From contig CAVWLK010000068.1 of the NCBI GenBank assembly GCA_963755675.1, positions 58,626 through 122,625 on the forward strand: DNA of 64,000 nucleotides, written 5' to 3'. This DNA comes from an uncultured Actinomycetes bacterium. Its GTDB lineage: Bacteria; Actinomycetota; Thermoleophilia; Gaiellales; JAICJC01. Positions 1 through 64,000 of this stretch are shown here, one piece after another (the stretch's first letter is position 1; the number at the start of each line of letters is the position of its first letter). Below the pieces are notes generated by a model. It did no database searches. It saw nothing but the letters and a program-made list of their open reading frames with translations, and was not told the origin of the DNA. A program made the translations under genes and the position numbers.

Positions 1-1
1 T

Positions 2-811
2 CCCCCAGCCGCGCAGACGCTCGCGGTCGAGGCCGGTCTCCGATGCGAGCAGGTCGAGCCGCCGTCGGACACGCCGGCCCGGGTGTGGATCGGCGGCCAG
101 GCTGTCGCGGCGGTCGCGCAGGAGCGACGCGAGGTCGAACTCCCGCTCGCCGATCAACGGCTTGGGATCGATCGCGAGCCAGGCTGCGCGCTCGGCTCGC
201 AGCACGTTGCCGCCGTGCAGATCCTGGTGGAGCAGCACCTGCTCGCCCTGATCCGGCGCGAGCGTTACCAGCGCGTCGAGCGCCCGGTCGAGCAGCGGGC
301 GTTCGAACGGCCGGCCCAGCGCCTCCCACGCGGTCGGGATCTCCTTCGCCCACTCGCCGGCGGCGGCCGCAAGCGACCGGTGCGGTGAGTCGAGCGGAGC
401 CCACCGCCAGAGCAGCCGAAGCAGGCCGGCCACGACCGTGTTCGCCGCGTCCTCGTCCGCCAGATCCCACAGCGGAGTCCCCGGTCTCGCGCGCTCGAGC
501 AGCAGCATCCCATCGGCGTGGTCGAGCAGCCGAACGGCGCCGCGGCCGTCGTAGTGCCGAAGGCCTTCGGCCTCGTGCCGGTTTTCGGTGTCGGGGATGA
601 ACAGTTTCAGCACGGCCTCGCCACCGTCGGCGCGGGTGGCCGGCGCGACCCAGGAGACGCCGCCGCCGTCCTCGAACACCGGCCCGACCTCGATTCGCCA
701 TCGCGCCTCGCACTCTGCGACCAGGTCGGGCAGTGCCGCCAGCCACTCCCGCGCACGGTCGCCCATCCAGTAGGTCAGATTCTCGGCCAGCTGATGCGGG
801 ATCCTCACCAT
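2..811 (-). CDS. APH(6)/hydroxyurea phosphotransferase-family kinase (3' end outside window)
   Basis: Manual minus-strand translation from ATG at 811: MVRIPHQLAENL...EAVLKL...HEAEGLRHYDGRGAVRLL...LLLER...VLLHQDLHGGNVL...WLAIDPKPLIGEREFD. The HxDLHxxN and AIDPKP motifs are typical of this family. Absent from the ORF track because it runs off the edge. Confidence 0.85.
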   Translation of the reverse strand, partial: MVRIPHQLAENLTYWMGDRAREWLAALPDLVAECEARWRIEVGPVFEDGGGVSWVAPATRADGGEAVLKLFIPDTENRHEAEGLRHYDGRGAVRLLDHADGMLLLERARPGTPLWDLADEDAANTVVAGLLRLLWRWAPLDSPHRSLAAAAGEWAKEIPTAWEALGRPFERPLLDRALDALVTLAPDQGEQVLLHQDLHGGNVLRAERAAWLAIDPKPLIGEREFDLASLLRDRRDSLAADPHPGRRVRRRLDLLASETGLDRERLRGWG

Positions 812-868
812 CGCCCCGACGATAGATCCCCGCGCGGCCGTCGTCCGCTCCGGTACGCTCCCGACTCC

Positions 869-1684
869 ATGAGCGACGGCGCAACCACAACGCTTGGCCT
901 TCTCGGATCCGGCAACATGTCCTCGGCGATGGTGCGCGGGTGGGTGCGGGCCGATCCGGCGATGGCCGGCCGGCTGATGGTGACCGATCGCGGCTCCGGG
1001 CGGGCGGCCGGGCTGGCCCGTGATCACGGCGTCCGCCACGTCGCCGACAACGCCGACCTGGTGCGCGAGAGCGACGTCGTCGTGCTGTGCGTCAAGCCGA
1101 TCGACGTCGAGCGGGTGCTGCGCGAGGTGGGCGAACTGATCACGCCGACCAAGGCGATCGCGTCGGTCGCGGCGGGCGTTCGAACCGCGACGCTGGAAAC
1201 GATCCTGGATGTCGATGCGCCGGTGTTCCGGTTCATGCCCAATGTCGGCGTGCAGGTCGGCATGGGCACGCTGGCGTATTCCGCAGGCCGCTTCATCGAC
1301 ACCAAGGCCGAGCAGACGGTGCTGGACGCGTTCAGCATGCTGGGCGAGATCGTGCCGCTCGAGGAGCGCCAGTTCGACGCCGCCACGGCGCTCTCCGGCT
1401 CGGGGCCGGCGTTCCTGGCGCTGATCGTGGAGGCGTTCGAGGACGCCGGCATCGTCAGCGGGCTGAGCTACACGGATGCACGGCGCCTGATCCTGTCCAC
1501 GATGTCGGGCACCGCGGGGCTGCTGCGCGAGGAGGACGTGCCTTGCAGCGTGCTTCGGCGCATGGTCACCTCGCCCGGCGGCACCGCGGCCGCGGGGCTT
1601 GCGGAGCTCGAGCGACAGAGCACGCGGGGCGCAATCATCGACTGCGTCGTGGCCGCGATGCGGCGGGCGGGGGAGCTGGGATGA
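869..1684 (+). CDS. proC: pyrroline-5-carboxylate reductase
   Basis: GLLGSGNM dinucleotide fold, VKP, RFMPN, ALSGSGPAF, VTSPGGT motifs. Start refined to ATG 869. Confidence 0.95.
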   Translation: MSDGATTTLGLLGSGNMSSAMVRGWVRADPAMAGRLMVTDRGSGRAAGLARDHGVRHVADNADLVRESDVVVLCVKPIDVERVLREVGELITPTKAIASVAAGVRTATLETILDVDAPVFRFMPNVGVQVGMGTLAYSAGRFIDTKAEQTVLDAFSMLGEIVPLEERQFDAATALSGSGPAFLALIVEAFEDAGIVSGLSYTDARRLILSTMSGTAGLLREEDVPCSVLRRMVTSPGGTAAAGLAELERQSTRGAIIDCVVAAMRRAGELG

Positions 1685-1956
1685 TCGATGCCCTCGTTCG
1701 ATTCGTGACGGCGCTCTACTGGGTCTACACGATTCTGATCTTCGTCTACATCCTGATGTCGTGGGTGCGACTGCCCTACAACGTCTGGGTCGGGCGGCTA
1801 CGCGGCTTCCTTCACGACACCGTCGAGCCGTACCTGCGGGTGTTCCGGCGCATGATTCCGCCACTGGGAGGCATGGACCTCTCGCCGATCATCGCGCTGA
1901 TCGTGCTCCAACTCGTCTACCGCGTGATCCTCAACATCCTCTGGGGCTTCCAGTAG
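1681..1956 (+). CDS. yggT: YggT family membrane protein
   Basis: ILMSW...VEPYLRVFRRMIPPLGGMDLSPII signature; overlaps proC stop (ATGA). Confidence 0.93.
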   Translation: MIDALVRFVTALYWVYTILIFVYILMSWVRLPYNVWVGRLRGFLHDTVEPYLRVFRRMIPPLGGMDLSPIIALIVLQLVYRVILNILWGFQ

Positions 1957-1993
1957 CGGGAGGAGTCCATGCGGGCCCGTCGAAACCGCCCAC

Positions 1994-2482
1994 ATGTCAC
2001 TCTCACCGGTAGAACTCAGACACCAGCGTCCAAAGCGGCGCATCCTCGGCTATCGCGTATCCGAAGTCGACCAGATCATGATCGACGCGACCTCGGCATT
2101 CGAGAACGTGTGGCGCGACCGTGCCAACCTCGAGGACAGGGTGCACGAGCTCGAGACCTCGCTGGGCGAGCTGCGCGACACCGAGCAAGCGATGCGCGAC
2201 GCGCTGGTTACCGCGCAGCGCACCGCCGACGAGATGCGCGCACAGGCGTCGCACGACGCCGAGCTGATCGTCCGTGAGGCCGAGGGTCGCGCCCGCGAGA
2301 TCATCCACAAGACCTATGCGGAGCGTGAGCAGGTGCGCCGCGAGATCGAGCGGCTGCGGGCTGACGAGATGCAGTTCCGCGCGAGGCTGCGCTCGCTGCT
2401 CGGTTCGACGCTGCAGTCCGTGCGCGATCACGAAGAGCTGATCGCAGCACCGACGGCGGTCGAGCTGACGGCCGTCTCGTAG
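1994..2482 (+). CDS. divIVA: DivIVA domain cell division protein
   Basis: MSLSPVEL...ILGYRVSEVD N-terminus followed by coiled coil (ALVTAQRTADEMRAQA); GGAGG SD upstream. Confidence 0.9.
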   Translation: MSLSPVELRHQRPKRRILGYRVSEVDQIMIDATSAFENVWRDRANLEDRVHELETSLGELRDTEQAMRDALVTAQRTADEMRAQASHDAELIVREAEGRAREIIHKTYAEREQVRREIERLRADEMQFRARLRSLLGSTLQSVRDHEELIAAPTAVELTAVS

Positions 2483-2491
2483 CCGATCGCG

Positions 2492-3040
2492 ATGTGGCAC
2501 GACATCTTCAGCCTGCCGGTACCAGCGGGCGAGAAGGTCGTGCGCGCGCTGCTGATCTACACGTTCCTGATCCTCGCCTTCAGGCTGGCGGGGAAGCGCG
2601 AGCTGGGGCAGTGGAACACGCTTGACCTGGCCGTGCTGCTGCTGGTGGCGAACGCTGTCCAGAACGGGGTGATCGGGCCTGACAACAGCGTCACGGGGGC
2701 GGTGCTGGGCGCCTCCACGCTGATCGTCGCCAACACGCTGGTATCGCGGGGCGCGTTCTTCTCGCCGACGTTCGCGACCATTCTCGAGGGGTCGCCGACT
2801 GTGTTGATCGAGCGCGGAAGGCTGCAGGTGCGGGCGCTCCGGCGTGAGAACATCTCCCTGCCGGAGCTGCGATCGATCGCCCGCCGCCAGGGCTTCCCCG
2901 ACCTGGGTGCGGTGCACACGGCGGTGCTGGAGACCAACGGCGTCGTCAGCATGTTCCGCGAGGACGAACCTGGCACCTACCATCCCGACGAGCCGGGCGG
3001 CCCGCGGATCGGCAAGCGCCGCCGCCGGCCTGGTCGCTGA
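2492..3040 (+). CDS. DUF421/YetF-family membrane protein
   Basis: RLAGKRELGQWNTLDLAVLLLVANAVQN, EGSPTVLIERG, AVLETNG motifs. Confidence 0.85.
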   Translation: MWHDIFSLPVPAGEKVVRALLIYTFLILAFRLAGKRELGQWNTLDLAVLLLVANAVQNGVIGPDNSVTGAVLGASTLIVANTLVSRGAFFSPTFATILEGSPTVLIERGRLQVRALRRENISLPELRSIARRQGFPDLGAVHTAVLETNGVVSMFREDEPGTYHPDEPGGPRIGKRRRRPGR

Positions 3041-3093
3041 ACCCGCTCTGGCTATACTCGATACGTCCGTTTGGCTCTCCGACCCTGCACCCG

Positions 3094-3387
3094 GTGACCG
3101 ATCTCACGACCCGAATCACGCTGCGAGTCTCGCCTGGAGCACGCCGCTCCGCTGTCGTAGGACGGCACGGCGAGGCCTGGAAGGTGCGGGTTGCAGCGCC
3201 CCCAGTGGACGGCCGAGGTAACAGCGCGCTGCAGGCGCTGCTGTGCCAGGTGCTGGATGTGGGACGCGGACAGCTGCGGATCGTGACCGGCGCCGGCGGC
3301 CGCGACAAGGTCGTGGAGGTGTCGGGTCGTGACGCCGCCGAGGCGGACGCTCTGCTGGCTGCAGCCGCGCGAGGGACGGCGGCGTGA
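3094..3387 (+). CDS. DUF167/YggU family protein
   Basis: LRVSPGARRS...KVRVAAPPVDGRGN...GAGGRDK. Confidence 0.88.
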   Translation: MTDLTTRITLRVSPGARRSAVVGRHGEAWKVRVAAPPVDGRGNSALQALLCQVLDVGRGQLRIVTGAGGRDKVVEVSGRDAAEADALLAAAARGTAA

Positions 3388-3746
3388 GCATCGACGTCGA
3401 CCAGGTACGGATGAGGTTGCTCGACGAGCGCGAGCGCGTGCTGGCCGAAGTGCAGGTGCTCCACGACGATCTCTCGCACTCGATCGAGGAGTCGTTCGAC
3501 GAGGATGGCAACGACTCTCATCTCGCCGACAGCGCTTCGGAGACCGTCGATCGCGAGATCGAGCAGTCGCTCGGCGACAACGCCGAGCACCTGCTGGCCA
3601 GCATCGACCAGGCTCTGGCCAGGCTCGACGAGGGGACCTACGGCAGCTGCGTGCGGTGCGGCGAACCGGTCGGCGACGATCGCCTGGCGGCCCTGCCATA
3701 CGCCGCAAAATGCATCGAATGCAAACGTCTCGAGGAACGGGGCTGA
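3384..3746 (+). CDS. TraR/DksA C4-type zinc finger protein
   Basis: Coiled coil with HLADSASE tip; ALARLDEGTYGSCVRCGE...RLAALPYAAKCIECK. Confidence 0.92.
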   Translation: MSIDVDQVRMRLLDERERVLAEVQVLHDDLSHSIEESFDEDGNDSHLADSASETVDREIEQSLGDNAEHLLASIDQALARLDEGTYGSCVRCGEPVGDDRLAALPYAAKCIECKRLEERG

Positions 3747-4282
3747 TCGAGCAGCTCCCCCCGGTCGAGCCTCCGCCGCAATCGGCGGGCTCGCTCCAAT
3801 GGGCCGGGCTGCTCGCGGTGGTCGCGGCTGTGGTCGCCGCGGACCAGCTCACGAAGCGCCTGATCGTCCGTGAACTGTCGCTCGGCGAGACGCACCGCGT
3901 GGTGCCCGGCGTGGACATCACCCACCTGCGCAACACCGGCATCGCGTTCGGCATCTTCCCTGGGCGGCTGGAGGTGATCACCCTGCTGACGGCGGTCGCC
4001 GTGGTGTGGATGTTCGCCCACTTCGCCCGTGCCGGCGCCCGCCACCCGCTGTTTCCCGTGGCGCTCGGCCTGCTGATCGGCGGCAGCATCTCGAACCTGG
4101 CCGACAGGGTGCGCAACGGCTACGTGACCGACTTCATTCACCTCACGCACTGGCCCACGTTCAATCTCGCCGACACGTTCATCGTGATCGGTGTGGCGCT
4201 GCTGGTGATCGGCCTGGGTCGCGCCGAGCGGCCGCCGGAACCGCTGCGGCCACCCGGGGACACCCCCGGCGAGCTGATCTGA
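3743..4282 (+). CDS. lspA: lipoprotein signal peptidase II
   Basis: DQLTK, NTGIAFG, GGSISNLADR, VTDFI, FNLAD motifs. Start uncertain (overlap with upstream stop assumed). Confidence 0.93.
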   Translation: MIEQLPPVEPPPQSAGSLQWAGLLAVVAAVVAADQLTKRLIVRELSLGETHRVVPGVDITHLRNTGIAFGIFPGRLEVITLLTAVAVVWMFAHFARAGARHPLFPVALGLLIGGSISNLADRVRNGYVTDFIHLTHWPTFNLADTFIVIGVALLVIGLGRAERPPEPLRPPGDTPGELI

Positions 4283-5172
4283 TGCCGCTTGCGATGGTGC
4301 CGGCGGAGGCCGCCGGTCAGAGGCTGGACGGCTTCCTGGCCGCCCGCGAGGAGGTCGGGTCACGCGCTCGGGCGGAGCGGCTGATCGAGGCCGGCGGCGT
4401 GCTGGTGGACGGTGAGCCGCGCCCGAAGTCGTTCCGGCTCGCCGCCGGTGCGGAGGTCAGCTATCCGCAGCCCGAGCAGACGCAGACGCGGCTCGAGCCG
4501 GTCGACATCGAGCTGTCGGTGCTGCACCGCGATGAACACCTGCTGGTGGTCGACAAGCCGGCCGGTCTGCTCGTGCACCCTGTGCCGGGATATCGCGGCC
4601 CGACGCTGGTGCAGGGACTCTTGGGAGAGGTGGGGGGAGATGGCATTCGCCCCGGCATCGTGCATCGGCTCGACCGCGACACCTCGGGACTGCTGGTGGT
4701 GGCACGCGACGACCGCACGCTGGCGCGGCTGCAGTCCGCCCTGCGGCGGCGAAAGATCCATCGCAGCTACGTCGCCCTCGTGCGCGGCCGGCCGCCGTCG
4801 AGGCGGGGCACGATCGAGGCTCCGATCGGGCGCGACCGCCGCGACCCGACCCGCGTCTCGCTCGATTCCGACGTTGCCCGGCCGGCGGTCACCCACTTCG
4901 CGATCGGCGAGGCGCTGACCGGCCGCACGCTGCTCGACGTCGAGCTCGAGACCGGGCGCACGCATCAGATCCGCGTCCACCTGGCAGCCGTCGGCCACCC
5001 GGTCGTCGGCGACCCGGTATACGGCCACGGAGGCGAGCTGGGGCTCGACCGCCAGTTCCTGCACGCGGCCCGCCTCCGCTTCACGCATCCCTGGAGCGAG
5101 CAGGAGCTCGACGTGCGCTCGCCGCTGCCGGCCGATCTTGCGGCGGCGCTCGATCTGGCTCGTATCGGCTAG
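4282..5172 (+). CDS. rluD: RluA/RluD-family 23S rRNA pseudouridine synthase
   Basis: S4 domain (QRLDGFLA), VVDKPAGLLVHP, GIVHRLDRDTSG, LETGRTHQIRVH, GDPVYG. Confidence 0.93.
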   Translation: MPLAMVPAEAAGQRLDGFLAAREEVGSRARAERLIEAGGVLVDGEPRPKSFRLAAGAEVSYPQPEQTQTRLEPVDIELSVLHRDEHLLVVDKPAGLLVHPVPGYRGPTLVQGLLGEVGGDGIRPGIVHRLDRDTSGLLVVARDDRTLARLQSALRRRKIHRSYVALVRGRPPSRRGTIEAPIGRDRRDPTRVSLDSDVARPAVTHFAIGEALTGRTLLDVELETGRTHQIRVHLAAVGHPVVGDPVYGHGGELGLDRQFLHAARLRFTHPWSEQELDVRSPLPADLAAALDLARIG

Positions 5173-5173
5173 A

Positions 5174-5320
5174 TATCATCTACACTCCCCGGGCTTTTTC
5201 TGCCCACCTTCCAACCCGGCGGGTGAAGTGGCGACCGGCGGTGCCTCGATGCAGCTTGGGGCTCCGGACGCCTCCACCGGAGAACATCAATCAACCGATT
5301 CTGCAAGGAGGCGATTGCGC
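5174..5320 (+). promoter_or_regulatory. rpsB promoter and long 5' leader (probable S2 autoregulatory / t44-like leader)
   Basis: TATCAT (5174-5179) and TACACT (5181-5186) -10 candidates, ~135 nt non-coding leader with GGCGGTGCC and CAACC segments, SD AAGGAGG at 5305-5311. Position matches the known rpsB leader; structure not computed. Confidence 0.55.
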
Positions 5321-6201
5321 GTGCCCGCAGTCACCATGCGAGAGCTGCTCGAAGCCGGAGTCCACTTCGGCCATCAGACGCGGCGCTGGAACCCGAAGAT
5401 GCGCCGGTTCATCTTCGGCGAGCGCGGCGGCATCTACATCATCGATCTGCAGCAGACGATCGTGATGCTCCAGGACGCTTACGACTATGTCCGAAACATC
5501 TCGGAGCGGGGCGGCTCGGTGCTGTTCGTCGGGACCAAGAAGCAGTGCCAGGACGCCGTGGAGGAGCACGCCCGTCGCGTCCAGCAGCCGTACGTCAACC
5601 ACCGCTGGCTGGGCGGCCTGCTGACCAACTACCGCACGATCCAGGACCGGATCGCCGCGCTGCACGAGCTGCGCCGTCAGAAGACGGAGGGCCAGCTCGA
5701 CCTGCTGCCGACCAAGGAGCGCCAGACGACGCTGGCCGAGCTCGAGAAGCTGGAGACCAACCTGGGCGGGCTGGCCGACACGCGCAAGCTTCCCGATGCG
5801 ATGGTCGTGATCGACATGAAGAAGGAGGCGCTGGCCGTACGCGAGGCGCGCCGCCTGAACATCACGGTGATCGGGCTGGTCGACACCAACTGCGACCCCG
5901 ACGACGCCGACTTCATCATCCCCGGCAACGACGACGCGATCAGGTCGGCCGGGCTGATCGTTCGCGTGCTCGCGGATGCCGTGGCCGAGGGACAGATGAA
6001 AAGGTGAGGGCGGCCGAGATGGAGGCCGCGGCAGCGGCCGCCGCCGAGGCTGAGGCGGCTGCCGAGGCCGAAGCCGCCGCGGCCGAGGCTGCAGCAGAAG
6101 CCGCCGCGTCAGAGGATGTCACGGCCGGTGAGCCGGAGGCCGTCGCGGTGCCGGCAGCGACCGAGGAACCAACCGCAAGCGAGGACGAGAAGAGTGAGTG
6201 A
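5321..6201 (+). CDS. rpsB: 30S ribosomal protein S2 with Ala/Glu-rich tail (one apparent +1 frameshift in A-run at ~5999-6002)
   Basis: LLEAGVHFGHQTRRWNPKM, LFVGTKKQ, RWLGGLLTN, VDTNCDPD, IPGNDDAIRS; the tail VRAAEMEAAAAAAAEAE... continues in another frame up to tsf. Confidence 0.95.
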
Positions 6202-6814
6202 CGTGGCGTACAAGCCGAGCGCGGCCGAGGTGAAGCAGCTCCGGGAGGAGACCCAGGCCGGGATGATGGACTGCAAGCGCGCGCTGGAGGAGACCCAGGG
6301 CGACATGGACGCCGCCAAGAAGTGGCTGCGCGAGAAGGGGCTGGCGTCGGCCGGCAAACGCGCCGGGCGCGGCACCGGCCAGGGCGCGATCGAGAGCTAC
6401 ATCCACGCCACCGGCACAATCGGCGCGCTGGTTGAGGTCGGCTGCGAGACCGACTTCGTCGCCCGCAACGACACGTTCAAGGCGTTCACGCGAGACGTGG
6501 CGCTGCAGGTCGCGGCCGGCCGCAACCTCCAGTTCGTGTCGGAGGACGAGATCTCTGATGAGTTCAAGGCACTGGAGCTCGAGATCTACCGCGGCAAGGC
6601 GATCTCCGAGGGCAAGCCCGAGCAGATGGTGGACAAGATCGCCGAGGGCATGTGGAACAAGTCCCTGGTCGACATCGTGCTGCTCAACCAGCCCTCGATC
6701 AAGCCCGAGCACGACGGCAAGACGATCGACACCCTGCGCGCCGAGCTGTCCGGCACGATCGGCGAGAACATCGAGATCAAGCGCTTCGCGCGGTTCGAGG
6801 TGGGCTCAGAGTGA
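6194..6814 (+). CDS. tsf: elongation factor Ts (short form)
   Basis: [44 protein letters not shown]. Start at GTG 6194 or 6203. Confidence 0.96.
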
Positions 6815-7566
6815 GCTCGTCACCCGCCTTCAGCCGGGTGTTGCTGAAGCTGTCCGGAGAGGCGTTGATGGGCGAACGCAGCTACGGCCAGGATCCCGAG
6901 CGGATCGCCGCCATCGCGCGCGCGGTGCAGGAGGTGCAGCAGACCGGCGTCGAGATCGCGATCGTGGTCGGCGGCGGCAACATCCTGCGCGGCACGCAGG
7001 AGGCGGCGCGAGGGATGGACCGGGCGACGGCCGACTACGCCGGCATGCTGGCGACCGTGCTGAACGCGCTCACCGTGCAGGACGCGCTCGAGAAGCTGGG
7101 CGTGTTCACACGCGTGATGTCGGCCATCGACGTTTCCGAGGTGGCCGAGCCCTATATCCGCCGGCGGGCGATCCGTCACCTCGAGAAGGGGCGAGTGGTG
7201 ATCTTTGCCGCCGGCACCGGCAATCCGTACTTCACGACCGACACGGCGGCCGCGCTGCGGGCGCTCGAGATCGCCGCCCAGGCGATCCTGATGGGCAAGA
7301 ACGGTGTCGAGGGCGTACTGGATGCCGACCCGCGTACCAACCCGCAGGCGCAGCTGATCCCGCAGCTGACCCATATCGAGGCGATCGAGCGAGGACTGCG
7401 GGTGATGGACACCACCGCCCTCTCGCTGTGCATGGACAACGGGCTGCCGCTGTACGTGTTTAATCTCGACGACGAGCACAACATCGCCCGCATCGCGCGC
7501 GGCGAACGGCTTGGAACCATCATCTCGAGCGTCCCTGGAGGTCTCCCCGTGCAGGTGCCACAATGA
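6811..7566 (+). CDS. pyrH: UMP kinase
   Basis: [41 protein letters not shown]. Confidence 0.97.
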
Positions 7567-8120
7567 TCGACGACGTCCTCACCGACGCCTCTCGCCGCAT
7601 GGACAAGACGGTCGAGGCGACCAAGCACGAGTTCACCACCATCCGCACCGGTCGCGCCTCCGCGGCGCTGCTGGAGCGAGTGCAGGTGAACGCCTACGGC
7701 ACCAAGATGCCGATCAACCAGGTGGCCACGATCGGCGTGCCTGAGCCGCGGCTGCTGACGATCACGCCGTTCGACAAGTCGATCATGCGCGACATCGAGA
7801 AGGCGATCATGGAGTCGGACCTGGGCCTGACGCCGGCCAACGACGGCCAGATCGTGCGGCTGCCGATTCCGCAGCTGACCGAGGAGCGGCGCAAGGAGCT
7901 GGTGAAGCAGGTGCGGCACCTGGCCGAGGAGGGCCGCGTGGCGGCGCGAAACGTGCGCCGCGACGCGCTGCACCATCTCAAGGAGGCCGAGAAGAACGGC
8001 GAGACCGGCTCGGACGAGGTGCACCGCGCGGAGGACCGGCTGCAGAAGGTGACCGACGAGCACATCCACTCGATCGACGCGGCGCTGAAGGCCAAAGAGG
8101 CCGAGATCATGGAGGTCTAG
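7563..8120 (+). CDS. frr: ribosome recycling factor
   Basis: [44 protein letters not shown]. Confidence 0.97.
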
Positions 8121-8121
8121 G

Positions 8122-8149
8122 GCGGCACTGCCGCACCCCGTCGTGCCGC
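8122..8149 (+). terminator. possible hairpin terminator after frr
   Basis: GCGGCAC/GTGCCGC inverted repeat followed by GCGTTT; long loop. Confidence 0.35.
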
Positions 8150-8198
8150 GCGTTTCGACGTTGGGTGACTCCAATCTTCGCTGGTTAGCGTTGGCGGG

Positions 8199-8717
8199 GT
8201 GAAGGACGCGATCTACGTCGTCGGCGGCTTGGTGGTCGTCGCCTTCTTCATCGTTCGCCAGCGGCGCAGCGACCGGTTCAGGGAGCGCTCGCTGCTGTTT
8301 CCGCTCGGGCTCGGGATCTACGGTGGGGTGCTGCTGAACGACACCGCCAAACGGCATCCTCTCACCCCTGGCTCGGCCGCACTGCTGTCGATGAGCGCGG
8401 TGGCATCGGTTGCCTTCGGCGTCGTGCGGGGACGGACGATCGAGCTTTCGGTGCGCGATGGAGAGCTGTGGGAGCGAGCGACCTGGACGACCATCGTCGC
8501 CGGATGGGGCGGACTGCTCGTGGTCCGCGTCGGCCTGATCATCGCCGCCACCGCGGTTGGAGCGGAGCTGGCGGCGTCCGCCACCTCGATCCCGCTGATG
8601 CTGGCGATCACCCTGGCGACGCAGATGATTGTGGTGCGGCAACGGGCGAGGCGGACCGGGGTCGCGATCGCCCCGGCCGCGCGGCGCCCGCGCCGCCGGC
8701 GGCGAGCGGACATGTAG
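8199..8717 (+). CDS. hypothetical membrane protein (DUF1453/CcdC-like)
   Basis: About five hydrophobic helices, GVVRGRTIEL...DGELWERA pattern, Arg-rich C-terminus. Family assignment tentative. Confidence 0.65.
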   Translation: MKDAIYVVGGLVVVAFFIVRQRRSDRFRERSLLFPLGLGIYGGVLLNDTAKRHPLTPGSAALLSMSAVASVAFGVVRGRTIELSVRDGELWERATWTTIVAGWGGLLVVRVGLIIAATAVGAELAASATSIPLMLAITLATQMIVVRQRARRTGVAIAPAARRPRRRRRADM

Positions 8718-8827
8718 GTGCCACATGCGGTCGCTGCTGCCTCATGCTACGCCCGCGATCGGCTTAGATATGCGGTGATGGCGGACTTCCCTCAATGGTC
8801 GGAGCCGACGTGTCCAGGCACGGCGGA

Positions 8828-9586
8828 GTGACCCTCACCTCCGCCCGTCTTCGCCGACTGTTCCGCCTTCGCCGTGCCGCATCTCAGGACGAGCCGATGG
8901 CGGACTCTGCGGCCACGGTTGCGATCATCATGGACGGCAACGGCCGCTGGGCGCGGCGGCGGGGGCTGCCGCCGCTGGCCGGCCACCGGGCGGGCACCAA
9001 GGCGCTTCGCCGCACCGTCGAGGCTGCGCCCGACCTGTGCGTCCGCAGCCTGGTGGTGTACGCCTTCTCGACCGAGAACTGGGGCCGTCCGCCGCAGGAG
9101 GTCGACGACCTGATGGAGCTGTTCGCCGACACGATCCGCGACGAGTTCCCCGACCTGCATCGCCAGGGCGTGCGCGTGCGGTTCGTCGGCAGGCGCGACC
9201 GCTGCCCAGCCTCGCTACTCGAGCTGATGGAGGACATCGAGCGGAGAACGGTCGACAACACACGGCTCGACCTGTGGGTCGCGTTCGACTACGGCGGCCG
9301 CGGCGAACTGGTCGATGCGGCGCGGGCGCTGATGCGGGAGGGCGTTTCGCCCGAGCAGGTTGACGAGGACGCCCTCCGCGCGCACCTGTACGCTCCGCAG
9401 ATGCCCGACCCGGACCTCGTGATCCGCACCAGCGGCGAGCTCCGCGTCTCGAACTTCTTGCTGTGGCAGGCGGCGTACGCCGAGTACCACTTCACCTCCA
9501 CCCTGTGGCCCGACTTCGGCGGCGAGCAGTTGCAGGAGGCGCTGGACGCCTACGTCACCCGCCGGCGGCGATTCGGCCGCAGGTGA
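8828..9586 (+). CDS. uppS: undecaprenyl/polyprenyl diphosphate synthase
   Basis: AIIMDGNGRWA, YAFSTENWGRP, YGGRGE, PDLVIRTSGELRVSNFLLWQ, RRFG. Start uncertain (8828 or 8897). Confidence 0.95.
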   Translation: MTLTSARLRRLFRLRRAASQDEPMADSAATVAIIMDGNGRWARRRGLPPLAGHRAGTKALRRTVEAAPDLCVRSLVVYAFSTENWGRPPQEVDDLMELFADTIRDEFPDLHRQGVRVRFVGRRDRCPASLLELMEDIERRTVDNTRLDLWVAFDYGGRGELVDAARALMREGVSPEQVDEDALRAHLYAPQMPDPDLVIRTSGELRVSNFLLWQAAYAEYHFTSTLWPDFGGEQLQEALDAYVTRRRRFGRR

Positions 9587-10398
9587 ACGCGCTCGCCTCC
9601 CGCATTCTCGTGGCGGTGCCGCTGGCCGTGGTCGCGATCCTTGCCGTCGTCGCGGGCGGCTGGCCGATGGTCGGACTGGCCGTTGTGGGCGCCGTGGTCG
9701 CGATGCACGAGTTCGGGCAGATGACCCGCGATCTGCGCCCGCTGACAATCGGCGGGTTCGCCGGCGTGATCGCGATCATCGTGACGATCCACGAGGGCGG
9801 CTTGGTCTGGAGCCTGCTGCCGCTGATGGCGACGCTGCTTGTGACGTTCTGGCTGAGCGCGGTCGCTGACGTCCGCCAGACAGCCACAGTCCAGCTCGCG
9901 GTGACGCTGTTCGGCGTGGTGTGGATCGGGTATGGGATCGGGTTCCTGGTCGCCCTGCGCGACATCGAGCAGAACTCGGGCTGGGGTGAGACGCTGCTGA
10001 TCGCGGTGCTGATTGGCGTCTGGATGTCGGATATCTTCGCCTACGTCGGCGGGCGCATGTTCGGCCGTCGCAAGCTCGCTCGCGAGATCTCGCCCAACAA
10101 GACGGTGGAGGGCTTGTTGATCGGCCTGCTGGTGGGCACCGCCACCGTCTTCTTCTGGCTCTACGGCCGGCCGGTTGACGATCCGATCAGCCCTCTCAAC
10201 GCCTTCGAGTTCGCGCTTGCGATCGGCATCACATCGCCGGTCGGAGATCTGTTCGAGAGCTACCTCAAGCGGGACTGGGGCGTGAAGGACGTGGGCAGGC
10301 TGCTGGGAGGCCACGGCGGCGTGCTCGATCGGATCGACGCCCTACTGTTCGCCGGCGCGGCGGCGTACTTCGTGGCGCTCGCTCTCGGTCGCGCCTAG
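9583..10398 (+). CDS. cdsA: phosphatidate cytidylyltransferase
   Basis: DIFAYVGG, ISPNKTVEG, GDLFESYLKR, GVKD, GHGGVLDRID. Confidence 0.95.
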   Translation: MNALASRILVAVPLAVVAILAVVAGGWPMVGLAVVGAVVAMHEFGQMTRDLRPLTIGGFAGVIAIIVTIHEGGLVWSLLPLMATLLVTFWLSAVADVRQTATVQLAVTLFGVVWIGYGIGFLVALRDIEQNSGWGETLLIAVLIGVWMSDIFAYVGGRMFGRRKLAREISPNKTVEGLLIGLLVGTATVFFWLYGRPVDDPISPLNAFEFALAIGITSPVGDLFESYLKRDWGVKDVGRLLGGHGGVLDRIDALLFAGAAAYFVALALGRA

Positions 10399-10542
10399 AT
10401 GGTTGATTCCATGCCAAGCGTGGATGGCGGGCGCGTTGGGCGGCGGGATCGCTCGCAGCGCAGGCTCGGGAAGCCCTGGGCAAGAGCGATCGTGACGCCC
10501 AGCGTGTGCCTGCGCGGCGCTGGGTATGGAATCAGCCATCTC
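10396..10542 (-). repeat. palindromic MITE/REPIN-like element, copy 1 (inverted orientation, internally shortened)
   Basis: Ends AGATGGTTGATTCCAT / ATGGAATCAGCCATCT; reverse complement aligns to 19237-19406 and 28397-28566 with two internal deletions. Confidence 0.9.
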
Positions 10543-11285
10543 TACGCGTCGCGCGTGACCACTCGCCAGGCGCCGATCGCCAGTGCCACGGCCATCCAGA
10601 GCGCGATCGTGATCCAGGCTTGCGACGAGCTCACCTGGTGCTCGCTGTAGCGGGCCAGATCCTCGCGGGCGAAGTGGTCGACGGCGGGCCCCAGCAGCCA
10701 GTCGCGCATCCGGCCGAGCTGGTCGATGTGGGTTAGCAGCGGCTGCACCACCCACTCCAGCACGATCAGGCCTCCGATCACCCAGCCCCGCGAGCCGGCC
10801 AGCGCCGCGAAGGAGACGCCAAGCACGGTCAGCGTTCCCAGCAGCAGCGCGAGGTAGCCGGCGTCGTCGCGGATCAGGTTCCAGCTCACGCTCGGCTCAC
10901 TGCCGGCCAGCGCATATCCAGCCGCGACCGAGATCAGGTAGGCCGGGATGACCAGCATCGACACCACGATCAGCGCGCCCGGCGGACGCACAGTGAACAG
11001 CTTCAGCCGAGACACGCCGGTCGCCACCAGGTCGCGGAACACTCCGGAGCTGTGATCTTGCGATCCGGCCGTGGCGCCGATGGCCGTCGCGATCAGCCCT
11101 CCGAACGAGATGATCGCGTACATGCAACCGGTGTAACCGCCCTCGCCGCCCGTTTGCGTGTAGGAAACCGCCCGCACTGCGAGGATCACGAGCACGCTGC
11201 CCAGCATGAACGCCAGCGCAGTCCACATCAGGCCGCGCCGGCGTACCAGCTTCAGCACCTCGGCCGCGATCAGCGAGCGTGTCAC
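10542..11285 (-). CDS. ABC-2 type transporter permease
   Basis: LIAAEVLKL N-terminus, six hydrophobic segments, VATGVSRLKLF, ends TRDA; coupled to the ATPase. Confidence 0.88.
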   Translation of the reverse strand: MTRSLIAAEVLKLVRRRGLMWTALAFMLGSVLVILAVRAVSYTQTGGEGGYTGCMYAIISFGGLIATAIGATAGSQDHSSGVFRDLVATGVSRLKLFTVRPPGALIVVSMLVIPAYLISVAAGYALAGSEPSVSWNLIRDDAGYLALLLGTLTVLGVSFAALAGSRGWVIGGLIVLEWVVQPLLTHIDQLGRMRDWLLGPAVDHFAREDLARYSEHQVSSSQAWITIALWMAVALAIGAWRVVTRDA

Positions 11286-12229
11286 TCCGGCTCGGGCTCC
11301 TCGCCCAGCCGGGAGGTGATCTCCAGGAACCGCTGCTCGAGGGTGGCCGCCACTGGCTCCAACCGGTACACCGCCACTCCGGCCGCTACCAGCGCGCGAT
11401 TGACCGCCACTGCCGACGCTCGGCCACCGTCGTCATCGACCTCGACCAGCGTCAGCTGGAGCACGCCGCCTTCGACCCTCGCGGCGGTCACCGCCGGGCT
11501 GCCCGTGATAAGCGCCAGCGCGCGTGCGGGGTCGTCGCACCCCACAACCAGCAGCTTGTCGCCGCCCGAGCGAAGCTCGTCCAGCGTGCCCTCGGCGATC
11601 AGCCGGCCCTGGTCGACGATCGCCACCCGGTCGCAGATGCGCTCCACTTCCGCCAGCAGGTGCGAGGAGAGGAACACCGTGCGGCCCTCGTCCACGAACC
11701 CCCGGATCATGGCCCGGAACTCGTGGATACCGGCCGGATCCAGCCCGTTTGACGGCTCGTCCAGGATCAGCAGGCCTGGATCGGAGAGCAGGCAGCGGGC
11801 GACCCCCAGGCGCTGGCGCATGCCCAGGGAGTAGCGCTTGACGCGCTCATCGGCGCGGTCGCCGAGGCCGACCTTGGCCAGCGACGTGGCGACCCGGTCG
11901 AACGCCTCGCTGCCCCGTGCCGCCGCGATGATGCGCAGGTTCTCGCGCCCGGTGAGGTGGTTGTGGAACCGCGGCTCCTCGACGATCGCGCCCGTTCGCG
12001 CCAGCGCGGACGCCCGTTCGGCCGGCAGCTGAAGTCCCAGCATCGAGATCTCGCCCTGGTTGGGACGGGTGAGGCCGAGCAGCATCCTGATCAGCGTCGT
12101 CTTGCCGGCGCCGTTCGGCCCCAAGAAGCCGTACGCGCACCCTTCGGGCACGGACAGCTCGAGCGAGTCGACGGCCGTACGCGAGCCGAAGCGCTTGGTG
12201 AGACCGGAAACCTCGATCGCTGCGGCCAT
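11282..12229 (-). CDS. ABC transporter ATP-binding protein (BcrA/export type)
   Basis: GPNGAGKTT, YSLGMRQRLG, LILDEPSNGLDP, SSHLL. Confidence 0.95.
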   Translation of the reverse strand: MAAAIEVSGLTKRFGSRTAVDSLELSVPEGCAYGFLGPNGAGKTTLIRMLLGLTRPNQGEISMLGLQLPAERASALARTGAIVEEPRFHNHLTGRENLRIIAAARGSEAFDRVATSLAKVGLGDRADERVKRYSLGMRQRLGVARCLLSDPGLLILDEPSNGLDPAGIHEFRAMIRGFVDEGRTVFLSSHLLAEVERICDRVAIVDQGRLIAEGTLDELRSGGDKLLVVGCDDPARALALITGSPAVTAARVEGGVLQLTLVEVDDDGGRASAVAVNRALVAAGVAVYRLEPVAATLEQRFLEITSRLGEEPEPE

Positions 12230-12311
12230 GGGCGGCGGATGCTAGATCATCAAGCCCGGAGGTGGCGGCGGGCCAACCGGTCTGCAATCCGTCGCCGGTA
12301 GACTTTGCACG

Positions 12312-13457
12312 ATGAGGTCAGTCGCCATCCTCGGCGCGACCGGCTCGGTCGGTGCGCAGGCGCTTGAGATCGTCCGCGACAGCCCCGACCTGCGTCTGGT
12401 GGCGCTTTCCGCCCACTCCAGCTCCGGGCCGCTGCTGGATGCCGCCCATGGGCACGGCGTCGAGCTGCTGGCGCTGACCGACGCCGGCGCCGCCGCGGCC
12501 GTCCGCAGCGACGTCCCCGGCAGGCTGTTCGAGGGCCACGCGGGGCTGGTCGAGATGGTGCGCGCCGCCGGCGCGGATGTGGTGCTGAATGCCGTCGTCG
12601 GCGCGGCCGGCCTCGAGGCGACGATGGCGGCGCTCGAGTCGGGCAGCGACCTGGCGCTGGCAAACAAGGAGAGCCTGGTGGCGGGGGGCGAGCTGGTGAC
12701 CGCCGCCGCGCGGCGGTCGGGTCGCCGGCTGCTGCCGGTCGACAGCGAGCATTCCGCGCTCTACCAATGTCTGGAGACCGGACCCGCCGAGGCGCTCGAC
12801 TCGCTGGTGCTGACTGCGTCGGGCGGACCGTTTCGCGGCTGGTCGCGGGAGATGCTGGCCGACGTCACCGCGGAACAGGCGCTGGCCCACCCCACCTGGT
12901 CGATGGGGGCGAAGATTACGATCGACTCGGCAACGTTGATGAACAAGGGTCTGGAGCTGATCGAGGCGCACCACCTGTTCGGGGTGCCCTACCAGCGGAT
13001 CGAGGTGGTCGTGCATCCACAATCGATCGTGCACGGCATGGCCCGTTACCGGGACGGCTCTCTGATCGCGCATCTGGGCCTGCCCGACATGCGCGTGCCG
13101 ATCAGCTTCGCGCTCACCCATCCTCACCGGGCGGCCACGCCGGCGCCACGGCTCGACCTTGCCCAGCCGTTCTCGCTCGACTTCGAGCCGCCCGATACCG
13201 CTGCCTTCCGCTGCCTGGCGCTGGCGCGGCAGGCGGGGGAGGCGGGCGGCACGGCACCGTGCATCCTGAACGCGGCCAACGAGGCCGCCGTCGCGGCGTT
13301 CCTGAGCGGCGGCTGCAGCTTTCCGCAGATCGCCGACACCGTCGAGGCGGTGCTCGATCGGATGCCGGTCGAGCCGCTGGAGTCGGTGCCCCAGGTGCTC
13401 GCCGCCGACGCCCGCGCCCGTGAGCTCGCCCGCGCCGAACTGGGGGTGGCGGTGTGA
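12312..13457 (+). CDS. dxr: 1-deoxy-D-xylulose-5-phosphate reductoisomerase
   Basis: LGATGSVG, LANKESLV, PVDSEHSA, LTASGGPF, HPTWSMGAKITIDSATLMNKGLE, NAANE. Confidence 0.97.
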   Translation: MRSVAILGATGSVGAQALEIVRDSPDLRLVALSAHSSSGPLLDAAHGHGVELLALTDAGAAAAVRSDVPGRLFEGHAGLVEMVRAAGADVVLNAVVGAAGLEATMAALESGSDLALANKESLVAGGELVTAAARRSGRRLLPVDSEHSALYQCLETGPAEALDSLVLTASGGPFRGWSREMLADVTAEQALAHPTWSMGAKITIDSATLMNKGLELIEAHHLFGVPYQRIEVVVHPQSIVHGMARYRDGSLIAHLGLPDMRVPISFALTHPHRAATPAPRLDLAQPFSLDFEPPDTAAFRCLALARQAGEAGGTAPCILNAANEAAVAAFLSGGCSFPQIADTVEAVLDRMPVEPLESVPQVLAADARARELARAELGVAV

Positions 13458-14704
13458 GGTATCTGATCCCGATCCTCGGTCTGCTGCTGCTGGTCTTCCT
13501 GCACGAGCTTGGTCACTTCGTCGCCGCCAAGCGCACCGGCATGCGCGCGCTGCGCTTCTTCGTCGGCTTTCCACCGGCACTGGTCAGCCGTCGGGTTGGC
13601 GAAACGGAATACGGCATCGGCATGATCCCGCTCGGCGGCTTCGTCAAGATCCCGGGGATGCTGAGGCCGGAGCCGTCCGACCTGTGGGCGATCGACGACA
13701 TCCTCGACCGCCGCGAGAGCCTCAGCAGCGAGGATGCCTCGGATATCGGCATCGCCCGCGACGAGATCGCCCGCCTAATTGCGGCCGGTGACATCGACCG
13801 CGCCGCCGATCGGGCCGCCGCCCTCCAGCAGCGGATCGACCAGAGCGAGGGGCTGACCGAGCGCGACCGGCGCCGCGCCGACAAATGCCTCAGCCGGCTG
13901 ATCGAGTCGAGCGACCCTCGCGGGTACTGGCGCAGCCGCCCCCGCCACCGCCTGATCGTGATCGCAGCCGGGCCGTTGGCCAACATCGCGGTCGCCTACC
14001 TGTTGCTCGTTGCGCTGGCCGCCACCGGCATGCCGCAGCCGCTGAAGGCGATCCCGGTGGTGGCCGGGATCGAGCGCGGCTTCCCCGCTCAAAAGGCCGG
14101 ACTGCGCACCGGCGACCGGATCGTCTCGGTCGACGGTCGCCGGGTGAGCGGCTTTGACCAGCTGCGCAACGTCATCGGCAGCAGCGCGGGCCGGCCGCTG
14201 CACATCGTCGTGCAGCGCGGCCAGGCTCAGGTCGCGCTTCCGGCCGTGAGCGCGCGGCAGGATCAGGGACGGTACGTGATCGGCTTCATCCCCGACGCCC
14301 AGGCCACAACCAGAACGGTGGCGGTGTGGCGAGCGCCGATCGAGGGCGGAGACCAGGTGTGGAGGATGATCTCGGGCACCTTCACCGGGATCCAGAGCCA
14401 GGGCGCCTCGTCGGTCTCAAGCCCCGTCGGCATCGTCCGCGTCTCGGCCGACGCCGCCGACACCGGCGCGCCCTACTACCTGTGGCTGCTGGCCTACATC
14501 TCGCTCTCGCTCGGCATCCTCAACCTGCTGCCGTTCCTGCCGCTGGACGGCGGCCACATCCTGCTGCTGGCGCTCGAGCGGATTCGCGGCCGGGTGCTCT
14601 CGCGGGCGACGTTCGAGCGCGTCTCGGCGTTCGGGATCGCACTGGTGCTGCTGCTGTTCCTGTTCGGGCTGCAGAACGACCTGCTGGGGGCGCAGCCGCG
14701 CTGA
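13454..14704 (+). CDS. rseP: RseP/RIP M50 site-2 metalloprotease with PDZ domain
   Basis: HELGH, IPLGGFVKI, AGPLAN, PDZ (AGLRTGDRIVSVDG), NLLPFLPLDGGH. Confidence 0.93.
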   Translation: MRYLIPILGLLLLVFLHELGHFVAAKRTGMRALRFFVGFPPALVSRRVGETEYGIGMIPLGGFVKIPGMLRPEPSDLWAIDDILDRRESLSSEDASDIGIARDEIARLIAAGDIDRAADRAAALQQRIDQSEGLTERDRRRADKCLSRLIESSDPRGYWRSRPRHRLIVIAAGPLANIAVAYLLLVALAATGMPQPLKAIPVVAGIERGFPAQKAGLRTGDRIVSVDGRRVSGFDQLRNVIGSSAGRPLHIVVQRGQAQVALPAVSARQDQGRYVIGFIPDAQATTRTVAVWRAPIEGGDQVWRMISGTFTGIQSQGASSVSSPVGIVRVSADAADTGAPYYLWLLAYISLSLGILNLLPFLPLDGGHILLLALERIRGRVLSRATFERVSAFGIALVLLLFLFGLQNDLLGAQPR

Positions 14705-14731
14705 GGGTGTGGCCGATCCTCGCATCAATCG

Positions 14732-14760
14732 TTGCAAATCGGACGGTTATGCCATAGGAT
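14732..14760 (+). promoter_or_regulatory. sigma-A type promoter for the large secreted protein
   Basis: TTGCAA (14732-14737), 17 nt spacer, TAGGAT (14755-14760). Confidence 0.65.
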
Positions 14761-14932
14761 CACCCGGAATCAACGCGACCCTTGGGGGGCCCATGGGATG
14801 ACGTGATGCGTTGAGTGGCTTCGGGATCGCTCCAGACATGCCCGACGCCGGAGGTTTGTCTTTGCCCGCCGGCTCCGCTGCGGCTCATACGGCAGGGCGG
14901 CAACTCTAACAGGGGGGACGATTGTCGTGAAA

Positions 14933-17160
14933 ATGCGACCGCACGGAGGATCCGGGCGTACCAGGCGACGGCGAGTTTCGATAGGAAGCTCGGTGTGCGC
15001 GTTGGTGGTGCTTGCAAGCCTCTACATCGTGGGGTCTGCTCAGGCCGTCCACGATCTCAGCTTCCAGCTCGACGGCGACACGAGCGTTACGTGCGGCACC
15101 GTGCCCGACTGCTCGACACAGACTCTCGACTGGAACAGCCTGTTCAACGCCAATGGAACGAACACCTCAACTATCGATCCGACGGCGACGGTCGGATTCA
15201 CGAACGGTGATTTCGTACGCGATTTCGGCGTGAAGGTCAGCGCCACCGACAAGTGCTCGCTCACGAACACCACGTCGACGACCTTCTGCACCGGCGACAG
15301 CACGACGTTCGCGACGGGCAGCAAGGACACCCTGAACATCACGCCGGGGTGGCAGTGCAACCACGACAACAACGTCAACAGCAAGATCGACATCATGAAC
15401 GCCTACTGCAGCGGCGTACACGGCGTCGAACGGCGACAAGATCATTTACTTCGGGCTGGACAAGAACAAGGACAACGGCAACAACAACGTCGGTTTCTGG
15501 TTCCTCCAGGGCGGCGCGAGTTGCACGTCGCCCAGCGGGAGCGTGCCGTTCACCGGGACTCACCAGGACGGCGACGTCCTGGTCGTCTCCGCGTTCACGA
15601 GCGGCGGCGGCGTGAGCAGCATCCTCGCCTTCCGGTGGGCGGGTGGTGCCACAGGCTGCATCGACTCGAACGACGACCCGAACCCGAAGACCGGCTGCAA
15701 TGGGCAGCCGATCGGCAGCGGCGGTGACTGTAAGGACGCCTCAGCCATCGGCACACATCCGGTCGACGTGATCTGTGCGACCACCAACTCTGGGACGAAG
15801 GCCTTCAACGGCAACATCACCACCAAGTGGCTCACCTCTGACGCCACGCTCGGTGTTGGCCATACCGTCGTGCCACCCGACTTCTTCGAGGGTGGGATCG
15901 ACATCACGAGGGCCTTCCAAGAGGCCGGCGGCACCACACCATCGTGCTTCAACACGTTCGTCGGCGATACCCGCTCCTCGCAGTCGCTCACCGCGACGCT
16001 GTTCGACTTTGCCCGCGGCCAGCTCGGGGAGTGCACGACGACCCTGACGACCAGCGCCGCCGGCACGGCCAACGGTGATATCGGCTCCGGCACGGTCTCG
16101 TCCGGTACTGACACGGCCACGTTGACCATCACCGGCACCACGAACTGGGGCGGGACGCTGACCTGGTACCTGTGCGGCCCTGTCGCAGTTGATGGGTGCG
16201 ACAACACCAAGGGCGTCCAGGTGACGAGCAGGACCGTCGAGCAATAGCTCTCCGGCGACCGACTTCGTCTCCGGCACGGCGAACCTGACGTCGGTGGGGC
16301 GCTACTGCTGGACGGCCCACTTTGAGCCGGACAGCGCAACCGCGGCGGCAGGTGTTACCGCGCAAAACGACACAGGGGTCGGAGAGTGCTTCACCGTCAG
16401 CCCGGTGACGCCGACGCTCGCCACGTCGGCGAGCTGTTCGGCGAACCCATGCGTCGTCGGCAACACGCTGAGCGATACGGCGACCCTCACCGGTGCTGCC
16501 ACCGGGCCGGGCACCAACGGCTCAAACACGAACTACCCGTCGATCAACGCCACCAGCCCACCGGCAGCGGGCGGTTCGATCAGCTGGATCGCATACGGGC
16601 CTGACAACTGCACAACTGTTGCAATGGCCTCGACGTCGAGGGATGTGAGCGGAAACGGGACGTACCCAACCGCCTCGCAAAGCGCGGTCAGCTTCACGGC
16701 CGGCGCGGTGGGCACGTTCACGTTCGTCGCCTCTTACACGGGCGACTCGCCGAACACGAACAGCGCCGGCCCCTCCGCATGTCCGGACACGACCGGCACG
16801 GAGAAGATCACGGTCGGCGGCAACGCCAGCATCGCGTCGGCACAGAGGTGGCTCCCGAACGACCGCGTAGTGGTGACGGGAGACGCCAACCTGAACGGCA
16901 CGTTGACCGTCACCCTGTACCCGAGCAGCGACTGCACCGGTACTGCGGTGAGCAACCAGTCCTACTCGACGACGTTCACGAATGCGACGAGCCCTCAGAC
17001 GTTCAACACGACCAACTCGACGTTCTTCGTCGGTACCAAGTCAGACGGTACCGCCGGAGGTGCGACGGGGGCCTACTCGTGGTTGGTGCACTACGCGGAC
17101 ACCAAGCTCAACAGCCCGACCGACACCTGCGAGTCGTCGAACGTCTCGATAACAAACTGA
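14933..17160 (+). CDS. large secreted Thr/Gly/Cys-rich protein with uncharacterised N-terminal beta domain and Ig-like repeats (two apparent +1 frameshifts at ~15408 and ~16239)
   Basis: Arg-rich n-region, hydrophobic core and AQA-V cleavage site. Three consecutive ORF pieces join when one base is removed at each break (NAY/AAAYTAS; SRTV/SNSSPAT). Repeats of DTATL...GG-T/S-x-T/S-W...GP...C and G-x-Y/F-x-W/F...Y. Confidence 0.75.
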
Positions 17161-17190
17161 TATCCAGGAAGGAGCGACTGGCTCGATGAA

Positions 17191-17222
17191 CGAGAGGCCC
17201 CGGCAAACGCCGGGGCCTCTCG
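17191..17222. terminator. bidirectional hairpin terminator between convergent secreted-protein genes
   Basis: Perfect 14 bp stem CGAGAGGCCCCGGC-AAAC-GCCGGGGCCTCTCG. Confidence 0.8.
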
Positions 17223-17256
17223 CTGTCTCGACTCGTGACGGAGGTTGATCGCTCGG

Positions 17257-17697
17257 TTACGAGCCCACGTGGAAGTTGGTGGAGGCGAGCTTCGACCAGC
17301 CCCGCTTCGTGTACTTGTCGAGCCATGCGGTGCAGTCCGCGCCACCGCCCTGCCAGGCTCCGGAACCGAGACCGAAGTCCCAGCTGCTGTTGAGAGCAGC
17401 GGCGAAGTAGCCGTTCCAGCCGTTCAGGACGAGGACGCCGTTCTGGTAGCACTGCAGGTTGACGTAGGGCTGCGTGGTGGCGGTCGTCGAGACGTTGAAG
17501 GTCACGACGTCGCCGTAGCTCGGCAGGCCGTCCCCGTTTGTATCGGCGACGAGCGGAGCCAAGCTGATGGAACTGCCGCTCGTTGCACCACCGGTCGTGT
17601 TGTTTCCGCCTTTCGCGGCAGATGCCACGCCCGAGAAGGCGAGCAACACAACCGCGATGACCATCAGGCCGCCGAGGACATGAATACGACGAATCAT
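17257..17697 (-). CDS. small secreted hypothetical protein
   Basis: Signal peptide (MIRRIHVLGGLMVIAVVLLAFSGVASA-AKGG), Gly/Ser linker, beta domain with two Cys (LQCYQNG...GADCTAWL); AAGGGGG SD. Confidence 0.8.
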   Translation of the reverse strand: MIRRIHVLGGLMVIAVVLLAFSGVASAAKGGNNTTGGATSGSSISLAPLVADTNGDGLPSYGDVVTFNVSTTATTQPYVNLQCYQNGVLVLNGWNGYFAAALNSSWDFGLGSGAWQGGGADCTAWLDKYTKRGWSKLASTNFHVGS

Positions 17698-17893
17698 ATG
17701 AATGGGACCCCCTTCGCGCGGACAGCAAGCCGCGCGTCGTGTTCAGCACCGCTGGGCGGATGCCCTGCGGCTGCCGGGCAGACGGAATAGCAGACCCTGG
17801 GTGACCCCCACCCGCCGTCCAACTCGACACTGCATGTATCGCCCGCAACCACCTCGGCAGCCATCCCCGATCGGGGGAGTTTGCCGGGCCAAA

Positions 17894-18083
17894 CCGGAGA
17901 CTTCGGGTGGTGATATCTCGTGCTCGAGACCATCACCTGCACCTTCGGCCGCCCGGGTTCGAGGGCTGTAAGCAGCCACTGAGGAAACTGTTGGGTTGCC
18001 GAAAAGAGTTCGCAAAGTCCGGCGCTGTGGGACACGGCAACGCCGGACGGGAGCTCGTGGTCGGACCGGGACCGTAGTCTCGG
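17894..18083 (+). ncRNA. candidate structured non-coding RNA of unknown family
   Basis: Closing stem GAGACT/AGTCTC enclosing hairpins at 17909-17937, 17964-17977 and 18006-18056. G-U pairs favour the + strand. No convincing ORF. Folded by eye only. Confidence 0.35.
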
Positions 18084-18128
18084 GGCCGGACGGCGCCCCC
18101 CGGAGGGGTGGCGGGTATCCTTCCCGCG

Positions 18129-19239
18129 ATGGCCAGCCAGCGTCAGATCTCGGTCGGCGGCGTCGCGATCGGCGGCGGCGCTCCCGTCGTGATCCAGTCG
18201 ATGGCCACCACCGAGACGTCTGACGCGGCCGCCACGCTGGCCCAGATCGGGCGGCTTGCCGAGGCCGGCTGCGAGCTGGCCAGGGTGGCCGTCCCGGGCC
18301 GGGCTGACGCAGACGCGCTGCCGGCGATCGTCGCCGGCTCGCCACTGCCGGTGATAGCCGACATCCACTTCAACGCCTCCCTGGCGCTTCGCGCCATGGA
18401 CGCCGGCGTTGCGGCCGTGCGCATCAATCCCGGCAACATCGGCGGCGACGACAAGGTCGAGCAGGTCGTGCGGCGCGCGCAGCAGACCGGCACCCCGATG
18501 CGGATCGGCGCCAACTCGGGCTCGCTGCCAGACCACCTACGGCAGTTCGCCACCAACGATCCCGCCGGGCGCCCTGGTCGAGGCCGCGCTCGAGGAGGTG
18601 CGGCTGCTGGAAAGGCTCGACTTCCGCGAGTTCAAGATCTCCGTCAAGTCCTCCTCGGTGCCGGTGATGATCCAGGCCTATCAGCGGCTGTCGCAGAAGG
18701 TTCCCTATCCGCTGCACCTGGGCGTGACCGAGGCCGGTCCTGCATTCACGGGTACGGTCAAGAGCGCGATCGGGATCGGGACGCTGCTCTCACAGGGCGT
18801 GGGCGACACGATGCGCGTCTCGCTGACCGCCGACCCAGTCGAGGAGGTGCGCGTCGCCTGGGAGATCCTGCGGTCGCTCGGCCTGCGCCAGAAGGGGCCG
18901 ATGATGATCGCCTGCCCGTCCTGCGGCCGCACCAACGTCGAGGTGATGGAGCTTGCCGAACAGGTCGAGCAGCGGCTGGCCGGCTACGACGAGGTGTTCG
19001 AGGTGGCGGTGATGGGCTGTGCCGTGAACGGTCCGGGTGAGGCCGGCGACGCGGACTTCGGTATCGCCGGCGGGCGGGACGCGGGCTTCATCTACGCCCA
19101 CGGCCAGGTGCTGCGCAAGGTGCCTCAGAGCGAGCTGGTGGAGCAGCTCTTCCTCGAGATCGATGCCTGGATCGGAGCGGGGATGGTGCGGCCGGAGCGG
19201 CGCACGCGCAAGCACGTCCTGCCGATGGCGACGATCTAG
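18129..19239 (+). CDS. ispG: 4-hydroxy-3-methylbut-2-en-1-yl diphosphate synthase (apparent frameshift at ~18568)
   Basis: IQSMATT, ADIHF, RINPGNIG, RIGANSGSL / ISVKSS, YPLHLGVTEAG, GDTMRVSL, CPSCGR, MGCAVNGPGEA. Confidence 0.95.
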
Positions 19240-19406
19240 ATGGTTGATTCCATATCCATCGCGGCGCAGGATCGGGCCCAGGACACGCTGGACGGCACGA
19301 TCGCTCTTGCCCAGGGCTTCCCCAGCCTGCGCTGCGAGCGCTCCCGCCGCCCAACGCGCCCTGTTCTCCGCCCTGCATTCACGCTGGATATGGAATCAAC
19401 CATCTA
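19237..19406 (+). repeat. palindromic MITE/REPIN-like element, copy 2 (full length, 170 nt)
   Basis: Perfect 22 bp terminal inverted repeat TAGATGGTTGATTCCATATCCA / TGGATATGGAATCAACCATCTA. Confidence 0.92.
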
Positions 19407-19544
19407 ACGGTTCTCGCGATCGTCCAGGTAGCGTGCGAAGCGGGCGTGCTTGTCGAGGTAGGCGCGCATCTCGCGGAAGCCGTAGTCGACCCACTCGCCG
19501 ATGAAGCGGTCGTCGATCTCCGTGGTGTTGGCCGTATGATCCAT
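19404..19544 (-). CDS. small hypothetical protein (46 aa)
   Basis: MDHTANTTEIDDRFIGEWVDYGFREMRAYLDKHARFARYLDDRENR; AAGGGGTG SD upstream; GC3-rich codons. Confidence 0.65.
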   Translation of the reverse strand: MDHTANTTEIDDRFIGEWVDYGFREMRAYLDKHARFARYLDDRENR

Positions 19545-19661
19545 CCCGATCACCCCTTCGCTCGTTGACGATGGGAGAGAATCGACGAACCCGCGTCGTC
19601 CTGCCATCACCGGCTTGCGGTATTCGACTCCCGCTCTTGGGTAGCTCATTAGACTAGGGCG

Positions 19662-19877
19662 ATGAAAGCGCGCAGAGCACTTATCAGCTACGTCAGCTTC
19701 TGGCTCGGCCGGCGGATCGTCGAGCGGATCATCCACCGGCAGGTCAAGCGCAAGGTCATTGCGTTTCTGGAGCCTCCGAAGCAGTCCAGGCTGCGTCGCA
19801 GGCTGCCGCTGGTGGGCGGCGCCGTCGCACTCGCGGCCGCTGCCGCGGCTGTGGTGTTGGCCCGGCAGCGCACATAG
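19662..19877 (+). CDS. small basic protein with C-terminal membrane anchor
   Basis: 71 aa, Arg-rich, ends LPLVGGAVALAAAAAAVVLARQRT; TAGACT 6 nt before ATG. Confidence 0.6.
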   Translation: MKARRALISYVSFWLGRRIVERIIHRQVKRKVIAFLEPPKQSRLRRRLPLVGGAVALAAAAAAVVLARQRT

Positions 19878-19919
19878 GCATCTGGCTCCGTCACCCCTGA
19901 TCGTTACACTGGCTCGGCC

Positions 19920-22900
19920 GTGACCGAAGCCTCGCCGTACGTCCACCTCCACGTCCACAGCGAGTACTCGATCCTCGACGGGGCATGCCGGATCGCTCCG
20001 CTCGTCGCCCGCGCGGCAGACCTCGGCATGCCCGCGATCGGGCTCACCGACCACGGCTCGATGGCGGGAGCGGTGGAGCTGACGCGGGTCGCCCAAGGCG
20101 GGCCTAAGTCCGGTGCTGGGCTGCGAGGTGTATCTGGTGGACGATCACGCCGCACGGCCGCTGCGTGAGAAGCGGGCCCACCTGACCCTGCTGGCCGAGA
20201 CCACGGAGGGCTACCACAACCTGATCCGGCTTGTCTCCAGTGGCTACCTGGACGGGTACTGGTACAAGCCGCGCGTCGACTTCGACCAGCTCTCGTCGCA
20301 CGCCGACGGCATCATCGCACTGTCCGGCTGCCTGTCCGGACGTGTCTGCAAGGCGCTGATCGAGGACGATCCCAGGGCGGCCCGGGAGGAGCTCGACCGG
20401 CTCGTCCAGATCTTCGGGCGCGATGACACGTATGTCGAGATCCAGGACGGCGGCATCGACGTCCAGACGCGGATCCTCCCGGCGTTGATGGAGCTGGCCC
20501 GTGACGCCGGGCTGCCGATGGTCGGCACCGGCGACGTCCACTATCTCACTCGCGACGACGCCATCCCGCACGAGGCGCTGCTCTGCATCCAGACGCAGGA
20601 CACGCTCGACAACCCCGACCGTTTCCGGTTCTCCAACCACGAGTTCTATCTGAAGACGCCGCAGGAGATGTATGCGCTGATGGCCGGGCGATTCGGCGAG
20701 GAGACGCTGCGGCGCACGGCCGAGATCGCCGAGCGCTGCAACGCCGAGGTCGGGCTGGGCGCGATGCACCTGCCGCGATTCGACGTGCCCGAGGGCATCA
20801 CGGCGGTCCGCTACCTGCGGCAGTTGGCCGAACAGGGCCTGCGCGAGCGCTACGACGCCGAGACGCCCGAGCTGCGCTCGCGGCTCGAGTTCGAGCTGAA
20901 GACGATCGAGGAGATGGGCTTCGCCGACTACTTCCTGATCGTCTGGGACTTCATCCGCTTCGCGCGTGAGGACGGGGTCGCGGTCGGCCCGGGCCGAGGC
21001 TCGGCGGCCGGCTCGCTGGTCGCCTACTGCCTGCGCATCACCGACCTCGACCCGATGCGCTACTCGCTGCTGTTCGAGCGCTTTCTCAACCCGGGCCGCA
21101 AGAGCATGCCCGACATCGACATCGACTTCGCGGTGGCCGGCCGCGAGCGCGTGATCAACTACGTGGCGGAGAAGTACGGCCGGCGCAACGTCGCCCAGAT
21201 CATCACCTTCGGCAAGATGCAGCCCAAGGCCGCGATCAAGGACGCCGGGCGGGTGATGGGCATCGCCTACGGACAGGTCGACCGGATCGCGAAGCTGGTG
21301 CCGGACGGGCCCAAGGTCTCGTTCGACGAGTGCATGAAGCCCGGCGCCGAGCTGCGGAAGAGCTACGACAGCGACGAGACGACCCGCTCGATCGTGGACA
21401 TGGCGCGTCCGCTGGAAGGAGTGGTGCGAAACGACTCCATCCACGCCGCCGCGGTCGTGATCGGCGACCGGCCGCTGACGGAGTACCTGCCGCTGCAGCA
21501 GAAGGGCAGCGATTCCGAGATCGTGACGCAGTTCTCGATGGGAGACGTCGAGGAGCTGGGACTGCTCAAGATGGACTTCCTCGGCCTGCGCAACCTGGAT
21601 GTGATCGACCGGGCCGTCGAGCTGATCGGGCAGTCGAACGGCGGCGCGCCGGCGATGGACGAGCTGCCGCTGGACGACGAAGCCACCTACGCGATGTTGG
21701 CCCGCGGCGACGCCACCGGCGTCTTCCAGTTCGAGTCGAGCGGCATGCGCGAGGCGCTCCGCCAGGTGAGGCCGACGCGGTTCGAGGACCTGGTCGCCCT
21801 GGTCGCGCTCTACCGGCCCGGGCCGATGCAGAACATCCCGAAGTTCGCCGCGCGCAGGAACGGACGCGAGCCGGTCACGTATCCGGACGCGCGCCTGGAG
21901 GAGATCCTCTCCGAGACGGCGGGCGTGACGATCTATCAGGAGCAGTCGATGCTGATTGCTCGCGAGCTCGCCGGCTTCAGCCCGGCCGAAGCCGATGATC
22001 TGCGCAAGGCGATCGGCAAGAAGATCCGCTCGCTAATGGACTCGCTTAAGGACAAGTTCATCGACGGTTGCCTCGCCAATGGCATCTCACAGCAGGTGGC
22101 CCTGCAACTGTGGGACGACAACGAGCGGAGCCGGATTACGCCTTCAACAAGGCCCACGCAGCCTGCTACGCGCTGATCGCCTACCGCACCGCCTGGTTGA
22201 AGGCCAACCACCCGGCCGAGTACATGGCGGCCCTGATCTCGTCGGTGATGTCCACCAAGGACCGGGTGCCGTTCTACGTCGCGGAGTGCGAGTCGATGGG
22301 CATCGAGGTGCTGCCGCCGGACGTCAACTCCAGCCAGTCCGACTTCGCCGTGGTGGACGGCCGCATCCGCTTCGGACTGACCGCCGTCAAGCGGGTCGGA
22401 GAGGGGGCGGTGCGCGCGATCGTGGCCGCCCGCGAGCAGTCGCCGTTCACCTCGATCTGGGATTTCTGCGAGCGGGTGGACGCATCGGCGCTGAACAAGG
22501 GCATGCTCGAGAGCCTCGTCTGCTGCGGTGCGCTGGACTCGACCGGCGCCACTCGGCGCGCGATGATGGAGGTGCTCGAGCCGGCGCTTGCCTCAGGCGT
22601 GAAGCAGCAGTCCGACACGATGATGGGTCACATGTCGATCTTCGACATCGCCGGCGACGACGACGGTGCCGGTGCGCTGGCGGTTCGCAGCCACCCCGCC
22701 GTGGTCGGCGAGGAGTGGCCGAGGGCCGAGCTGCTGGCGCGCGAGAAGGAGGCGCTGGGACTGTTCGTGTCCAGCCACCCGCTGGCCGATGTCCGGGATC
22801 AGCTGTCTCGCCGCTCCGACGTGCCGCTCTCGGCGGCCGAGTCGCTGCGTGATGGCCAGGTCGTCACGGTGGGCGGGCTGGTGACGGGCGTGAAGCCGTT

Positions 22901-23344
22901 CGTCACCCGTAAGGGAGACACGATGGCCTTCGCCGAGCTGGACGACACCACCGGCTCGATCGAGGTGGTGGTGTTCGCCAACACGCTGGCCGCCGTGCGC
23001 CACTTCCTGGTGCCGGACGCGGTCGTGATGGTGAAGGGCCGCGCCGACCGCAAGAACGAGGGCGAGGTGAAGCTGGTGGCGCTCGAGATCACCGTCTTCG
23101 AGGCCACAGCCGACTTCGGTGTCGTTCGACTGAGGCTGGACGCCCGCGAGACGCCGGCCGCGATCATCCAGGAGCTGAAGTCGCTGATCGGCGAGTTCCC
23201 CGGCGACGCGCCGGTCGTGCTCGAGGTGCAGACCAGCGACGGGCCGAAGACGCTCCGCTTCGGCCCGAGTTCAAGGTGCGACCGGACGGCGACTTCTTCG
23301 CCGAGGCCAAGGCGTTGCTTGGCGACGCCGCCTTGATCGCGTAG
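19920..23344 (+). CDS. dnaE: DNA polymerase III alpha subunit (apparent frameshifts at ~20095-20110, ~22132, ~23266)
   Basis: PHP domain [17 protein letters not shown]; [35 protein letters not shown] fold; C-terminus [19 protein letters not shown] ends at TAG 23342-23344. Confidence 0.95.
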
Positions 23345-23356
23345 AGCCACGCAAGA

Positions 23357-25150
23357 CTAGGGGTCGGTAATCTCCCGCTCCGCCTGATCGACCATCCGCT
23401 CCAGCTCGAGCAGGCCCTCGTCCCAGATGCCGGGATCGTTGAGATCCACACCCAGCGGCGCCAGTAGCTCGGCTGGGCTGGCCGAGCCGCCACGGTCGAG
23501 GAACTCCAGGTAGCGGCCCGCGAACGCATCGGGATCGTCGCGGCGCCGTGACATCAGCACCAGCGCCACCAGGCAGGCGAAGGAGTAGGAGTACATGTAG
23601 AAGCGGTACAGCAGGAAGTGGGGGAAGATCGCCCAGGCCGAGGCATTCGGCTCACCGGCAACGCTGTCGGCCAACCCCAGGCGCATCCGTCCCGACCAGA
23701 TCGCGTCCAGCCGCTCCGGTGTAAGCGTCACCCCGGTGCGCTTGACGGCGTACATCTCGCGCTCGAACTCGGCTGCCACAGCGACCTCGAAGACGCAGCC
23801 TACGGCGGTCTCGATCGCGGATCCGATCAGCGCCGCCCGCGCGCCGGGTGCGGTCGCTCGCGCTCGCATGCCGTCGCAGAGCAGCAGCTCCGCCAGCGTC
23901 GAGGGCACCTCGGCCACGCCCATCGTGGGCAGGGCGACGTGGACGCTCTGGGCGGGGAAGCAGCGGTCGAAGTGCAGGCCATGGCCGAGCTCGTGCGCCA
24001 TCACCTGGACGTCGAACAGGCGCCCCGTGTGGTTCAGCAACACGAAGCTCCGAACGCGATCGTCGACCTCGTTGCAGAATGCGCCTCCCATCTTGCCGGG
24101 GCGCGGTGACGCGTCCACCCGGCCCTCGGCGAAGACCGCGGCCACCGTGTCACCGGCTTCGGCTGACAGCTCCCGGAAGCACTCGGTGACGACTGCCACG
24201 GCCTCGTCATAGCCGACCTCGGGGGGCGTTCCGACCGGGGCGTGGCGATCGCTGATGCTCAGCACCGGCACAGCTAGATGTGCGGCCTTGACGCGCATCC
24301 ATCGCCGCCAGAGGTCGCCGCGCCGCTCGATCGTCGACAGCATCGACTCGATCGACGCGGGCTCGAGCTGGTTGTCGAGGTGGGCGGGGAGCATCGCGTC
24401 GTCGTAGCCACGCAGGCGGTCCATCGCAAGCCGGTCGCCGACCACGGCGTCGAGGCAGCGGGCCGCCGTTGGTGCCAGCTGCTGCGCTTGGTCCACAAGG
24501 CGGTCGTACGCCGTCCGGCGAACGTCGGGGTGGGCATCGGTCTGCGCCGCGGTCAGGTCGCTGAACGTCTGCTCGCGTTCGCCGTCGCCCAGGTCGCAGG
24601 ACACGGTCATGGACGACGAGACATCGTTCCAAAACCGCCACCATGCCAGCTCGGCAGAGGCCGTTCGCGCGGCGATTGCGCGCTCCTCGCCGCTGCTCAA
24701 CGTGTGCGGGCCAAACCGCCGCGAGGCGATCAGGAAGTGGCGATCCCGCGCCAGCAGCTCGTCGTCCGCCAGAGCAGCGGCGGCCGGGTCAGGCAGCGCC
24801 AGCCACGCAAGGTCGAAGCCGCGCAGCGCATCGTCGACGTCCGGGAGCCGCTGCTCGATCAGCGACGCCAGGTCGGCGGCGGCCGCGTCGCGCGAGTCCT
24901 CGGCCAATCTCAGCTCCGCGTAGACGCGCAGCCGCCGCACCCGGTGCTTGAGCCTTCCCAGCTCCTCGAGCAGCGCTGCCAGCTGCGGCGCGGTGACCAT
25001 CGTCAGGTCGGGCAACCGGCCGGCGACCGCAGTGCTGTCGGCGACCAGCTGCTCCAGCTCGCGCGCCGCCGCGTCGTCATCCGCATACAGCGCCGACAGA
25101 TCCCATCGGGCGTCGATCCCTGCCGTCGATTCTGTTCCGGTCGCGCTCAC
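23357..25150 (-). CDS. pepF: M3B oligoendopeptidase F
   Basis: WDLSALY N-terminus, PRPGKMGGAFC, AHELGHGLH, AEVPSTLAE, HF...FYMYSYSF. Confidence 0.9.
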   Translation of the reverse strand: MSATGTESTAGIDARWDLSALYADDDAAARELEQLVADSTAVAGRLPDLTMVTAPQLAALLEELGRLKHRVRRLRVYAELRLAEDSRDAAAADLASLIEQRLPDVDDALRGFDLAWLALPDPAAAALADDELLARDRHFLIASRRFGPHTLSSGEERAIAARTASAELAWWRFWNDVSSSMTVSCDLGDGEREQTFSDLTAAQTDAHPDVRRTAYDRLVDQAQQLAPTAARCLDAVVGDRLAMDRLRGYDDAMLPAHLDNQLEPASIESMLSTIERRGDLWRRWMRVKAAHLAVPVLSISDRHAPVGTPPEVGYDEAVAVVTECFRELSAEAGDTVAAVFAEGRVDASPRPGKMGGAFCNEVDDRVRSFVLLNHTGRLFDVQVMAHELGHGLHFDRCFPAQSVHVALPTMGVAEVPSTLAELLLCDGMRARATAPGARAALIGSAIETAVGCVFEVAVAAEFEREMYAVKRTGVTLTPERLDAIWSGRMRLGLADSVAGEPNASAWAIFPHFLLYRFYMYSYSFACLVALVLMSRRRDDPDAFAGRYLEFLDRGGSASPAELLAPLGVDLNDPGIWDEGLLELERMVDQAEREITDP

Positions 25151-25247
25151 GGCCGGATTGTGCCAGGGCGGGCAAGCCGTCATCAACCCTGTGAAGGGCG
25201 ATTGACCGTTTCCGCCGCCATCCGCCTGGCCACCTAGAATGGCGCGA

Positions 25248-26016
25248 ATGATCCTTGCCGACCTCGAGCTCGACCTTGACGTCTTCCAGGGGCCGTTCGA
25301 CCTGCTGCTCGCACTGGTGCTGCGCGAGGAGGTCGAGCTGGCCGAGGTGCCGATCGCCGAGATCGTCGTGGCCTACGTCGGCCGCGCCTACGACCAGGGT
25401 GAGCTCGACCTCGAGTCGGCCAGCGAGTTCCTGGTGCTGGTCGCGGCCCTGCTCGAGATCAAGGTGCGCCTGCTGTTCCCGGGCGAGCTCGACGAGCTGG
25501 ATGAGTTGTCGCCCGAGCAGGCCGAGGCCGAGCTGTTCCAGCGCCTGATCGAGTACCGCCGTTTCCAGGGCGCGGCAGGATGGCTTCGCGAACGTGCCGC
25601 AGCAGGAACTGCGGGTCTTCCGCGACGGTCCGGCGCCGCTCGCGCCGCGTCCCGAGCCGCCGGTGGTCGAGTTCAGCGAAGATCCCTGGCAGCTGGCGGC
25701 CGCCATCGAACGTCTGCTGGTCCCACCGCCGCACATCGACGTCTCGTCCGTGCGGAGGCCACTGGTTCCGGTCGAGAAGTTCCTCGACCACTTTCGGACG
25801 ATCCTCGCGACCCGTCGCGGCTTCCAATTCGACGAGGCGGTTCGTGGCCTCGATCGGCTGTCGCAGGCGGCGGCGTTCTTGGCGCTGCTTGAGATGGTCA
25901 AGCGCGGGGAGGTTGCGGCCGAGCAGCAGGAGCTGTTCGCCCCGATCGCGGTCACCGGGCGTGGCGCCGGCGAATCCGCTCGCGACGACGTCGAGTCCGA
26001 ACGGGCGATCGCGTGA
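25248..26016 (+). CDS. scpA: segregation/condensation protein A (apparent frameshift at ~25600)
   Basis: FQGPFDLLLALV, ASEFLVLVAALLEIKVRLL / FLALLEMVK...QQELFAPI. Confidence 0.92.
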
Positions 26017-26594
26017 GCGAGCTGACGCATTCTGTCGAGGCGCTGCTGTTCGTCGCCTCCCAGCCGCTCTCGCTGAAGGAGCTGGCGTCGCTCACCGACG
26101 CCCCTCCGGAGCGGATCGAGCGGGCGCTGGACGCGCTCGGCGACCGTTACGGTGAGGGTCGCTCGGGGGTCGTCCTGGAACAGGCCGCCGGCGGCTGGGG
26201 CTTCCGCGCCTCCCGCGAGACGGCCGAGGTTTGCGCCAGGCTCGTCAACCGGCCGAGTGCGAAGGGCATCAGCCAGGCGGCGCTCGAGACGCTCGCGATC
26301 ATCGCGTACCTGCAGCCGGTGTCGCGACCGGAGATCGCCCGCATGCGCGGCGTCGGCGCCGATTCGGCAGTGTCCGGATTGCTCGAGCGCGGGCTGATCG
26401 AGGAGGCCGGTCGGGCCGACTCACCCGGCTCGCCGGTGGTCTACCGGGTCACCAACGCGTTCCAGCGCGTGTTCGGCATCGACGACCAGCAGGGACTGCC
26501 CGAGCTCTCGGACTTCGAGCTGACCGAAGACGATCACCAGGCGCTTCGCGCCCGCCTGCACCTGGTCGCCGACCAGCGTGCCGGTCAGGCTTAA
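26013..26594 (+). CDS. scpB: segregation/condensation protein B
   Basis: VEALLFVA, AGGWGF, SQAALETLAIIAYLQPVSRPEI...RGV. Confidence 0.95.
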   Translation: MSELTHSVEALLFVASQPLSLKELASLTDAPPERIERALDALGDRYGEGRSGVVLEQAAGGWGFRASRETAEVCARLVNRPSAKGISQAALETLAIIAYLQPVSRPEIARMRGVGADSAVSGLLERGLIEEAGRADSPGSPVVYRVTNAFQRVFGIDDQQGLPELSDFELTEDDHQALRARLHLVADQRAGQA

Positions 26595-27267
26595 CAGGTT
26601 CCTGGCCTCCACCGGGCTGGGCTCCCGACGCGCGGTCGAGGAGCTGATCCGGGCCGGACGGGTGACCGTGAACGGCGAGGTGGCCGGGCTGTCGGCGAAG
26701 GTATCAGCCGGTGACGACGTCCGCGTCGACGGGCGGCAGGTGTCGGCCGAGGCCACCACGTGCCTGCTCCTCAACAAGCCGGCCGGCGTGGTGACGACGG
26801 CGGCCGACACCCATGGCCGGCGCACCGTGCTCGACCTGGTGGATTCGCCGCTGCGACTGTTCCCCGTCGGCCGGCTCGACCTGGAGACGACCGGGGCGCT
26901 GCTGTTGACCAACGACGGTGATCTGGCGCACCGCCTGATGCACCCGCGTCACGGCGTCGAGAAGACGTACCTGGCGCGGGTGCGCGGGCACCCCGATCAG
27001 GGCGTCCTCGAGCAGCTCAGCGCCGGCGTCTCGCTGGAGGACGGCGTGACCGCTCCCGCCGTGGTCGCGCTGCCGGCCGCCGACACGATCGAGCTCACCA
27101 TCCACGAGGGACGAAACCGCCAGGTGCGGCGGATGTGCGAGGCGGTCGGCCACCCGGTGGTGCAGCTGCACCGATCGCACTACGCGGGGCTGGGGCTTGG
27201 TGATCTACAGCCGGGGGAGTGGCGGGAGCTGACATCCGAGGAGCTCTCGGGTCTGTCTTCGGCCTGA
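26578..27267 (+). CDS. rluB: RsuA/RluB-family pseudouridine synthase
   Basis: RLNRFLA...SRR, LNKPAGV, FPVGRLD, LLTNDG, IHEGRNRQVRRM. Confidence 0.92.
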   Translation: MPVRLNRFLASTGLGSRRAVEELIRAGRVTVNGEVAGLSAKVSAGDDVRVDGRQVSAEATTCLLLNKPAGVVTTAADTHGRRTVLDLVDSPLRLFPVGRLDLETTGALLLTNDGDLAHRLMHPRHGVEKTYLARVRGHPDQGVLEQLSAGVSLEDGVTAPAVVALPAADTIELTIHEGRNRQVRRMCEAVGHPVVQLHRSHYAGLGLGDLQPGEWRELTSEELSGLSSA

Positions 27268-27283
27268 CCGTAGTGCTCGTCAC

Positions 27284-27312
27284 TTGACAGGCTCCGTCGC
27301 GGTGTGAATACT
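27284..27312 (+). promoter_or_regulatory. orphan sigma-A type promoter
   Basis: Consensus TTGACA (27284-27289), 17 nt spacer, AATACT (27307-27312); no + strand gene downstream. Confidence 0.55.
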
Positions 27313-27317
27313 GCTGC

Positions 27318-27400
27318 TAACACTTTCCTTACAACTGGAAGGTCGGAGGAGACAGAAACGGGCGGCTCCGGGCGCGGCCACCAAAGGCCGCGCCCGCTGC
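27318..27400 (+). ncRNA. candidate ~80 nt small RNA
   Basis: AT-rich 5' hairpin ACTTTCC/GGAAGGT, CGGAG/CTCCG stem, then 11 bp terminal hairpin; directly downstream of the orphan promoter. Confidence 0.4.
27369..27396. terminator. hairpin terminator between convergent rluB and trpS
   Basis: CGGGCGCGGCC-ACCAAA-GGCCGCGCCCG, 11 bp perfect stem. Confidence 0.75.
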
Positions 27401-27402
27401 CA

Positions 27403-28383
27403 TCACCCGGCGAATCCCATTAGGCGGCGCATCTCGGCCAGCGTCTCGCTCGACACCGACCGAGCCCGCTCGGCGCCGGCATCCAGGATCGACCGCAGGG
27501 CGGCCTCGTCCGCCCGCAGCTCGAGATAGCGCTCGCGCACCGGCCGCAGCATCTCGACCACGGCCTCGGCCACGTCCGCCTTGAAGTCGCCGTAGCCCTT
27601 GCCCTCGTACGCTGCCTCGATCTCGTCGTCGCTCTGCCCGCTCGCGATCGAGAGCAGCTCGATCAGGTTGGCGATGCCGTCCTTGTCCGGGCCCCGCCGC
27701 ACCTCACGGCCGGAGTCGGTGACCGCAGCGCGGATCTTGGAGGCCACCACCTCAGGCGGATCGAGCAGCAGCACGGTGCCCTGCGGCGTGCCGCCGGTGG
27801 TGGACATCTTGCTGGTCGGCAGCTGGAGGTCCATCACACGGCCGCCGCTGGACGGGATCGCCGCTTCCGGCAGCGGAAACAGCTCCCCGAACCGGTGGTT
27901 GAACCGCTGCGCGATGTTTCGGGCCAGCTCGAGGTGCTGGCGCTGGTCGTCGCCCACCGGCACGCGGTCAGCGCGGTAGAGCAGGATGTCCGCCGCCTGC
28001 AGCACCGGGTAGGTGAAAAGATCGATCGAGACCGAGTCCTGGCCGTGGCTCTTCTCCTTGAACTGCGTCATCCGCCGCAGCTCGCCCATCGTCGCCACGG
28101 CCCCCAGCAGCCAGGCGCCAATGGCGTGTGCATCGACGTCGCTCTGGATGAATAGCGTGCAGCGGGACGGCTCGAGGCCGGCCGCCAGCAGCGTGGCCGC
28201 GGTGTCGAGCGTGTTTTCGGACAGCTCCGCCGGCTCGTACGGCACCGAGATCGAGTGCAGGTCGACGATGCAGTAGAACGCCTCGCCGAGATCCTGGTCG
28301 GTGACGTAGTGGCGGATGGCGCCGATGTAGTTGCCGAGGTGCTTGGTGCCGGTCGGCTGGATGCCCGAGAAGACTCGCGTCAT
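27403..28383 (-). CDS. trpS: tryptophanyl-tRNA synthetase
   Basis: FSGIQPTG..HLGNYIGA, YPVLQAADIL, VPVGDDQRQHLELAR, KMSTT. Confidence 0.96.
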   Translation of the reverse strand: MTRVFSGIQPTGTKHLGNYIGAIRHYVTDQDLGEAFYCIVDLHSISVPYEPAELSENTLDTAATLLAAGLEPSRCTLFIQSDVDAHAIGAWLLGAVATMGELRRMTQFKEKSHGQDSVSIDLFTYPVLQAADILLYRADRVPVGDDQRQHLELARNIAQRFNHRFGELFPLPEAAIPSSGGRVMDLQLPTSKMSTTGGTPQGTVLLLDPPEVVASKIRAAVTDSGREVRRGPDKDGIANLIELLSIASGQSDDEIEAAYEGKGYGDFKADVAEAVVEMLRPVRERYLELRADEAALRSILDAGAERARSVSSETLAEMRRLMGFAG

Positions 28384-28396
28384 GGGTCCGAGAATT

Positions 28397-28566
28397 TAGA
28401 TGATTGATTCCATGTATGGCGCGGCGCAGGGTCGGGCCCAAGACTCGCTGACCGGCACGATCACTCTTGCCCAGGGCTTCCCCAGCCTGCGCTGCGAGTG
28501 CTCCCACCGGCCAACGCGCCCTGATCTCCGCCCTGCATCCACGCCGCACATGGAATCAACCATCTG
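28397..28566 (+). repeat. palindromic MITE/REPIN-like element, copy 3 (170 nt)
   Basis: AGATGATTGATTCCATGT / ACATGGAATCAACCATCT ends; gap-free alignment with copy 2. Confidence 0.92.
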
Positions 28567-28590
28567 GCCGCTCGGTAGACTGAACGTCCC

Positions 28591-29958
28591 ATGGCACTCA
28601 CCGAGGACACCTGGTCTCCCACCTCCTGGCGCGGGCTTCCAGCCCTGCATCAGCCGCAGTGGCCGGACGAGGCTGCCGCCGAATCGGTGCGCGACCGGCT
28701 CGGCTCGATGCCCCCGCTGGTGTTCGCCGGCGAGGCCCGCCAATTGCAGGAATCGCTGGCCGCGGTTGCCGACGGTCGCGCCTTCCTGCTCCAGGCCGGG
28801 GACTGCGCCGAGTCGTTTCACGACTTCTCGGCCATCAGCATCCGCGAGAAGCTGAAGATCATCCTCCAGATGGCGGCCGTACTGACGTACGGCTCGATGC
28901 TGCCGGTGGTCAAGCTCGGCCGCATCGCCGGCCAGTTCGCCAAGCCGCGCTCCTCGCCGACCGAGACGGTCGCCGGCGTCGAGCTGCCGAGCTTCTTCGG
29001 CCACATGGTGAACGGCGACGAGCCGACCCCCGCAGCGCGCGCGTTCGACCCTGACCGGATGCTGCAGGGCTACCACCAGTCGGCCTCGACGCTCAACCTC
29101 CTGCGCGCATTCACCAAGGGCGGCTTTGCCGACCTGACCAAGGTCCACCTCTGGAACCAGGAGTTCGTCGGCTCTTCGCCCGAGGGCCGCCGCTACCAGG
29201 CGATCGCGTCGGAGATCGCGCGGGCGCTGCGGTTCATGGCCGCCTGCGGCATCGACCTCGAGGGCGAGCGCAGCCTGCACGAGGTCGACGTCTGGACGAG
29301 CCACGAGGGCCTGCTGCTCGATTACGAGCAGGGCCTCACGCGACGTGACTCGCTCACCGGCCGTTGGTACGACTGCTCCGCCCACATGCTGTGGATCGGT
29401 GAGCGCACGCGCCAACTGGACGGTGCCCACGTGGCCTTCTTCGCCGGTGTCAACAACCCGCTCGGCGTCAAGCTGGGCCCGGCTGCGACCGCTCAGGACG
29501 TGGTCGGGCTGTGCGAGGCGCTCAACCCCGACCGGGTGCCCGGCCGGCTGACGCTGATCGCACGTCTGGGCGCGGCGCGCGTCGAGGAGCTGCTGCCGCC
29601 CCTGATCCGGGCCGCCCGCCAAGGCGAGCACCCGGTGGTGTGGGTCTGCGACCCGATGCACGGCAACGTGTTCCGCACCGCCTCGGGCTACAAGACGCGC
29701 CGTTTCGAAGACATCATGGCCGAGATCCACGGCTTCTTCGCAGCCTGCCTGGCCGAGGGCGCGTGGCCCGGTGGCGTCCACCTCGAGTTCACCGGGGAGC
29801 ATGTCACCGAGTGTCTGGGCGGCTCCGAGGAGGTGCTCGAGAATCACCTCGACCACAACTACGCCACACTCTGCGATCCCCGGCTCAACGCGCGACAGTC
29901 GCTCGACCTCGCCTTCCGCGTGGCCGAGCTGATGCGGACAGCGGAAGCGAACCGATGA
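28591..29958 (+). CDS. class II DAHP synthase
   Basis: QAGDCAESF, GRIAGQFAKPRS, TSHEGLLLDYE, WIGERTR, CDPMHGN, CDPRLN. Confidence 0.96.
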   Translation: MALTEDTWSPTSWRGLPALHQPQWPDEAAAESVRDRLGSMPPLVFAGEARQLQESLAAVADGRAFLLQAGDCAESFHDFSAISIREKLKIILQMAAVLTYGSMLPVVKLGRIAGQFAKPRSSPTETVAGVELPSFFGHMVNGDEPTPAARAFDPDRMLQGYHQSASTLNLLRAFTKGGFADLTKVHLWNQEFVGSSPEGRRYQAIASEIARALRFMAACGIDLEGERSLHEVDVWTSHEGLLLDYEQGLTRRDSLTGRWYDCSAHMLWIGERTRQLDGAHVAFFAGVNNPLGVKLGPAATAQDVVGLCEALNPDRVPGRLTLIARLGAARVEELLPPLIRAARQGEHPVVWVCDPMHGNVFRTASGYKTRRFEDIMAEIHGFFAACLAEGAWPGGVHLEFTGEHVTECLGGSEEVLENHLDHNYATLCDPRLNARQSLDLAFRVAELMRTAEANR

Positions 29959-31046
29959 GGATCGCGGTTGTCGGGCTTGGCCTGATCGGAGGCTCGCTGG
30001 CGCTTGCCGCGACCGCCCGCGGCGACGAGGTCTCGGCCTTCGACTCCGATCCCGATGCGGGCCGGATCGGGATCGAGCGGGGCGCGGTGGCACGCGTCGG
30101 CGACTCGCTGGCAGCCACGCTCGACGGCGCCGAGCTGGCGTTCGTCTGCGGACCGGTTGCCGACCTGCCGTCGCTGGCGCGGCAGGTGCTGGACGCCGCT
30201 CCCGAGGGCTGCACCGTCTCCGACGTCGGCTCCACCAAGAGCCGCCTCTTGGCCGCGCTGGGCACGCACCCGCAGTTCGTCGGCGGCCATCCCGTCTGCG
30301 GCTCGGAGGCGCGCGGCATGGCCAACGCGCAGCCCGAGCTGTTCGAAGGGGCGACCTGGTTCCTGACCCCGGTGGCAGAGACCGATCCGGTCGCCCACCG
30401 CCGCCTGCACACGTTCGTCAGCTCCCTGGGAGCCCGGCCGGTCGCGATCGACCCCGACGCCCACGACCGCCTGGTCGCGCTGACCAGCCACCTGCCGCAC
30501 GCGCTGGCCAACGTGCTCGTGAACCAGGCGGGTGCCGGCAAGGTGGGCGGCCACGATCCGCTGGGCGCCGTAGGCGGCTCCTTCCGCGACATGACGCGGG
30601 TGGCCGGCGCGAACCCTCGCATCTGGGTGGACATCTTCCTCGACAACCGCGGAGCGCTGCTGGACGGGCTGCGCGAGCACAACCGCCGGGTCGAGGAGCT
30701 GGTGCGGGCGCTCGAGCGGGAGGACGCCGGATTCGTGGCGCGCTGGATCGCCGAGGCCTCCGGCCACCGCCGGCGGCTGCTGCAGGCGGCGTATCCCGCA
30801 CAGCCCGAGGAGCTGTACCGGGTGCGTGTGCACGTGCCCGACCGCCCCGGCGTCCTGTCCGGCATCACGCAGGCGCTGGGCGCCGAGGGCATCAACATCG
30901 AGGACTTCGAGCTGCACCACATGTCAACCGATCGCGGCGGCACGGTGGTGGTCACGATCGCCGGTCAGGCCGAGGCACAGCGCGCGGTGGCGCTGCTCGA
31001 CGAGCAGGGGTACGGGGCGATCGCGGCCCCGGCGGTCGATGAGTGA
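29955..31046 (+). CDS. tyrA: prephenate dehydrogenase with C-terminal ACT domain
   Basis: GLGLIGGSLA, DVGSTK, GGHPVCGSE, HD...SHLPH, FRDMTRVA; ACT domain (PDRPGVL). Confidence 0.93.
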   Translation: MRIAVVGLGLIGGSLALAATARGDEVSAFDSDPDAGRIGIERGAVARVGDSLAATLDGAELAFVCGPVADLPSLARQVLDAAPEGCTVSDVGSTKSRLLAALGTHPQFVGGHPVCGSEARGMANAQPELFEGATWFLTPVAETDPVAHRRLHTFVSSLGARPVAIDPDAHDRLVALTSHLPHALANVLVNQAGAGKVGGHDPLGAVGGSFRDMTRVAGANPRIWVDIFLDNRGALLDGLREHNRRVEELVRALEREDAGFVARWIAEASGHRRRLLQAAYPAQPEELYRVRVHVPDRPGVLSGITQALGAEGINIEDFELHHMSTDRGGTVVVTIAGQAEAQRAVALLDEQGYGAIAAPAVDE

Positions 31047-32340
31047 GGCGGCGGTGATGCGGGTGGCTCCGGCGGGATCGCTCGTCGGCGAACTGACCGT
31101 GCCGGGCGACAAGTCGATCAGCCATCGCGCCGTGATGGTCGGCTCGCTGTGCGACGAGCGCGTCACCGTGAGCGGCTTTGGCGCCTCCGCCGACACTCTG
31201 GCGACGGTTGAGGCGTTCCGCGCGATGGGCGTTTCGATCGACCGCCGCGGCGAGGACGGACTGGTGATCGAGGGCGTCGGCATGCGCGGGCTGCGCCAGC
31301 CGGCGGCGCCAATCGACGTGCACAACGCCGGCACGCTGATGCGGATCCTGCCGGGCATCCTGGCAGGCCAGAGCGGCGACTTCACGCTGGACGGCGACGA
31401 CAGCATCCGCCGCCGGCCGATGCGGCGGATCGCCGAGCCGTTGGCGATGATGGGCGTCGAGATGGACACGGCGGATGGCCTCCCTCCGGTCACGCTGCAC
31501 GCGACCGGGACGGTGACGCCGATCGAGTACCGGCCGCCGGTGGCGTCCGCCCAGGTCAAGTCCTGCCTGCTGTTCGCCGGTCTGTTCGCGGAGCGCGGGG
31601 TGACCGTGATCGAGGAGGCGATCGCAACCCGCGACCACACCGAGCGGATGCTGCAACGGGCGGGCGTGCCGGTCGATCGCCGCCCGGGTCGGATCTCGAT
31701 CTCGCCGGTGCGCGAGCTGGTGCTTCCCGAGATCCCGGTGCCGGGGGATTTCTCGTCGGCGGCCCCGTTCATCGCCGCCGCCACGATCCTCCAGGGCTCC
31801 AACCTGACACTGCGAAACATCTCGATCAACCCCACCCGTACCGGCTTGCTGGCCGCGCTGGAGCGGATGGGCGCCCGGGTGGGCCTGTTCGGCCGCCGCT
31901 GGGCGGCCGGCGAACCGGTCGCCGACATCGAGGTGCGCCCGGCGGAACTGGTGGCGACCGACATCGAGCCGGAGATGGTTCCGGCGCTGATCGACGAGTT
32001 GCCGCTGCTGGTGTTGCTGGCCAGCTTCGCCCGTGGCACCACCACCATCCGCGGGGCGGGCGAGCTGCGCGTCAAGGAGTCCGACCGTATCCGCACGGTG
32101 GTCGAGCTGATGAACCTGTGCGGCGGCCACGTGACCGAGCTCGAGGACGGGTTCGAGGTGCTCGGCGTCCCCCACCGGCTGCGCGGCGGCCGCGTGCAGG
32201 CCGCCGGAGACCACCGCGTCGCGATGCTGGGGGCGATCGTCGGCGTCTGCTCGCAGGAGGGCGTCAGCGTCGAGGGCGCCGAGGCGCTCGAGGTCAGCTT
32301 TCCAGACTTCGCGGACCGACTCGCAGCGGTAAGTGCATGA
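31039..32340 (+). CDS. aroA: 3-phosphoshikimate 1-carboxyvinyltransferase (EPSP synthase)
   Basis: PGDKSISHRA, NAGTLMR, SAQVKS, RDHTERML, IDELP, ELRVKESDRI, GDHRVAM. Confidence 0.96.
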   Translation: MSEAAVMRVAPAGSLVGELTVPGDKSISHRAVMVGSLCDERVTVSGFGASADTLATVEAFRAMGVSIDRRGEDGLVIEGVGMRGLRQPAAPIDVHNAGTLMRILPGILAGQSGDFTLDGDDSIRRRPMRRIAEPLAMMGVEMDTADGLPPVTLHATGTVTPIEYRPPVASAQVKSCLLFAGLFAERGVTVIEEAIATRDHTERMLQRAGVPVDRRPGRISISPVRELVLPEIPVPGDFSSAAPFIAAATILQGSNLTLRNISINPTRTGLLAALERMGARVGLFGRRWAAGEPVADIEVRPAELVATDIEPEMVPALIDELPLLVLLASFARGTTTIRGAGELRVKESDRIRTVVELMNLCGGHVTELEDGFEVLGVPHRLRGGRVQAAGDHRVAMLGAIVGVCSQEGVSVEGAEALEVSFPDFADRLAAVSA

Positions 32341-33533
32341 CTGTGATCACCATCGACGGTCCGGCCGGCGCCGGCAAGAGCACGGTCGCGCGGCGGGTGG
32401 CGGAGCGGCTCGGTCTGGTGTACGTCGACACGGGTGCCATGTACCGCGAGCTGACGGCGGTCGCGCTGGCGCAGGCCGCGAACCTGAACGACGGTGAGGC
32501 GCTGGCGGCGCTGGTCGGCGTTGAGGCTCCTGACGGCACCGACCTGCGTGCCGAGGCCATCTCGCGCAACGTCAGCGCCGTCTCCCGGCACCCCCAGGTG
32601 CGGGCGCGCATGCGCGCCCGTCAGCGTGAGCTGGCCGTGGACGCGGTGCTCGAGGGACGCGACACCGGCTCGGTGGTCTGCCCCGGAGCCGACCTGAAGG
32701 TGTATCTGGTGGCGTCCAACCGCGTCCGCGCCGAGCGCCGCGCGGCCGACCTCGGCCTTCCGGTGGATGAGGTGCAGCAATCGCTCACCGATCGCGACGA
32801 CATGGATGCCGACCAGCTGGCGCCCGCTCCGGATGCGCGGCTGCTCGATACGAGTGCCCTGTCCGTCGACGAGGTGGTCGACCGGATCGTCGCGCTCGCC
32901 GGCGAAGTGGACACCCGACCGGCCCAGGCGGACGCCGGCGGCGTGCCCGGCGACCGCTTCTGGAAAACGGTGCGGCCGGTGGCCGAGCCGGTGTTCAAGG
33001 GCCTGCTGCGCACGCGCGTCAGCGGCCGCGAACTGGTTCCGCGAACGGGTGCAGTCGTGTTCGTCGCGAATCACCAGTCGCTGTGGGATATCCCGGCACT
33101 TGGTGTCGCCCAGCCACGAGCGATCCGCTTCATGGCCAAGGCCGAGCTGTTCCGCCCCCGGCCGTTCGGCGCCTTCCTGCGCATGGGCGGTACCTTCGGT
33201 GTGCGGCGGGGAGAGCCCGACCGCGACGCACTGCGCACGGTGCACGAGACGCTGGAAGCCGGCGGCGTGGTGGGCGTGTTCATCCAGGGTCACCGTCAGG
33301 AGGGCCTCGACGAGGCCAAGGCCGGCGCCGGCCGGATCGCCGTGGTCGAGGATGCGGCCGTCGTGCCGGTGGCGATCCGCAGCCGAGGGTGGCGGCCTGG
33401 GCGCTCGATCCGGATCGCATTTGGCGCTCCCCGCCACTACGAGCGCGGCCAGCGCCGCGCCGCCCAGGCCTACCGCGAGACCGCCGACGAGCTGATGGCC
33501 GAGATCCGCCGGCTGTACGAGCAGACGGCATGA
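32337..33533 (+). CDS. cmk: cytidylate kinase fused to 1-acyl-sn-glycerol-3-phosphate acyltransferase (PlsC-like)
   Basis: IDGPAGAGKST, DTGAMYR, EGRDTG, then in the same frame ANHQSLWD (HX4D), FMAKAELF, FIQGHR. Confidence 0.9.
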   Translation: MTVITIDGPAGAGKSTVARRVAERLGLVYVDTGAMYRELTAVALAQAANLNDGEALAALVGVEAPDGTDLRAEAISRNVSAVSRHPQVRARMRARQRELAVDAVLEGRDTGSVVCPGADLKVYLVASNRVRAERRAADLGLPVDEVQQSLTDRDDMDADQLAPAPDARLLDTSALSVDEVVDRIVALAGEVDTRPAQADAGGVPGDRFWKTVRPVAEPVFKGLLRTRVSGRELVPRTGAVVFVANHQSLWDIPALGVAQPRAIRFMAKAELFRPRPFGAFLRMGGTFGVRRGEPDRDALRTVHETLEAGGVVGVFIQGHRQEGLDEAKAGAGRIAVVEDAAVVPVAIRSRGWRPGRSIRIAFGAPRHYERGQRRAAQAYRETADELMAEIRRLYEQTA

Positions 33534-34855
33534 GCGAGGGGCCGCGGATGCTGGCCGGGCGGGTGGCGGTGGTCGGCTTCCCCAACGCCGGCAAGTCGAC
33601 GCTGATCAACCGCCTCACGTCATCGCGCAAGGCGGTCGTGCACGAGACGCCGGGAGTCACCCGCGACCGCACGGAGGCGCTCTGCGAGTGGCGCGGGTCC
33701 GAGTTCGTGTTGGTGGACACCGGCGGCGTGAACGTCGGCGACGACTCGCCGATGCAGGCGCAGGTGGCCGAACAGGCGCGACTGGCCGTGCAGGAGGCGG
33801 ATCTGGTGCTGCTGGTGATCGACGCCCGCGCCGGTCTTGCGGCCGGGGACGAGGAGATCGCTCAGATCCTGCGGCGCTCGGGACGACCGGTGCGGGTGGT
33901 TGCCAACAAGGTGGACGACGCCGCCCACGAAGCGGCCGCGCTCGAGCTGCACGCGCTCGGGCTGGGCGATCCGCTGCCCGTGTCGGCGCTACACGGCCGC
34001 GGCACCGGCGACCTGCTCGACGAGGTCGTGCAGACGCTGGCCGGGATCGACGGCGCCGAGCGGCCGGACGAGGCCGGCGATGAGATCCGGGTGGCGATCC
34101 TGGGTCGGCCCAACGTCGGCAAGTCGTCGCTGCTCAACGCGATCCTGGGTAGGCCCCGGGTGATCGTGTCGGACGTGCCGGGCACCACCCGCGATGCTGT
34201 CGACACCCCATTCGTCCGAGGGGACACCCGCTATCGGCTGGTGGACACGGCCGGCATGCGGCGCAAGCGCAAACACCGCCAGGGGATCGAGTTCTACAGC
34301 GAGGTGCGCGCGCTGCAGGCGCTCGAGCGGAGCGACATCGCGCTGGTGCTGGTGGATTCCTCCGACGGGCTGGTGGAGGGCGACCTCTCCGTTGCCGACG
34401 AGGCTCGCAAGGCCGGTTGTGCCACGCTGGTGGTGCTCTCCAAGTGGGACATCACCACGGTCGAGATCGACGACGTGGCGGAGCGGATGGGCGGAAAGCT
34501 CCGCCAGCGTCCCTCGATCATCACCACCTCGGCGCTGACGGGCCGCAACGTCGACAAGCTGCTGGACGCGATCGAGGAGCTGTTCACCCGCTTCACGTCC
34601 AGGGTCGGCACGGGCGTGCTGAACCGGGCGATCGAGGAGATCACCGCCATGCGTGAGCCTCCGCGCAGCGGGCGGCGCCGGCTCAACCTGCTGTACGCGA
34701 CCCAGTACACGACGCGGCCGCCGCGGTTTCGGATCGTGGTCAACGACCGCGGCCTGGTCACCCGCGACTACGCGTATTTCGTCGAGAATCAGCTCCGCAA
34801 GCGACTTCAGCTGGAGGGCTGTCCCGTGATCATCGATTTCCAGAGCCGGCAATGA
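33530..34855 (+). CDS. der: ribosome biogenesis GTPase Der/EngA
   Basis: Two G domains (GFPNAGKST/DTGG/NKVD; GRPNVGKSS/DTAG/SKWD) plus KH-like tail. Confidence 0.96.
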   Translation: MSEGPRMLAGRVAVVGFPNAGKSTLINRLTSSRKAVVHETPGVTRDRTEALCEWRGSEFVLVDTGGVNVGDDSPMQAQVAEQARLAVQEADLVLLVIDARAGLAAGDEEIAQILRRSGRPVRVVANKVDDAAHEAAALELHALGLGDPLPVSALHGRGTGDLLDEVVQTLAGIDGAERPDEAGDEIRVAILGRPNVGKSSLLNAILGRPRVIVSDVPGTTRDAVDTPFVRGDTRYRLVDTAGMRRKRKHRQGIEFYSEVRALQALERSDIALVLVDSSDGLVEGDLSVADEARKAGCATLVVLSKWDITTVEIDDVAERMGGKLRQRPSIITTSALTGRNVDKLLDAIEELFTRFTSRVGTGVLNRAIEEITAMREPPRSGRRRLNLLYATQYTTRPPRFRIVVNDRGLVTRDYAYFVENQLRKRLQLEGCPVIIDFQSRQ

Positions 34856-35838
34856 GAGCGGCCGTGATAGGCGGAGGCAGTTGGGGCACCGCGTTCGCCC
34901 GCCTGCTCGCGCTCTCCGGCCATGACACGACGCTCGTCTGCCGCGATCCGGAGCAGGCGCACGCGATCGCCCGTCACCACCGCAACCCGCGCTACCTGTT
35001 CGACATCGAGCTGCCCGACTCGCTGGCTTCGGTTCCGCTCGAAGGCGCCGATCTTTCGCAGTCGGAGCTTGTGGCATTGGCCGTTCCCAGCCGCGGGTTC
35101 GCCGCCGTGGTGGACGGGATCGCCGACCGGCTGGCGCCGCAAGCCGTGCTGCTCTCGCTGACCAAGGGACTTGACCCGGCGTCGCGGCGGCGCATGTCGG
35201 AGCTGTTGGGCGGCGTCGCGGACAGTGGGAGGGTGGCCGTGCTGTCCGGCCCGAACCACGCCGAGGAGGTGGCCCGCGACTATCCGACCGCGTCGGTGCT
35301 CGCCAGCGCCGAGATCGAGCTGGCACGCCGGCTGCAGACGGAGCTCTCCACCCCGCGGCTGCGCGTCTACGCCTCCCGCGACGTGGTGGGCGTCGAGCTG
35401 TGCGCTGCGGCCAAGAACGTGATGGGGTTGGCGGCCGGCGTCTCGGACGGACTCGGTTTCGGCGACAACGCGAAGGCCGCCATCATCACCCGTGGCATGG
35501 CCGAGATGGCGCGCATGGGCGAAGCATTCGGCGCCCAACCCCGCACCTACGCCGGCATGGCGGGGATGGGCGATCTGGTCGCGACCTGCACGTCACGCCA
35601 TTCGCGCAACCGGCGGGCCGGCGAGCTGCTGGCCAAGGGAGTGCCGGCGGAGTGGATCGAGGGCGAGCTGGGGCAGGTGGCCGAGGGGCTCACCACGGCA
35701 CCGGCGCTGCGAGGGCTGGCCGAGAGTCGGGATCTGGAGCTGCCGATCACGGCGGCGGTCTGTGACGTCGCCTTCGGCGGCAAGACGCCGCTGGACGCTC
35801 TGGCGGAGCTCATGGCACGCGAACCCACGGAGGAATGA
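34852..35838 (+). CDS. gpsA: NAD(P)H-dependent glycerol-3-phosphate dehydrogenase
   Basis: GGGSWGTA, LSGPNHAEEV, KNVMGLAAG, GDNAKAA, GMGDLVATC..SRN. Confidence 0.96.
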   Translation: MRAAVIGGGSWGTAFARLLALSGHDTTLVCRDPEQAHAIARHHRNPRYLFDIELPDSLASVPLEGADLSQSELVALAVPSRGFAAVVDGIADRLAPQAVLLSLTKGLDPASRRRMSELLGGVADSGRVAVLSGPNHAEEVARDYPTASVLASAEIELARRLQTELSTPRLRVYASRDVVGVELCAAAKNVMGLAAGVSDGLGFGDNAKAAIITRGMAEMARMGEAFGAQPRTYAGMAGMGDLVATCTSRHSRNRRAGELLAKGVPAEWIEGELGQVAEGLTTAPALRGLAESRDLELPITAAVCDVAFGGKTPLDALAELMAREPTEE

Positions 35839-35944
35839 CCTGGCGGCGTCTCGCTGGCGCAGGAGATCGACGTCACGCCTCGACCATATTTCCGATATGG
35901 CCGTCGCCGTGCCGCCGCCTCCTGCTTGCGCGACGCTCGCCAGG
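35839..35944. repeat. long imperfect hairpin between gpsA and metK
   Basis: Nested stems CCTGGCG/CGCCAGG, GCGTC/GACGC, GCAGGAG/CTCCTGC, CCATAT/ATATGG. Confidence 0.6.
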
Positions 35945-35976
35945 AACCGCGGCACCCGCTGGTAGAGTGCTCTGCT

Positions 35977-37212
35977 GTGAGTGAGTTCCTCTTCACCTCT
36001 GAGAGCGTCACCGAGGGCCATCCGGACAAGATCGCCGACCAGATCTCGGACGGCGTGCTGGACGCGGTACTCGCCAACGATCCCGGCGGCCGGGTCGCCT
36101 GCGAGGTGCTGTGCACGACGGGCCTGGTGGTGGTCGCCGGCGAGGTGACGACCGACGGCTACGTGGACATCCCGCGGATCGCGCGCGGCATCATCGGCGA
36201 CATCGGCTACACCAGCTCCGACCTCGGCTTCGACGCGTCGACGTGCGGCGTGGTGGTGGCGCTCGACGAACAGTCGCCCGACATCCGGCGCGGCGTCGAT
36301 TCCTCGTACGAGGAACAGCACTCGGAGGCCGAGTCCGACATCGACGCTCAGGGAGCCGGTGATCAGGGCATGATGTTCGGCTACGCCTGCGACGAGACGC
36401 CCGAGCGGATGCCCATGGCGATTCAACTGGCGCACAGGATCACGGCACGGCTTGCGTCGGCTCGACGGGCCGAGACCGTGCCGTACCTCCGGCCGGACGG
36501 CAAGGCACAGGTCACCATCCGCTACCGCGAGGAGCGGGGCCGGCTGATCCCGCTTTCGATCGAGCGGCTGCTGGTCTCGACCCAGCATCACCCCGACGTC
36601 CACGACGAGCAGAGGGTGCGCGCGGACATCATCGAGCATGTCCTGCTCCCCGTGATCCCCAAACATCTCTGTCCTCACGAGCGCCTGCGCGAGCCCGGCT
36701 TCGTGCTGGTCAACCCGACCGGCCGTTTCGTGACCGGCGGACCGATGGGCGACACCGGTCTCACCGGCCGCAAGATCATCGTCGACACCTACGGCGGTGC
36801 CGCCCGCCACGGCGGCGGCGCATTCTCCGGCAAGGATCCGTCGAAGGTCGACCGCTCCGGTGCCTACGCGATGCGCTGGGTGGCCAAGAACATCGTCGCG
36901 GCGGGCCTCGCCGCCCGGGCCGAGGTGCAGGTTGCGTACGCCATCGGCGTCGCCCACCCGGTGTCGGTGATGGTGGAGACGTTCGGTACCGAGAGCGTTG
37001 ACCGCTCGACGATCGAGACGGCCGTCAGCCAGGTGTTCGACCTGCGCCCAGCCTCGATCATCCGCGACCTCGACCTGCTGCGACCGATCTACCGCGACAC
37101 CGCCGCCTACGGTCACTTCGGCCGCGAGCTCGACGTGTTCACGTGGGAGCGGGCCGACCGAGCCGGGCTGCTGCGCGAGGCGTGCGGGCTCGAAGAGCCC
37201 GCCCCGGTCTGA
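35977..37212 (+). CDS. metK: S-adenosylmethionine synthetase
   Basis: [40 protein letters not shown]. Confidence 0.98.
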
Positions 37213-39149
37213 TCGCCCGGGTGCATCCGCTGGTCACCGCCCGTGCGGTCGACCGCGCGTTCGACTACGCGATCCCAGCCGAGCTCGGCGACCGTGTCGT
37301 CGCAGGAGCGATCGTGCGCGTCCCTCTGGGCGGGCGAGAGGTCGACGGCGTGGTCGACTCGCTGGGTGAGGCGTCCGGCGACGACGAGCTGAAGCCCATC
37401 ATCGACGTCACCGGACGGGTGACGCTGCCGCTGCTCGAGCTTGCCGGCTGGATCGCGGAGCAGACGGCGTCCACGATGGCGCGGGCGATCGCCCTGGTGA
37501 TCCCGCCGCGGCCGCCGCGGCGGGCTCTGCGTGCCGTCGAGCGCCAAGTGACCGAGGACAGGATCGTGACCCTGAACGAGGCCCAGCAGAGGGCGGTTGA
37601 CGAGTGCCTGGCCGCGATACGGGATGGCTCACACGAGGTGCTGCTGCACGGCGTCACCGGCTCCGGCAAGACCGAGGTGTACCTGCGGGTGATCGAGAAG
37701 AGCTTGGTCGCGGAAGGGGGCGATCGTGCTGGTGCCCGAGATCGCGCTCACGCCGCAGACCGCCGCCCGTTTCGGGGCCCGCTTCGGGAAACGGTGGCGG
37801 TGCTGCACAGTGCGCTCACGCCCGCTCGCCGTGGCGAGGAGCACCGCCGGATCGCGGCCGGCGAGGCGCGCGTGGTGGTGGGGGCGCGCTCGGCGATCTT
37901 CGCAGCCGTCCCCGATCTGGGCGTGATCGTGGTCGACGAGGAGCACGACGCGTCGTACAAGCACGAGAGCGATCCCCGCTACGACGCGCGACGTGTGGCC
38001 GCCAAGCGGGCGCGCCTGGAGGGGGCGCTGGTGATCTTTGGCAGCGCCACGCCGCGGCCGGAGTCGTGGCACGGCATCGCGCGACGAATCAGCTGCCGGG
38101 CCGGGTGGGTGGCGAGCTTCCCTCGGTGCAGCTGGTCGATCTTCGCCGCGACGGCGGCTACCCGCTGACGCGGCCGCTGCGAGACGCCCTGGGCGAGATC
38201 GAGGATCGGCGGTGGGCGGGCGATCCTGCTGCAGAATCGGCGCGGGTCGGCGTCGGCGATCCACTGCCGATCGTGCGCGCGCTCGTGGCGCTGCCCGCGC
38301 TGCGACGTCTCGCTGTCGTTGCACGGCAGCACCCGCCTGGTCTGCCACCACTGCGGACACGAGGAGCGGGTGCCGCGAGCCTGCCCGGCCTGTGGATCGG
38401 TCGACCTGACTCGCATCGGATCGGGCACGCGGGCGGTCGAGGACGAGCTGGCGGAACGCTTACCCGGCACTCGAGATCCTGCAGGCTGGATGCCGACGTC
38501 GCGGCCCGCGCCGGGCGAGCCCGATGCGACGCTTGCTCGGTTCCGCGAGTCGCAGCGAGCTGTGTTGGTGGGGACGCAGCTGGTGGCGAAGGGACACGAC
38601 GTGCCGGGAGTCACGCTGGCCGCGGTGCTGGACGCCGAGACCGGCCTGGCGGTGCCCGACTTCCGCGCCGAGGAGCGCACCTTCGCGCTGCTGACCCAGC
38701 TTGCCGGACGACCAGGGCGTCCCGGCGATCCCCGCGGGCGTGTGCTGATCCAGGCCTGGGAACCAGGGTCGCGTGTGGTCGAGCTGGCGGCCCGGCACGC
38801 CGTGGCGGAATTCCTCGAGGGCGAGCTGACGCGGCGACGGGAGCTGGGCTACCCGCCCTTCGGCCGGATCGTGCGGCTGCTGGTGGCGGCACCGGAGCCG
38901 CGAACGGCAATCGAGGTTGCCGAGGTGCTGGCCGACGCCGCCCGCCCCGCGTTGGGTGGCGACCAGCTGCTCGGCCCGGCTCCGCTCCACCGCCTTCGCG
39001 ACCGCGCCCGCAGCCACCTGTTGGTGAAGACCTCCGAGCCGCGTCGAGCGGCGACGGTGTTCCGCGGCCTGCTGCGCGACCTGGCCGCCGATCTGCGTCG
39101 CGCCAATGCCACGGCGGTGGTGGACGTCGACCCGCAATCGTTTGGGTAG
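37209..39149 (+). CDS. priA: primosomal protein N' helicase (several apparent frameshifts between ~37715 and ~38500)
   Basis: [38 protein letters not shown], Zn-finger [35 protein letters not shown] across shifting frames. Start uncertain. Confidence 0.9.
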
Positions 39150-39231
39150 GTGGCGGCGAGGAGATTTGATGAGCGTCCTTGAGATGCCCAGTCGCTCGGA
39201 TGGCTTGGTTGCGCGCGGAGCCTGCGGCTTG

Positions 39232-39299
39232 GGGGTGCCAGGCCTTGATGACCTCGAGTGCTGGTGGCTGCGATGTGGCGTTGCTAGGGCTGGCACCCC
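39232..39299. repeat. inverted repeat (REP-doublet-like)
   Basis: GGGGTGCCAG (39232-39241) / CTGGCACCCC (39290-39299) enclosing a G/T-rich spacer. Confidence 0.45.
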
Positions 39300-39321
39300 T
39301 GGTGCCCTCTAAGCTGTGTTG

Positions 39322-39855
39322 ATGCGTGCTCTCGTGATCGTCGACATCCAGAACGACTACTTCCCCGGCGGGCGCTGCCAGCTGGTCGGGCCCGAGGAGG
39401 CGGCGGCGAACGCGGCGCGCCTGCTCGCGATTCAGCGCGCCGCGGGCCAGCCGGTCTTCCATATCCAGCACGTCTGGGAGGGCGACGAGGCCGAGTTCTT
39501 CTCGCTAGGCACTCCGGGCGTCGAGATTCACGACTTGGTGAGGCCGCTGCCGGGAGAGCCCGTCGTCCAGAAGGCCTATCCCAACAGCTTTCGCGGCACC
39601 GACCTCGAGCGGCGGCTGCGCGAAACGGGCGCAGACGAGGTGCTGGTCGTCGGGATGATGACCAGCATGTGCGTCGACGCCACCGTTCGGGCGGCGGTCG
39701 ATCTCGGCTTTGGGTGCACGGTCGCTCATGATGCCTGCGCCACGCTCGATCTCGAATTCGCCGGCTCGACGATTCCCGCCGCGGGCGTGCACGGGGCGTT
39801 CATGGCCGCTTTGGGCGACGGCTACGCGACGGTAGTATCCAGCGACGATGTCTGA
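39322..39855 (+). CDS. isochorismatase-family cysteine hydrolase
   Basis: ALVIVDIQNDYFPGG, K..PNSF, GMMTSMCVDATVRAA. Confidence 0.92.
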   Translation: MRALVIVDIQNDYFPGGRCQLVGPEEAAANAARLLAIQRAAGQPVFHIQHVWEGDEAEFFSLGTPGVEIHDLVRPLPGEPVVQKAYPNSFRGTDLERRLRETGADEVLVVGMMTSMCVDATVRAAVDLGFGCTVAHDACATLDLEFAGSTIPAAGVHGAFMAALGDGYATVVSSDDV

Positions 39856-40429
39856 GCAGGCTGAGGATCTGGAACAGGAGCAGCCCGACCCGGGTCCAAG
39901 TCCCGAGGAGCGCCGCGAGTGGCGGGCCACGGCGCTGCGGCTTGTGCGGCAGTATCCCGACCCGGCGCTGCGCAATCCGGCCTCGCCGGTGGCGCAGGTC
40001 GACGAGGAGGTTCAACGGCTGGCGGCGCGGATGGTGGAGGTGATGGAGCGCTCCCACGGAGTCGGCCTCGCGGCACCGCAGCTCGGCGTGCTGCGGAGGA
40101 TGTTCGTCTACCGCGTGGGCGATGAGGAGACCCCGCGCGTCCTGATCAATCCGAAGCTGTCCCAGCTATCCGAGGAGACCGAGATCAGCACCGAGGGCTG
40201 CCTCTCACTGCTTGGCGGGGAGCTTCAGGTGCCGGTCGAGCGCCACGTTCGGGTACACGTCTCGGCGACGGATGCCCTGGGCGAGGACTTCGAGCTCGAG
40301 GCGGAGGGGTTCGAGGCGCGCGTGATCCAGCATGAAATCGATCACCTGGACGGCGTGTTGATCGTCGACCGTGCCCAGGACGAGCAGCGCCGCGAGGCGC
40401 TGCGGGAGCTCCGCCTGCGGGCGGGGTGA
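39848..40429 (+). CDS. def: peptide deformylase
   Basis: GVGLAAPQLG, EGCLS, QHEIDHLDG. Confidence 0.96.
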   Translation: MSEQAEDLEQEQPDPGPSPEERREWRATALRLVRQYPDPALRNPASPVAQVDEEVQRLAARMVEVMERSHGVGLAAPQLGVLRRMFVYRVGDEETPRVLINPKLSQLSEETEISTEGCLSLLGGELQVPVERHVRVHVSATDALGEDFELEAEGFEARVIQHEIDHLDGVLIVDRAQDEQRREALRELRLRAG

Positions 40430-41301
40430 ACGTCGCATTCTTCGGCACCTCGGCTTTTGGCGCCGACGTGCTGCGCGCGCTGGTGGAGCGGGGCCGGCTG
40501 ACGATCTCGGAGGTCGTCTCGCAGCCCGACCGCGAGAGCGGCCGTGGTCGTAGGCTGACACCGCCGCCCGTGGCCGAAGCGGCGCGTGAGCTCGGCCTGC
40601 AGCTCTCGCAGCCGGAGCGGGCCAGCGACGCACCGCCCAGGGCGGAGGCTGGGATCGTGGTCGCCTTCGGCCAGATCATCCGCGACCCACTGCTGTCGGC
40701 CTACCCGCTGGTCAATCTGCATCCCTCGCTGCTGCCCCGCTGGCGAGGTGCGGCGCCGGTCGAGCGCGCGATCATGGCCGGCGACGGCGAGACGGGCGTC
40801 GCCGTGATCGAGCTCGTGGCCGAGCTGGACGCCGGACCGGTGCTGGCCGAGCGGCGGTTTCCGATCGGCGACCGGGACGATACCGGCGACCTGCGGGCGC
40901 GGGCGCTCGAGTTGGGGGTGCCGCTGCTGGAGCGGGCGCTGCTGGAGCGGCCCCGGCCGCACCCCCAATCGGACGTGGGGATCACCTACGCCCACAAGAT
41001 CGGGCCGGCCGACCGCACCCTCGACTGGTCGCGGCCGGCCGTCGAGCTCGATCGGGTCGTGCGCGCGCTCTCGCCGCACATCGGCGCCCGCTGCCTGCTG
41101 GACGGCCGGCCGTTCGTGATCTGGCGGGCGCGTCCGCTCGACCGTGGGCCGGCGGTCGTGGGTGAGGTGACGGCGCCGCTGGTGGTGGGGTGCGCGGAGG
41201 GGGCGTTGGAGCTGCTCGAGCTGCAGCCGGCCGGCAAGCGGCGGATGAGTGGCGAGGAGTTTCTGCGCGGCCTGCGGGAGCAGCCCCGCAAGGCATCGTG
41301 A
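40426..41301 (+). CDS. fmt: methionyl-tRNA formyltransferase
   Basis: FFGTSAF, SQPDR..GRG, NLHPSLLPRWRGAAPV, LDAGP, LQPAGKRRM. Confidence 0.95.
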   Translation: MNVAFFGTSAFGADVLRALVERGRLTISEVVSQPDRESGRGRRLTPPPVAEAARELGLQLSQPERASDAPPRAEAGIVVAFGQIIRDPLLSAYPLVNLHPSLLPRWRGAAPVERAIMAGDGETGVAVIELVAELDAGPVLAERRFPIGDRDDTGDLRARALELGVPLLERALLERPRPHPQSDVGITYAHKIGPADRTLDWSRPAVELDRVVRALSPHIGARCLLDGRPFVIWRARPLDRGPAVVGEVTAPLVVGCAEGALELLELQPAGKRRMSGEEFLRGLREQPRKAS

Positions 41302-42505
41302 GCGAGGGCGTGGCCCCGTTCAGGCGGGTGGCATACGAGGTCGTCCGCCGCACCTTCGAGCAGGGCGCGTATGCCGATCGCGCCTTCGCCGCCCTCGCCG
41401 ATGAGCTCGATCCGCGAGATCGGCGGCAGGCAATGCGGCTCGCGTTCGGCGCCGTCCAGCGCTCGCGCACGGTCGATCACGCGGTGGCGGAGCTTGGCGC
41501 CCGGCGGCCGCAACGGCTCCAGGCGGAGCTGCGAAACGCCCTGCGGGTGAGCGGCTTCGAGCTGCCGTCTCGGACGCCGTGCCGGCACGGGCGGCCGTCA
41601 ACGAGGGCGTGGAGCTGGCTCGGGACGTGGCAGGGGCGCGCACCTCCGGGCTGGCCAACGCCGTGCTTCGCCGGATCGCCGAAGCCGGACCGGGCTGGAC
41701 CGACTCGCTGCCATCGCCGCTGCGATACTCGTATCCGGATTGGGTGTGGCAGGAATGGGTGGAGCTGATCGGCGAGCCGGCGGCGGCGGCCTGCGCCGTC
41801 GCACAGAACGCGGCACCCGAGCTGTGCGTGAGGGTGAATACTCTGCGCGCCGGCAGCGTTGACCTGGGCGTACCGACGCATACGGACATCGCCCTGCCGG
41901 AAGCGCTCGTGATCGACGGCGCCTACGACGTCGCAGACAGCGCCGCCTTCAGGAACGGCTTGATCTGGCCGCAGTCGCGCTCATCGATGCGGCCGGCGCG
42001 GCTGCTTGCCCCCGAGCCCGGCATGCGCGTGCTCGACCTGTGCGCCGCCCCCGGCGGCAAGTCAGGGCAGCTGGCGGCGCTGATGGAGGACCGCGGCGAG
42101 CTGGTGTGTGTCGAGCGCCATCCTGGGCGGGCCGCGCAGCTCGAGGAGACGCTGGCCCGGTTGGGCGCGACCTGCGCGCGGGTGGTGACGGCGGACGCGG
42201 AGCGGTACGAGGAAGCTGGATTGTTCGACCGCGTTCTGCTCGATCCGCCCTGCACTGGGCTGGGCGTGCTGGCCGGGCGTCCAGATGCCCGCTGGCGCCG
42301 CACGGCCGAGCAGGCGGTCGAGCTGGTCGCCATGCAGCGGCGTCTGCTGGAGGTCGCGCGCTCGCGAGTCGCGCCGGGCGGAGCACTGGTCTACTCAGTT
42401 TGCACGCTCAACCGGGCAGAGTGCGAGGGCGTGCTGCCAGGCGGCGAGTACCTGCTACCACAGGACACCGGCAGCGATGGGTTCTACATCGTCCGCGAAG
42501 GCTGA
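41298..42505 (+). CDS. rsmB: 16S rRNA m5C967 methyltransferase RsmB/Sun (apparent frameshift at ~41570)
   Basis: NusB-like N-terminus (AAVNEGVELA, ANAVLRR), LDLCAAPGGKS, DPPCTGLG, YSVCT, DGFY. Confidence 0.92.
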
Positions 42506-42519
42506 GCGCCCGCCCGCTC

Positions 42520-44733
42520 TCAGGCCGCGTCGCGGCTGCGCTGTTCCCACAGCCGCTCGATCTCGGCAGCCGCGACCGGAGGGCTGAACAGGTAGCCCTG
42601 TCCCAGCCGGCAGCCGAGCCCGATCAGGAACTGGCGCTGCTGCTCGGTCTCGATTCCCTCGGCCAGCGGCTCCATGCCCAGGCCGCGCGCCAGCCGAACG
42701 ATCGTCTCGGTGAGCGTCGACGACGACCGATCGCCCGGAAGGCCGCAGACGAACGAGCGATCGACCTTCAGCGTTCCCGCCGGCAGGACGTTCAGGCGCG
42801 ACAGCGACGAGTAGCCGGTGCCGAAGTCGTCGATGGCGAGCGGCATGCCGGCGGCGCTCAGCATCGCCGCGATCACGTCGGTCTGGCCGGGATCGCCCAT
42901 CGCGGCCGACTCGGTCACCTCCAGCACCAGCTGATCGGGCCGCACGCCCGAGCTTCGCACCTGTGTGAGCAGGTTGCGGACGACGGATGTCTCCCACAGC
43001 ATCGTCGGGAAGTTGAACGAGATGCGAAGCGCAACTCCGAGCTGCTGCCAGCGCAGCGTCTGGGCGCAGATCTCGTCCACGACCCACTCGGTGATCGGCT
43101 TGATCAGGCCGGTGCGCTCCGCCAGCGGGATGAACGACGCGGGCGACACGATCGGCTCCCCCGGCGGCGTCCAGCGGATCAGCGCCTCGACTCCGATCGG
43201 CGTGCCGGTCCTGAGCTGGACGATCGGCTGGTAGTGGAGCGTGAACTCTCCGCGCTCGATCGCCCTGTGCAGACGGGAGGTGAGCGCCAGCTCCTCGGCG
43301 GGTGGCAGTCCCGCCACCGCCTCGCGCTGCCTGCGGCCGGGCCTCGACCGGTAGCGGTCGATGTGCGCTCGCTTGATCAGCGAGTCGCGGTCGCCGGCGT
43401 CGCGCGGGTACAGGGCGATGCCGGCGCTGGCGCCCAGATACACCTCGCCGCCGTCGTAGCTGAAGGGGACCGCGAGCAGGTGCTGGAGCCGGCCGACCAG
43501 CGCCTCAGCCATCTGAGCGACGTCCTCGGGTACGACGTGGGTGCCGTCGCCGTGGTGCTCGCCGGTGTCGGCCACCAGCACAAGGAACTCATCACCGCCG
43601 TGGCGGGCGACCAGCTCGGCCCCGAACGCAGCGTCCCGCAAACGGCTTGCGAACTGGCGCAGAAGCTCGTCTCCCGCCGTGTGGCCGAGCGAGTCGTTGA
43701 TCAGCGTGAAGTTGTCCACGCTGATGAACAGCACGGCGGCGTGACGGTCGTGAGCGTGGCAGCGCTCGATCGCGAGGTCGAGCCAGCGCGCGAACAGGTC
43801 GCGGTTGGGCAGCCCCGTGAGCTCGTCGTAGTGGGCGAGATACTCGACCCGCTCCTCGGCCCGGCGCCGCTCGGTGATGTCCTCCGAGATGCTGGTCATG
43901 CCGATCACGCGGCCGGACGAGTCGCGCAGCAGCATGTCGTTGCAGGTGATGATCAGCTCGTCACCATCGCGTGTGAGGATGATCGTCTCGTCGGACTGTG
44001 GCATCTCGCCGCTCTCGATCGCCTGCAGGTAGCGGTCGCGGCGGTATGCCTGGGAGGGGTGGGGGAAGACGTCGTACCAGTTGCGGCCGAGCAGCTCCTC
44101 GCGACTCCAGCCCGTGAGCCGCAGCAGGTGATCGTTGCAGAAGGTGATCAGACCGGTGCGGTCGATCATCACGGCGATCAGTTGCACCCGTTCCAGAATC
44201 TCGCGGAACCGGCGCTCCGACTCGTGGGTCGCCAGCTCGGCCCGCTTCTGCTCCGTCACGTCCTCCATGTAGCCCTGGTAGCTGACCGGCGTTCCGTGCT
44301 CATCGGCCAGACACATGCCGGTATCCCGGATCCAGACCGTCCGCCCGTCGCGGGCGATCAGCCTGTACTCGTGCGACCAGACCTCACCGGGAACGGCATG
44401 CTCGAGAACCGCCATGGCCATCTCGCGATCGTCGGGGTGGAGCAGCTTGACGAACAGCTCGGCATCGGCCATCCATTCTTCTGGCGTGTATCCGAGCATC
44501 TCGGTCGTCTGCGGGCTGATGAACAGCGACGAGCTGTACTCGTTTGGCTCGTCCTCGTACACGATCAGCGGCAGCCGTTCGACCAGCGCCCGGTAGCGTG
44601 CCTCAGCGGCGTCCACGCTCAGGCTCCAACGCCGCACCGACCGCCGCTCGGAGCGCACGCGAAGTGTCAGCGCCACCGCCGCGGCCAGCACGGCGGAAAC
44701 AACGGCAGGGGCAATCGGGAGCAGGTTATCCAC
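42520..44733 (-). CDS. membrane-anchored PAS-PAS-GGDEF-EAL protein
   Basis: N-terminal TM helix, two PAS/PAC domains, YDELTGLPNR, RHGGDEF, YQPIV, EALIRW, EVTES, IDDFGTGYSSL, LKVDRSF, AEGIET, QGYLF. Confidence 0.93.
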   Translation of the reverse strand: MDNLLPIAPAVVSAVLAAAVALTLRVRSERRSVRRWSLSVDAAEARYRALVERLPLIVYEDEPNEYSSSLFISPQTTEMLGYTPEEWMADAELFVKLLHPDDREMAMAVLEHAVPGEVWSHEYRLIARDGRTVWIRDTGMCLADEHGTPVSYQGYMEDVTEQKRAELATHESERRFREILERVQLIAVMIDRTGLITFCNDHLLRLTGWSREELLGRNWYDVFPHPSQAYRRDRYLQAIESGEMPQSDETIILTRDGDELIITCNDMLLRDSSGRVIGMTSISEDITERRRAEERVEYLAHYDELTGLPNRDLFARWLDLAIERCHAHDRHAAVLFISVDNFTLINDSLGHTAGDELLRQFASRLRDAAFGAELVARHGGDEFLVLVADTGEHHGDGTHVVPEDVAQMAEALVGRLQHLLAVPFSYDGGEVYLGASAGIALYPRDAGDRDSLIKRAHIDRYRSRPGRRQREAVAGLPPAEELALTSRLHRAIERGEFTLHYQPIVQLRTGTPIGVEALIRWTPPGEPIVSPASFIPLAERTGLIKPITEWVVDEICAQTLRWQQLGVALRISFNFPTMLWETSVVRNLLTQVRSSGVRPDQLVLEVTESAAMGDPGQTDVIAAMLSAAGMPLAIDDFGTGYSSLSRLNVLPAGTLKVDRSFVCGLPGDRSSSTLTETIVRLARGLGMEPLAEGIETEQQRQFLIGLGCRLGQGYLFSPPVAAAEIERLWEQRSRDAA

Positions 44734-44831
44734 AGCTACCCCGGTTGATCGCCCGTCGTGGCCGGGGCTTGAGTGTCCAGCTGCCCGGTTTACGTCGCCT
44801 GTGAGCGGCCGATTTCACTATCCTCACCGCC

Positions 44832-45527
44832 ATGCGCGACTGGCCCAGCACGATTGAGGTGGCTCCCTCGATCCTCTCCGCCGATTTCGGCCGCATGCGC
44901 GAGCAGGTGACGGAGGTGTTGGATGCCGGGGCGCGGGTGATTCACATCGACGTGATGGACGGACACTTCGTGCCAGTGATCACCTTCGGCCCCAAGATGG
45001 TGTCAGACATCAGCGACCTGATTCACGACCGCGGCGGGTTCGCCGACGTCCACCTGATGATCGAGCAGCCGGAGCGGCATCTCGACCAGTTCGCCGCCGC
45101 GGGCGCCGACAGCATCACCGTGCACGTCGAGACCTGCCCGCACCTGCACAGCACGCTGCACAAGATCCGCGAGCTGGGCTGCCGCGCCGGTGTGACGCTG
45201 AACCCGGCGACGCCGGTGTCGGCGCTCGGCGAGGCCGCCCGTTACGCCGACGTGCTGCTGTGCATGAGCGTCAATCCGGGGTTCGGCGGCCAGGCGTTCA
45301 TCCCCGCCACGCTCGATCGGCTGCCGCGGATGCGCGAGCTGGCCGACGCGCGCGAGGAGCCGGTGCAGGTCGAGGTGGACGGCGGCGTGGCCACCGCGAC
45401 GATCGTCGCCGTGCAGCGTGCGGGAGCGAACATCCTGGTGGCGGGATCAGCCGTCTTCTCACAGCCCAACCCGGGCGACGCGTTCCGGGCGCTGGGAGCA
45501 GCTGTCTCGGCGCCCAGCGGCGTCTAG
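44832..45527 (+). CDS. rpe: ribulose-phosphate 3-epimerase
   Basis: APSILSADF, HIDVMDGHFVP, DVHLM, MSVNPGFGGQ, VDGGV. Confidence 0.97.
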   Translation: MRDWPSTIEVAPSILSADFGRMREQVTEVLDAGARVIHIDVMDGHFVPVITFGPKMVSDISDLIHDRGGFADVHLMIEQPERHLDQFAAAGADSITVHVETCPHLHSTLHKIRELGCRAGVTLNPATPVSALGEAARYADVLLCMSVNPGFGGQAFIPATLDRLPRMRELADAREEPVQVEVDGGVATATIVAVQRAGANILVAGSAVFSQPNPGDAFRALGAAVSAPSGV

Positions 45528-45542
45528 GCCGCCGGCCGGCGC

Positions 45543-46622
45543 ATGGACGCTACCGACCGCGAGCGGCTCATGAGGTGCATCGACCTGGCGGCGCTGGGCG
45601 CACGAACAGCGGCGCCCAACCCGATGGTCGGCTGCGTTGTGGTTCGAGACGGCGCCACGCTGGGCGAGGGCTGGCACGAGCGGCCCGGCCTGCCGCACGC
45701 CGAGGTGATCGCACTGACGGCGGCGGGCGACGCGCGCGGCGCGACTGCGTACGTCAGCCTCGAGCCGTGTGCCCACCACGGCCGCACGCCGCCCTGTGCC
45801 GACGCGCTGATCGCCGCCGGCGTGGCGCGGGTGGTGGTGGCGACGCTGGATCCGGATCCCCGCACTCACGGACAGGGCATCGAGCGGCTGCGTGCCGCCG
45901 GTGTCGAGGTCGAGATCGCGGACGGTGAGGTCGCGCGCCGCGCCCGGTTGCAGAACGCCGGATTCCGCGCCCTCACGCTGCTGGGCCGTCCGCACGTCAC
46001 CTACAAGGCTGCGGTCAGCCTGGACGGACGCACCGCCACCGCGTCGGGCGAGTCGCGCTGGATTTCGTCGCCGGCCGGCCGCGCGCTGGTGCACGAGTGG
46101 CGGGCCCGGTCGGCGGCGGTGGCGGTCGGTTCAGGCACCGCGCTGGCCGACGATCCGATGCTGACCGCCCGCGACTGCGCGCCGCCGGCCGAACGGCAGC
46201 CGCTGCGGGTCGTGTTCGATCGCCGTGCCCGCCTGCCGCTCGAGTCGGCGCTGGTGCGCAGCGCCGGCGAGCTGCCGGTGGCGATCGTCGTCGCACCGGG
46301 AGCGAACACCGCCCACCTGAAGGCGGCCGGGGTGGATGTGATCGAGGCCGCGGGCCTGGACGAGGCGCTGGCCGAGCTCGGCCGCCGCCAGCTGTCCTCA
46401 CTGCTGGTCGAAGGCGGCGCACGGCTGGCCGGGGCGTTGCTCGAACATGGCCTGATCGACCGGCTGGCGCTGCTGGTGGCGCCGATCGTGCTCGGCGACG
46501 GCCCGGGCGTGGTGGCCGGCTGGTCGGCGGGAAATCTGGCCGACGGGGTGGCCGCGTCCAGCGTGAGCGCCGAGCCCATCGGTCCCGATACGCTGCTGGT
46601 GGCAGAGGTGCGAGAGATCTAG
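45543..46622 (+). CDS. ribD: riboflavin biosynthesis deaminase/reductase
   Basis: PNPMVGC, HAE, LEPCAHHGRTPPC, SLDGRTA..GESRWIS, VEGGA. Confidence 0.96.
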   Translation: MDATDRERLMRCIDLAALGARTAAPNPMVGCVVVRDGATLGEGWHERPGLPHAEVIALTAAGDARGATAYVSLEPCAHHGRTPPCADALIAAGVARVVVATLDPDPRTHGQGIERLRAAGVEVEIADGEVARRARLQNAGFRALTLLGRPHVTYKAAVSLDGRTATASGESRWISSPAGRALVHEWRARSAAVAVGSGTALADDPMLTARDCAPPAERQPLRVVFDRRARLPLESALVRSAGELPVAIVVAPGANTAHLKAAGVDVIEAAGLDEALAELGRRQLSSLLVEGGARLAGALLEHGLIDRLALLVAPIVLGDGPGVVAGWSAGNLADGVAASSVSAEPIGPDTLLVAEVREI

Positions 46623-46640
46623 ACCCCCTGAGGAGAGGTC

Positions 46641-47231
46641 GTGTTCACGGGAATCGTGCAGGAGCTGGGAACGGTGGTCTCGGCGGCGCCGCGGCTGGTG
46701 CTGGACGCGCCCGGCATCGCCGCCGATGCCGCGGTCGGCGACTCGGTGTCGGTGGACGGCTGCTGTCTCACCGTGACCGCCGTTGACGGCGCACGGCTCT
46801 CGTTCGACGCCGTGCCGGAGACGCTCCGGCGAACGACCCTGGGTGCGCTTGTCGAGGGAGCTCCGGTGAACCTTGAGCCTGCGTTGCGGGCCGGCGACCG
46901 GATGGGCGGTCACTGGGTTCAGGGCCATGTCGACGCGGTCGGCGTGCTGGCCTCGGCCGAGCCGGAGGGGGATGCCATCAATATGACCTTCACCGCACCC
47001 GACGCCGTCCTGCGCTACGTGATCGAGAAGGGCTCGATCTGCGTCAACGGCATCAGCCTGACCGTGACCGCCTTCGACGAGCAGGGGTTTTCGGTCTCGA
47101 TCATCCCGCACACGCTCGAGGTCACGACCCTCGGCTCGATCGTTCCCGGCGGCCGCGTCAACCTGGAGTCCGACCTGGTCGGCAAGTACGTCGAGCGGCT
47201 GCTGCCCGCGCGTACCGCGGTGCTACCCTGA
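46641..47231 (+). CDS. ribE: riboflavin synthase (alpha chain)
   Basis: [43 protein letters not shown]. Confidence 0.96.
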
Positions 47232-47239
47232 TCGTGAAG

Positions 47240-48553
47240 ATGCCTGTGGATGAACGCTACAAAGAGCTCTACCCGGATCTGAAGGACTCGCCGTTCGCGA
47301 CGATCGACGAGGCGATCGCGGACATCCGGGCCGGCGGCATGGTGGTGGTGGTGGATTCGCCTGACCGTGAGAACGAGGGCGACCTCGTGATGGCGGCGGA
47401 GTGCATCACACCTGAGGCCGTCAACTTCATGGCCCGCTACGCCCGTGGCCTGATCTGCCTCTCGCTGACCCCCGAGCGCTGCGACGAGCTCGGCCTGCCG
47501 ATGATGACGCAGCTCAACCGCACGCCCTACGGCACCGCGTTCACGGTCTCGATCGAGGCCCGTAGCGGCGTCTCCACCGGCATCTCGGCGGCCGACCGCG
47601 CACACACGATCCGGGTGGCGGTCGACCCGGCCACGCGGCCCGAGGACCTGATCCAGCCGGGCCACGTCTTCCCCTGCGCGCCCGCCCCCACGGCGTGTTG
47701 GAGCGCACCGGGCAGACGGAGGCATCGGTCGACCTGGCTCGGATGGCCGGTTTCTCCGGCGCCGGCGTGATCTGCGAGGTGATGAACGACGACGGCGGCA
47801 TGGCGCGGGTGCCCGACCTGGTCTCCTACTGCGAGCAGCATGGACTGAAGATGGTGACGGTGGCCGACCTGGTCGCGTACCGACACCGCAGGGAGAAGCT
47901 GGTGGAGCGGATCGCCAGCGCCCAGCTGCCCACGCGCTACGGCGACTTCGTGTCCCACGGCTACCGATCGACGATCGACGGCCAGCACCACGTTGCGCTG
48001 GTGATGGGTGACGTGGACGGCGCGGACGACGTGCTGGTGCGCGTGCATTCGGAGTGCGTGACCGGCGACGTGTTCCACTCGCTGCGCTGTGACTGCGGCG
48101 AGCAGCTCGAACGGGCGCTGTCGCAGATCGCGGAGGAGGGACGGGGCGTGCTCCTGTACCTGGCGCAGGAGGGGCGCGGCATCGGCCTGCTGAACAAGCT
48201 GCGCGCCTACGAGCTGCAGGAGCAGGGGATGGACACCGTCGACGCGAACGTCGCCCTCGGCCTTCCCGTCGACTCGCGCGATTACGGCATGGGCGCGCAG
48301 ATCCTGGCCGATCTTGGCCTGTCCACGATCCGCGCTGCTGACGAACAACCCGAAGAAGATCGTCGGCCTGGAGGGGTATGGGCTGACGGTGACCGCCCAG
48401 ATTCCGATCGTGGCTGAGCCGAACCCGGTGAATGCCGAGTACCTGCGCACCAAGGTCGAGCGGATGGGCCACACGATCACCCACCAGGGCCGGGTGCTGG
48501 ACGTCACCGACGGCGTTCCCGCTCCGTTCACGGAGGGCCCCTTCGGCCCGTGA
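47240..48553 (+). CDS. ribBA: bifunctional DHBP synthase / GTP cyclohydrolase II (apparent frameshifts at ~47672 and ~48335)
   Basis: [22 protein letters not shown] / [18 protein letters not shown]...[15 protein letters not shown] / [16 protein letters not shown]. Confidence 0.93.
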
Positions 48554-49068
48554 GCGAGTTCGGGGTCGGGGAGATCGAGATACCGGACGGGTACAACGCG
48601 ATCTCCGGCCGGCCGCAGGCCGACATCGACATCGCAATCGTCGCCTCCCGGTTCAACGCCGACATCGTTCAGCGGCTGCTGGAGGGAGCCGTCGAGGAGC
48701 TGGCCGGGCATGGCATCGGGGAGGACAGGGTGACGATCGTGCTCGTGCCCGGGGCCTGGGAGCTGCCGCTGGCCTGCCGGCGGCTTGCGGAGGCCGGCGG
48801 ACACCACGCGGTGGTCGCCCTCGGCTGCGTGATCCGGGGAGAGACGCCGCACTTCGACTACGTGTGTGCCGAGGCGGCGCGCGGCATCACCGACGCCGCC
48901 AAGGACACGGGCGTCCCGGTGGCATTCGGGCTCGTCACCACCGACACGCACGACCAGGCGCTGGCGCGCGCCGGAGGCGCGCACGGCAACAAGGGCGCCG
49001 AGGCTGCCTCCGCGGCGGTCGAGATGGCCGGCCTGATGCGCACGCTGCCGCGCTCGCGGCACAGCTGA
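48550..49068 (+). CDS. ribH: 6,7-dimethyl-8-ribityllumazine synthase
   Basis: SRFN, VPGAWELP, LGCVIRGETPHFDYV, NKGAEAA. Confidence 0.96.
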   Translation: MSEFGVGEIEIPDGYNAISGRPQADIDIAIVASRFNADIVQRLLEGAVEELAGHGIGEDRVTIVLVPGAWELPLACRRLAEAGGHHAVVALGCVIRGETPHFDYVCAEAARGITDAAKDTGVPVAFGLVTTDTHDQALARAGGAHGNKGAEAASAAVEMAGLMRTLPRSRHS

Positions 49069-49071
49069 CGT

Positions 49072-49998
49072 CTATGGCGACACGGGGTGGCGGGGAGGCT
49101 CCGGCAGCGGCGTCAGCACGCCCTCCAGCTTCCCGCGCAGGTGCTCGAACGCCGGCGGCAGCGAGAGGTGCCGGCCGAGCTCCTCGATCGGCTCGTCGGT
49201 GGCGAAGCCGGGGCCGAGCGTGGCGATCTCGAACAGCACGCCGCCCCGCTCGCGGAAATAGACCGAGCGGAAGTAGAAGCGGTCGATCACGGGAGTCGGC
49301 CGCATACCGGCCTCCGCCACCCGGCGCTGCCAGGCTTCGTGCTCCTCCATCGGCGAGGCCCATGCGACGTGATGGACGGTGCCGGCTCCGCTCAGCCCTC
49401 GATCTGCTGGCGCCTCGTCGCGGGCGTAGAACGAGCTGCGGTGCTCGCCGCGGATCTGCCAGCGCGCCTCGCCGTCCGGCTCGAATCCGAGCGTCTGTTC
49501 CAGAAACTCCCGGCCATGTTCGGCGTCGGCGGCGTACGCGCGAACGCCGGCGAAGCCCCGGATGCGCATGCTCGGCGGGATGTCCGGATGCTCTGCCACC
49601 AGCGGCTGGTCGCCGCTGGCGTCGATCTCGAGCTCCAGCCGAAGACCTTCCCGGTCGGCGAATGTGACCCGGTCCGCCTCGAGCGCCGGCGCCAGCCCAT
49701 CGTCGCTCAACCGTGCGTGCCAGAACGCCAGCGAGTCGGCCGAGGCGACCCGGAACACGACCGTGTGCACCATCCCCGCGCCGGCCCGCCCGCGGGCGGC
49801 GCCGGGGTACTCGAAGAACGTGATGTCGCTGCCGGCGGCTCCGCGCTCATCGGCGTAGAACAGGTGATAGACGGTCGGATCGTCCTGGTTGACCGTCTTC
49901 TTCACCAACCGCAGCCCCAGCAGACGCGTATAGAAGTCGACGTTTGCCGGTGCGTCACCGGTGATCGCGGTCACGTGATGGATGCCCTCGAAGCGCAT
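49072..49998 (-). CDS. VOC-family ring-cleaving dioxygenase (MhqO/MhqA-like)
   Basis: GIHHVTAI, LVKKTVNQDDP..YHLFY, GTVHHVAW, DRFYFRSVYFRE.GGVLFEIAT. Confidence 0.92.
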   Translation of the reverse strand: MRFEGIHHVTAITGDAPANVDFYTRLLGLRLVKKTVNQDDPTVYHLFYADERGAAGSDITFFEYPGAARGRAGAGMVHTVVFRVASADSLAFWHARLSDDGLAPALEADRVTFADREGLRLELEIDASGDQPLVAEHPDIPPSMRIRGFAGVRAYAADAEHGREFLEQTLGFEPDGEARWQIRGEHRSSFYARDEAPADRGLSGAGTVHHVAWASPMEEHEAWQRRVAEAGMRPTPVIDRFYFRSVYFRERGGVLFEIATLGPGFATDEPIEELGRHLSLPPAFEHLRGKLEGVLTPLPEPPRHPVSP

Positions 49999-50031
49999 CG
50001 TCCCTCCCGGCGTGATCTGGGGTGCCCTCGG

Positions 50032-50223
50032 TCAGATCGCCTTGGTCACCTTGCCGCCCTTGAGGCAGCGGGTGCAGACGTAGGCCCGTGTCGGCGAACC
50101 GTTGAGCAGGATGCGGATCCTCTGAAGATTGGGCTCGAAACGTCGCTTGGTGGCGACCATCGAGTGGCTTCGGTTGTGCCCGAAACCGGGCTTCTTGGCG
50201 CAGATGACACAGACTCGGGACAC
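50032..50223 (-). CDS. rpmB: 50S ribosomal protein L28 (Zn-ribbon form)
   Basis: [21 protein letters not shown]...RRFEPNLQ...[11 protein letters not shown]. Confidence 0.95.
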
Positions 50224-50303
50224 GCAGAGATCCTTTCCGCAACACGGAACGCGGGCCAGTATAGCCCGCAACTCGCAGTGGCGGCGGCACGTCATAGACA
50301 GCG

Positions 50304-50681
50304 ATGAGCCGCGCCCCGCTGTCCGCCGTGGCGGCCCCCACCGAGGTGGCGGGTGAGTTGGTGCTGCCCAACGAGGTAATCGCCCAGATCGTCGGGCTGA
50401 CGGTGCTGGAGTGCTACGGCGTGGTCGGGATGGCCGCGACCAGCCTCTCCCAGGGCGTCGCCCGGCTGCTCTCGCGCGAGCGGATCACCCAGGGCGTCGG
50501 CGTCCGCCGCGACGGCGGCCGGTTGACGATCGACCTGTACGTGATCGTCGAGTACGGTCTCAACCTGGCCGAGGTCGCGAGCAACGTGCGCTCTCGCGTC
50601 AAGTACAACGTCGAGAAGCTGACCCAGATCCCGGTGGAGTCGCTGCAGATCCACATCCAGGGCGTGAAGCGCACCACATGA
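50304..50681 (+). CDS. Asp23/Gls24 family protein (YloU-like)
   Basis: [27 protein letters not shown]; located between rpmB and the DAK2 gene. Confidence 0.92.
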
Positions 50682-53152
50682 CGGCGCTCGAGCGTGCCGT
50701 GGCGCTCGCCCGCGGTGGGCACTCGGCGCTGGAGGCCAACCGGCAGCGGATCAACGACCTGAATGTGTATCCGGTGCCCGATGGCGATACCGGCAGCAAC
50801 CTCACCGACACTGCCGCGAACCTCGTCGAAGGCCTCGAGGCGGGAGGCATCGCGGCCGACGACAGGGCGGCGATCGCGCGCGCCGCCACCCGCGCCGCAC
50901 TGATGGGCGCACGCGGCAACAGCGGCGTGATCCTGTCCCAGATCGTGCGCGGCTTCGCCCAGGAGTTGGGCGCTCAACCTGCGCGATCGACGGGGCGGCG
51001 CTGGCAGCGGCGCTGCGCGCCGCCTCGGACGCCGCCTACAGTGCCGTCCGCCAGCCCGTCGAGGGAACGATGCTGACGGCGATCCGGGTGATGGCGGAGA
51101 CCGCCGAGGCCGATTCCGGGCGCCCGCTGGACGTGCTGCTCGATGAGGTGCTGGTCGCGGCGGACGAGATCGTGCGGCGGACGCGGGAGATGTTGCCGCC
51201 CCTGACCGAGGCTGGAGTGGTCGACGCCGGTGCGGCGGGCCTTGTCGAGTTCTCCCGCGGCGCGGTGGCCGGGCTGCGCGGTGAGCGGCCGCCCACGATC
51301 GCCGCCCTGGAGGACGCCCCGATCGGCATCGATGCCGTGCACGCGCGACCCTCCACCTACCGCTACTGCACCACGTTCGTACTCGAGGGCGAGCGCGTCG
51401 ACCGCGAGCGGCTGGAAGCGCTGCTCGACCCGCTCGGCGATTCGCTGCTGGTGGTCGGCGAGTCGCCCACGTTCAAGGTGCACGTGCACACCGACGATCC
51501 CGGCGCGGCGCTCACGCTGGGGGTTGCGATGGGCACCATCGACCGCGTCGAGATCGCCAACATGCACGACCAGACCGAGCAGCGAACGTTGCGGCTGCTG
51601 GCGCAGATCGAGCCCCAGCGGGAGTCCGCCAGCGGGTTGGTCGCGGTCGTCAGCGGCGACGCCAACGAGGCGGCGTTCCGTGCGCTGGGCGCCACCACCC
51701 TGATCGGCGGCCAGACGATGAACCCCTCGACCCAGCAGCTTGCCGAAGCTATCGCGGAGGCCGGCGGCGAAGGGGTCATCGTGCTGCCCAACAACGGCAA
51801 CGTGATCCTGGCCGCAGAGCATGCGGCTGCGCTCGCGACCCGGCCGGTGGCGGTGGTGGCGACCCGCACCATCGCGGCCGGACGGCATGTCGCAGAGCGC
51901 GGCTTCGACCCCGCACAGCCTGTGCAGAACAACGTCGCTGCCATGGAGGCCGCGCTCGGCGATCACGCCGCCGGCGAGCTGACGCGCGCCGTCCGTGACG
52001 CGACAGTGGACGGCATCGAGGTGCGCGAGGGCTGGTACATCGGGTTGCTGGACGGGCGCGCCGTCAAGGCTGGTGGCGATGCCGCCGCCGTCGCGACGGC
52101 ACTGGCCGACCGGATGCTGCCGGCCGCCTCGCTGACGGCGATTCCGGCGACCACGACGCGTTCGACCTCGAGCCGTGGCTGGCGGCGCTGCGAGACCGGC
52201 ACCCGCCGGTCGAGGTACGGTTGGTCGAGGGCGGACAGCCGCTGTATCCGCTGCTTCTGTCGGCGTCCGTCGCCGGGCCGCGGCTGGCCACCGAGACGAC
52301 GGCGATCGTGCTCGATTCGACGGCCGACGTCGACATCGCCTCGCTGCCGCCCAACTGGGCGATGGTGCCGCTGACGGTGAGCTTCGGCGACGAGAGCTTC
52401 GCCGATCAGCTCGAGATCCGCCCGGACGAGTTCTACCGGCGGCTCGCCGACAGCGATCGCACCCCCCGCACGTCGGCACCCTCCGTCGGCGCCTGGCAGC
52501 AGGCGATGGAGTCGTTGGCGGCCTACCGGCGGCTGCTGGTGCTGCCGGTGTCGGGCAAGGTGTCGTCGAGCGGCGACGGAGCCGAGATCGCGGCCCGCGC
52601 GCTCGACCCCGACGGTGGCCGGGTGACGGTGCTCGAGGGCGGGTCGGTGTCGGTCGGCACGTTGCTCCTGGCCGACGGGCTTCAGCGGCAGCTCGTCCGG
52701 GGCGTGACCGAGAATGAGCTGATGAGCTGGTTCCAGGCTGCGCGTGCGCGGCTGCAGGTGGTCTTCTCGCTGGAGACGCTGGAGTTCCTTCAGCGAGGCG
52801 GGCGAATCGGTCGCGGCCAGGCGCTGCTGGGCGGTGCGCTTCGCGTCCGGCCGATCCTGAAGCTGGAGGACGGCGAAGTGGCGCCGCTGCGCCGCGTTCG
52901 CGGCAGGCGGGGGCGCGGGCCGCCTTTGAGCACTTTCTCTGCGAGCACTCTCAGGTCGATCAGCCGCTGCGAGTCGGGATCGCGCACACCGGCGACCGGG
53001 CGGCTGTGGACGAGCTGACGGCGATGGTGTCCCGGGTGCGCCCGCGGGCATCGATCGACCGGGTGGTCGAGCTGGGCGCCGTGGTGGGAACTCACGGAGG
53101 GCCCGGCACGCTCGGCATGGCGCTGCTGACCGACGACGGGATGGCGGAGTGA
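50678..53152 (+). CDS. fatty acid kinase FakA (DAK2/YloV) fused in frame to FakB (DegV) (apparent frameshifts at ~50980, ~52143, ~52915)
   Basis: INDLNVYPVPDGDTGSNL, GARGNSGVILSQ, PVEGTMLT, GVVDAG, YRYCT, KVHVHT, GGQTMNPS, LPNNGN, EGGQPLYP, then AIVLDSTAD, TSAPS, GGRIG, PIL, VGTHGGPG. Confidence 0.85.
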
Positions 53153-53174
53153 CCGCCGCCGCCACGCGCCGCAC

Positions 53175-55323
53175 GTGACAGCAGAGCGGGGCTTCGCGGG
53201 TGCCCTGCGGGACATGCCGCTGCCCGTTCCCGCCACGGCGCCACGACCCAGTCACCTGGAGGCGGCGCCGGCGGCCGACAAGCGCAGCCGCGACCTGCTG
53301 GCTGCGCTACGCCCGCGTCCGGTGCAGACGGTCGGCGACCTGCTCGAGCACGTCCCCTTCCGCCACGACGACTTCCGCGAGGCCCGCCGGATCGCAGACC
53401 TGCGGATCGGCGAGGAGGCGACCATCGTCTGCACGGTTGAAGGGGTGCGGGTCGCGTCCGACACGGCGCCGCAACCTGGTGATCGTCGAGGCGCGTGTCC
53501 GCGACGAGTCGGGGCCGGGAGTGATCGTGTGGTTCAACCAGCGTTACCTGGCCAAACAGCTCACGCCGGGTATGCGGCTCTCGGTGCGCGGCGAGCGCCG
53601 AGGCTCGATCGACGCCGAGATCGTGGCCAAGCGGCACGAGATTCTCGGGGGTGAGGAGGAGACGATCCACACCTCCGGGCTGGTGCCCGTCTACCACTCC
53701 AGCGAGAAGCTGACCAGCCGTCGCATCGCGGGACTGGTGCAGGCGCAGCTCGGGCACTGCGGCGACGTTCCCGACGCGGTGCCGGGCGAAATGCTGGCCC
53801 GGTTGGGACTGCCGCTGCGGCGTGACGCGCTGCTCGCCGCTCACCGGCCGCAGACGCTGGACGAGGCCGAGCTCGGCCGGCGGCGGCTGGCGTTCGACGA
53901 GCTGTTCCTGCTCCAGGCCGGGTTGATCAGCCACCGCCGCCAGCTCGAGCGGACGACCATCGCCCGTGCGCTGGGACGCCCGGGACCGCTGATGGACCAG
54001 TTCCTGGAGTCGCTGCCCTTCAAGCCCACGGCCGCGCAGCTGCGTGCGATGGCAGAGATCGACCGCGACCTCGATCGCAGCACGCCGATGCAGCGGCTGC
54101 TGCAGGGTGATGTCGGCAGCGGCAAGACGCTGGTCGCCGTGCACGCGTTGCTGCGAGCGGTCGAGCGCGACGGCCAGGGGGCGATGATGGCTCCCACCGA
54201 GACGCTTGCCACGCAGCATCTGCTGGGGGTCACGGCGCTGTGCGACCCGCTCGGCGTGAGGGTGACGCCGCTGGTGCAGGCGATGCCGGCGCGGGAGCGG
54301 CGGGCAGCGCTGGGCGTGATCGAGTCAGGCGAACCGCAGATCGTGGTCGGCACGCACGCGCTGATCCAGGACGCGGTGGTGTTCGGCCGGCTGGAGGTGG
54401 CGGTGGTCGACGAGCAGCACCGCTTCGGCGTGGAGCAGCGGCGTGCGCTCGAAGAAAAGGCCCGCGCGGCCGGCGCAGCGCCGCACGTGCTGCACATGAC
54501 GGCGACGCCGATCCCGCGCACGCTGGCGCTGACGGTCTATGGCGACCTCGACGTCTCGGTGCTGGACGAGCTGCCGCCGGGACGAAGGCCGGTGGTGACG
54601 CGGCTGGTGCCACGCGCCCGCCGCGACGAGGTGTTCGCACGCATGCGGCGGCTGCTGGACGAGGGCCGGCAGGCGTACGTCGTTTGCCCGCTGGTGACCG
54701 AATCCGACCTCGCCCAAGCCACGGCCGCAGAGTCGGAGGCGACCAGGCTGGCGGACGGGGAGCTGCGCGGCTACACGGTCGGCGTGATGCACGGGCAGAT
54801 GCCCACGGCACAGCGCCGATCGGTGATGGAGTCGTTCCGCGCAGGCACGCTGTCGGTGCTGGTGGCGACGACGGTGATCGAGGTCGGCGTGGACGTGCCG
54901 AACGCGGTGATCATGGTGATCGAGGAGGCCGACCGTTTCGGACTGGCACAGCTGCACCAGTTGCGTGGCCGGGTCGGCCGAGGCGGTCATGAGAGCTACT
55001 GCATCCTGCTCGCCGACCCCGAGGGAGACGACTCAGTCACCCGGCTGGAGGCGATCGTGCGAACCTCGGACGGCTTCGAGCTGGCGGAGGTGGATCTGGA
55101 GCTGCGAGGCGAGGGGAGCCTGCTGGCCGCCCGCCAAAGCGGCATACCCGACCTTCGCCACGCCCGGCTCTCGCGCCACCGGCGGCTCGCCCAGCAGGCG
55201 CGCCGTGAGGCGCAGCGGTTCCTCGACGCAGACCCAGAGCTGCGATCGCCGGAGGCCGAGGTCATGGCCCTCGAGGCCACGCGCCTGTTCGGCAGCGATG
55301 TCGACTGGCTCACCCGGGCGTGA
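53175..55323 (+). CDS. recG: ATP-dependent DNA helicase RecG (apparent frameshift at ~53455)
   Basis: WFNQ.YL, RLAFDELF, RLLQGDVGSGKT, DEQHRFGVEQR, MTATPIPRTL, TTVIEVGVDVPNA, QLRGRVGRG, DGFELAEVDL..RG.G. Confidence 0.94.
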
Positions 55324-55356
55324 TGCCACCGGCGTTTCGTTGCTAGCCTCACCGCG

Positions 55357-55812
55357 ATGGCCGATCCCATCACCCCCGACGAGAGCCGCCGGCTGGCGGC
55401 CGACCTGTTCAACCAGGTCTGGACGCTGATGGAGCGCGACGATCGCTCCCGTGAGGACGACGACCGGATGCTGAACGCCGCGCACGCCTCCCGCTATCTC
55501 TGGGGCGAGCTGGGAACAGCGCTCAATCGCGCCCGCGGCGACTGGCAGTTGTCGCGCGTCTACTGCCTGCTGGGCCGTTCGGAGCCGGCGCTGCACCACG
55601 CCGGCCGCTGTCTCGACCAGTGCTCCGAGCGCGGGATCACCGGTTTCGATCTGGCATATGCCCATGAGGCGATGGCGCGGGCGTATGCGGTCGCCGGTGA
55701 CATGCCGTCGGCGGTGGCCAGCCGGCGTGCCGCCGAAGAGGCTGCCGCCGCGATTGCCGACAACGAGGACCGTGCGCTGCTGGTGGCGGATCTCGCCACT
55801 CTGCCGACGTGA
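55357..55812 (+). CDS. hypothetical all-helical protein
   Basis: 151 aa, GC3-rich codons; FNQVWTL...MLNAAHASRYLW...RGDWQLSRVY...AYAHEAMARA; overlaps rsmD start. Confidence 0.8.
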   Translation: MADPITPDESRRLAADLFNQVWTLMERDDRSREDDDRMLNAAHASRYLWGELGTALNRARGDWQLSRVYCLLGRSEPALHHAGRCLDQCSERGITGFDLAYAHEAMARAYAVAGDMPSAVASRRAAEEAAAAIADNEDRALLVADLATLPT

Positions 55813-56351
55813 GGGTGATCGCCGGCGAGCGGAAGGGCTTCCGGTTGGACGCGCCGCGGGGCGGCGAGACGCGGCCCACCTCGGACCGGGCCCGCGAGGC
55901 GCTGTTCTCGATCCTGGGGGGCGTGGAGGGGCTGGCGGTCCTCGACGCCTTCGCCGGCAGCGGCGCGCTGGGCCTGGAGGCGCTGTCACGCGGCGCGCGT
56001 GCTGCCGACTTCTGCGACACGTCGACCGCGGCGCTACGGGCCTTGCGCGACAACATCGAGCGGCTCGGGTACGGCGATCGGGCTCGGGTACGGCGGCAGG
56101 ATGCCCGCCGCAGGATGGCCGCCGATCACGACGCCGGCGTCACCTATCAGTTGATCCTGATCGACCCGCCTTATAGGATGCTGCCCGCCTTGCAAAAGCA
56201 TTTTGCCCTGCATCTCCCGGCATTACTGGTTCCCGACGGGCTGGTCACGATCGAGAGTCCCGGCGCGGCCGGGCCGCTCGAGCTGCCGCTCGCGATCGAG
56301 ACGACCCGCCTTCACGGCGACGTCAGGCTGACGGTGTACCGCAATGGCTGA
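55809..56351 (+). CDS. rsmD: 16S rRNA m2G966 methyltransferase
   Basis: MRVIAG, TRPTSDRAREALF, LDAFAGSGALGLEALSRGA, DPPY. Confidence 0.95.
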   Translation: MRVIAGERKGFRLDAPRGGETRPTSDRAREALFSILGGVEGLAVLDAFAGSGALGLEALSRGARAADFCDTSTAALRALRDNIERLGYGDRARVRRQDARRRMAADHDAGVTYQLILIDPPYRMLPALQKHFALHLPALLVPDGLVTIESPGAAGPLELPLAIETTRLHGDVRLTVYRNG

Positions 56352-56841
56352 GCGGGTCGCCGTCTGTCCAGGCACCTACGATCCGGTCACACTCGGTCAC
56401 CTGGACATCATCCGCCGCACCGCGGACGTGTTCGACAGGGTGGTGGTGGGAGTCGTCGGGTCGCCGAGGCACAAGCAGACGATGTTCACGGTCGAGGACC
56501 GGATCGACTTCCTCGAGCAGTCGCTGGCGGACACCGGTAACGTCTCGGTGGCCGGATTTGCGACGCTGGTGGTCGAATTCGCGCGCGAGCACGGGGCGCG
56601 CTCGATCGTCAAGGGCCTGCGGGCCGTGTCAGACTTCGAGTGGGAGTTCCAGATGAACAATCTCAACCGGGGATTGGCGCCGGACATCGAGACGCTCTAC
56701 ATGATGAGCTCGCCGAAGTACAGTTTCCTTTCGTCGCGGGGCGTGCGCGAGATCGCCTCGTTCGGCGGACCCGTGGCAGAGTACGTACCCGAACAGGTCG
56801 CCCGCCGGTTGGCGGAGATGCATGCGGCCGGCGCAATCTGA
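56344..56841 (+). CDS. coaD: pantetheine-phosphate adenylyltransferase
   Basis: PGTYDPVTLGHLDII, KGLRAVSDFEWE, SSRGVREIA. Confidence 0.97.
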   Translation: MAERVAVCPGTYDPVTLGHLDIIRRTADVFDRVVVGVVGSPRHKQTMFTVEDRIDFLEQSLADTGNVSVAGFATLVVEFAREHGARSIVKGLRAVSDFEWEFQMNNLNRGLAPDIETLYMMSSPKYSFLSSRGVREIASFGGPVAEYVPEQVARRLAEMHAAGAI

Positions 56842-56861
56842 CCGCTGATGAGGAGAATCCG

Positions 56862-57350
56862 TTGGACGTTCTGGTTCTGATCGACAAGCTGGACGAACTC
56901 GTGGCCACGGCGAAGAACGTGCCGATGACCGACCAGGTGCGAATTGATCGCGAGGAGCTCTTCGAGATCATCGACCAGATGCGCTCGACGATTCCCGAGG
57001 AGATCAAGCAGGCGCGCTGGATCGTGAAGGAGCGCCAGGAGATGCTGGCGGAGGCGAAGCGCGAGGCGGAGCGGCTGATCAGCGAGGCCCGCGACCAGGC
57101 CGAGCGCGAGGCGTCCCAGCAGGAGATCGTCAAGCTGGCGGAGCGCCAGGCCCAGGAGCTGCTCGACCAGGCTCGCGCCAAGGAGCGCGAGACGCGGCTG
57201 GGCGCCGAGGACTACGCCGACGGCATCCTCGAGAACCTCGAGGTCAACCTGGGCAAGTTCCTGGCCGCCGTGCAGAGGGGCCGGGAGCAGTTGGCGTCGC
57301 GCGACGAGAGCACCGGGCCCGGTACCGCCGGGTTCGACATCACCGGGTAG
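56862..57350 (+). CDS. coiled-coil protein, SepIVA-like
   Basis: MDVLVLIDKLDELVATAKNVPM...IPEEIKQA...AEDYADGILENLE; conserved position between coaD and yceD; GAGGAG SD before TTG. Confidence 0.8.
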   Translation: MDVLVLIDKLDELVATAKNVPMTDQVRIDREELFEIIDQMRSTIPEEIKQARWIVKERQEMLAEAKREAERLISEARDQAEREASQQEIVKLAERQAQELLDQARAKERETRLGAEDYADGILENLEVNLGKFLAAVQRGREQLASRDESTGPGTAGFDITG

Positions 57351-57363
57351 CCCTGGCGGTGCG

Positions 57364-57861
57364 ATGGATCTGAGCGGCCTGAAACTGGTACCGGGCGACG
57401 TCCGGCACGAGCGGCCGCGCGTCCATCTGGAGCCGTTGGTGCTGGGCGGACAGACCTATTCGGTTACCCCGGAGGAGATCGAGACGCGTCTTGATCTGCA
57501 GGCGTCGAGCGGCGGGCTGTACCTCAAGCTGGCGTTCTCGGCGCGCGTGGACGGGGCCTGCTTCCGCTGTCTCGACCCAGCATCGATCGAGCTCGACGTT
57601 CGCAGCGCCGAGTACCACGACGTCCACGCTGCGGCCGATGACGACGAGCTGCGCAGCGAGTACATCGTTGACGACCAGCTGGACGTCGCTCGCTGGGCCC
57701 ACGACTCGCTCGTGTTCGCGCTGCCGGACAAGATCCTTTGCCGGGAGGACTGCGCGGGCATGTGCCCGCACTGCGGCATCCGGCTGGAACCGGGCGCCGT
57801 TCACGAGTGCGGCACCGAGGAGCTGGATACCCGCTGGGCGAAGCTTCGCGACCTGCTATAA
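57364..57861 (+). CDS. YceD/DUF177 family protein
   Basis: CFRCL, LPDKILCREDCAGMCPHCG, DTRWAKL. Confidence 0.93.
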   Translation: MDLSGLKLVPGDVRHERPRVHLEPLVLGGQTYSVTPEEIETRLDLQASSGGLYLKLAFSARVDGACFRCLDPASIELDVRSAEYHDVHAAADDDELRSEYIVDDQLDVARWAHDSLVFALPDKILCREDCAGMCPHCGIRLEPGAVHECGTEELDTRWAKLRDLL

Positions 57862-57871
57862 ACCAGCGTCG

Positions 57872-58066
57872 ATGGCCGTACCCAAGAAAAAGACGTCCAA
57901 GGCCCGCCGCGACAAGCGCCGCGCCACGCATGGCATCTCGGCGCCTTCGCTGAGCGAGTGCCCTCAGTGCCATCACACAGTGCGGCCGCACCACGTGTGC
58001 GGTAACTGCGGCCACTACCGCGGCCGCGAGGTCGAGCCCATGGCCGACGTCGCGCCCGGCGCGTAG
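57872..58066 (+). CDS. rpmF: 50S ribosomal protein L32
   Basis: MAVPKKKTSKARRDKRRA...CPQC...HHVCGNCGHYRG. Confidence 0.97.
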   Translation: MAVPKKKTSKARRDKRRATHGISAPSLSECPQCHHTVRPHHVCGNCGHYRGREVEPMADVAPGA

Positions 58067-58074
58067 CCGCGGCG

Positions 58075-59151
58075 ATGTCCACGGTCACGATCGCGCTCGA
58101 TGCGATGGGCGGCGATCGAGCACCGGCCGAGTTGGTGGCCGGGGCCGTCACCGCCGCACGTGACGGCGTCGGGGTGCTGCTCTGCGGCCGCTCAGAGGAG
58201 ATCGAGCGCGAGCTGGACAGCCATGGACGACCGGCCGGGGTCGAGATCGTCGAGGCGCCGGATCTGATCGACTTCCACGACGAACCTGCCGCAGCGGTTC
58301 GTGCCAAGCCCGGCTCATCGATGGTGACCGCGTGCCGGATGGTGCGTGAGGGGCGGGCGCAGGGAGCGATCTCGGCAGGATCGACCGGCGCGATGCTGGC
58401 CGCCTCGCTGCTGACGATGGGCCGCGTCAAGGGTGTGCACCGTCCGGGGATCGCAGTCCCGCTGCCGGCCCGAGGCGGCCCCTGCGTCCTGATCGATGCC
58501 GGCGCCAACTCGGAGTCCAAGCCCGAAAACCTGCGCCAGTTCGGCGTCATGGGAGCGATCTTCGCCGAGGAGGTGCTGGGCGTCGCCAACCCCAACGTCG
58601 GACTGCTGTCGGTGGGCGAGGAGGCGACCAAAGGCACCTCCGAGGTCGTCGAGGCACACGCCCTGCTGGCGACGTCGGGTATCAACTTCGGCGGCAACTG
58701 CGAGGGCCGGGACGCGCTCTCGGGCGAGTTCCAGGTGGTGGTGGCGGACGGCTTCGCGGGGAACGTGCTGCTGAAGGGCCTCGAGGGAGCCGGCGCGATG
58801 CTGCTGCGTGAGCTGCGCGACGCCGCCAACTCGAGCCTGCGAGCCAAGCTGGGCGGGCTCCTGCTGATGCCGGCGCTGCGCAGCCTGCGCGACCGGATCG
58901 ATCCCGAGACCTACGGCGGCGCCTACCTGCTGGGGGTCCGCGGCATCTCGGTGATCGCCCATGGCAACTCCAGCCGGGTGGCCGTGCGCAACGCCGTCAC
59001 GGTCGCGGCCCGTGGCGTGGACCATGACGTCGTCGGCCGCATGGCGCAGCGTCTGGGCGCACCCGCGTCCGGCACCGACTTGCACGCGGGCGGCGAGGTC
59101 AATACAGTCCCGCTCGTTCCCGAATCGGAGAATGGAGAAGCGCGCATATGA
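58075..59151 (+). CDS. plsX: phosphate acyltransferase PlsX
   Basis: [52 protein letters not shown]. Confidence 0.96.
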
Positions 59152-59387
59152 ATCGTGACGAGGCCGTGGAGCGAGTCCGGGGAATCCTGGTGGAACAGCT
59201 CGGCGTGGACGAGGATCAGGTGACGGAGGATGCGTCGTTCCAGGGAGACCTGGATGCGGACTCGTTGGACCTGGTCGAGCTGATCATGGAGCTCGAGGAT
59301 CAGTTCGGCGTCAAGATCTCCGATGAGGATGCGCAAAAGATCGAGACGGTCGGCCAGGCGGTCGACTACGTCACGTCGCACGCCTGA
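59148..59387 (+). CDS. acpP: acyl carrier protein
   Basis: [21 protein letters not shown]. Confidence 0.97.
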
Positions 59388-59418
59388 GCCGGCGGCGGGC
59401 GAGGCCCCGCTCCGCGCC

Positions 59419-60084
59419 CTGATCGACGCCCTGCCTTCCGAGGCCCGGCGGGCGGTGTTCTCGCACTCCTCCTGGGTGGCGGCGCGCGAACGGTCATACG
59501 AACGGCTCGAATTTCTCGGCGACAGTGTGCTGTCGCTCTCGATCGCCGAGCACCTCTACCGCCGCTTTCCCGATCGGAGGGAGGGCGATCTCGCTCGTTT
59601 CCGGGCCAACGTCGTCTCCCGCCCCGGGTGCGCCGCCGCCGCCCGCGGGCTCGGTCTGGGCGAGCTGCTCGAGGTCGAGGCGGCCGCGATTGGCGGGGAG
59701 GCGGCCGCCACCGCGCCGATGCTGGCCCAGTCCGACACGGTGCTGGCGGAGCTGGTCGAGGCCGCGATTGGCGCATGCTTCCTCGCCTTCGGCTTCGAGC
59801 GCGTGGCCGCCGCGGCGGTGGCCGCCTTCGCCGAGCGGGTCGAGTACGTGCTCGAGGAGCACGTCGATCACAAGACCGTGCTGCAGGAGGAGCTTGCACG
59901 TCAGGGGGGGTCTGTAACCTATCTCCTGGTCGACGCGATCGGCCCCGACCACGACCGTCTGTTCACATCGGCGGCGGTCGTCGAAGGGCGAGAGCTGGGC
60001 CGGGGCTCGGGCTCCAGCAAGAAGGCGTCAGAGCAGGAGGCGGCGCGGGAGGCGCTGAGGGCGCTCTCCCAGACCGGGAAGTGA
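59419..60084 (+). CDS. rnc: ribonuclease III
   Basis: YERLEFLGDSVL, EGDL, ELVEAAIGA, dsRBD (KTVLQE, GPDHDRLF, G.GSSKKASEQEAA). Start codon unclear. Confidence 0.92.
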   Translation: MIDALPSEARRAVFSHSSWVAARERSYERLEFLGDSVLSLSIAEHLYRRFPDRREGDLARFRANVVSRPGCAAAARGLGLGELLEVEAAAIGGEAAATAPMLAQSDTVLAELVEAAIGACFLAFGFERVAAAAVAAFAERVEYVLEEHVDHKTVLQEELARQGGSVTYLLVDAIGPDHDRLFTSAAVVEGRELGRGSGSSKKASEQEAAREALRALSQTGK

Positions 60085-60122
60085 TCAGAGTCGGCTCGGC
60101 AACCACCTAACAGGGACGTGAG

Positions 60123-63100
60123 ATGTATCTGAAGGCAGTTCGCATGCGGGGCTTCAAGTCGTTCGCCCACGGTGTCGAACTGCGCTTCGACGAGGGCATC
60201 GCGGTCGTCGTCGGCCCCAACGGCAGCGGCAAGTCCAACATCGCCGACGCCCTGCAGTGGGCGATGGCGGTTCAGTCGCCCGCCCAGCTCCGGGCCCCGA
60301 CCGGGCAGGACGTGCTGTTCGGGGGCTCTGACAGTCGCCCGCCGGCCGGTGTGTGCGAGGTCGAGCTGGTGCTGGACAACGAGTGCGGCACGCTGCCGAT
60401 CGAGTTCAACGAGGTGTCGGTGATGCGCCGCCTGTACCGGGACGGCGAGAGCGAGTACCTGCTCAACCGAGCCAAGGTGCGGCGGCTGGATGTGCTGGAG
60501 CTGCTCTCCGACACCGGCCTGGGGCGCGAGATGCACTCCGTCATCGGCCAGGGCAAGGTGGAGGAGATCCTGCTCTCGAAGCCGCATGAGCGGCGCCGGT
60601 TCGTCGAGGAGGCGGCCGGCCTGGGTAAGTACCAGCGGCGCCGCACGCGCGCCGAGCAGAAGCTTGCCCGGGTGGCGTCCGAGCTCGAGCGCGCCCGCGA
60701 CCTCGAGCGCGAGGTGCGCGCCCGGCTGCGGCCGTTGGCGATGCAGGCCACGGCCGCCGAGCGGGCTGCCAAGCTGGGCGCCGAGATCGCCCAGGGCCGC
60801 GTCGAGCTGCTCTCGTCCGAGCTGCTGGGTGAGCGCCGGCGCGCGGTCGACCTGCGTGAGCGGTTGACTGCGGCGACACGGCTGCAGACTGAGGTGGCAG
60901 CCGAGGCGGCGGCTGTTGCGACCCGCCGTGAGGCGGCCGAGCAGGAGTTGGCCGGGTTGTCGGCGGAGCAGGAGCGGGCGGCGCGGGCGTTCTATGCCTT
61001 CGAGTCGTCCCGCGAGCGGCTGGCGACCGAGGCCGGGCGCATCGAGGCGGCGCTGGCGCGGCTCGACCGCGGCGCGGAGCGGCGGCGCGCCGAGGCCGAG
61101 GCATTGGGAGGGGCATCCCGGCGTTCGCACCAGGAGGCGCAGGCGGCGGACGATCTCGCTGCCGAGCTGGAGGCTGAGGCAGCCGCCATCGGCGACGTCG
61201 ATGTGGCCGCTGCCGCTCAGGCCGCCGCCCAATCCGAGGCCGCTCTGGCGGCCGCCCTCGACGCCCGGCGTGCCCACGCCGACGCCGAGGGGAAGGCGGC
61301 CAATGTCCGCCGTGACCTCGAGTCGGGCATCGCCCGGTCGAGCGAGCTCGGCGAACGCCTCGAGGCGCTGGCCGGCTCGGCTGCGACCCGCCGTGCCGAG
61401 CTCGAGGCGGCCGAAGCGCGGACGTCTCAGCTTGCCGAGCAACAGGCCGCCGCCGCCGCCGCCGTGGCATCGGCCGAGCAGGCGTGCACGGCCGCTGACG
61501 AGCGGGTCGAGGCGGCCCGCGGCCAGGTGCGCGACGCCCGCGCTTGCGCTGACCAGGCCGACGCCGCAGAGCAGCTGGCCCGCACGCGCCTGCTTGCGCT
61601 GGAGACGGCGGTCGACCGTGGCGAAGGACTGTCGCCCGCCGCCCGTGCGCTGCAGGACGCCGGCGCGCGGCTGGTCGTGCAGGGCGTTGAAGCGGCTCCC
61701 GGCTTCGAACGGGCGGTCGCGGCGGCGCTGGGCTGGCGGGCCGGCGCGGTGGTGGTGGAGCGCATCGAGGAGGCGCTGACGCTGCTTGGCGACGGCGAGG
61801 GCGAGCTGGGTGTCGTTCTCGCGGGACGCGCGCCGGCCACCGGGGGAACGCAGGGACGCCCGCTGGCGGACGTCTGCACCGTCCACGACCCGCAGCTGGC
61901 CGCCTTGATCGAGGGCATACGCCTGGTCGACGATCTCGGCGCGGTGACGTCGGGGGTCGCCGTGACCCAGGCCGGGGCCGGAATCGACGCCGACCGGGGG
62001 GAGCTGTGGCGGACGGCCGACGCCGCCGAGGCGGCCTGGATGGTGGCGCGGGCGGAGCGAGACCGGCTGCGCAGCGAGATCCCTGCGCTGGAGGAGGCCC
62101 GCGCGTCGACGCTGGTCGCGGCCGAGGCCGCGCAGGCCACGCTCGACGAGGCGCTTGCCGGCGAGTCGGCGCTGCGCTCGGCCCTCTCCGGAGCGCGTCA
62201 TGAGGAGTCCGAGCTGGCCGCGGCCGAGCGTTCCGCCGTTGCTGACCGCGACCAGTTGGCCGACGAGCTAGCCCGTTGCGACGCCGCCCGCGATCTGGCC
62301 GAGAGCGACCTCGAGTCCGAGGCGGCGCGGCTGATCGATCTGAGGGCGACCGCCATCGGCTTCGACGCTGTCGTGACCGAGCGGCGCGCGGCCGCCACGG
62401 CTGCCGACGAGCAGCACGCCGCGCTTGACGCAACCCGGCGGCGTCTGGCGGAGGACGCGGCGAGGGCCGCGGCCCGGCTGGCCGCGATCGGGGAGCGGCT
62501 CGAGCGCCACCGCGCTGATGCGGAGCGCTCGCGTGCGGACGCCGACCGCTCTGACAGCATGGCGGCGCGGCTGCTGGCCAGCGTGCAGGAGGCGGCCGCG
62601 ATCACGCCTCTTGCCCGTCGCGTGATCGACGCGCTTGGGGCTGCGGCGAAGCGAGCGGTCGAGCTGGCCGCGCCCGCCCGGTCGGGCATCGACGCAATCG
62701 AGCGCCGAGCCGGCGACCTGGCGGCCACGCTGCAGACGTGCGCCGGCGAGCAGGCTGCATTGGAGACTCGCGCTCAGACGGCGACCGGCGCGGCCACCGA
62801 GATCGAGATCGGGCTGGCACGGTCGGACGAGCGTGTGACCGAGCTCGAGCGACGGCGCGCCGAGCTGGCCGCCGCGCACGCGATCGAGGTGGCCGAGATG
62901 GAGCGTCCGCTCGAGCTGGACGAGGCTGCGGCGCGGGCAGCCCGGCTGGAGCGTCTGGAACGCCGGCGGGAAAGCCTGGGTGCGGTCAACCCACTCGCCC
63001 AGGAGGAGTACGAGCAGGAGAAACAGCGCGGCGACGACCTGACGACCCAGTGCGACGATCTGGAACGCTCGCTGAAGGAGCTGCGTACGCTGATCCGCGA

Positions 63101-63662
63101 CCTCACGCGCACCATCGACCAGCGATTCGAGGCCACCTTCCATGCGGTGGCGAAGAACTTCTCCGATGTGATCGAGACGTTGTTCCCGGGTGGCCGTGGG
63201 CGGCTTCGGCTGACCGAGGCCGAAGCGGCCGTACCAGCCGGCGACGGCGGCGAGGGCGAGGGTGAGCAGGAGCCGAGCGAAGCCCTCGAGCCGGGCATCG
63301 AGCTCGAGGTGCGGCCGGCCGGCAAGCGGATCGAGTCGCTGTCGCTGCTCTCAGGCGGCGAGAAGTCGCTGACGGCGATCGCCTTCCTGTTCTCGCTGCT
63401 GCTGACCAAGCCGTCCCCGTTCTACCTGCTGGACGAGGTCGAGGCGGCGCTGGACGACGCCAACATCGAGCGCTTCCTGACGCTGCTTCGCACCTATCAG
63501 GACCGGGCCCAGTTCATCGTCATCACGCACCAGCGCCGCACGATGGAGGTAGCGGACGTGCTGTACGGCGTCAGCATGGCGGACGACGGCCAGTCGAAGG
63601 TGTTGTCGCGGCGCATGCCAAATGAGCCCGACCTGCACGAGGCGGCGCTCGAGTCGGCGTGA
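60123..63662 (+). CDS. smc: chromosome partition protein SMC
   Basis: GFKSF, GPNGSGKSN, IGQG, EEAAG, long coiled coils, LGAVN, LSGGEK, LLDEVEAALDDAN, QFIVITH. Confidence 0.95.
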   Translation: MYLKAVRMRGFKSFAHGVELRFDEGIAVVVGPNGSGKSNIADALQWAMAVQSPAQLRAPTGQDVLFGGSDSRPPAGVCEVELVLDNECGTLPIEFNEVSVMRRLYRDGESEYLLNRAKVRRLDVLELLSDTGLGREMHSVIGQGKVEEILLSKPHERRRFVEEAAGLGKYQRRRTRAEQKLARVASELERARDLEREVRARLRPLAMQATAAERAAKLGAEIAQGRVELLSSELLGERRRAVDLRERLTAATRLQTEVAAEAAAVATRREAAEQELAGLSAEQERAARAFYAFESSRERLATEAGRIEAALARLDRGAERRRAEAEALGGASRRSHQEAQAADDLAAELEAEAAAIGDVDVAAAAQAAAQSEAALAAALDARRAHADAEGKAANVRRDLESGIARSSELGERLEALAGSAATRRAELEAAEARTSQLAEQQAAAAAAVASAEQACTAADERVEAARGQVRDARACADQADAAEQLARTRLLALETAVDRGEGLSPAARALQDAGARLVVQGVEAAPGFERAVAAALGWRAGAVVVERIEEALTLLGDGEGELGVVLAGRAPATGGTQGRPLADVCTVHDPQLAALIEGIRLVDDLGAVTSGVAVTQAGAGIDADRGELWRTADAAEAAWMVARAERDRLRSEIPALEEARASTLVAAEAAQATLDEALAGESALRSALSGARHEESELAAAERSAVADRDQLADELARCDAARDLAESDLESEAARLIDLRATAIGFDAVVTERRAAATAADEQHAALDATRRRLAEDAARAAARLAAIGERLERHRADAERSRADADRSDSMAARLLASVQEAAAITPLARRVIDALGAAAKRAVELAAPARSGIDAIERRAGDLAATLQTCAGEQAALETRAQTATGAATEIEIGLARSDERVTELERRRAELAAAHAIEVAEMERPLELDEAAARAARLERLERRRESLGAVNPLAQEEYEQEKQRGDDLTTQCDDLERSLKELRTLIRDLTRTIDQRFEATFHAVAKNFSDVIETLFPGGRGRLRLTEAEAAVPAGDGGEGEGEQEPSEALEPGIELEVRPAGKRIESLSLLSGGEKSLTAIAFLFSLLLTKPSPFYLLDEVEAALDDANIERFLTLLRTYQDRAQFIVITHQRRTMEVADVLYGVSMADDGQSKVLSRRMPNEPDLHEAALESA

Positions 63663-64000
63663 TCCTGCGGGGCGAGCGGCTGCTGCTACGGCCGGTTGAG
63701 CCGGCGGACGTTGCGGATCTGGCACGGATCGCGGCCGAGCCGGAGGTGGCGCGCTGGTGGGGTGCAGGTCTCTGATCAGGAGTTGATGGACAGGGCGGCC
63801 GGCGGCGAGGGCGTGGTGGCGCTGGGGGTGGAGTCGGCCGGCCGGCTGATCGGGCTGATCCAGTTCTTCGAGGAGCCCGATCCGATGTACCGGCACGCGA
63901 CGGTCGATCTCTTCCTGAGCGCCTCTCACCAGGGCCGCGGTTTGGGGCGTGAGGCGGTCGGCCTTGTCGTCCGGCACCTGATCGACGACCTCGGCCATCA
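63659..64000 (+). CDS. GNAT acetyltransferase, AAC(6')/RimJ-like (partial; apparent frameshift at ~63768)
   Basis: MILRGERLLLRP...EPEVARWWG / LIGLIQFFEEPDPMYRHATVDLFL...HQGRGLG...LIDDLGH. Confidence 0.8.

Follow-up and report, generated by a model that had tools for sequence, protein, structure and literature searches.

Three copies of a palindromic repeat lie at gene boundaries in one stretch of a Thermoleophilia metagenome-assembled genome (MAG) from the order Gaiellales (the window, all 64,000 nucleotides analysed here), and they raise the questions of how such a repeat is spread and why arms that differ between copies still pair within each copy. The best explanation as a whole, to which we assign a probability of roughly 0.7, is that the repeat is a MITE (a miniature transposable element with inverted repeats) mobilised via ends typical of a clade of IS982-family insertion sequences (ISs) and kept as a hairpin on one strand. 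Thermoleophilia abound in soil, are very rarely brought into culture, and have repeats that carry no annotation.

A mobile repeat family at CTAG sites

All three copies were found where the preliminary description had placed them (Table 1), with one correction: the right end of copy 1, previously set at 10542, is followed by TC before the next TA, so the element ends at 10540. BLASTN matches of copy 2 to copy 3 (E = 5.5e-57) and to copy 1 (E = 1.9e-37) exclude likeness by chance. The family has terminal inverted repeats of 13–14 bp (GATGGTTGATTCCA / TGGAATCAACCATC) and is flanked on both sides by TA within a CTAG target. TA occupies 10396–10397 before copy 1, 19237–19238 and 19405–19406 around copy 2, and 28397–28398 before copy 3, whose right flank is a degenerate TG (28565–28566). 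Across 80 loci from public genomes, TA flanks 58/80 left and 61/80 right ends (genome TA frequency 1.1%), and 92 of the 160 ends are flanked by CTA. The element inserts at CTAG sites, often stop codons. Its first base is G and its last is C, so that a TAG stop hit by an insertion is restored at either end of the element, which explains why copies abut the stops of convergent genes. Copy 1 lies between convergent genes and copy 3 in the gap between divergent genes.

Table 1 Positions of the repeat copies, their parts and their neighbours in the window.
Feature	Position	Strand	Remarks
CTP_transf_1 (cdsA-like) ORF	9463..10398		Left of copy 1; stop TAG 10396-10398
MITE copy 1, short 143-bp form	10396..10544 (element 10398-10540)	+	Inverted orientation
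Terminal inverted repeat, copy 1	10398-10411 / 10527-10540		
ORF	10542..11285	-	Right of copy 1; stop CTA 10542-10544
GcpE/ispG ORF	18409..19239		Left of copy 2; stop TAG 19237-19239
MITE copy 2, 166 bp	19237..19406 with TA (element 19239-19404)	- (better-folding)	
Terminal inverted repeat GATGGTTGATTCCA, copy 2	19239-19252, partner 19391-19404		
Conserved central core, apical third of hairpin	19296..19361	-	Copy 2; from the 83-copy alignment
ORF	19404..20096	-	Right of copy 2; stop CTA 19404-19406
Class-I tRNA synthetase gene	27403..28383	-	Neighbour of copy 3
MITE copy 3, 166 bp	28397..28566 with flanks (element 28399-28564)	- (better-folding)	
Terminal inverted repeat, copy 3	28399-28412 / 28551-28564		
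Class-II DAHP synthase gene	28591..29958	+	Neighbour of copy 3

Orthologous empty sites were found in relatives within the genus for all three copies: the site of copy 1 is empty in G002, that of copy 2 in G001 and G006, and that of copy 3 is filled in G002 and empty in G006, G011, G007, G004 and G013. The earlier proposal that the palindromes form a mobile family, dispersed and flanked by TA, is borne out. Comparison of the empty site (G-TA-G) with the filled site, which had been suggested for defining the target duplication, slightly favours 2 bp (TA) over 4 bp. The repeats are non-coding MITEs: they are shorter than 300 bp, geneless, bounded by inverted ends with a TA duplication, and polymorphic for presence and absence.

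A conserved core and a strand-specific fold would also suit a stand-alone, non-mobile family of small-RNA or small-protein genes, and an ATG-to-TAG frame of 54–55 codons is often open. We disfavour this reading as scarcely credible, given the insertion polymorphism with TA flanks, the unrelated contexts in which copies sit, the 29/80 lengths that are out of frame, and a frame that is open on either strand alike (62 vs 60 of 80 far copies).

This MAG (G000, 3.63 Mb) contains 25 loci, comprising 22 of 145–228 nt and three partial ones (143–228 bp is the overall range of copy lengths), as well as minimal 38–45-bp forms and solo ends beyond these 25. The expectation of many more copies genome-wide is upheld in that the family extends well past the three in the window, but their number is only moderate. 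On contig C39 of the same MAG, two facing long copies surround an inverted duplication of the start of a nuoL-like gene, not a transposase. Of the genomes sampled, 13/16 from the genus match the element, as do 0/16 from other families of the order. Public genomes contain exact end pairs 152–172 bp apart in at least 119 stretches; the 80 loci kept from these are titled mostly as Thermoleophilia MAGs. In five complete chromosomes, an end search gave only 3–8 exact ends per chromosome, with no pair spaced like an IS. When contigs from four DNA runs were compared with 9500–29400, they yielded only short soil-metagenome pieces of relatives, with no clear joint across a copy. The family had been called possibly undescribed, which holds against Rfam (cmscan of 9000–30000 at E up to 1 gave no match on any copy and five weak matches elsewhere) and against the literature searched, in which no paper on the element was found.

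IS982-family insertion sequences as candidate mobilisers

A genome of the same order carries a 977-bp IS (L264) bounded by TA-GATGATTGATTCC...GGAATCAATCATC-TA within CTAG, whose 306-aa ORF scores 181.5 bits on the IS982 family transposase model NF033520 (cut-off 130). Among 80 metagenomic relatives of this transposase, 53 have both ends, within 2 mismatches, at a spacing of 966–1137 bp, with 51 of the 53 flanked by CTA...TAG, and other IS982-like copies (L260–L262) occupy CTAG sites too. Likeness between MITE and IS is limited to 16–21 terminal bases (longest match 21 nt), so the element shares its ends with the IS and is not a deletion derivative of it.

With the L264 protein as query, no IS982-type transposase was matched in 10 element-bearing genomes, including four complete chromosomes, and a PF13612 search gave no match in 15/16 genomes of the genus; G027 contains the IS together with five further end sites. 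MAGs often lose IS copies. We infer mobilisation in this lineage from the same ends and target, which make an IS982-family IS the likely mobiliser. The ends are those of a clade of ~970-bp IS982-family ISs whose DDE transposase, acting in trans and often non-resident, would cut the element at its ends; the cut element would then enter a CTAG site at its TA, which would be duplicated.

The likely mobiliser is neither of the transposase types first proposed, IS630-type or HUH/RAYT; it is IS982-family ISs that bear the same ends and target. An IS630/Tc1-mariner-type MITE like pneumococcal RUP, moved by a DDE_3 transposase, is disfavoured as very unlikely: TA duplication with CTAG preference is the classical IS630 signature (PMC2170065, in excerpt, which lists Tenzen and Ohtsubo 1991 among its references), but DDE_3 genes occur in only 8/61 relatives, the DDE_3 loci examined (L215, L247–L259) lack these ends, and the IS982-family ISs that bear them are numerous. 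The single DDE_3 fragment in G000, on contig C3, has unrelated ends. Spread as a REP/REPIN-like element by a RAYT (Y1 HUH) transposase is disfavoured as highly improbable. In its favour, the repeat is intergenic, palindromic and able to form a hairpin, G000 has one Y1_Tnp gene, and G007 and G012 give three matches each. On the other hand, REP elements are not characterised by TA duplication or by inverted ends of 14 bp, the seven Y1_Tnp loci are without a copy or end, the complete chromosomes G042 and G043 carry the element and gave no Y1_Tnp match, and the Y1 gene of G000 seems to have a different flanking repeat of its own.

A hairpin maintained on one strand

Subterminal stems that are unlike between copies yet pair within each copy, as originally noticed, were confirmed in all three. 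In an alignment of 83 copies oriented by homology (51 consensus pairs, 4204 cells), 97.2% of cells are paired, compared with 89.4% in shuffles and 37–42% in slid controls, and 30 of the 51 pairs show changes on both sides. None of 500 shuffles reached any of five measures, so the compensatory change claimed at the outset is real and statistically clear; many double changes are inherited by whole subfamilies, and independent events number far below 357 cells. The core, said to be more conserved than the stem, is indeed the best-conserved part of this alignment. Its motifs on the minus strand, GGGAGCG, the apex GCAGGCTGG and CAAG(A/G)(G/A)CGATCG, are strand-specific and non-palindromic.

Departures from Watson-Crick pairing are strongly one-sided, with 601 G.U vs 26 A.C cells. 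All 83 of the 83 copies have more G.U than A.C and are more stable on the same strand (the strands differ on average by -35.6 kcal/mol under RNA parameters and by -15.4 kcal/mol under DNA parameters); in copy 1 the better-folding, G-rich strand is plus, and in copy 2 the folding energy is -126.0 kcal/mol on the better strand (minus) vs -90.9 kcal/mol on the other. G.U makes up ~14% of the cells forming a standard pair, and purine-purine 1x1 mismatches outnumber pyrimidine-pyrimidine ones by 187 to 15 (strands chosen by energy). The G.U/A.C asymmetry points to selection on a single-stranded fold, as had been surmised. In the favoured account, the whole element is maintained as a single long hairpin of a defined, G-rich strand: changes that leave G.U, G.A or G.G persist, and their mirror images (A.C, pyrimidine-pyrimidine) are purged. 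It follows that the element must, at one step or another, act as a single-stranded molecule of this strand, folding either as RNA or as single-stranded DNA (ssDNA).

Pairing could instead be a functionless by-product of processes that homogenise the arms, either inside the palindrome (templated repair, strand-switching) or through gene conversion between copies. Quasi-palindrome correction is an established mutational process, and copy 3 differs from its G002 orthologue at several paired positions, with flanks 90% identical, as would be expected from replacement or conversion of a copy more than from mutation in single steps. Arm-to-arm correction, however, gives Watson-Crick pairs on both strands and thus cannot yield a 601:26 excess of G.U over A.C with one polarity in 83/83 copies inserted in both orientations; it also leaves the purine-purine excess unexplained, and we regard this origin as improbable.

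Our leading guess for the folded molecule, ranked ahead of an ssDNA fold and given somewhat below even odds, is a transcribed RNA hairpin. A simple consensus scan, weak for actinobacterial promoters, detected no promoter-like or terminator-like site in the three copies. Counting against transcription as RNA, the better-folding strand is antisense to the called neighbouring gene in 50 cases and sense in 28, a mild, non-significant trend. The count rests on 78 called flanks of 204 (three were too short and the rest were scored as non-coding) and includes related insertions.

The same MITE may alternatively need its fold as ssDNA during propagation, a reading to which we give distinctly less weight: the strand would snap back in replication or transposition, drawing the two ends and the two TA flanks together in a form that would be the substrate for excision or copying. 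Consistent with this, the asymmetry persists with DNA parameters in 83/83 copies, G.T, G.A and G.G are the least harmful mismatches in DNA, and neighbouring genes show no sense-strand bias. The pattern also belongs to family consensus sequences and is inherited through propagating lineages, which agrees better with a cis requirement for propagation than with functions that individual loci serve for the host. On the other side, IS4/IS5/IS982-type DDE enzymes typically act on double-stranded ends, ~14% of G.U among standard pairs is more typical of RNA, and the better-folding strand is on the strand of positive GC skew at only 7/22 G000 loci, with no bias in orientation towards the strand that should be exposed at the fork; at these 22 loci the split by local gene strand, 8 vs 14, is mild and non-significant, as is that by GC skew.

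More speculatively, the element might carry a conserved, strand-specific structured module that acts as a single-stranded nucleic acid, beyond what a passive MITE would need; we think this rather doubtful. The module would combine two purine-rich motifs that lie opposite one another in the stem (AAGGACGCAG / GAGGACGCAG in many families and GGGAGCG / CAAGGACGATCG in this one) with a GCTGG-type apex. Either it would be needed in cis for a hitherto unrecognised single-strand step by which a DDE-type element spreads, or it would serve host or IS as a dispersed RNA module, e.g. as a site at gene ends for protein binding or processing.

Significance and relation to known elements

Recognising the family avoids misreading its copies as terminators, leaders or sRNA genes and accounts for the TAG stops of convergent genes inside one palindrome, and the copies mark places of strain difference and assembly breaks. 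The usual view of DDE-type MITEs is that double-stranded DNA is what moves, whereas the signature here is a clean one of selection on a one-strand fold. If true, a single-strand step (DNA or RNA) in spread or host use would be of wider interest.

RUP of Streptococcus pneumoniae, associated with IS630-Spn1, duplicates TA. TA duplication is likewise described for IS630/ISY100, with a CTAG preference for IS630, in the relevant portion of PMC2170065. The transposase family of RUP and IS630 (DDE_3) differs from that of the candidate parent here. Correia/NEMIS of Neisseria and ERIC/IRU of enterobacteria are 100–170-bp MITEs with TA at their ends and whole-length hairpins, often beside gene ends, for which a mobiliser is not resident or not known; Correia elements have RNase III processing and IHF sites. 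Our family resembles both in size, TA ends, whole-length hairpin and gene-end position. It has no sequence relation to them, and differs in its CTAG target, its candidate parent IS family and its strongly one-strand fold.

In a review by Delihas (PMC3184786), bcr1 of the Bacillus cereus group is a ~155-bp repeat with 5-bp direct repeats, whose transcription has been shown and whose compensatory changes keep the structure, interpreted at the RNA level. On that account both are mobile repeats that preserve their secondary structure through compensatory changes; unlike bcr1, the present family duplicates TA and has ends that match an IS982-type IS. The closest parallel to the proposed mobilisation is a ~240-bp MITE of Cardinium, which, according to an excerpt of PMC9769881, derives from the IS982-family ISCca4 and keeps short stretches of its parent. 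Judged against that excerpt, both are short, without a transposase, and have inverted repeats matching an IS982-family IS presumed to act in trans. They differ in host phylum and sequence, and here the likeness to the IS ends after 16–21 bases, the interior forms a hairpin over its whole length around a conserved core, and most carrier genomes are without the IS.

Copies, forms and distribution of the element

BLASTN comparisons between the three repeat copies noticed in the window (E = 5.5e-57 and 1.9e-37) confirmed them as one family, a hairpin MITE whose 13–14-bp terminal inverted repeats (ends) are flanked by TA within a CTAG target, with 88% identity between copies 2 and 3. The expectation of more copies genome-wide was borne out by iterated nhmmer searching of the window's whole MAG, G000 (3.63 Mb, 115 contigs, 65% complete), which gave 58 matches on both strands, merging to 25 loci (22 of 145–228 nt and 3 partial). 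As the proposal of an undescribed family had implied, none of the three copies matched an Rfam family.

Copies of the MITE in the window.
Feature	Position (nt)	Form	Remark
MITE copy 1	10398-10540	143-bp form, without two short internal stretches	Opposite orientation to copies 2 and 3
MITE copy 2	19239-19404	166 bp
MITE copy 3	28399-28564	166 bp

The G000 loci comprise several forms, including one main family, another that shares its ends and has a similar core but different stems, and further forms of 225–228 nt (with two extra small hairpins) and 69 nt. A scan of G000 with the 14-nt end (≤2 mismatches) returned 60 sites, among them 38–45-bp elements consisting of ends only, fused ends and solo ends. 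Fused-end remnants of 16–24 bp (TAGATGATTGATTCCATCTAG and similar; C65:25745, L191 and L197) are compatible with loss of the interior by deletion between short CCAT repeats at both ends, a route by which the hairpin would decay. Elements with differing backbones (L243–L246 of G000, L271, L272 and L274 of the congeneric G016, and also L116 and L070) contain the same two inserted small hairpins, GGTGCAAGCC...GGCTTGCACC and CGATCTGCG...CGCAGATCG, so the family is modular or recombining. On one G000 contig (C39:8811-11118), two 225–228-nt copies (L245 and L246) point towards each other across 1.86 kb, and after each of them one and the same nuoL/Mnh-like ORF begins, reading inward; this inverted duplication may have arisen artificially in assembly or through a palindromic rearrangement at the element. 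Elsewhere in the window, a stretch between two ORF ends (17147-17249) weakly matches Rfam BSnc120 and BjrC68 on both strands (E 0.03–0.16, far under gathering scores); a terminator or a further palindromic intergenic repeat is probable there.

With copy 2 as BLASTN query, the family was present in 13 of the 16 other genomes of the genus and gave weak matches in 3 genomes from two other genera of the same family, with no match in 16 genomes from other families of the order. One of the three BLASTN-negative congeners, G016, nevertheless holds 26 exact ends, forming 197–257-bp elements with the same ends and other, branched interiors. Scanning public genomes (one per species) for exact end pairs 115–145 nt apart yielded at least 119 stretches, from which 80 loci were kept (far copies). 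Their record titles are almost all MAGs of Solirubrobacterales, Conexibacter, Thermoleophilaceae, Gaiellales or 'Actinomycetes'; a few name Bifidobacteriaceae or Propionibacteriaceae, and four genomes placed in the window's class (G148, G311, G402 and G430) also hold the family found under Bifidobacteriaceae titles. Exact end pairs in 7 of 401 genomes sampled evenly from this class indicate a patchy distribution. The far copies have very diverse interiors, yet all are 152–172 bp and each forms one long hairpin. Length equals 1 mod 3 in 51/80 far and 55/74 genus copies, so that the added length, TA included, is divisible by three (165 or 168), which may reflect only descent from two length classes.

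Target site and candidate mobiliser

Among the 80 far loci, TA directly adjoins the left end in 58, the right end in 61 and both ends in 41, and CTA makes up the three adjoining bases at 92 of 160 ends (G000 background: TA, 1.1% of dinucleotides; CTAG, 0.39 per kb). TA flanks are less frequent in similarity-found sets (36 and 23 of 60; 7 and 7 of 16); loci with indels in the ends were dropped by the regex. Regions orthologous to the copies' surroundings were found with a 20-kb query in all 16 genus genomes, and the empty sites sought in the preliminary description exist for all three copies: for copy 1 in G002, for copy 2 in G001 and G006, and for copy 3 in G006, G011, G007, G004 and G013, this last site being filled in G002 and holding a 62-nt remnant-like stretch in G001. 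Set against its filled counterpart, the empty copy 3 site (...GTAG/TGCC..., slash at the junction) agrees with the layout G-TA-[G...C]-TA-G; on this layout the target is (C/G)TAG, its TA is duplicated (2 bp), and each filled genome has undergone one later change. The element is mobile DNA. Between copy 3 (28397-28566) and its G002 orthologue (L015), several paired subterminal positions differ (ATGTATGGCG/CGCCGCACAT against ACATCCAGCG/CGCCGGATGT) within flanks of 90% identity, a pattern that suggests gene conversion, the replacement of one copy by another or a renewed insertion into the same CTAG.

With G as its first base and C as its last, the element rebuilds on both strands a TAG stop into which it inserts. 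The convergent genes around copies 1 and 2 take their stops from the element (a CTP_transf_1 gene and GcpE/ispG, respectively, each with an unnamed ORF), and copy 3 occupies the gap between a tRNA-synthetase gene and a DAHP-synthase gene that diverge. Trained on G000 and right on 186/186 test windows, a codon-usage strand caller gave 78 flank calls from 102 elements, 57 of them gene 3' ends adjoining the element.

Neither type of transposase that the preliminary description had put forward proved to share the ends. RAYT was rejected as mobiliser: Y1_Tnp genes were present in 3 of 5 genomes searched, none of their 7 loci held a copy or an end, and G042 and G043 carry the element yet gave no Y1_Tnp match. 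IS630 was rejected likewise, with DDE_3 genes in 8/61 relatives and no locus bounded by the ends. After the sole Y1_Tnp (RAYT-like) gene of G000 (L210, C32, ~1550–2400), a different short repeat occurs at least three times, visible as the recurring translation ...VCR(P/T)CN(T/E)IGGSDP..., possibly its own REP-like partner.

PF13612 matches were found in 4 of 41 relatives. At one of them, L264, in a genome of the same order (G027), a 977-bp element, C-TA-GATGATTGATTCCG...AGGAATCAATCATC-TA-G, sits between the stops of convergent genes and holds a single ORF of 306 aa, an IS982 family transposase (NCBIfam NF033520, 181.5 bits, cut-off 130; Pfam DDE_Tnp_1 and DDE_Tnp_1_3). Three other IS982-like copies, with related or different ends, all lie in CTAG. 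Among 80 relatives kept from a metagenome scan with the L264 protein, 53 are bounded on both sides by ends that match GATGGTTGATTCC with at most 2 mismatches and lie 966–1137 bp apart (966–1006 bp in 52), and 51 of these ISs are flanked by CTA...TAG; a further 19 have one end, mostly because the contig stops, and 8 have none. The ends of one locus, L307, are exactly those of copy 2. Similarity between MITE and IS stops after 16–21 bases, so the MITE interior is not derived from the IS, and the link rests on identical ends and identical target. From this sequence match we infer that an IS982-family transposase probably mobilises the MITE; the L264 query found none in 10 genomes that carry the element, among them G000 and four complete chromosomes.

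Covariation and strand polarity of the fold

The compensatory change reported in the stems holds across 83 genus copies, all oriented by homology and aligned after exclusion of three partial matches, one duplicate and four long forms. In the RNAalifold consensus of 51 pairs, 97.2% of 4204 cells are standard pairs, compared with 89.4% after shuffling and 37–42% when partners are slid by 1–3 columns; 30 pairs changed on both sides, and 0 of 500 shuffles reached the observed value on any of five measures. Many double changes separate whole subfamilies and thus represent few events; others recur inside families, such as A-U to G.U to G-C inside the ends.

Beyond this covariation, the new point is the strand polarity of the fold. 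The aligned strand contains 601 G.U and 26 A.C cells (numbers swapped on the opposite strand), and in 83/83 copies G.U exceeds A.C (median 7 vs 0) and the same strand is more stable, by a mean of 35.6 kcal/mol with RNA and 15.4 with DNA parameters; for copy 2 the two strands fold at -126.0 and -90.9 kcal/mol. In the far copies, where the strand was chosen by energy and the direction is partly built in, the strands differ by 2.4–46 kcal/mol, with 626 G.U pairs vs 19 A.C mismatches and, among 1x1 mismatches, 187 G.G/A.G vs 15 pyrimidine-pyrimidine. With respect to neighbouring genes and GC skew, copies point either way, so context-dependent mutation bias cannot impose one polarity on all of them. 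Arm-to-arm correction would yield Watson-Crick pairs rather than G.U. On the simplest reading, it is as a single-stranded molecule that one defined strand has to fold.

This strand also carries motifs never or rarely present on the other. Far families have CAAGGACGCAGG at ~0.35 and CCGAGGACGCAG at ~0.59 of the length, so that the two units of a direct repeat lie opposite one another in the stem; of 80 far copies, 43 contain the hexamer AGGACG, 39 GAGGAC and 31 CAAGGA, and none has them on the opposite strand; and genus families have GGGAGCG, GCAGGCTGG and CAAGGACGATCGTGG. Apical loops are mostly of type YGG(N)(G). In several far families (L081, L083, L089, L108, L115 and L141) the apex reads GCTGGTGG, the E. 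coli Chi octamer, possibly a coincidence in a G-rich loop; in others it reads ACTGGAGG or GCCGGTGG.

We tentatively favour a fold acting as RNA (probability roughly 0.4). A high share of G.U (~14% of standard-pair cells) and purine-rich internal loops, both seen here, look RNA-like. For bcr1 of Bacillus, a published mobile repeat, compensatory changes have been interpreted at the level of RNA (PMC3184786). However, folding in read-through mRNA predicts a sense bias, whereas strand calls were 28 sense vs 50 antisense, a trend only, as the counts include related insertions, and a consensus scan of the copies detected neither promoter-like nor terminator-like sites. Action as ssDNA seems somewhat less likely than action as RNA. 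In its favour, a trait shared by family consensus sequences is most easily selected via propagation, a DNA process. Folding on the lagging-strand template predicts the folding strand on the positive-skew strand, seen at 7 of 22 loci. The remaining probability falls to a fold without function, or to something else.

Comparison with known elements

A literature search returned no description of the element, nor of miniature inverted-repeat elements in Thermoleophilia. In every testable respect it is a MITE; as to derivation from the IS982 family, it shares ends and target and lacks internal derivation. The element is real and, among selfish elements, of an ordinary kind; its one unexplained property is selection on the fold of one strand. 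Its way of working resembles that of Correia, ERIC and RUP, and likewise that of bcr1 and the Cardinium IS982 MITE, but by sequence it belongs to none of them. For an IS982-derived MITE, the Cardinium element provides a precedent (PMC9769881).
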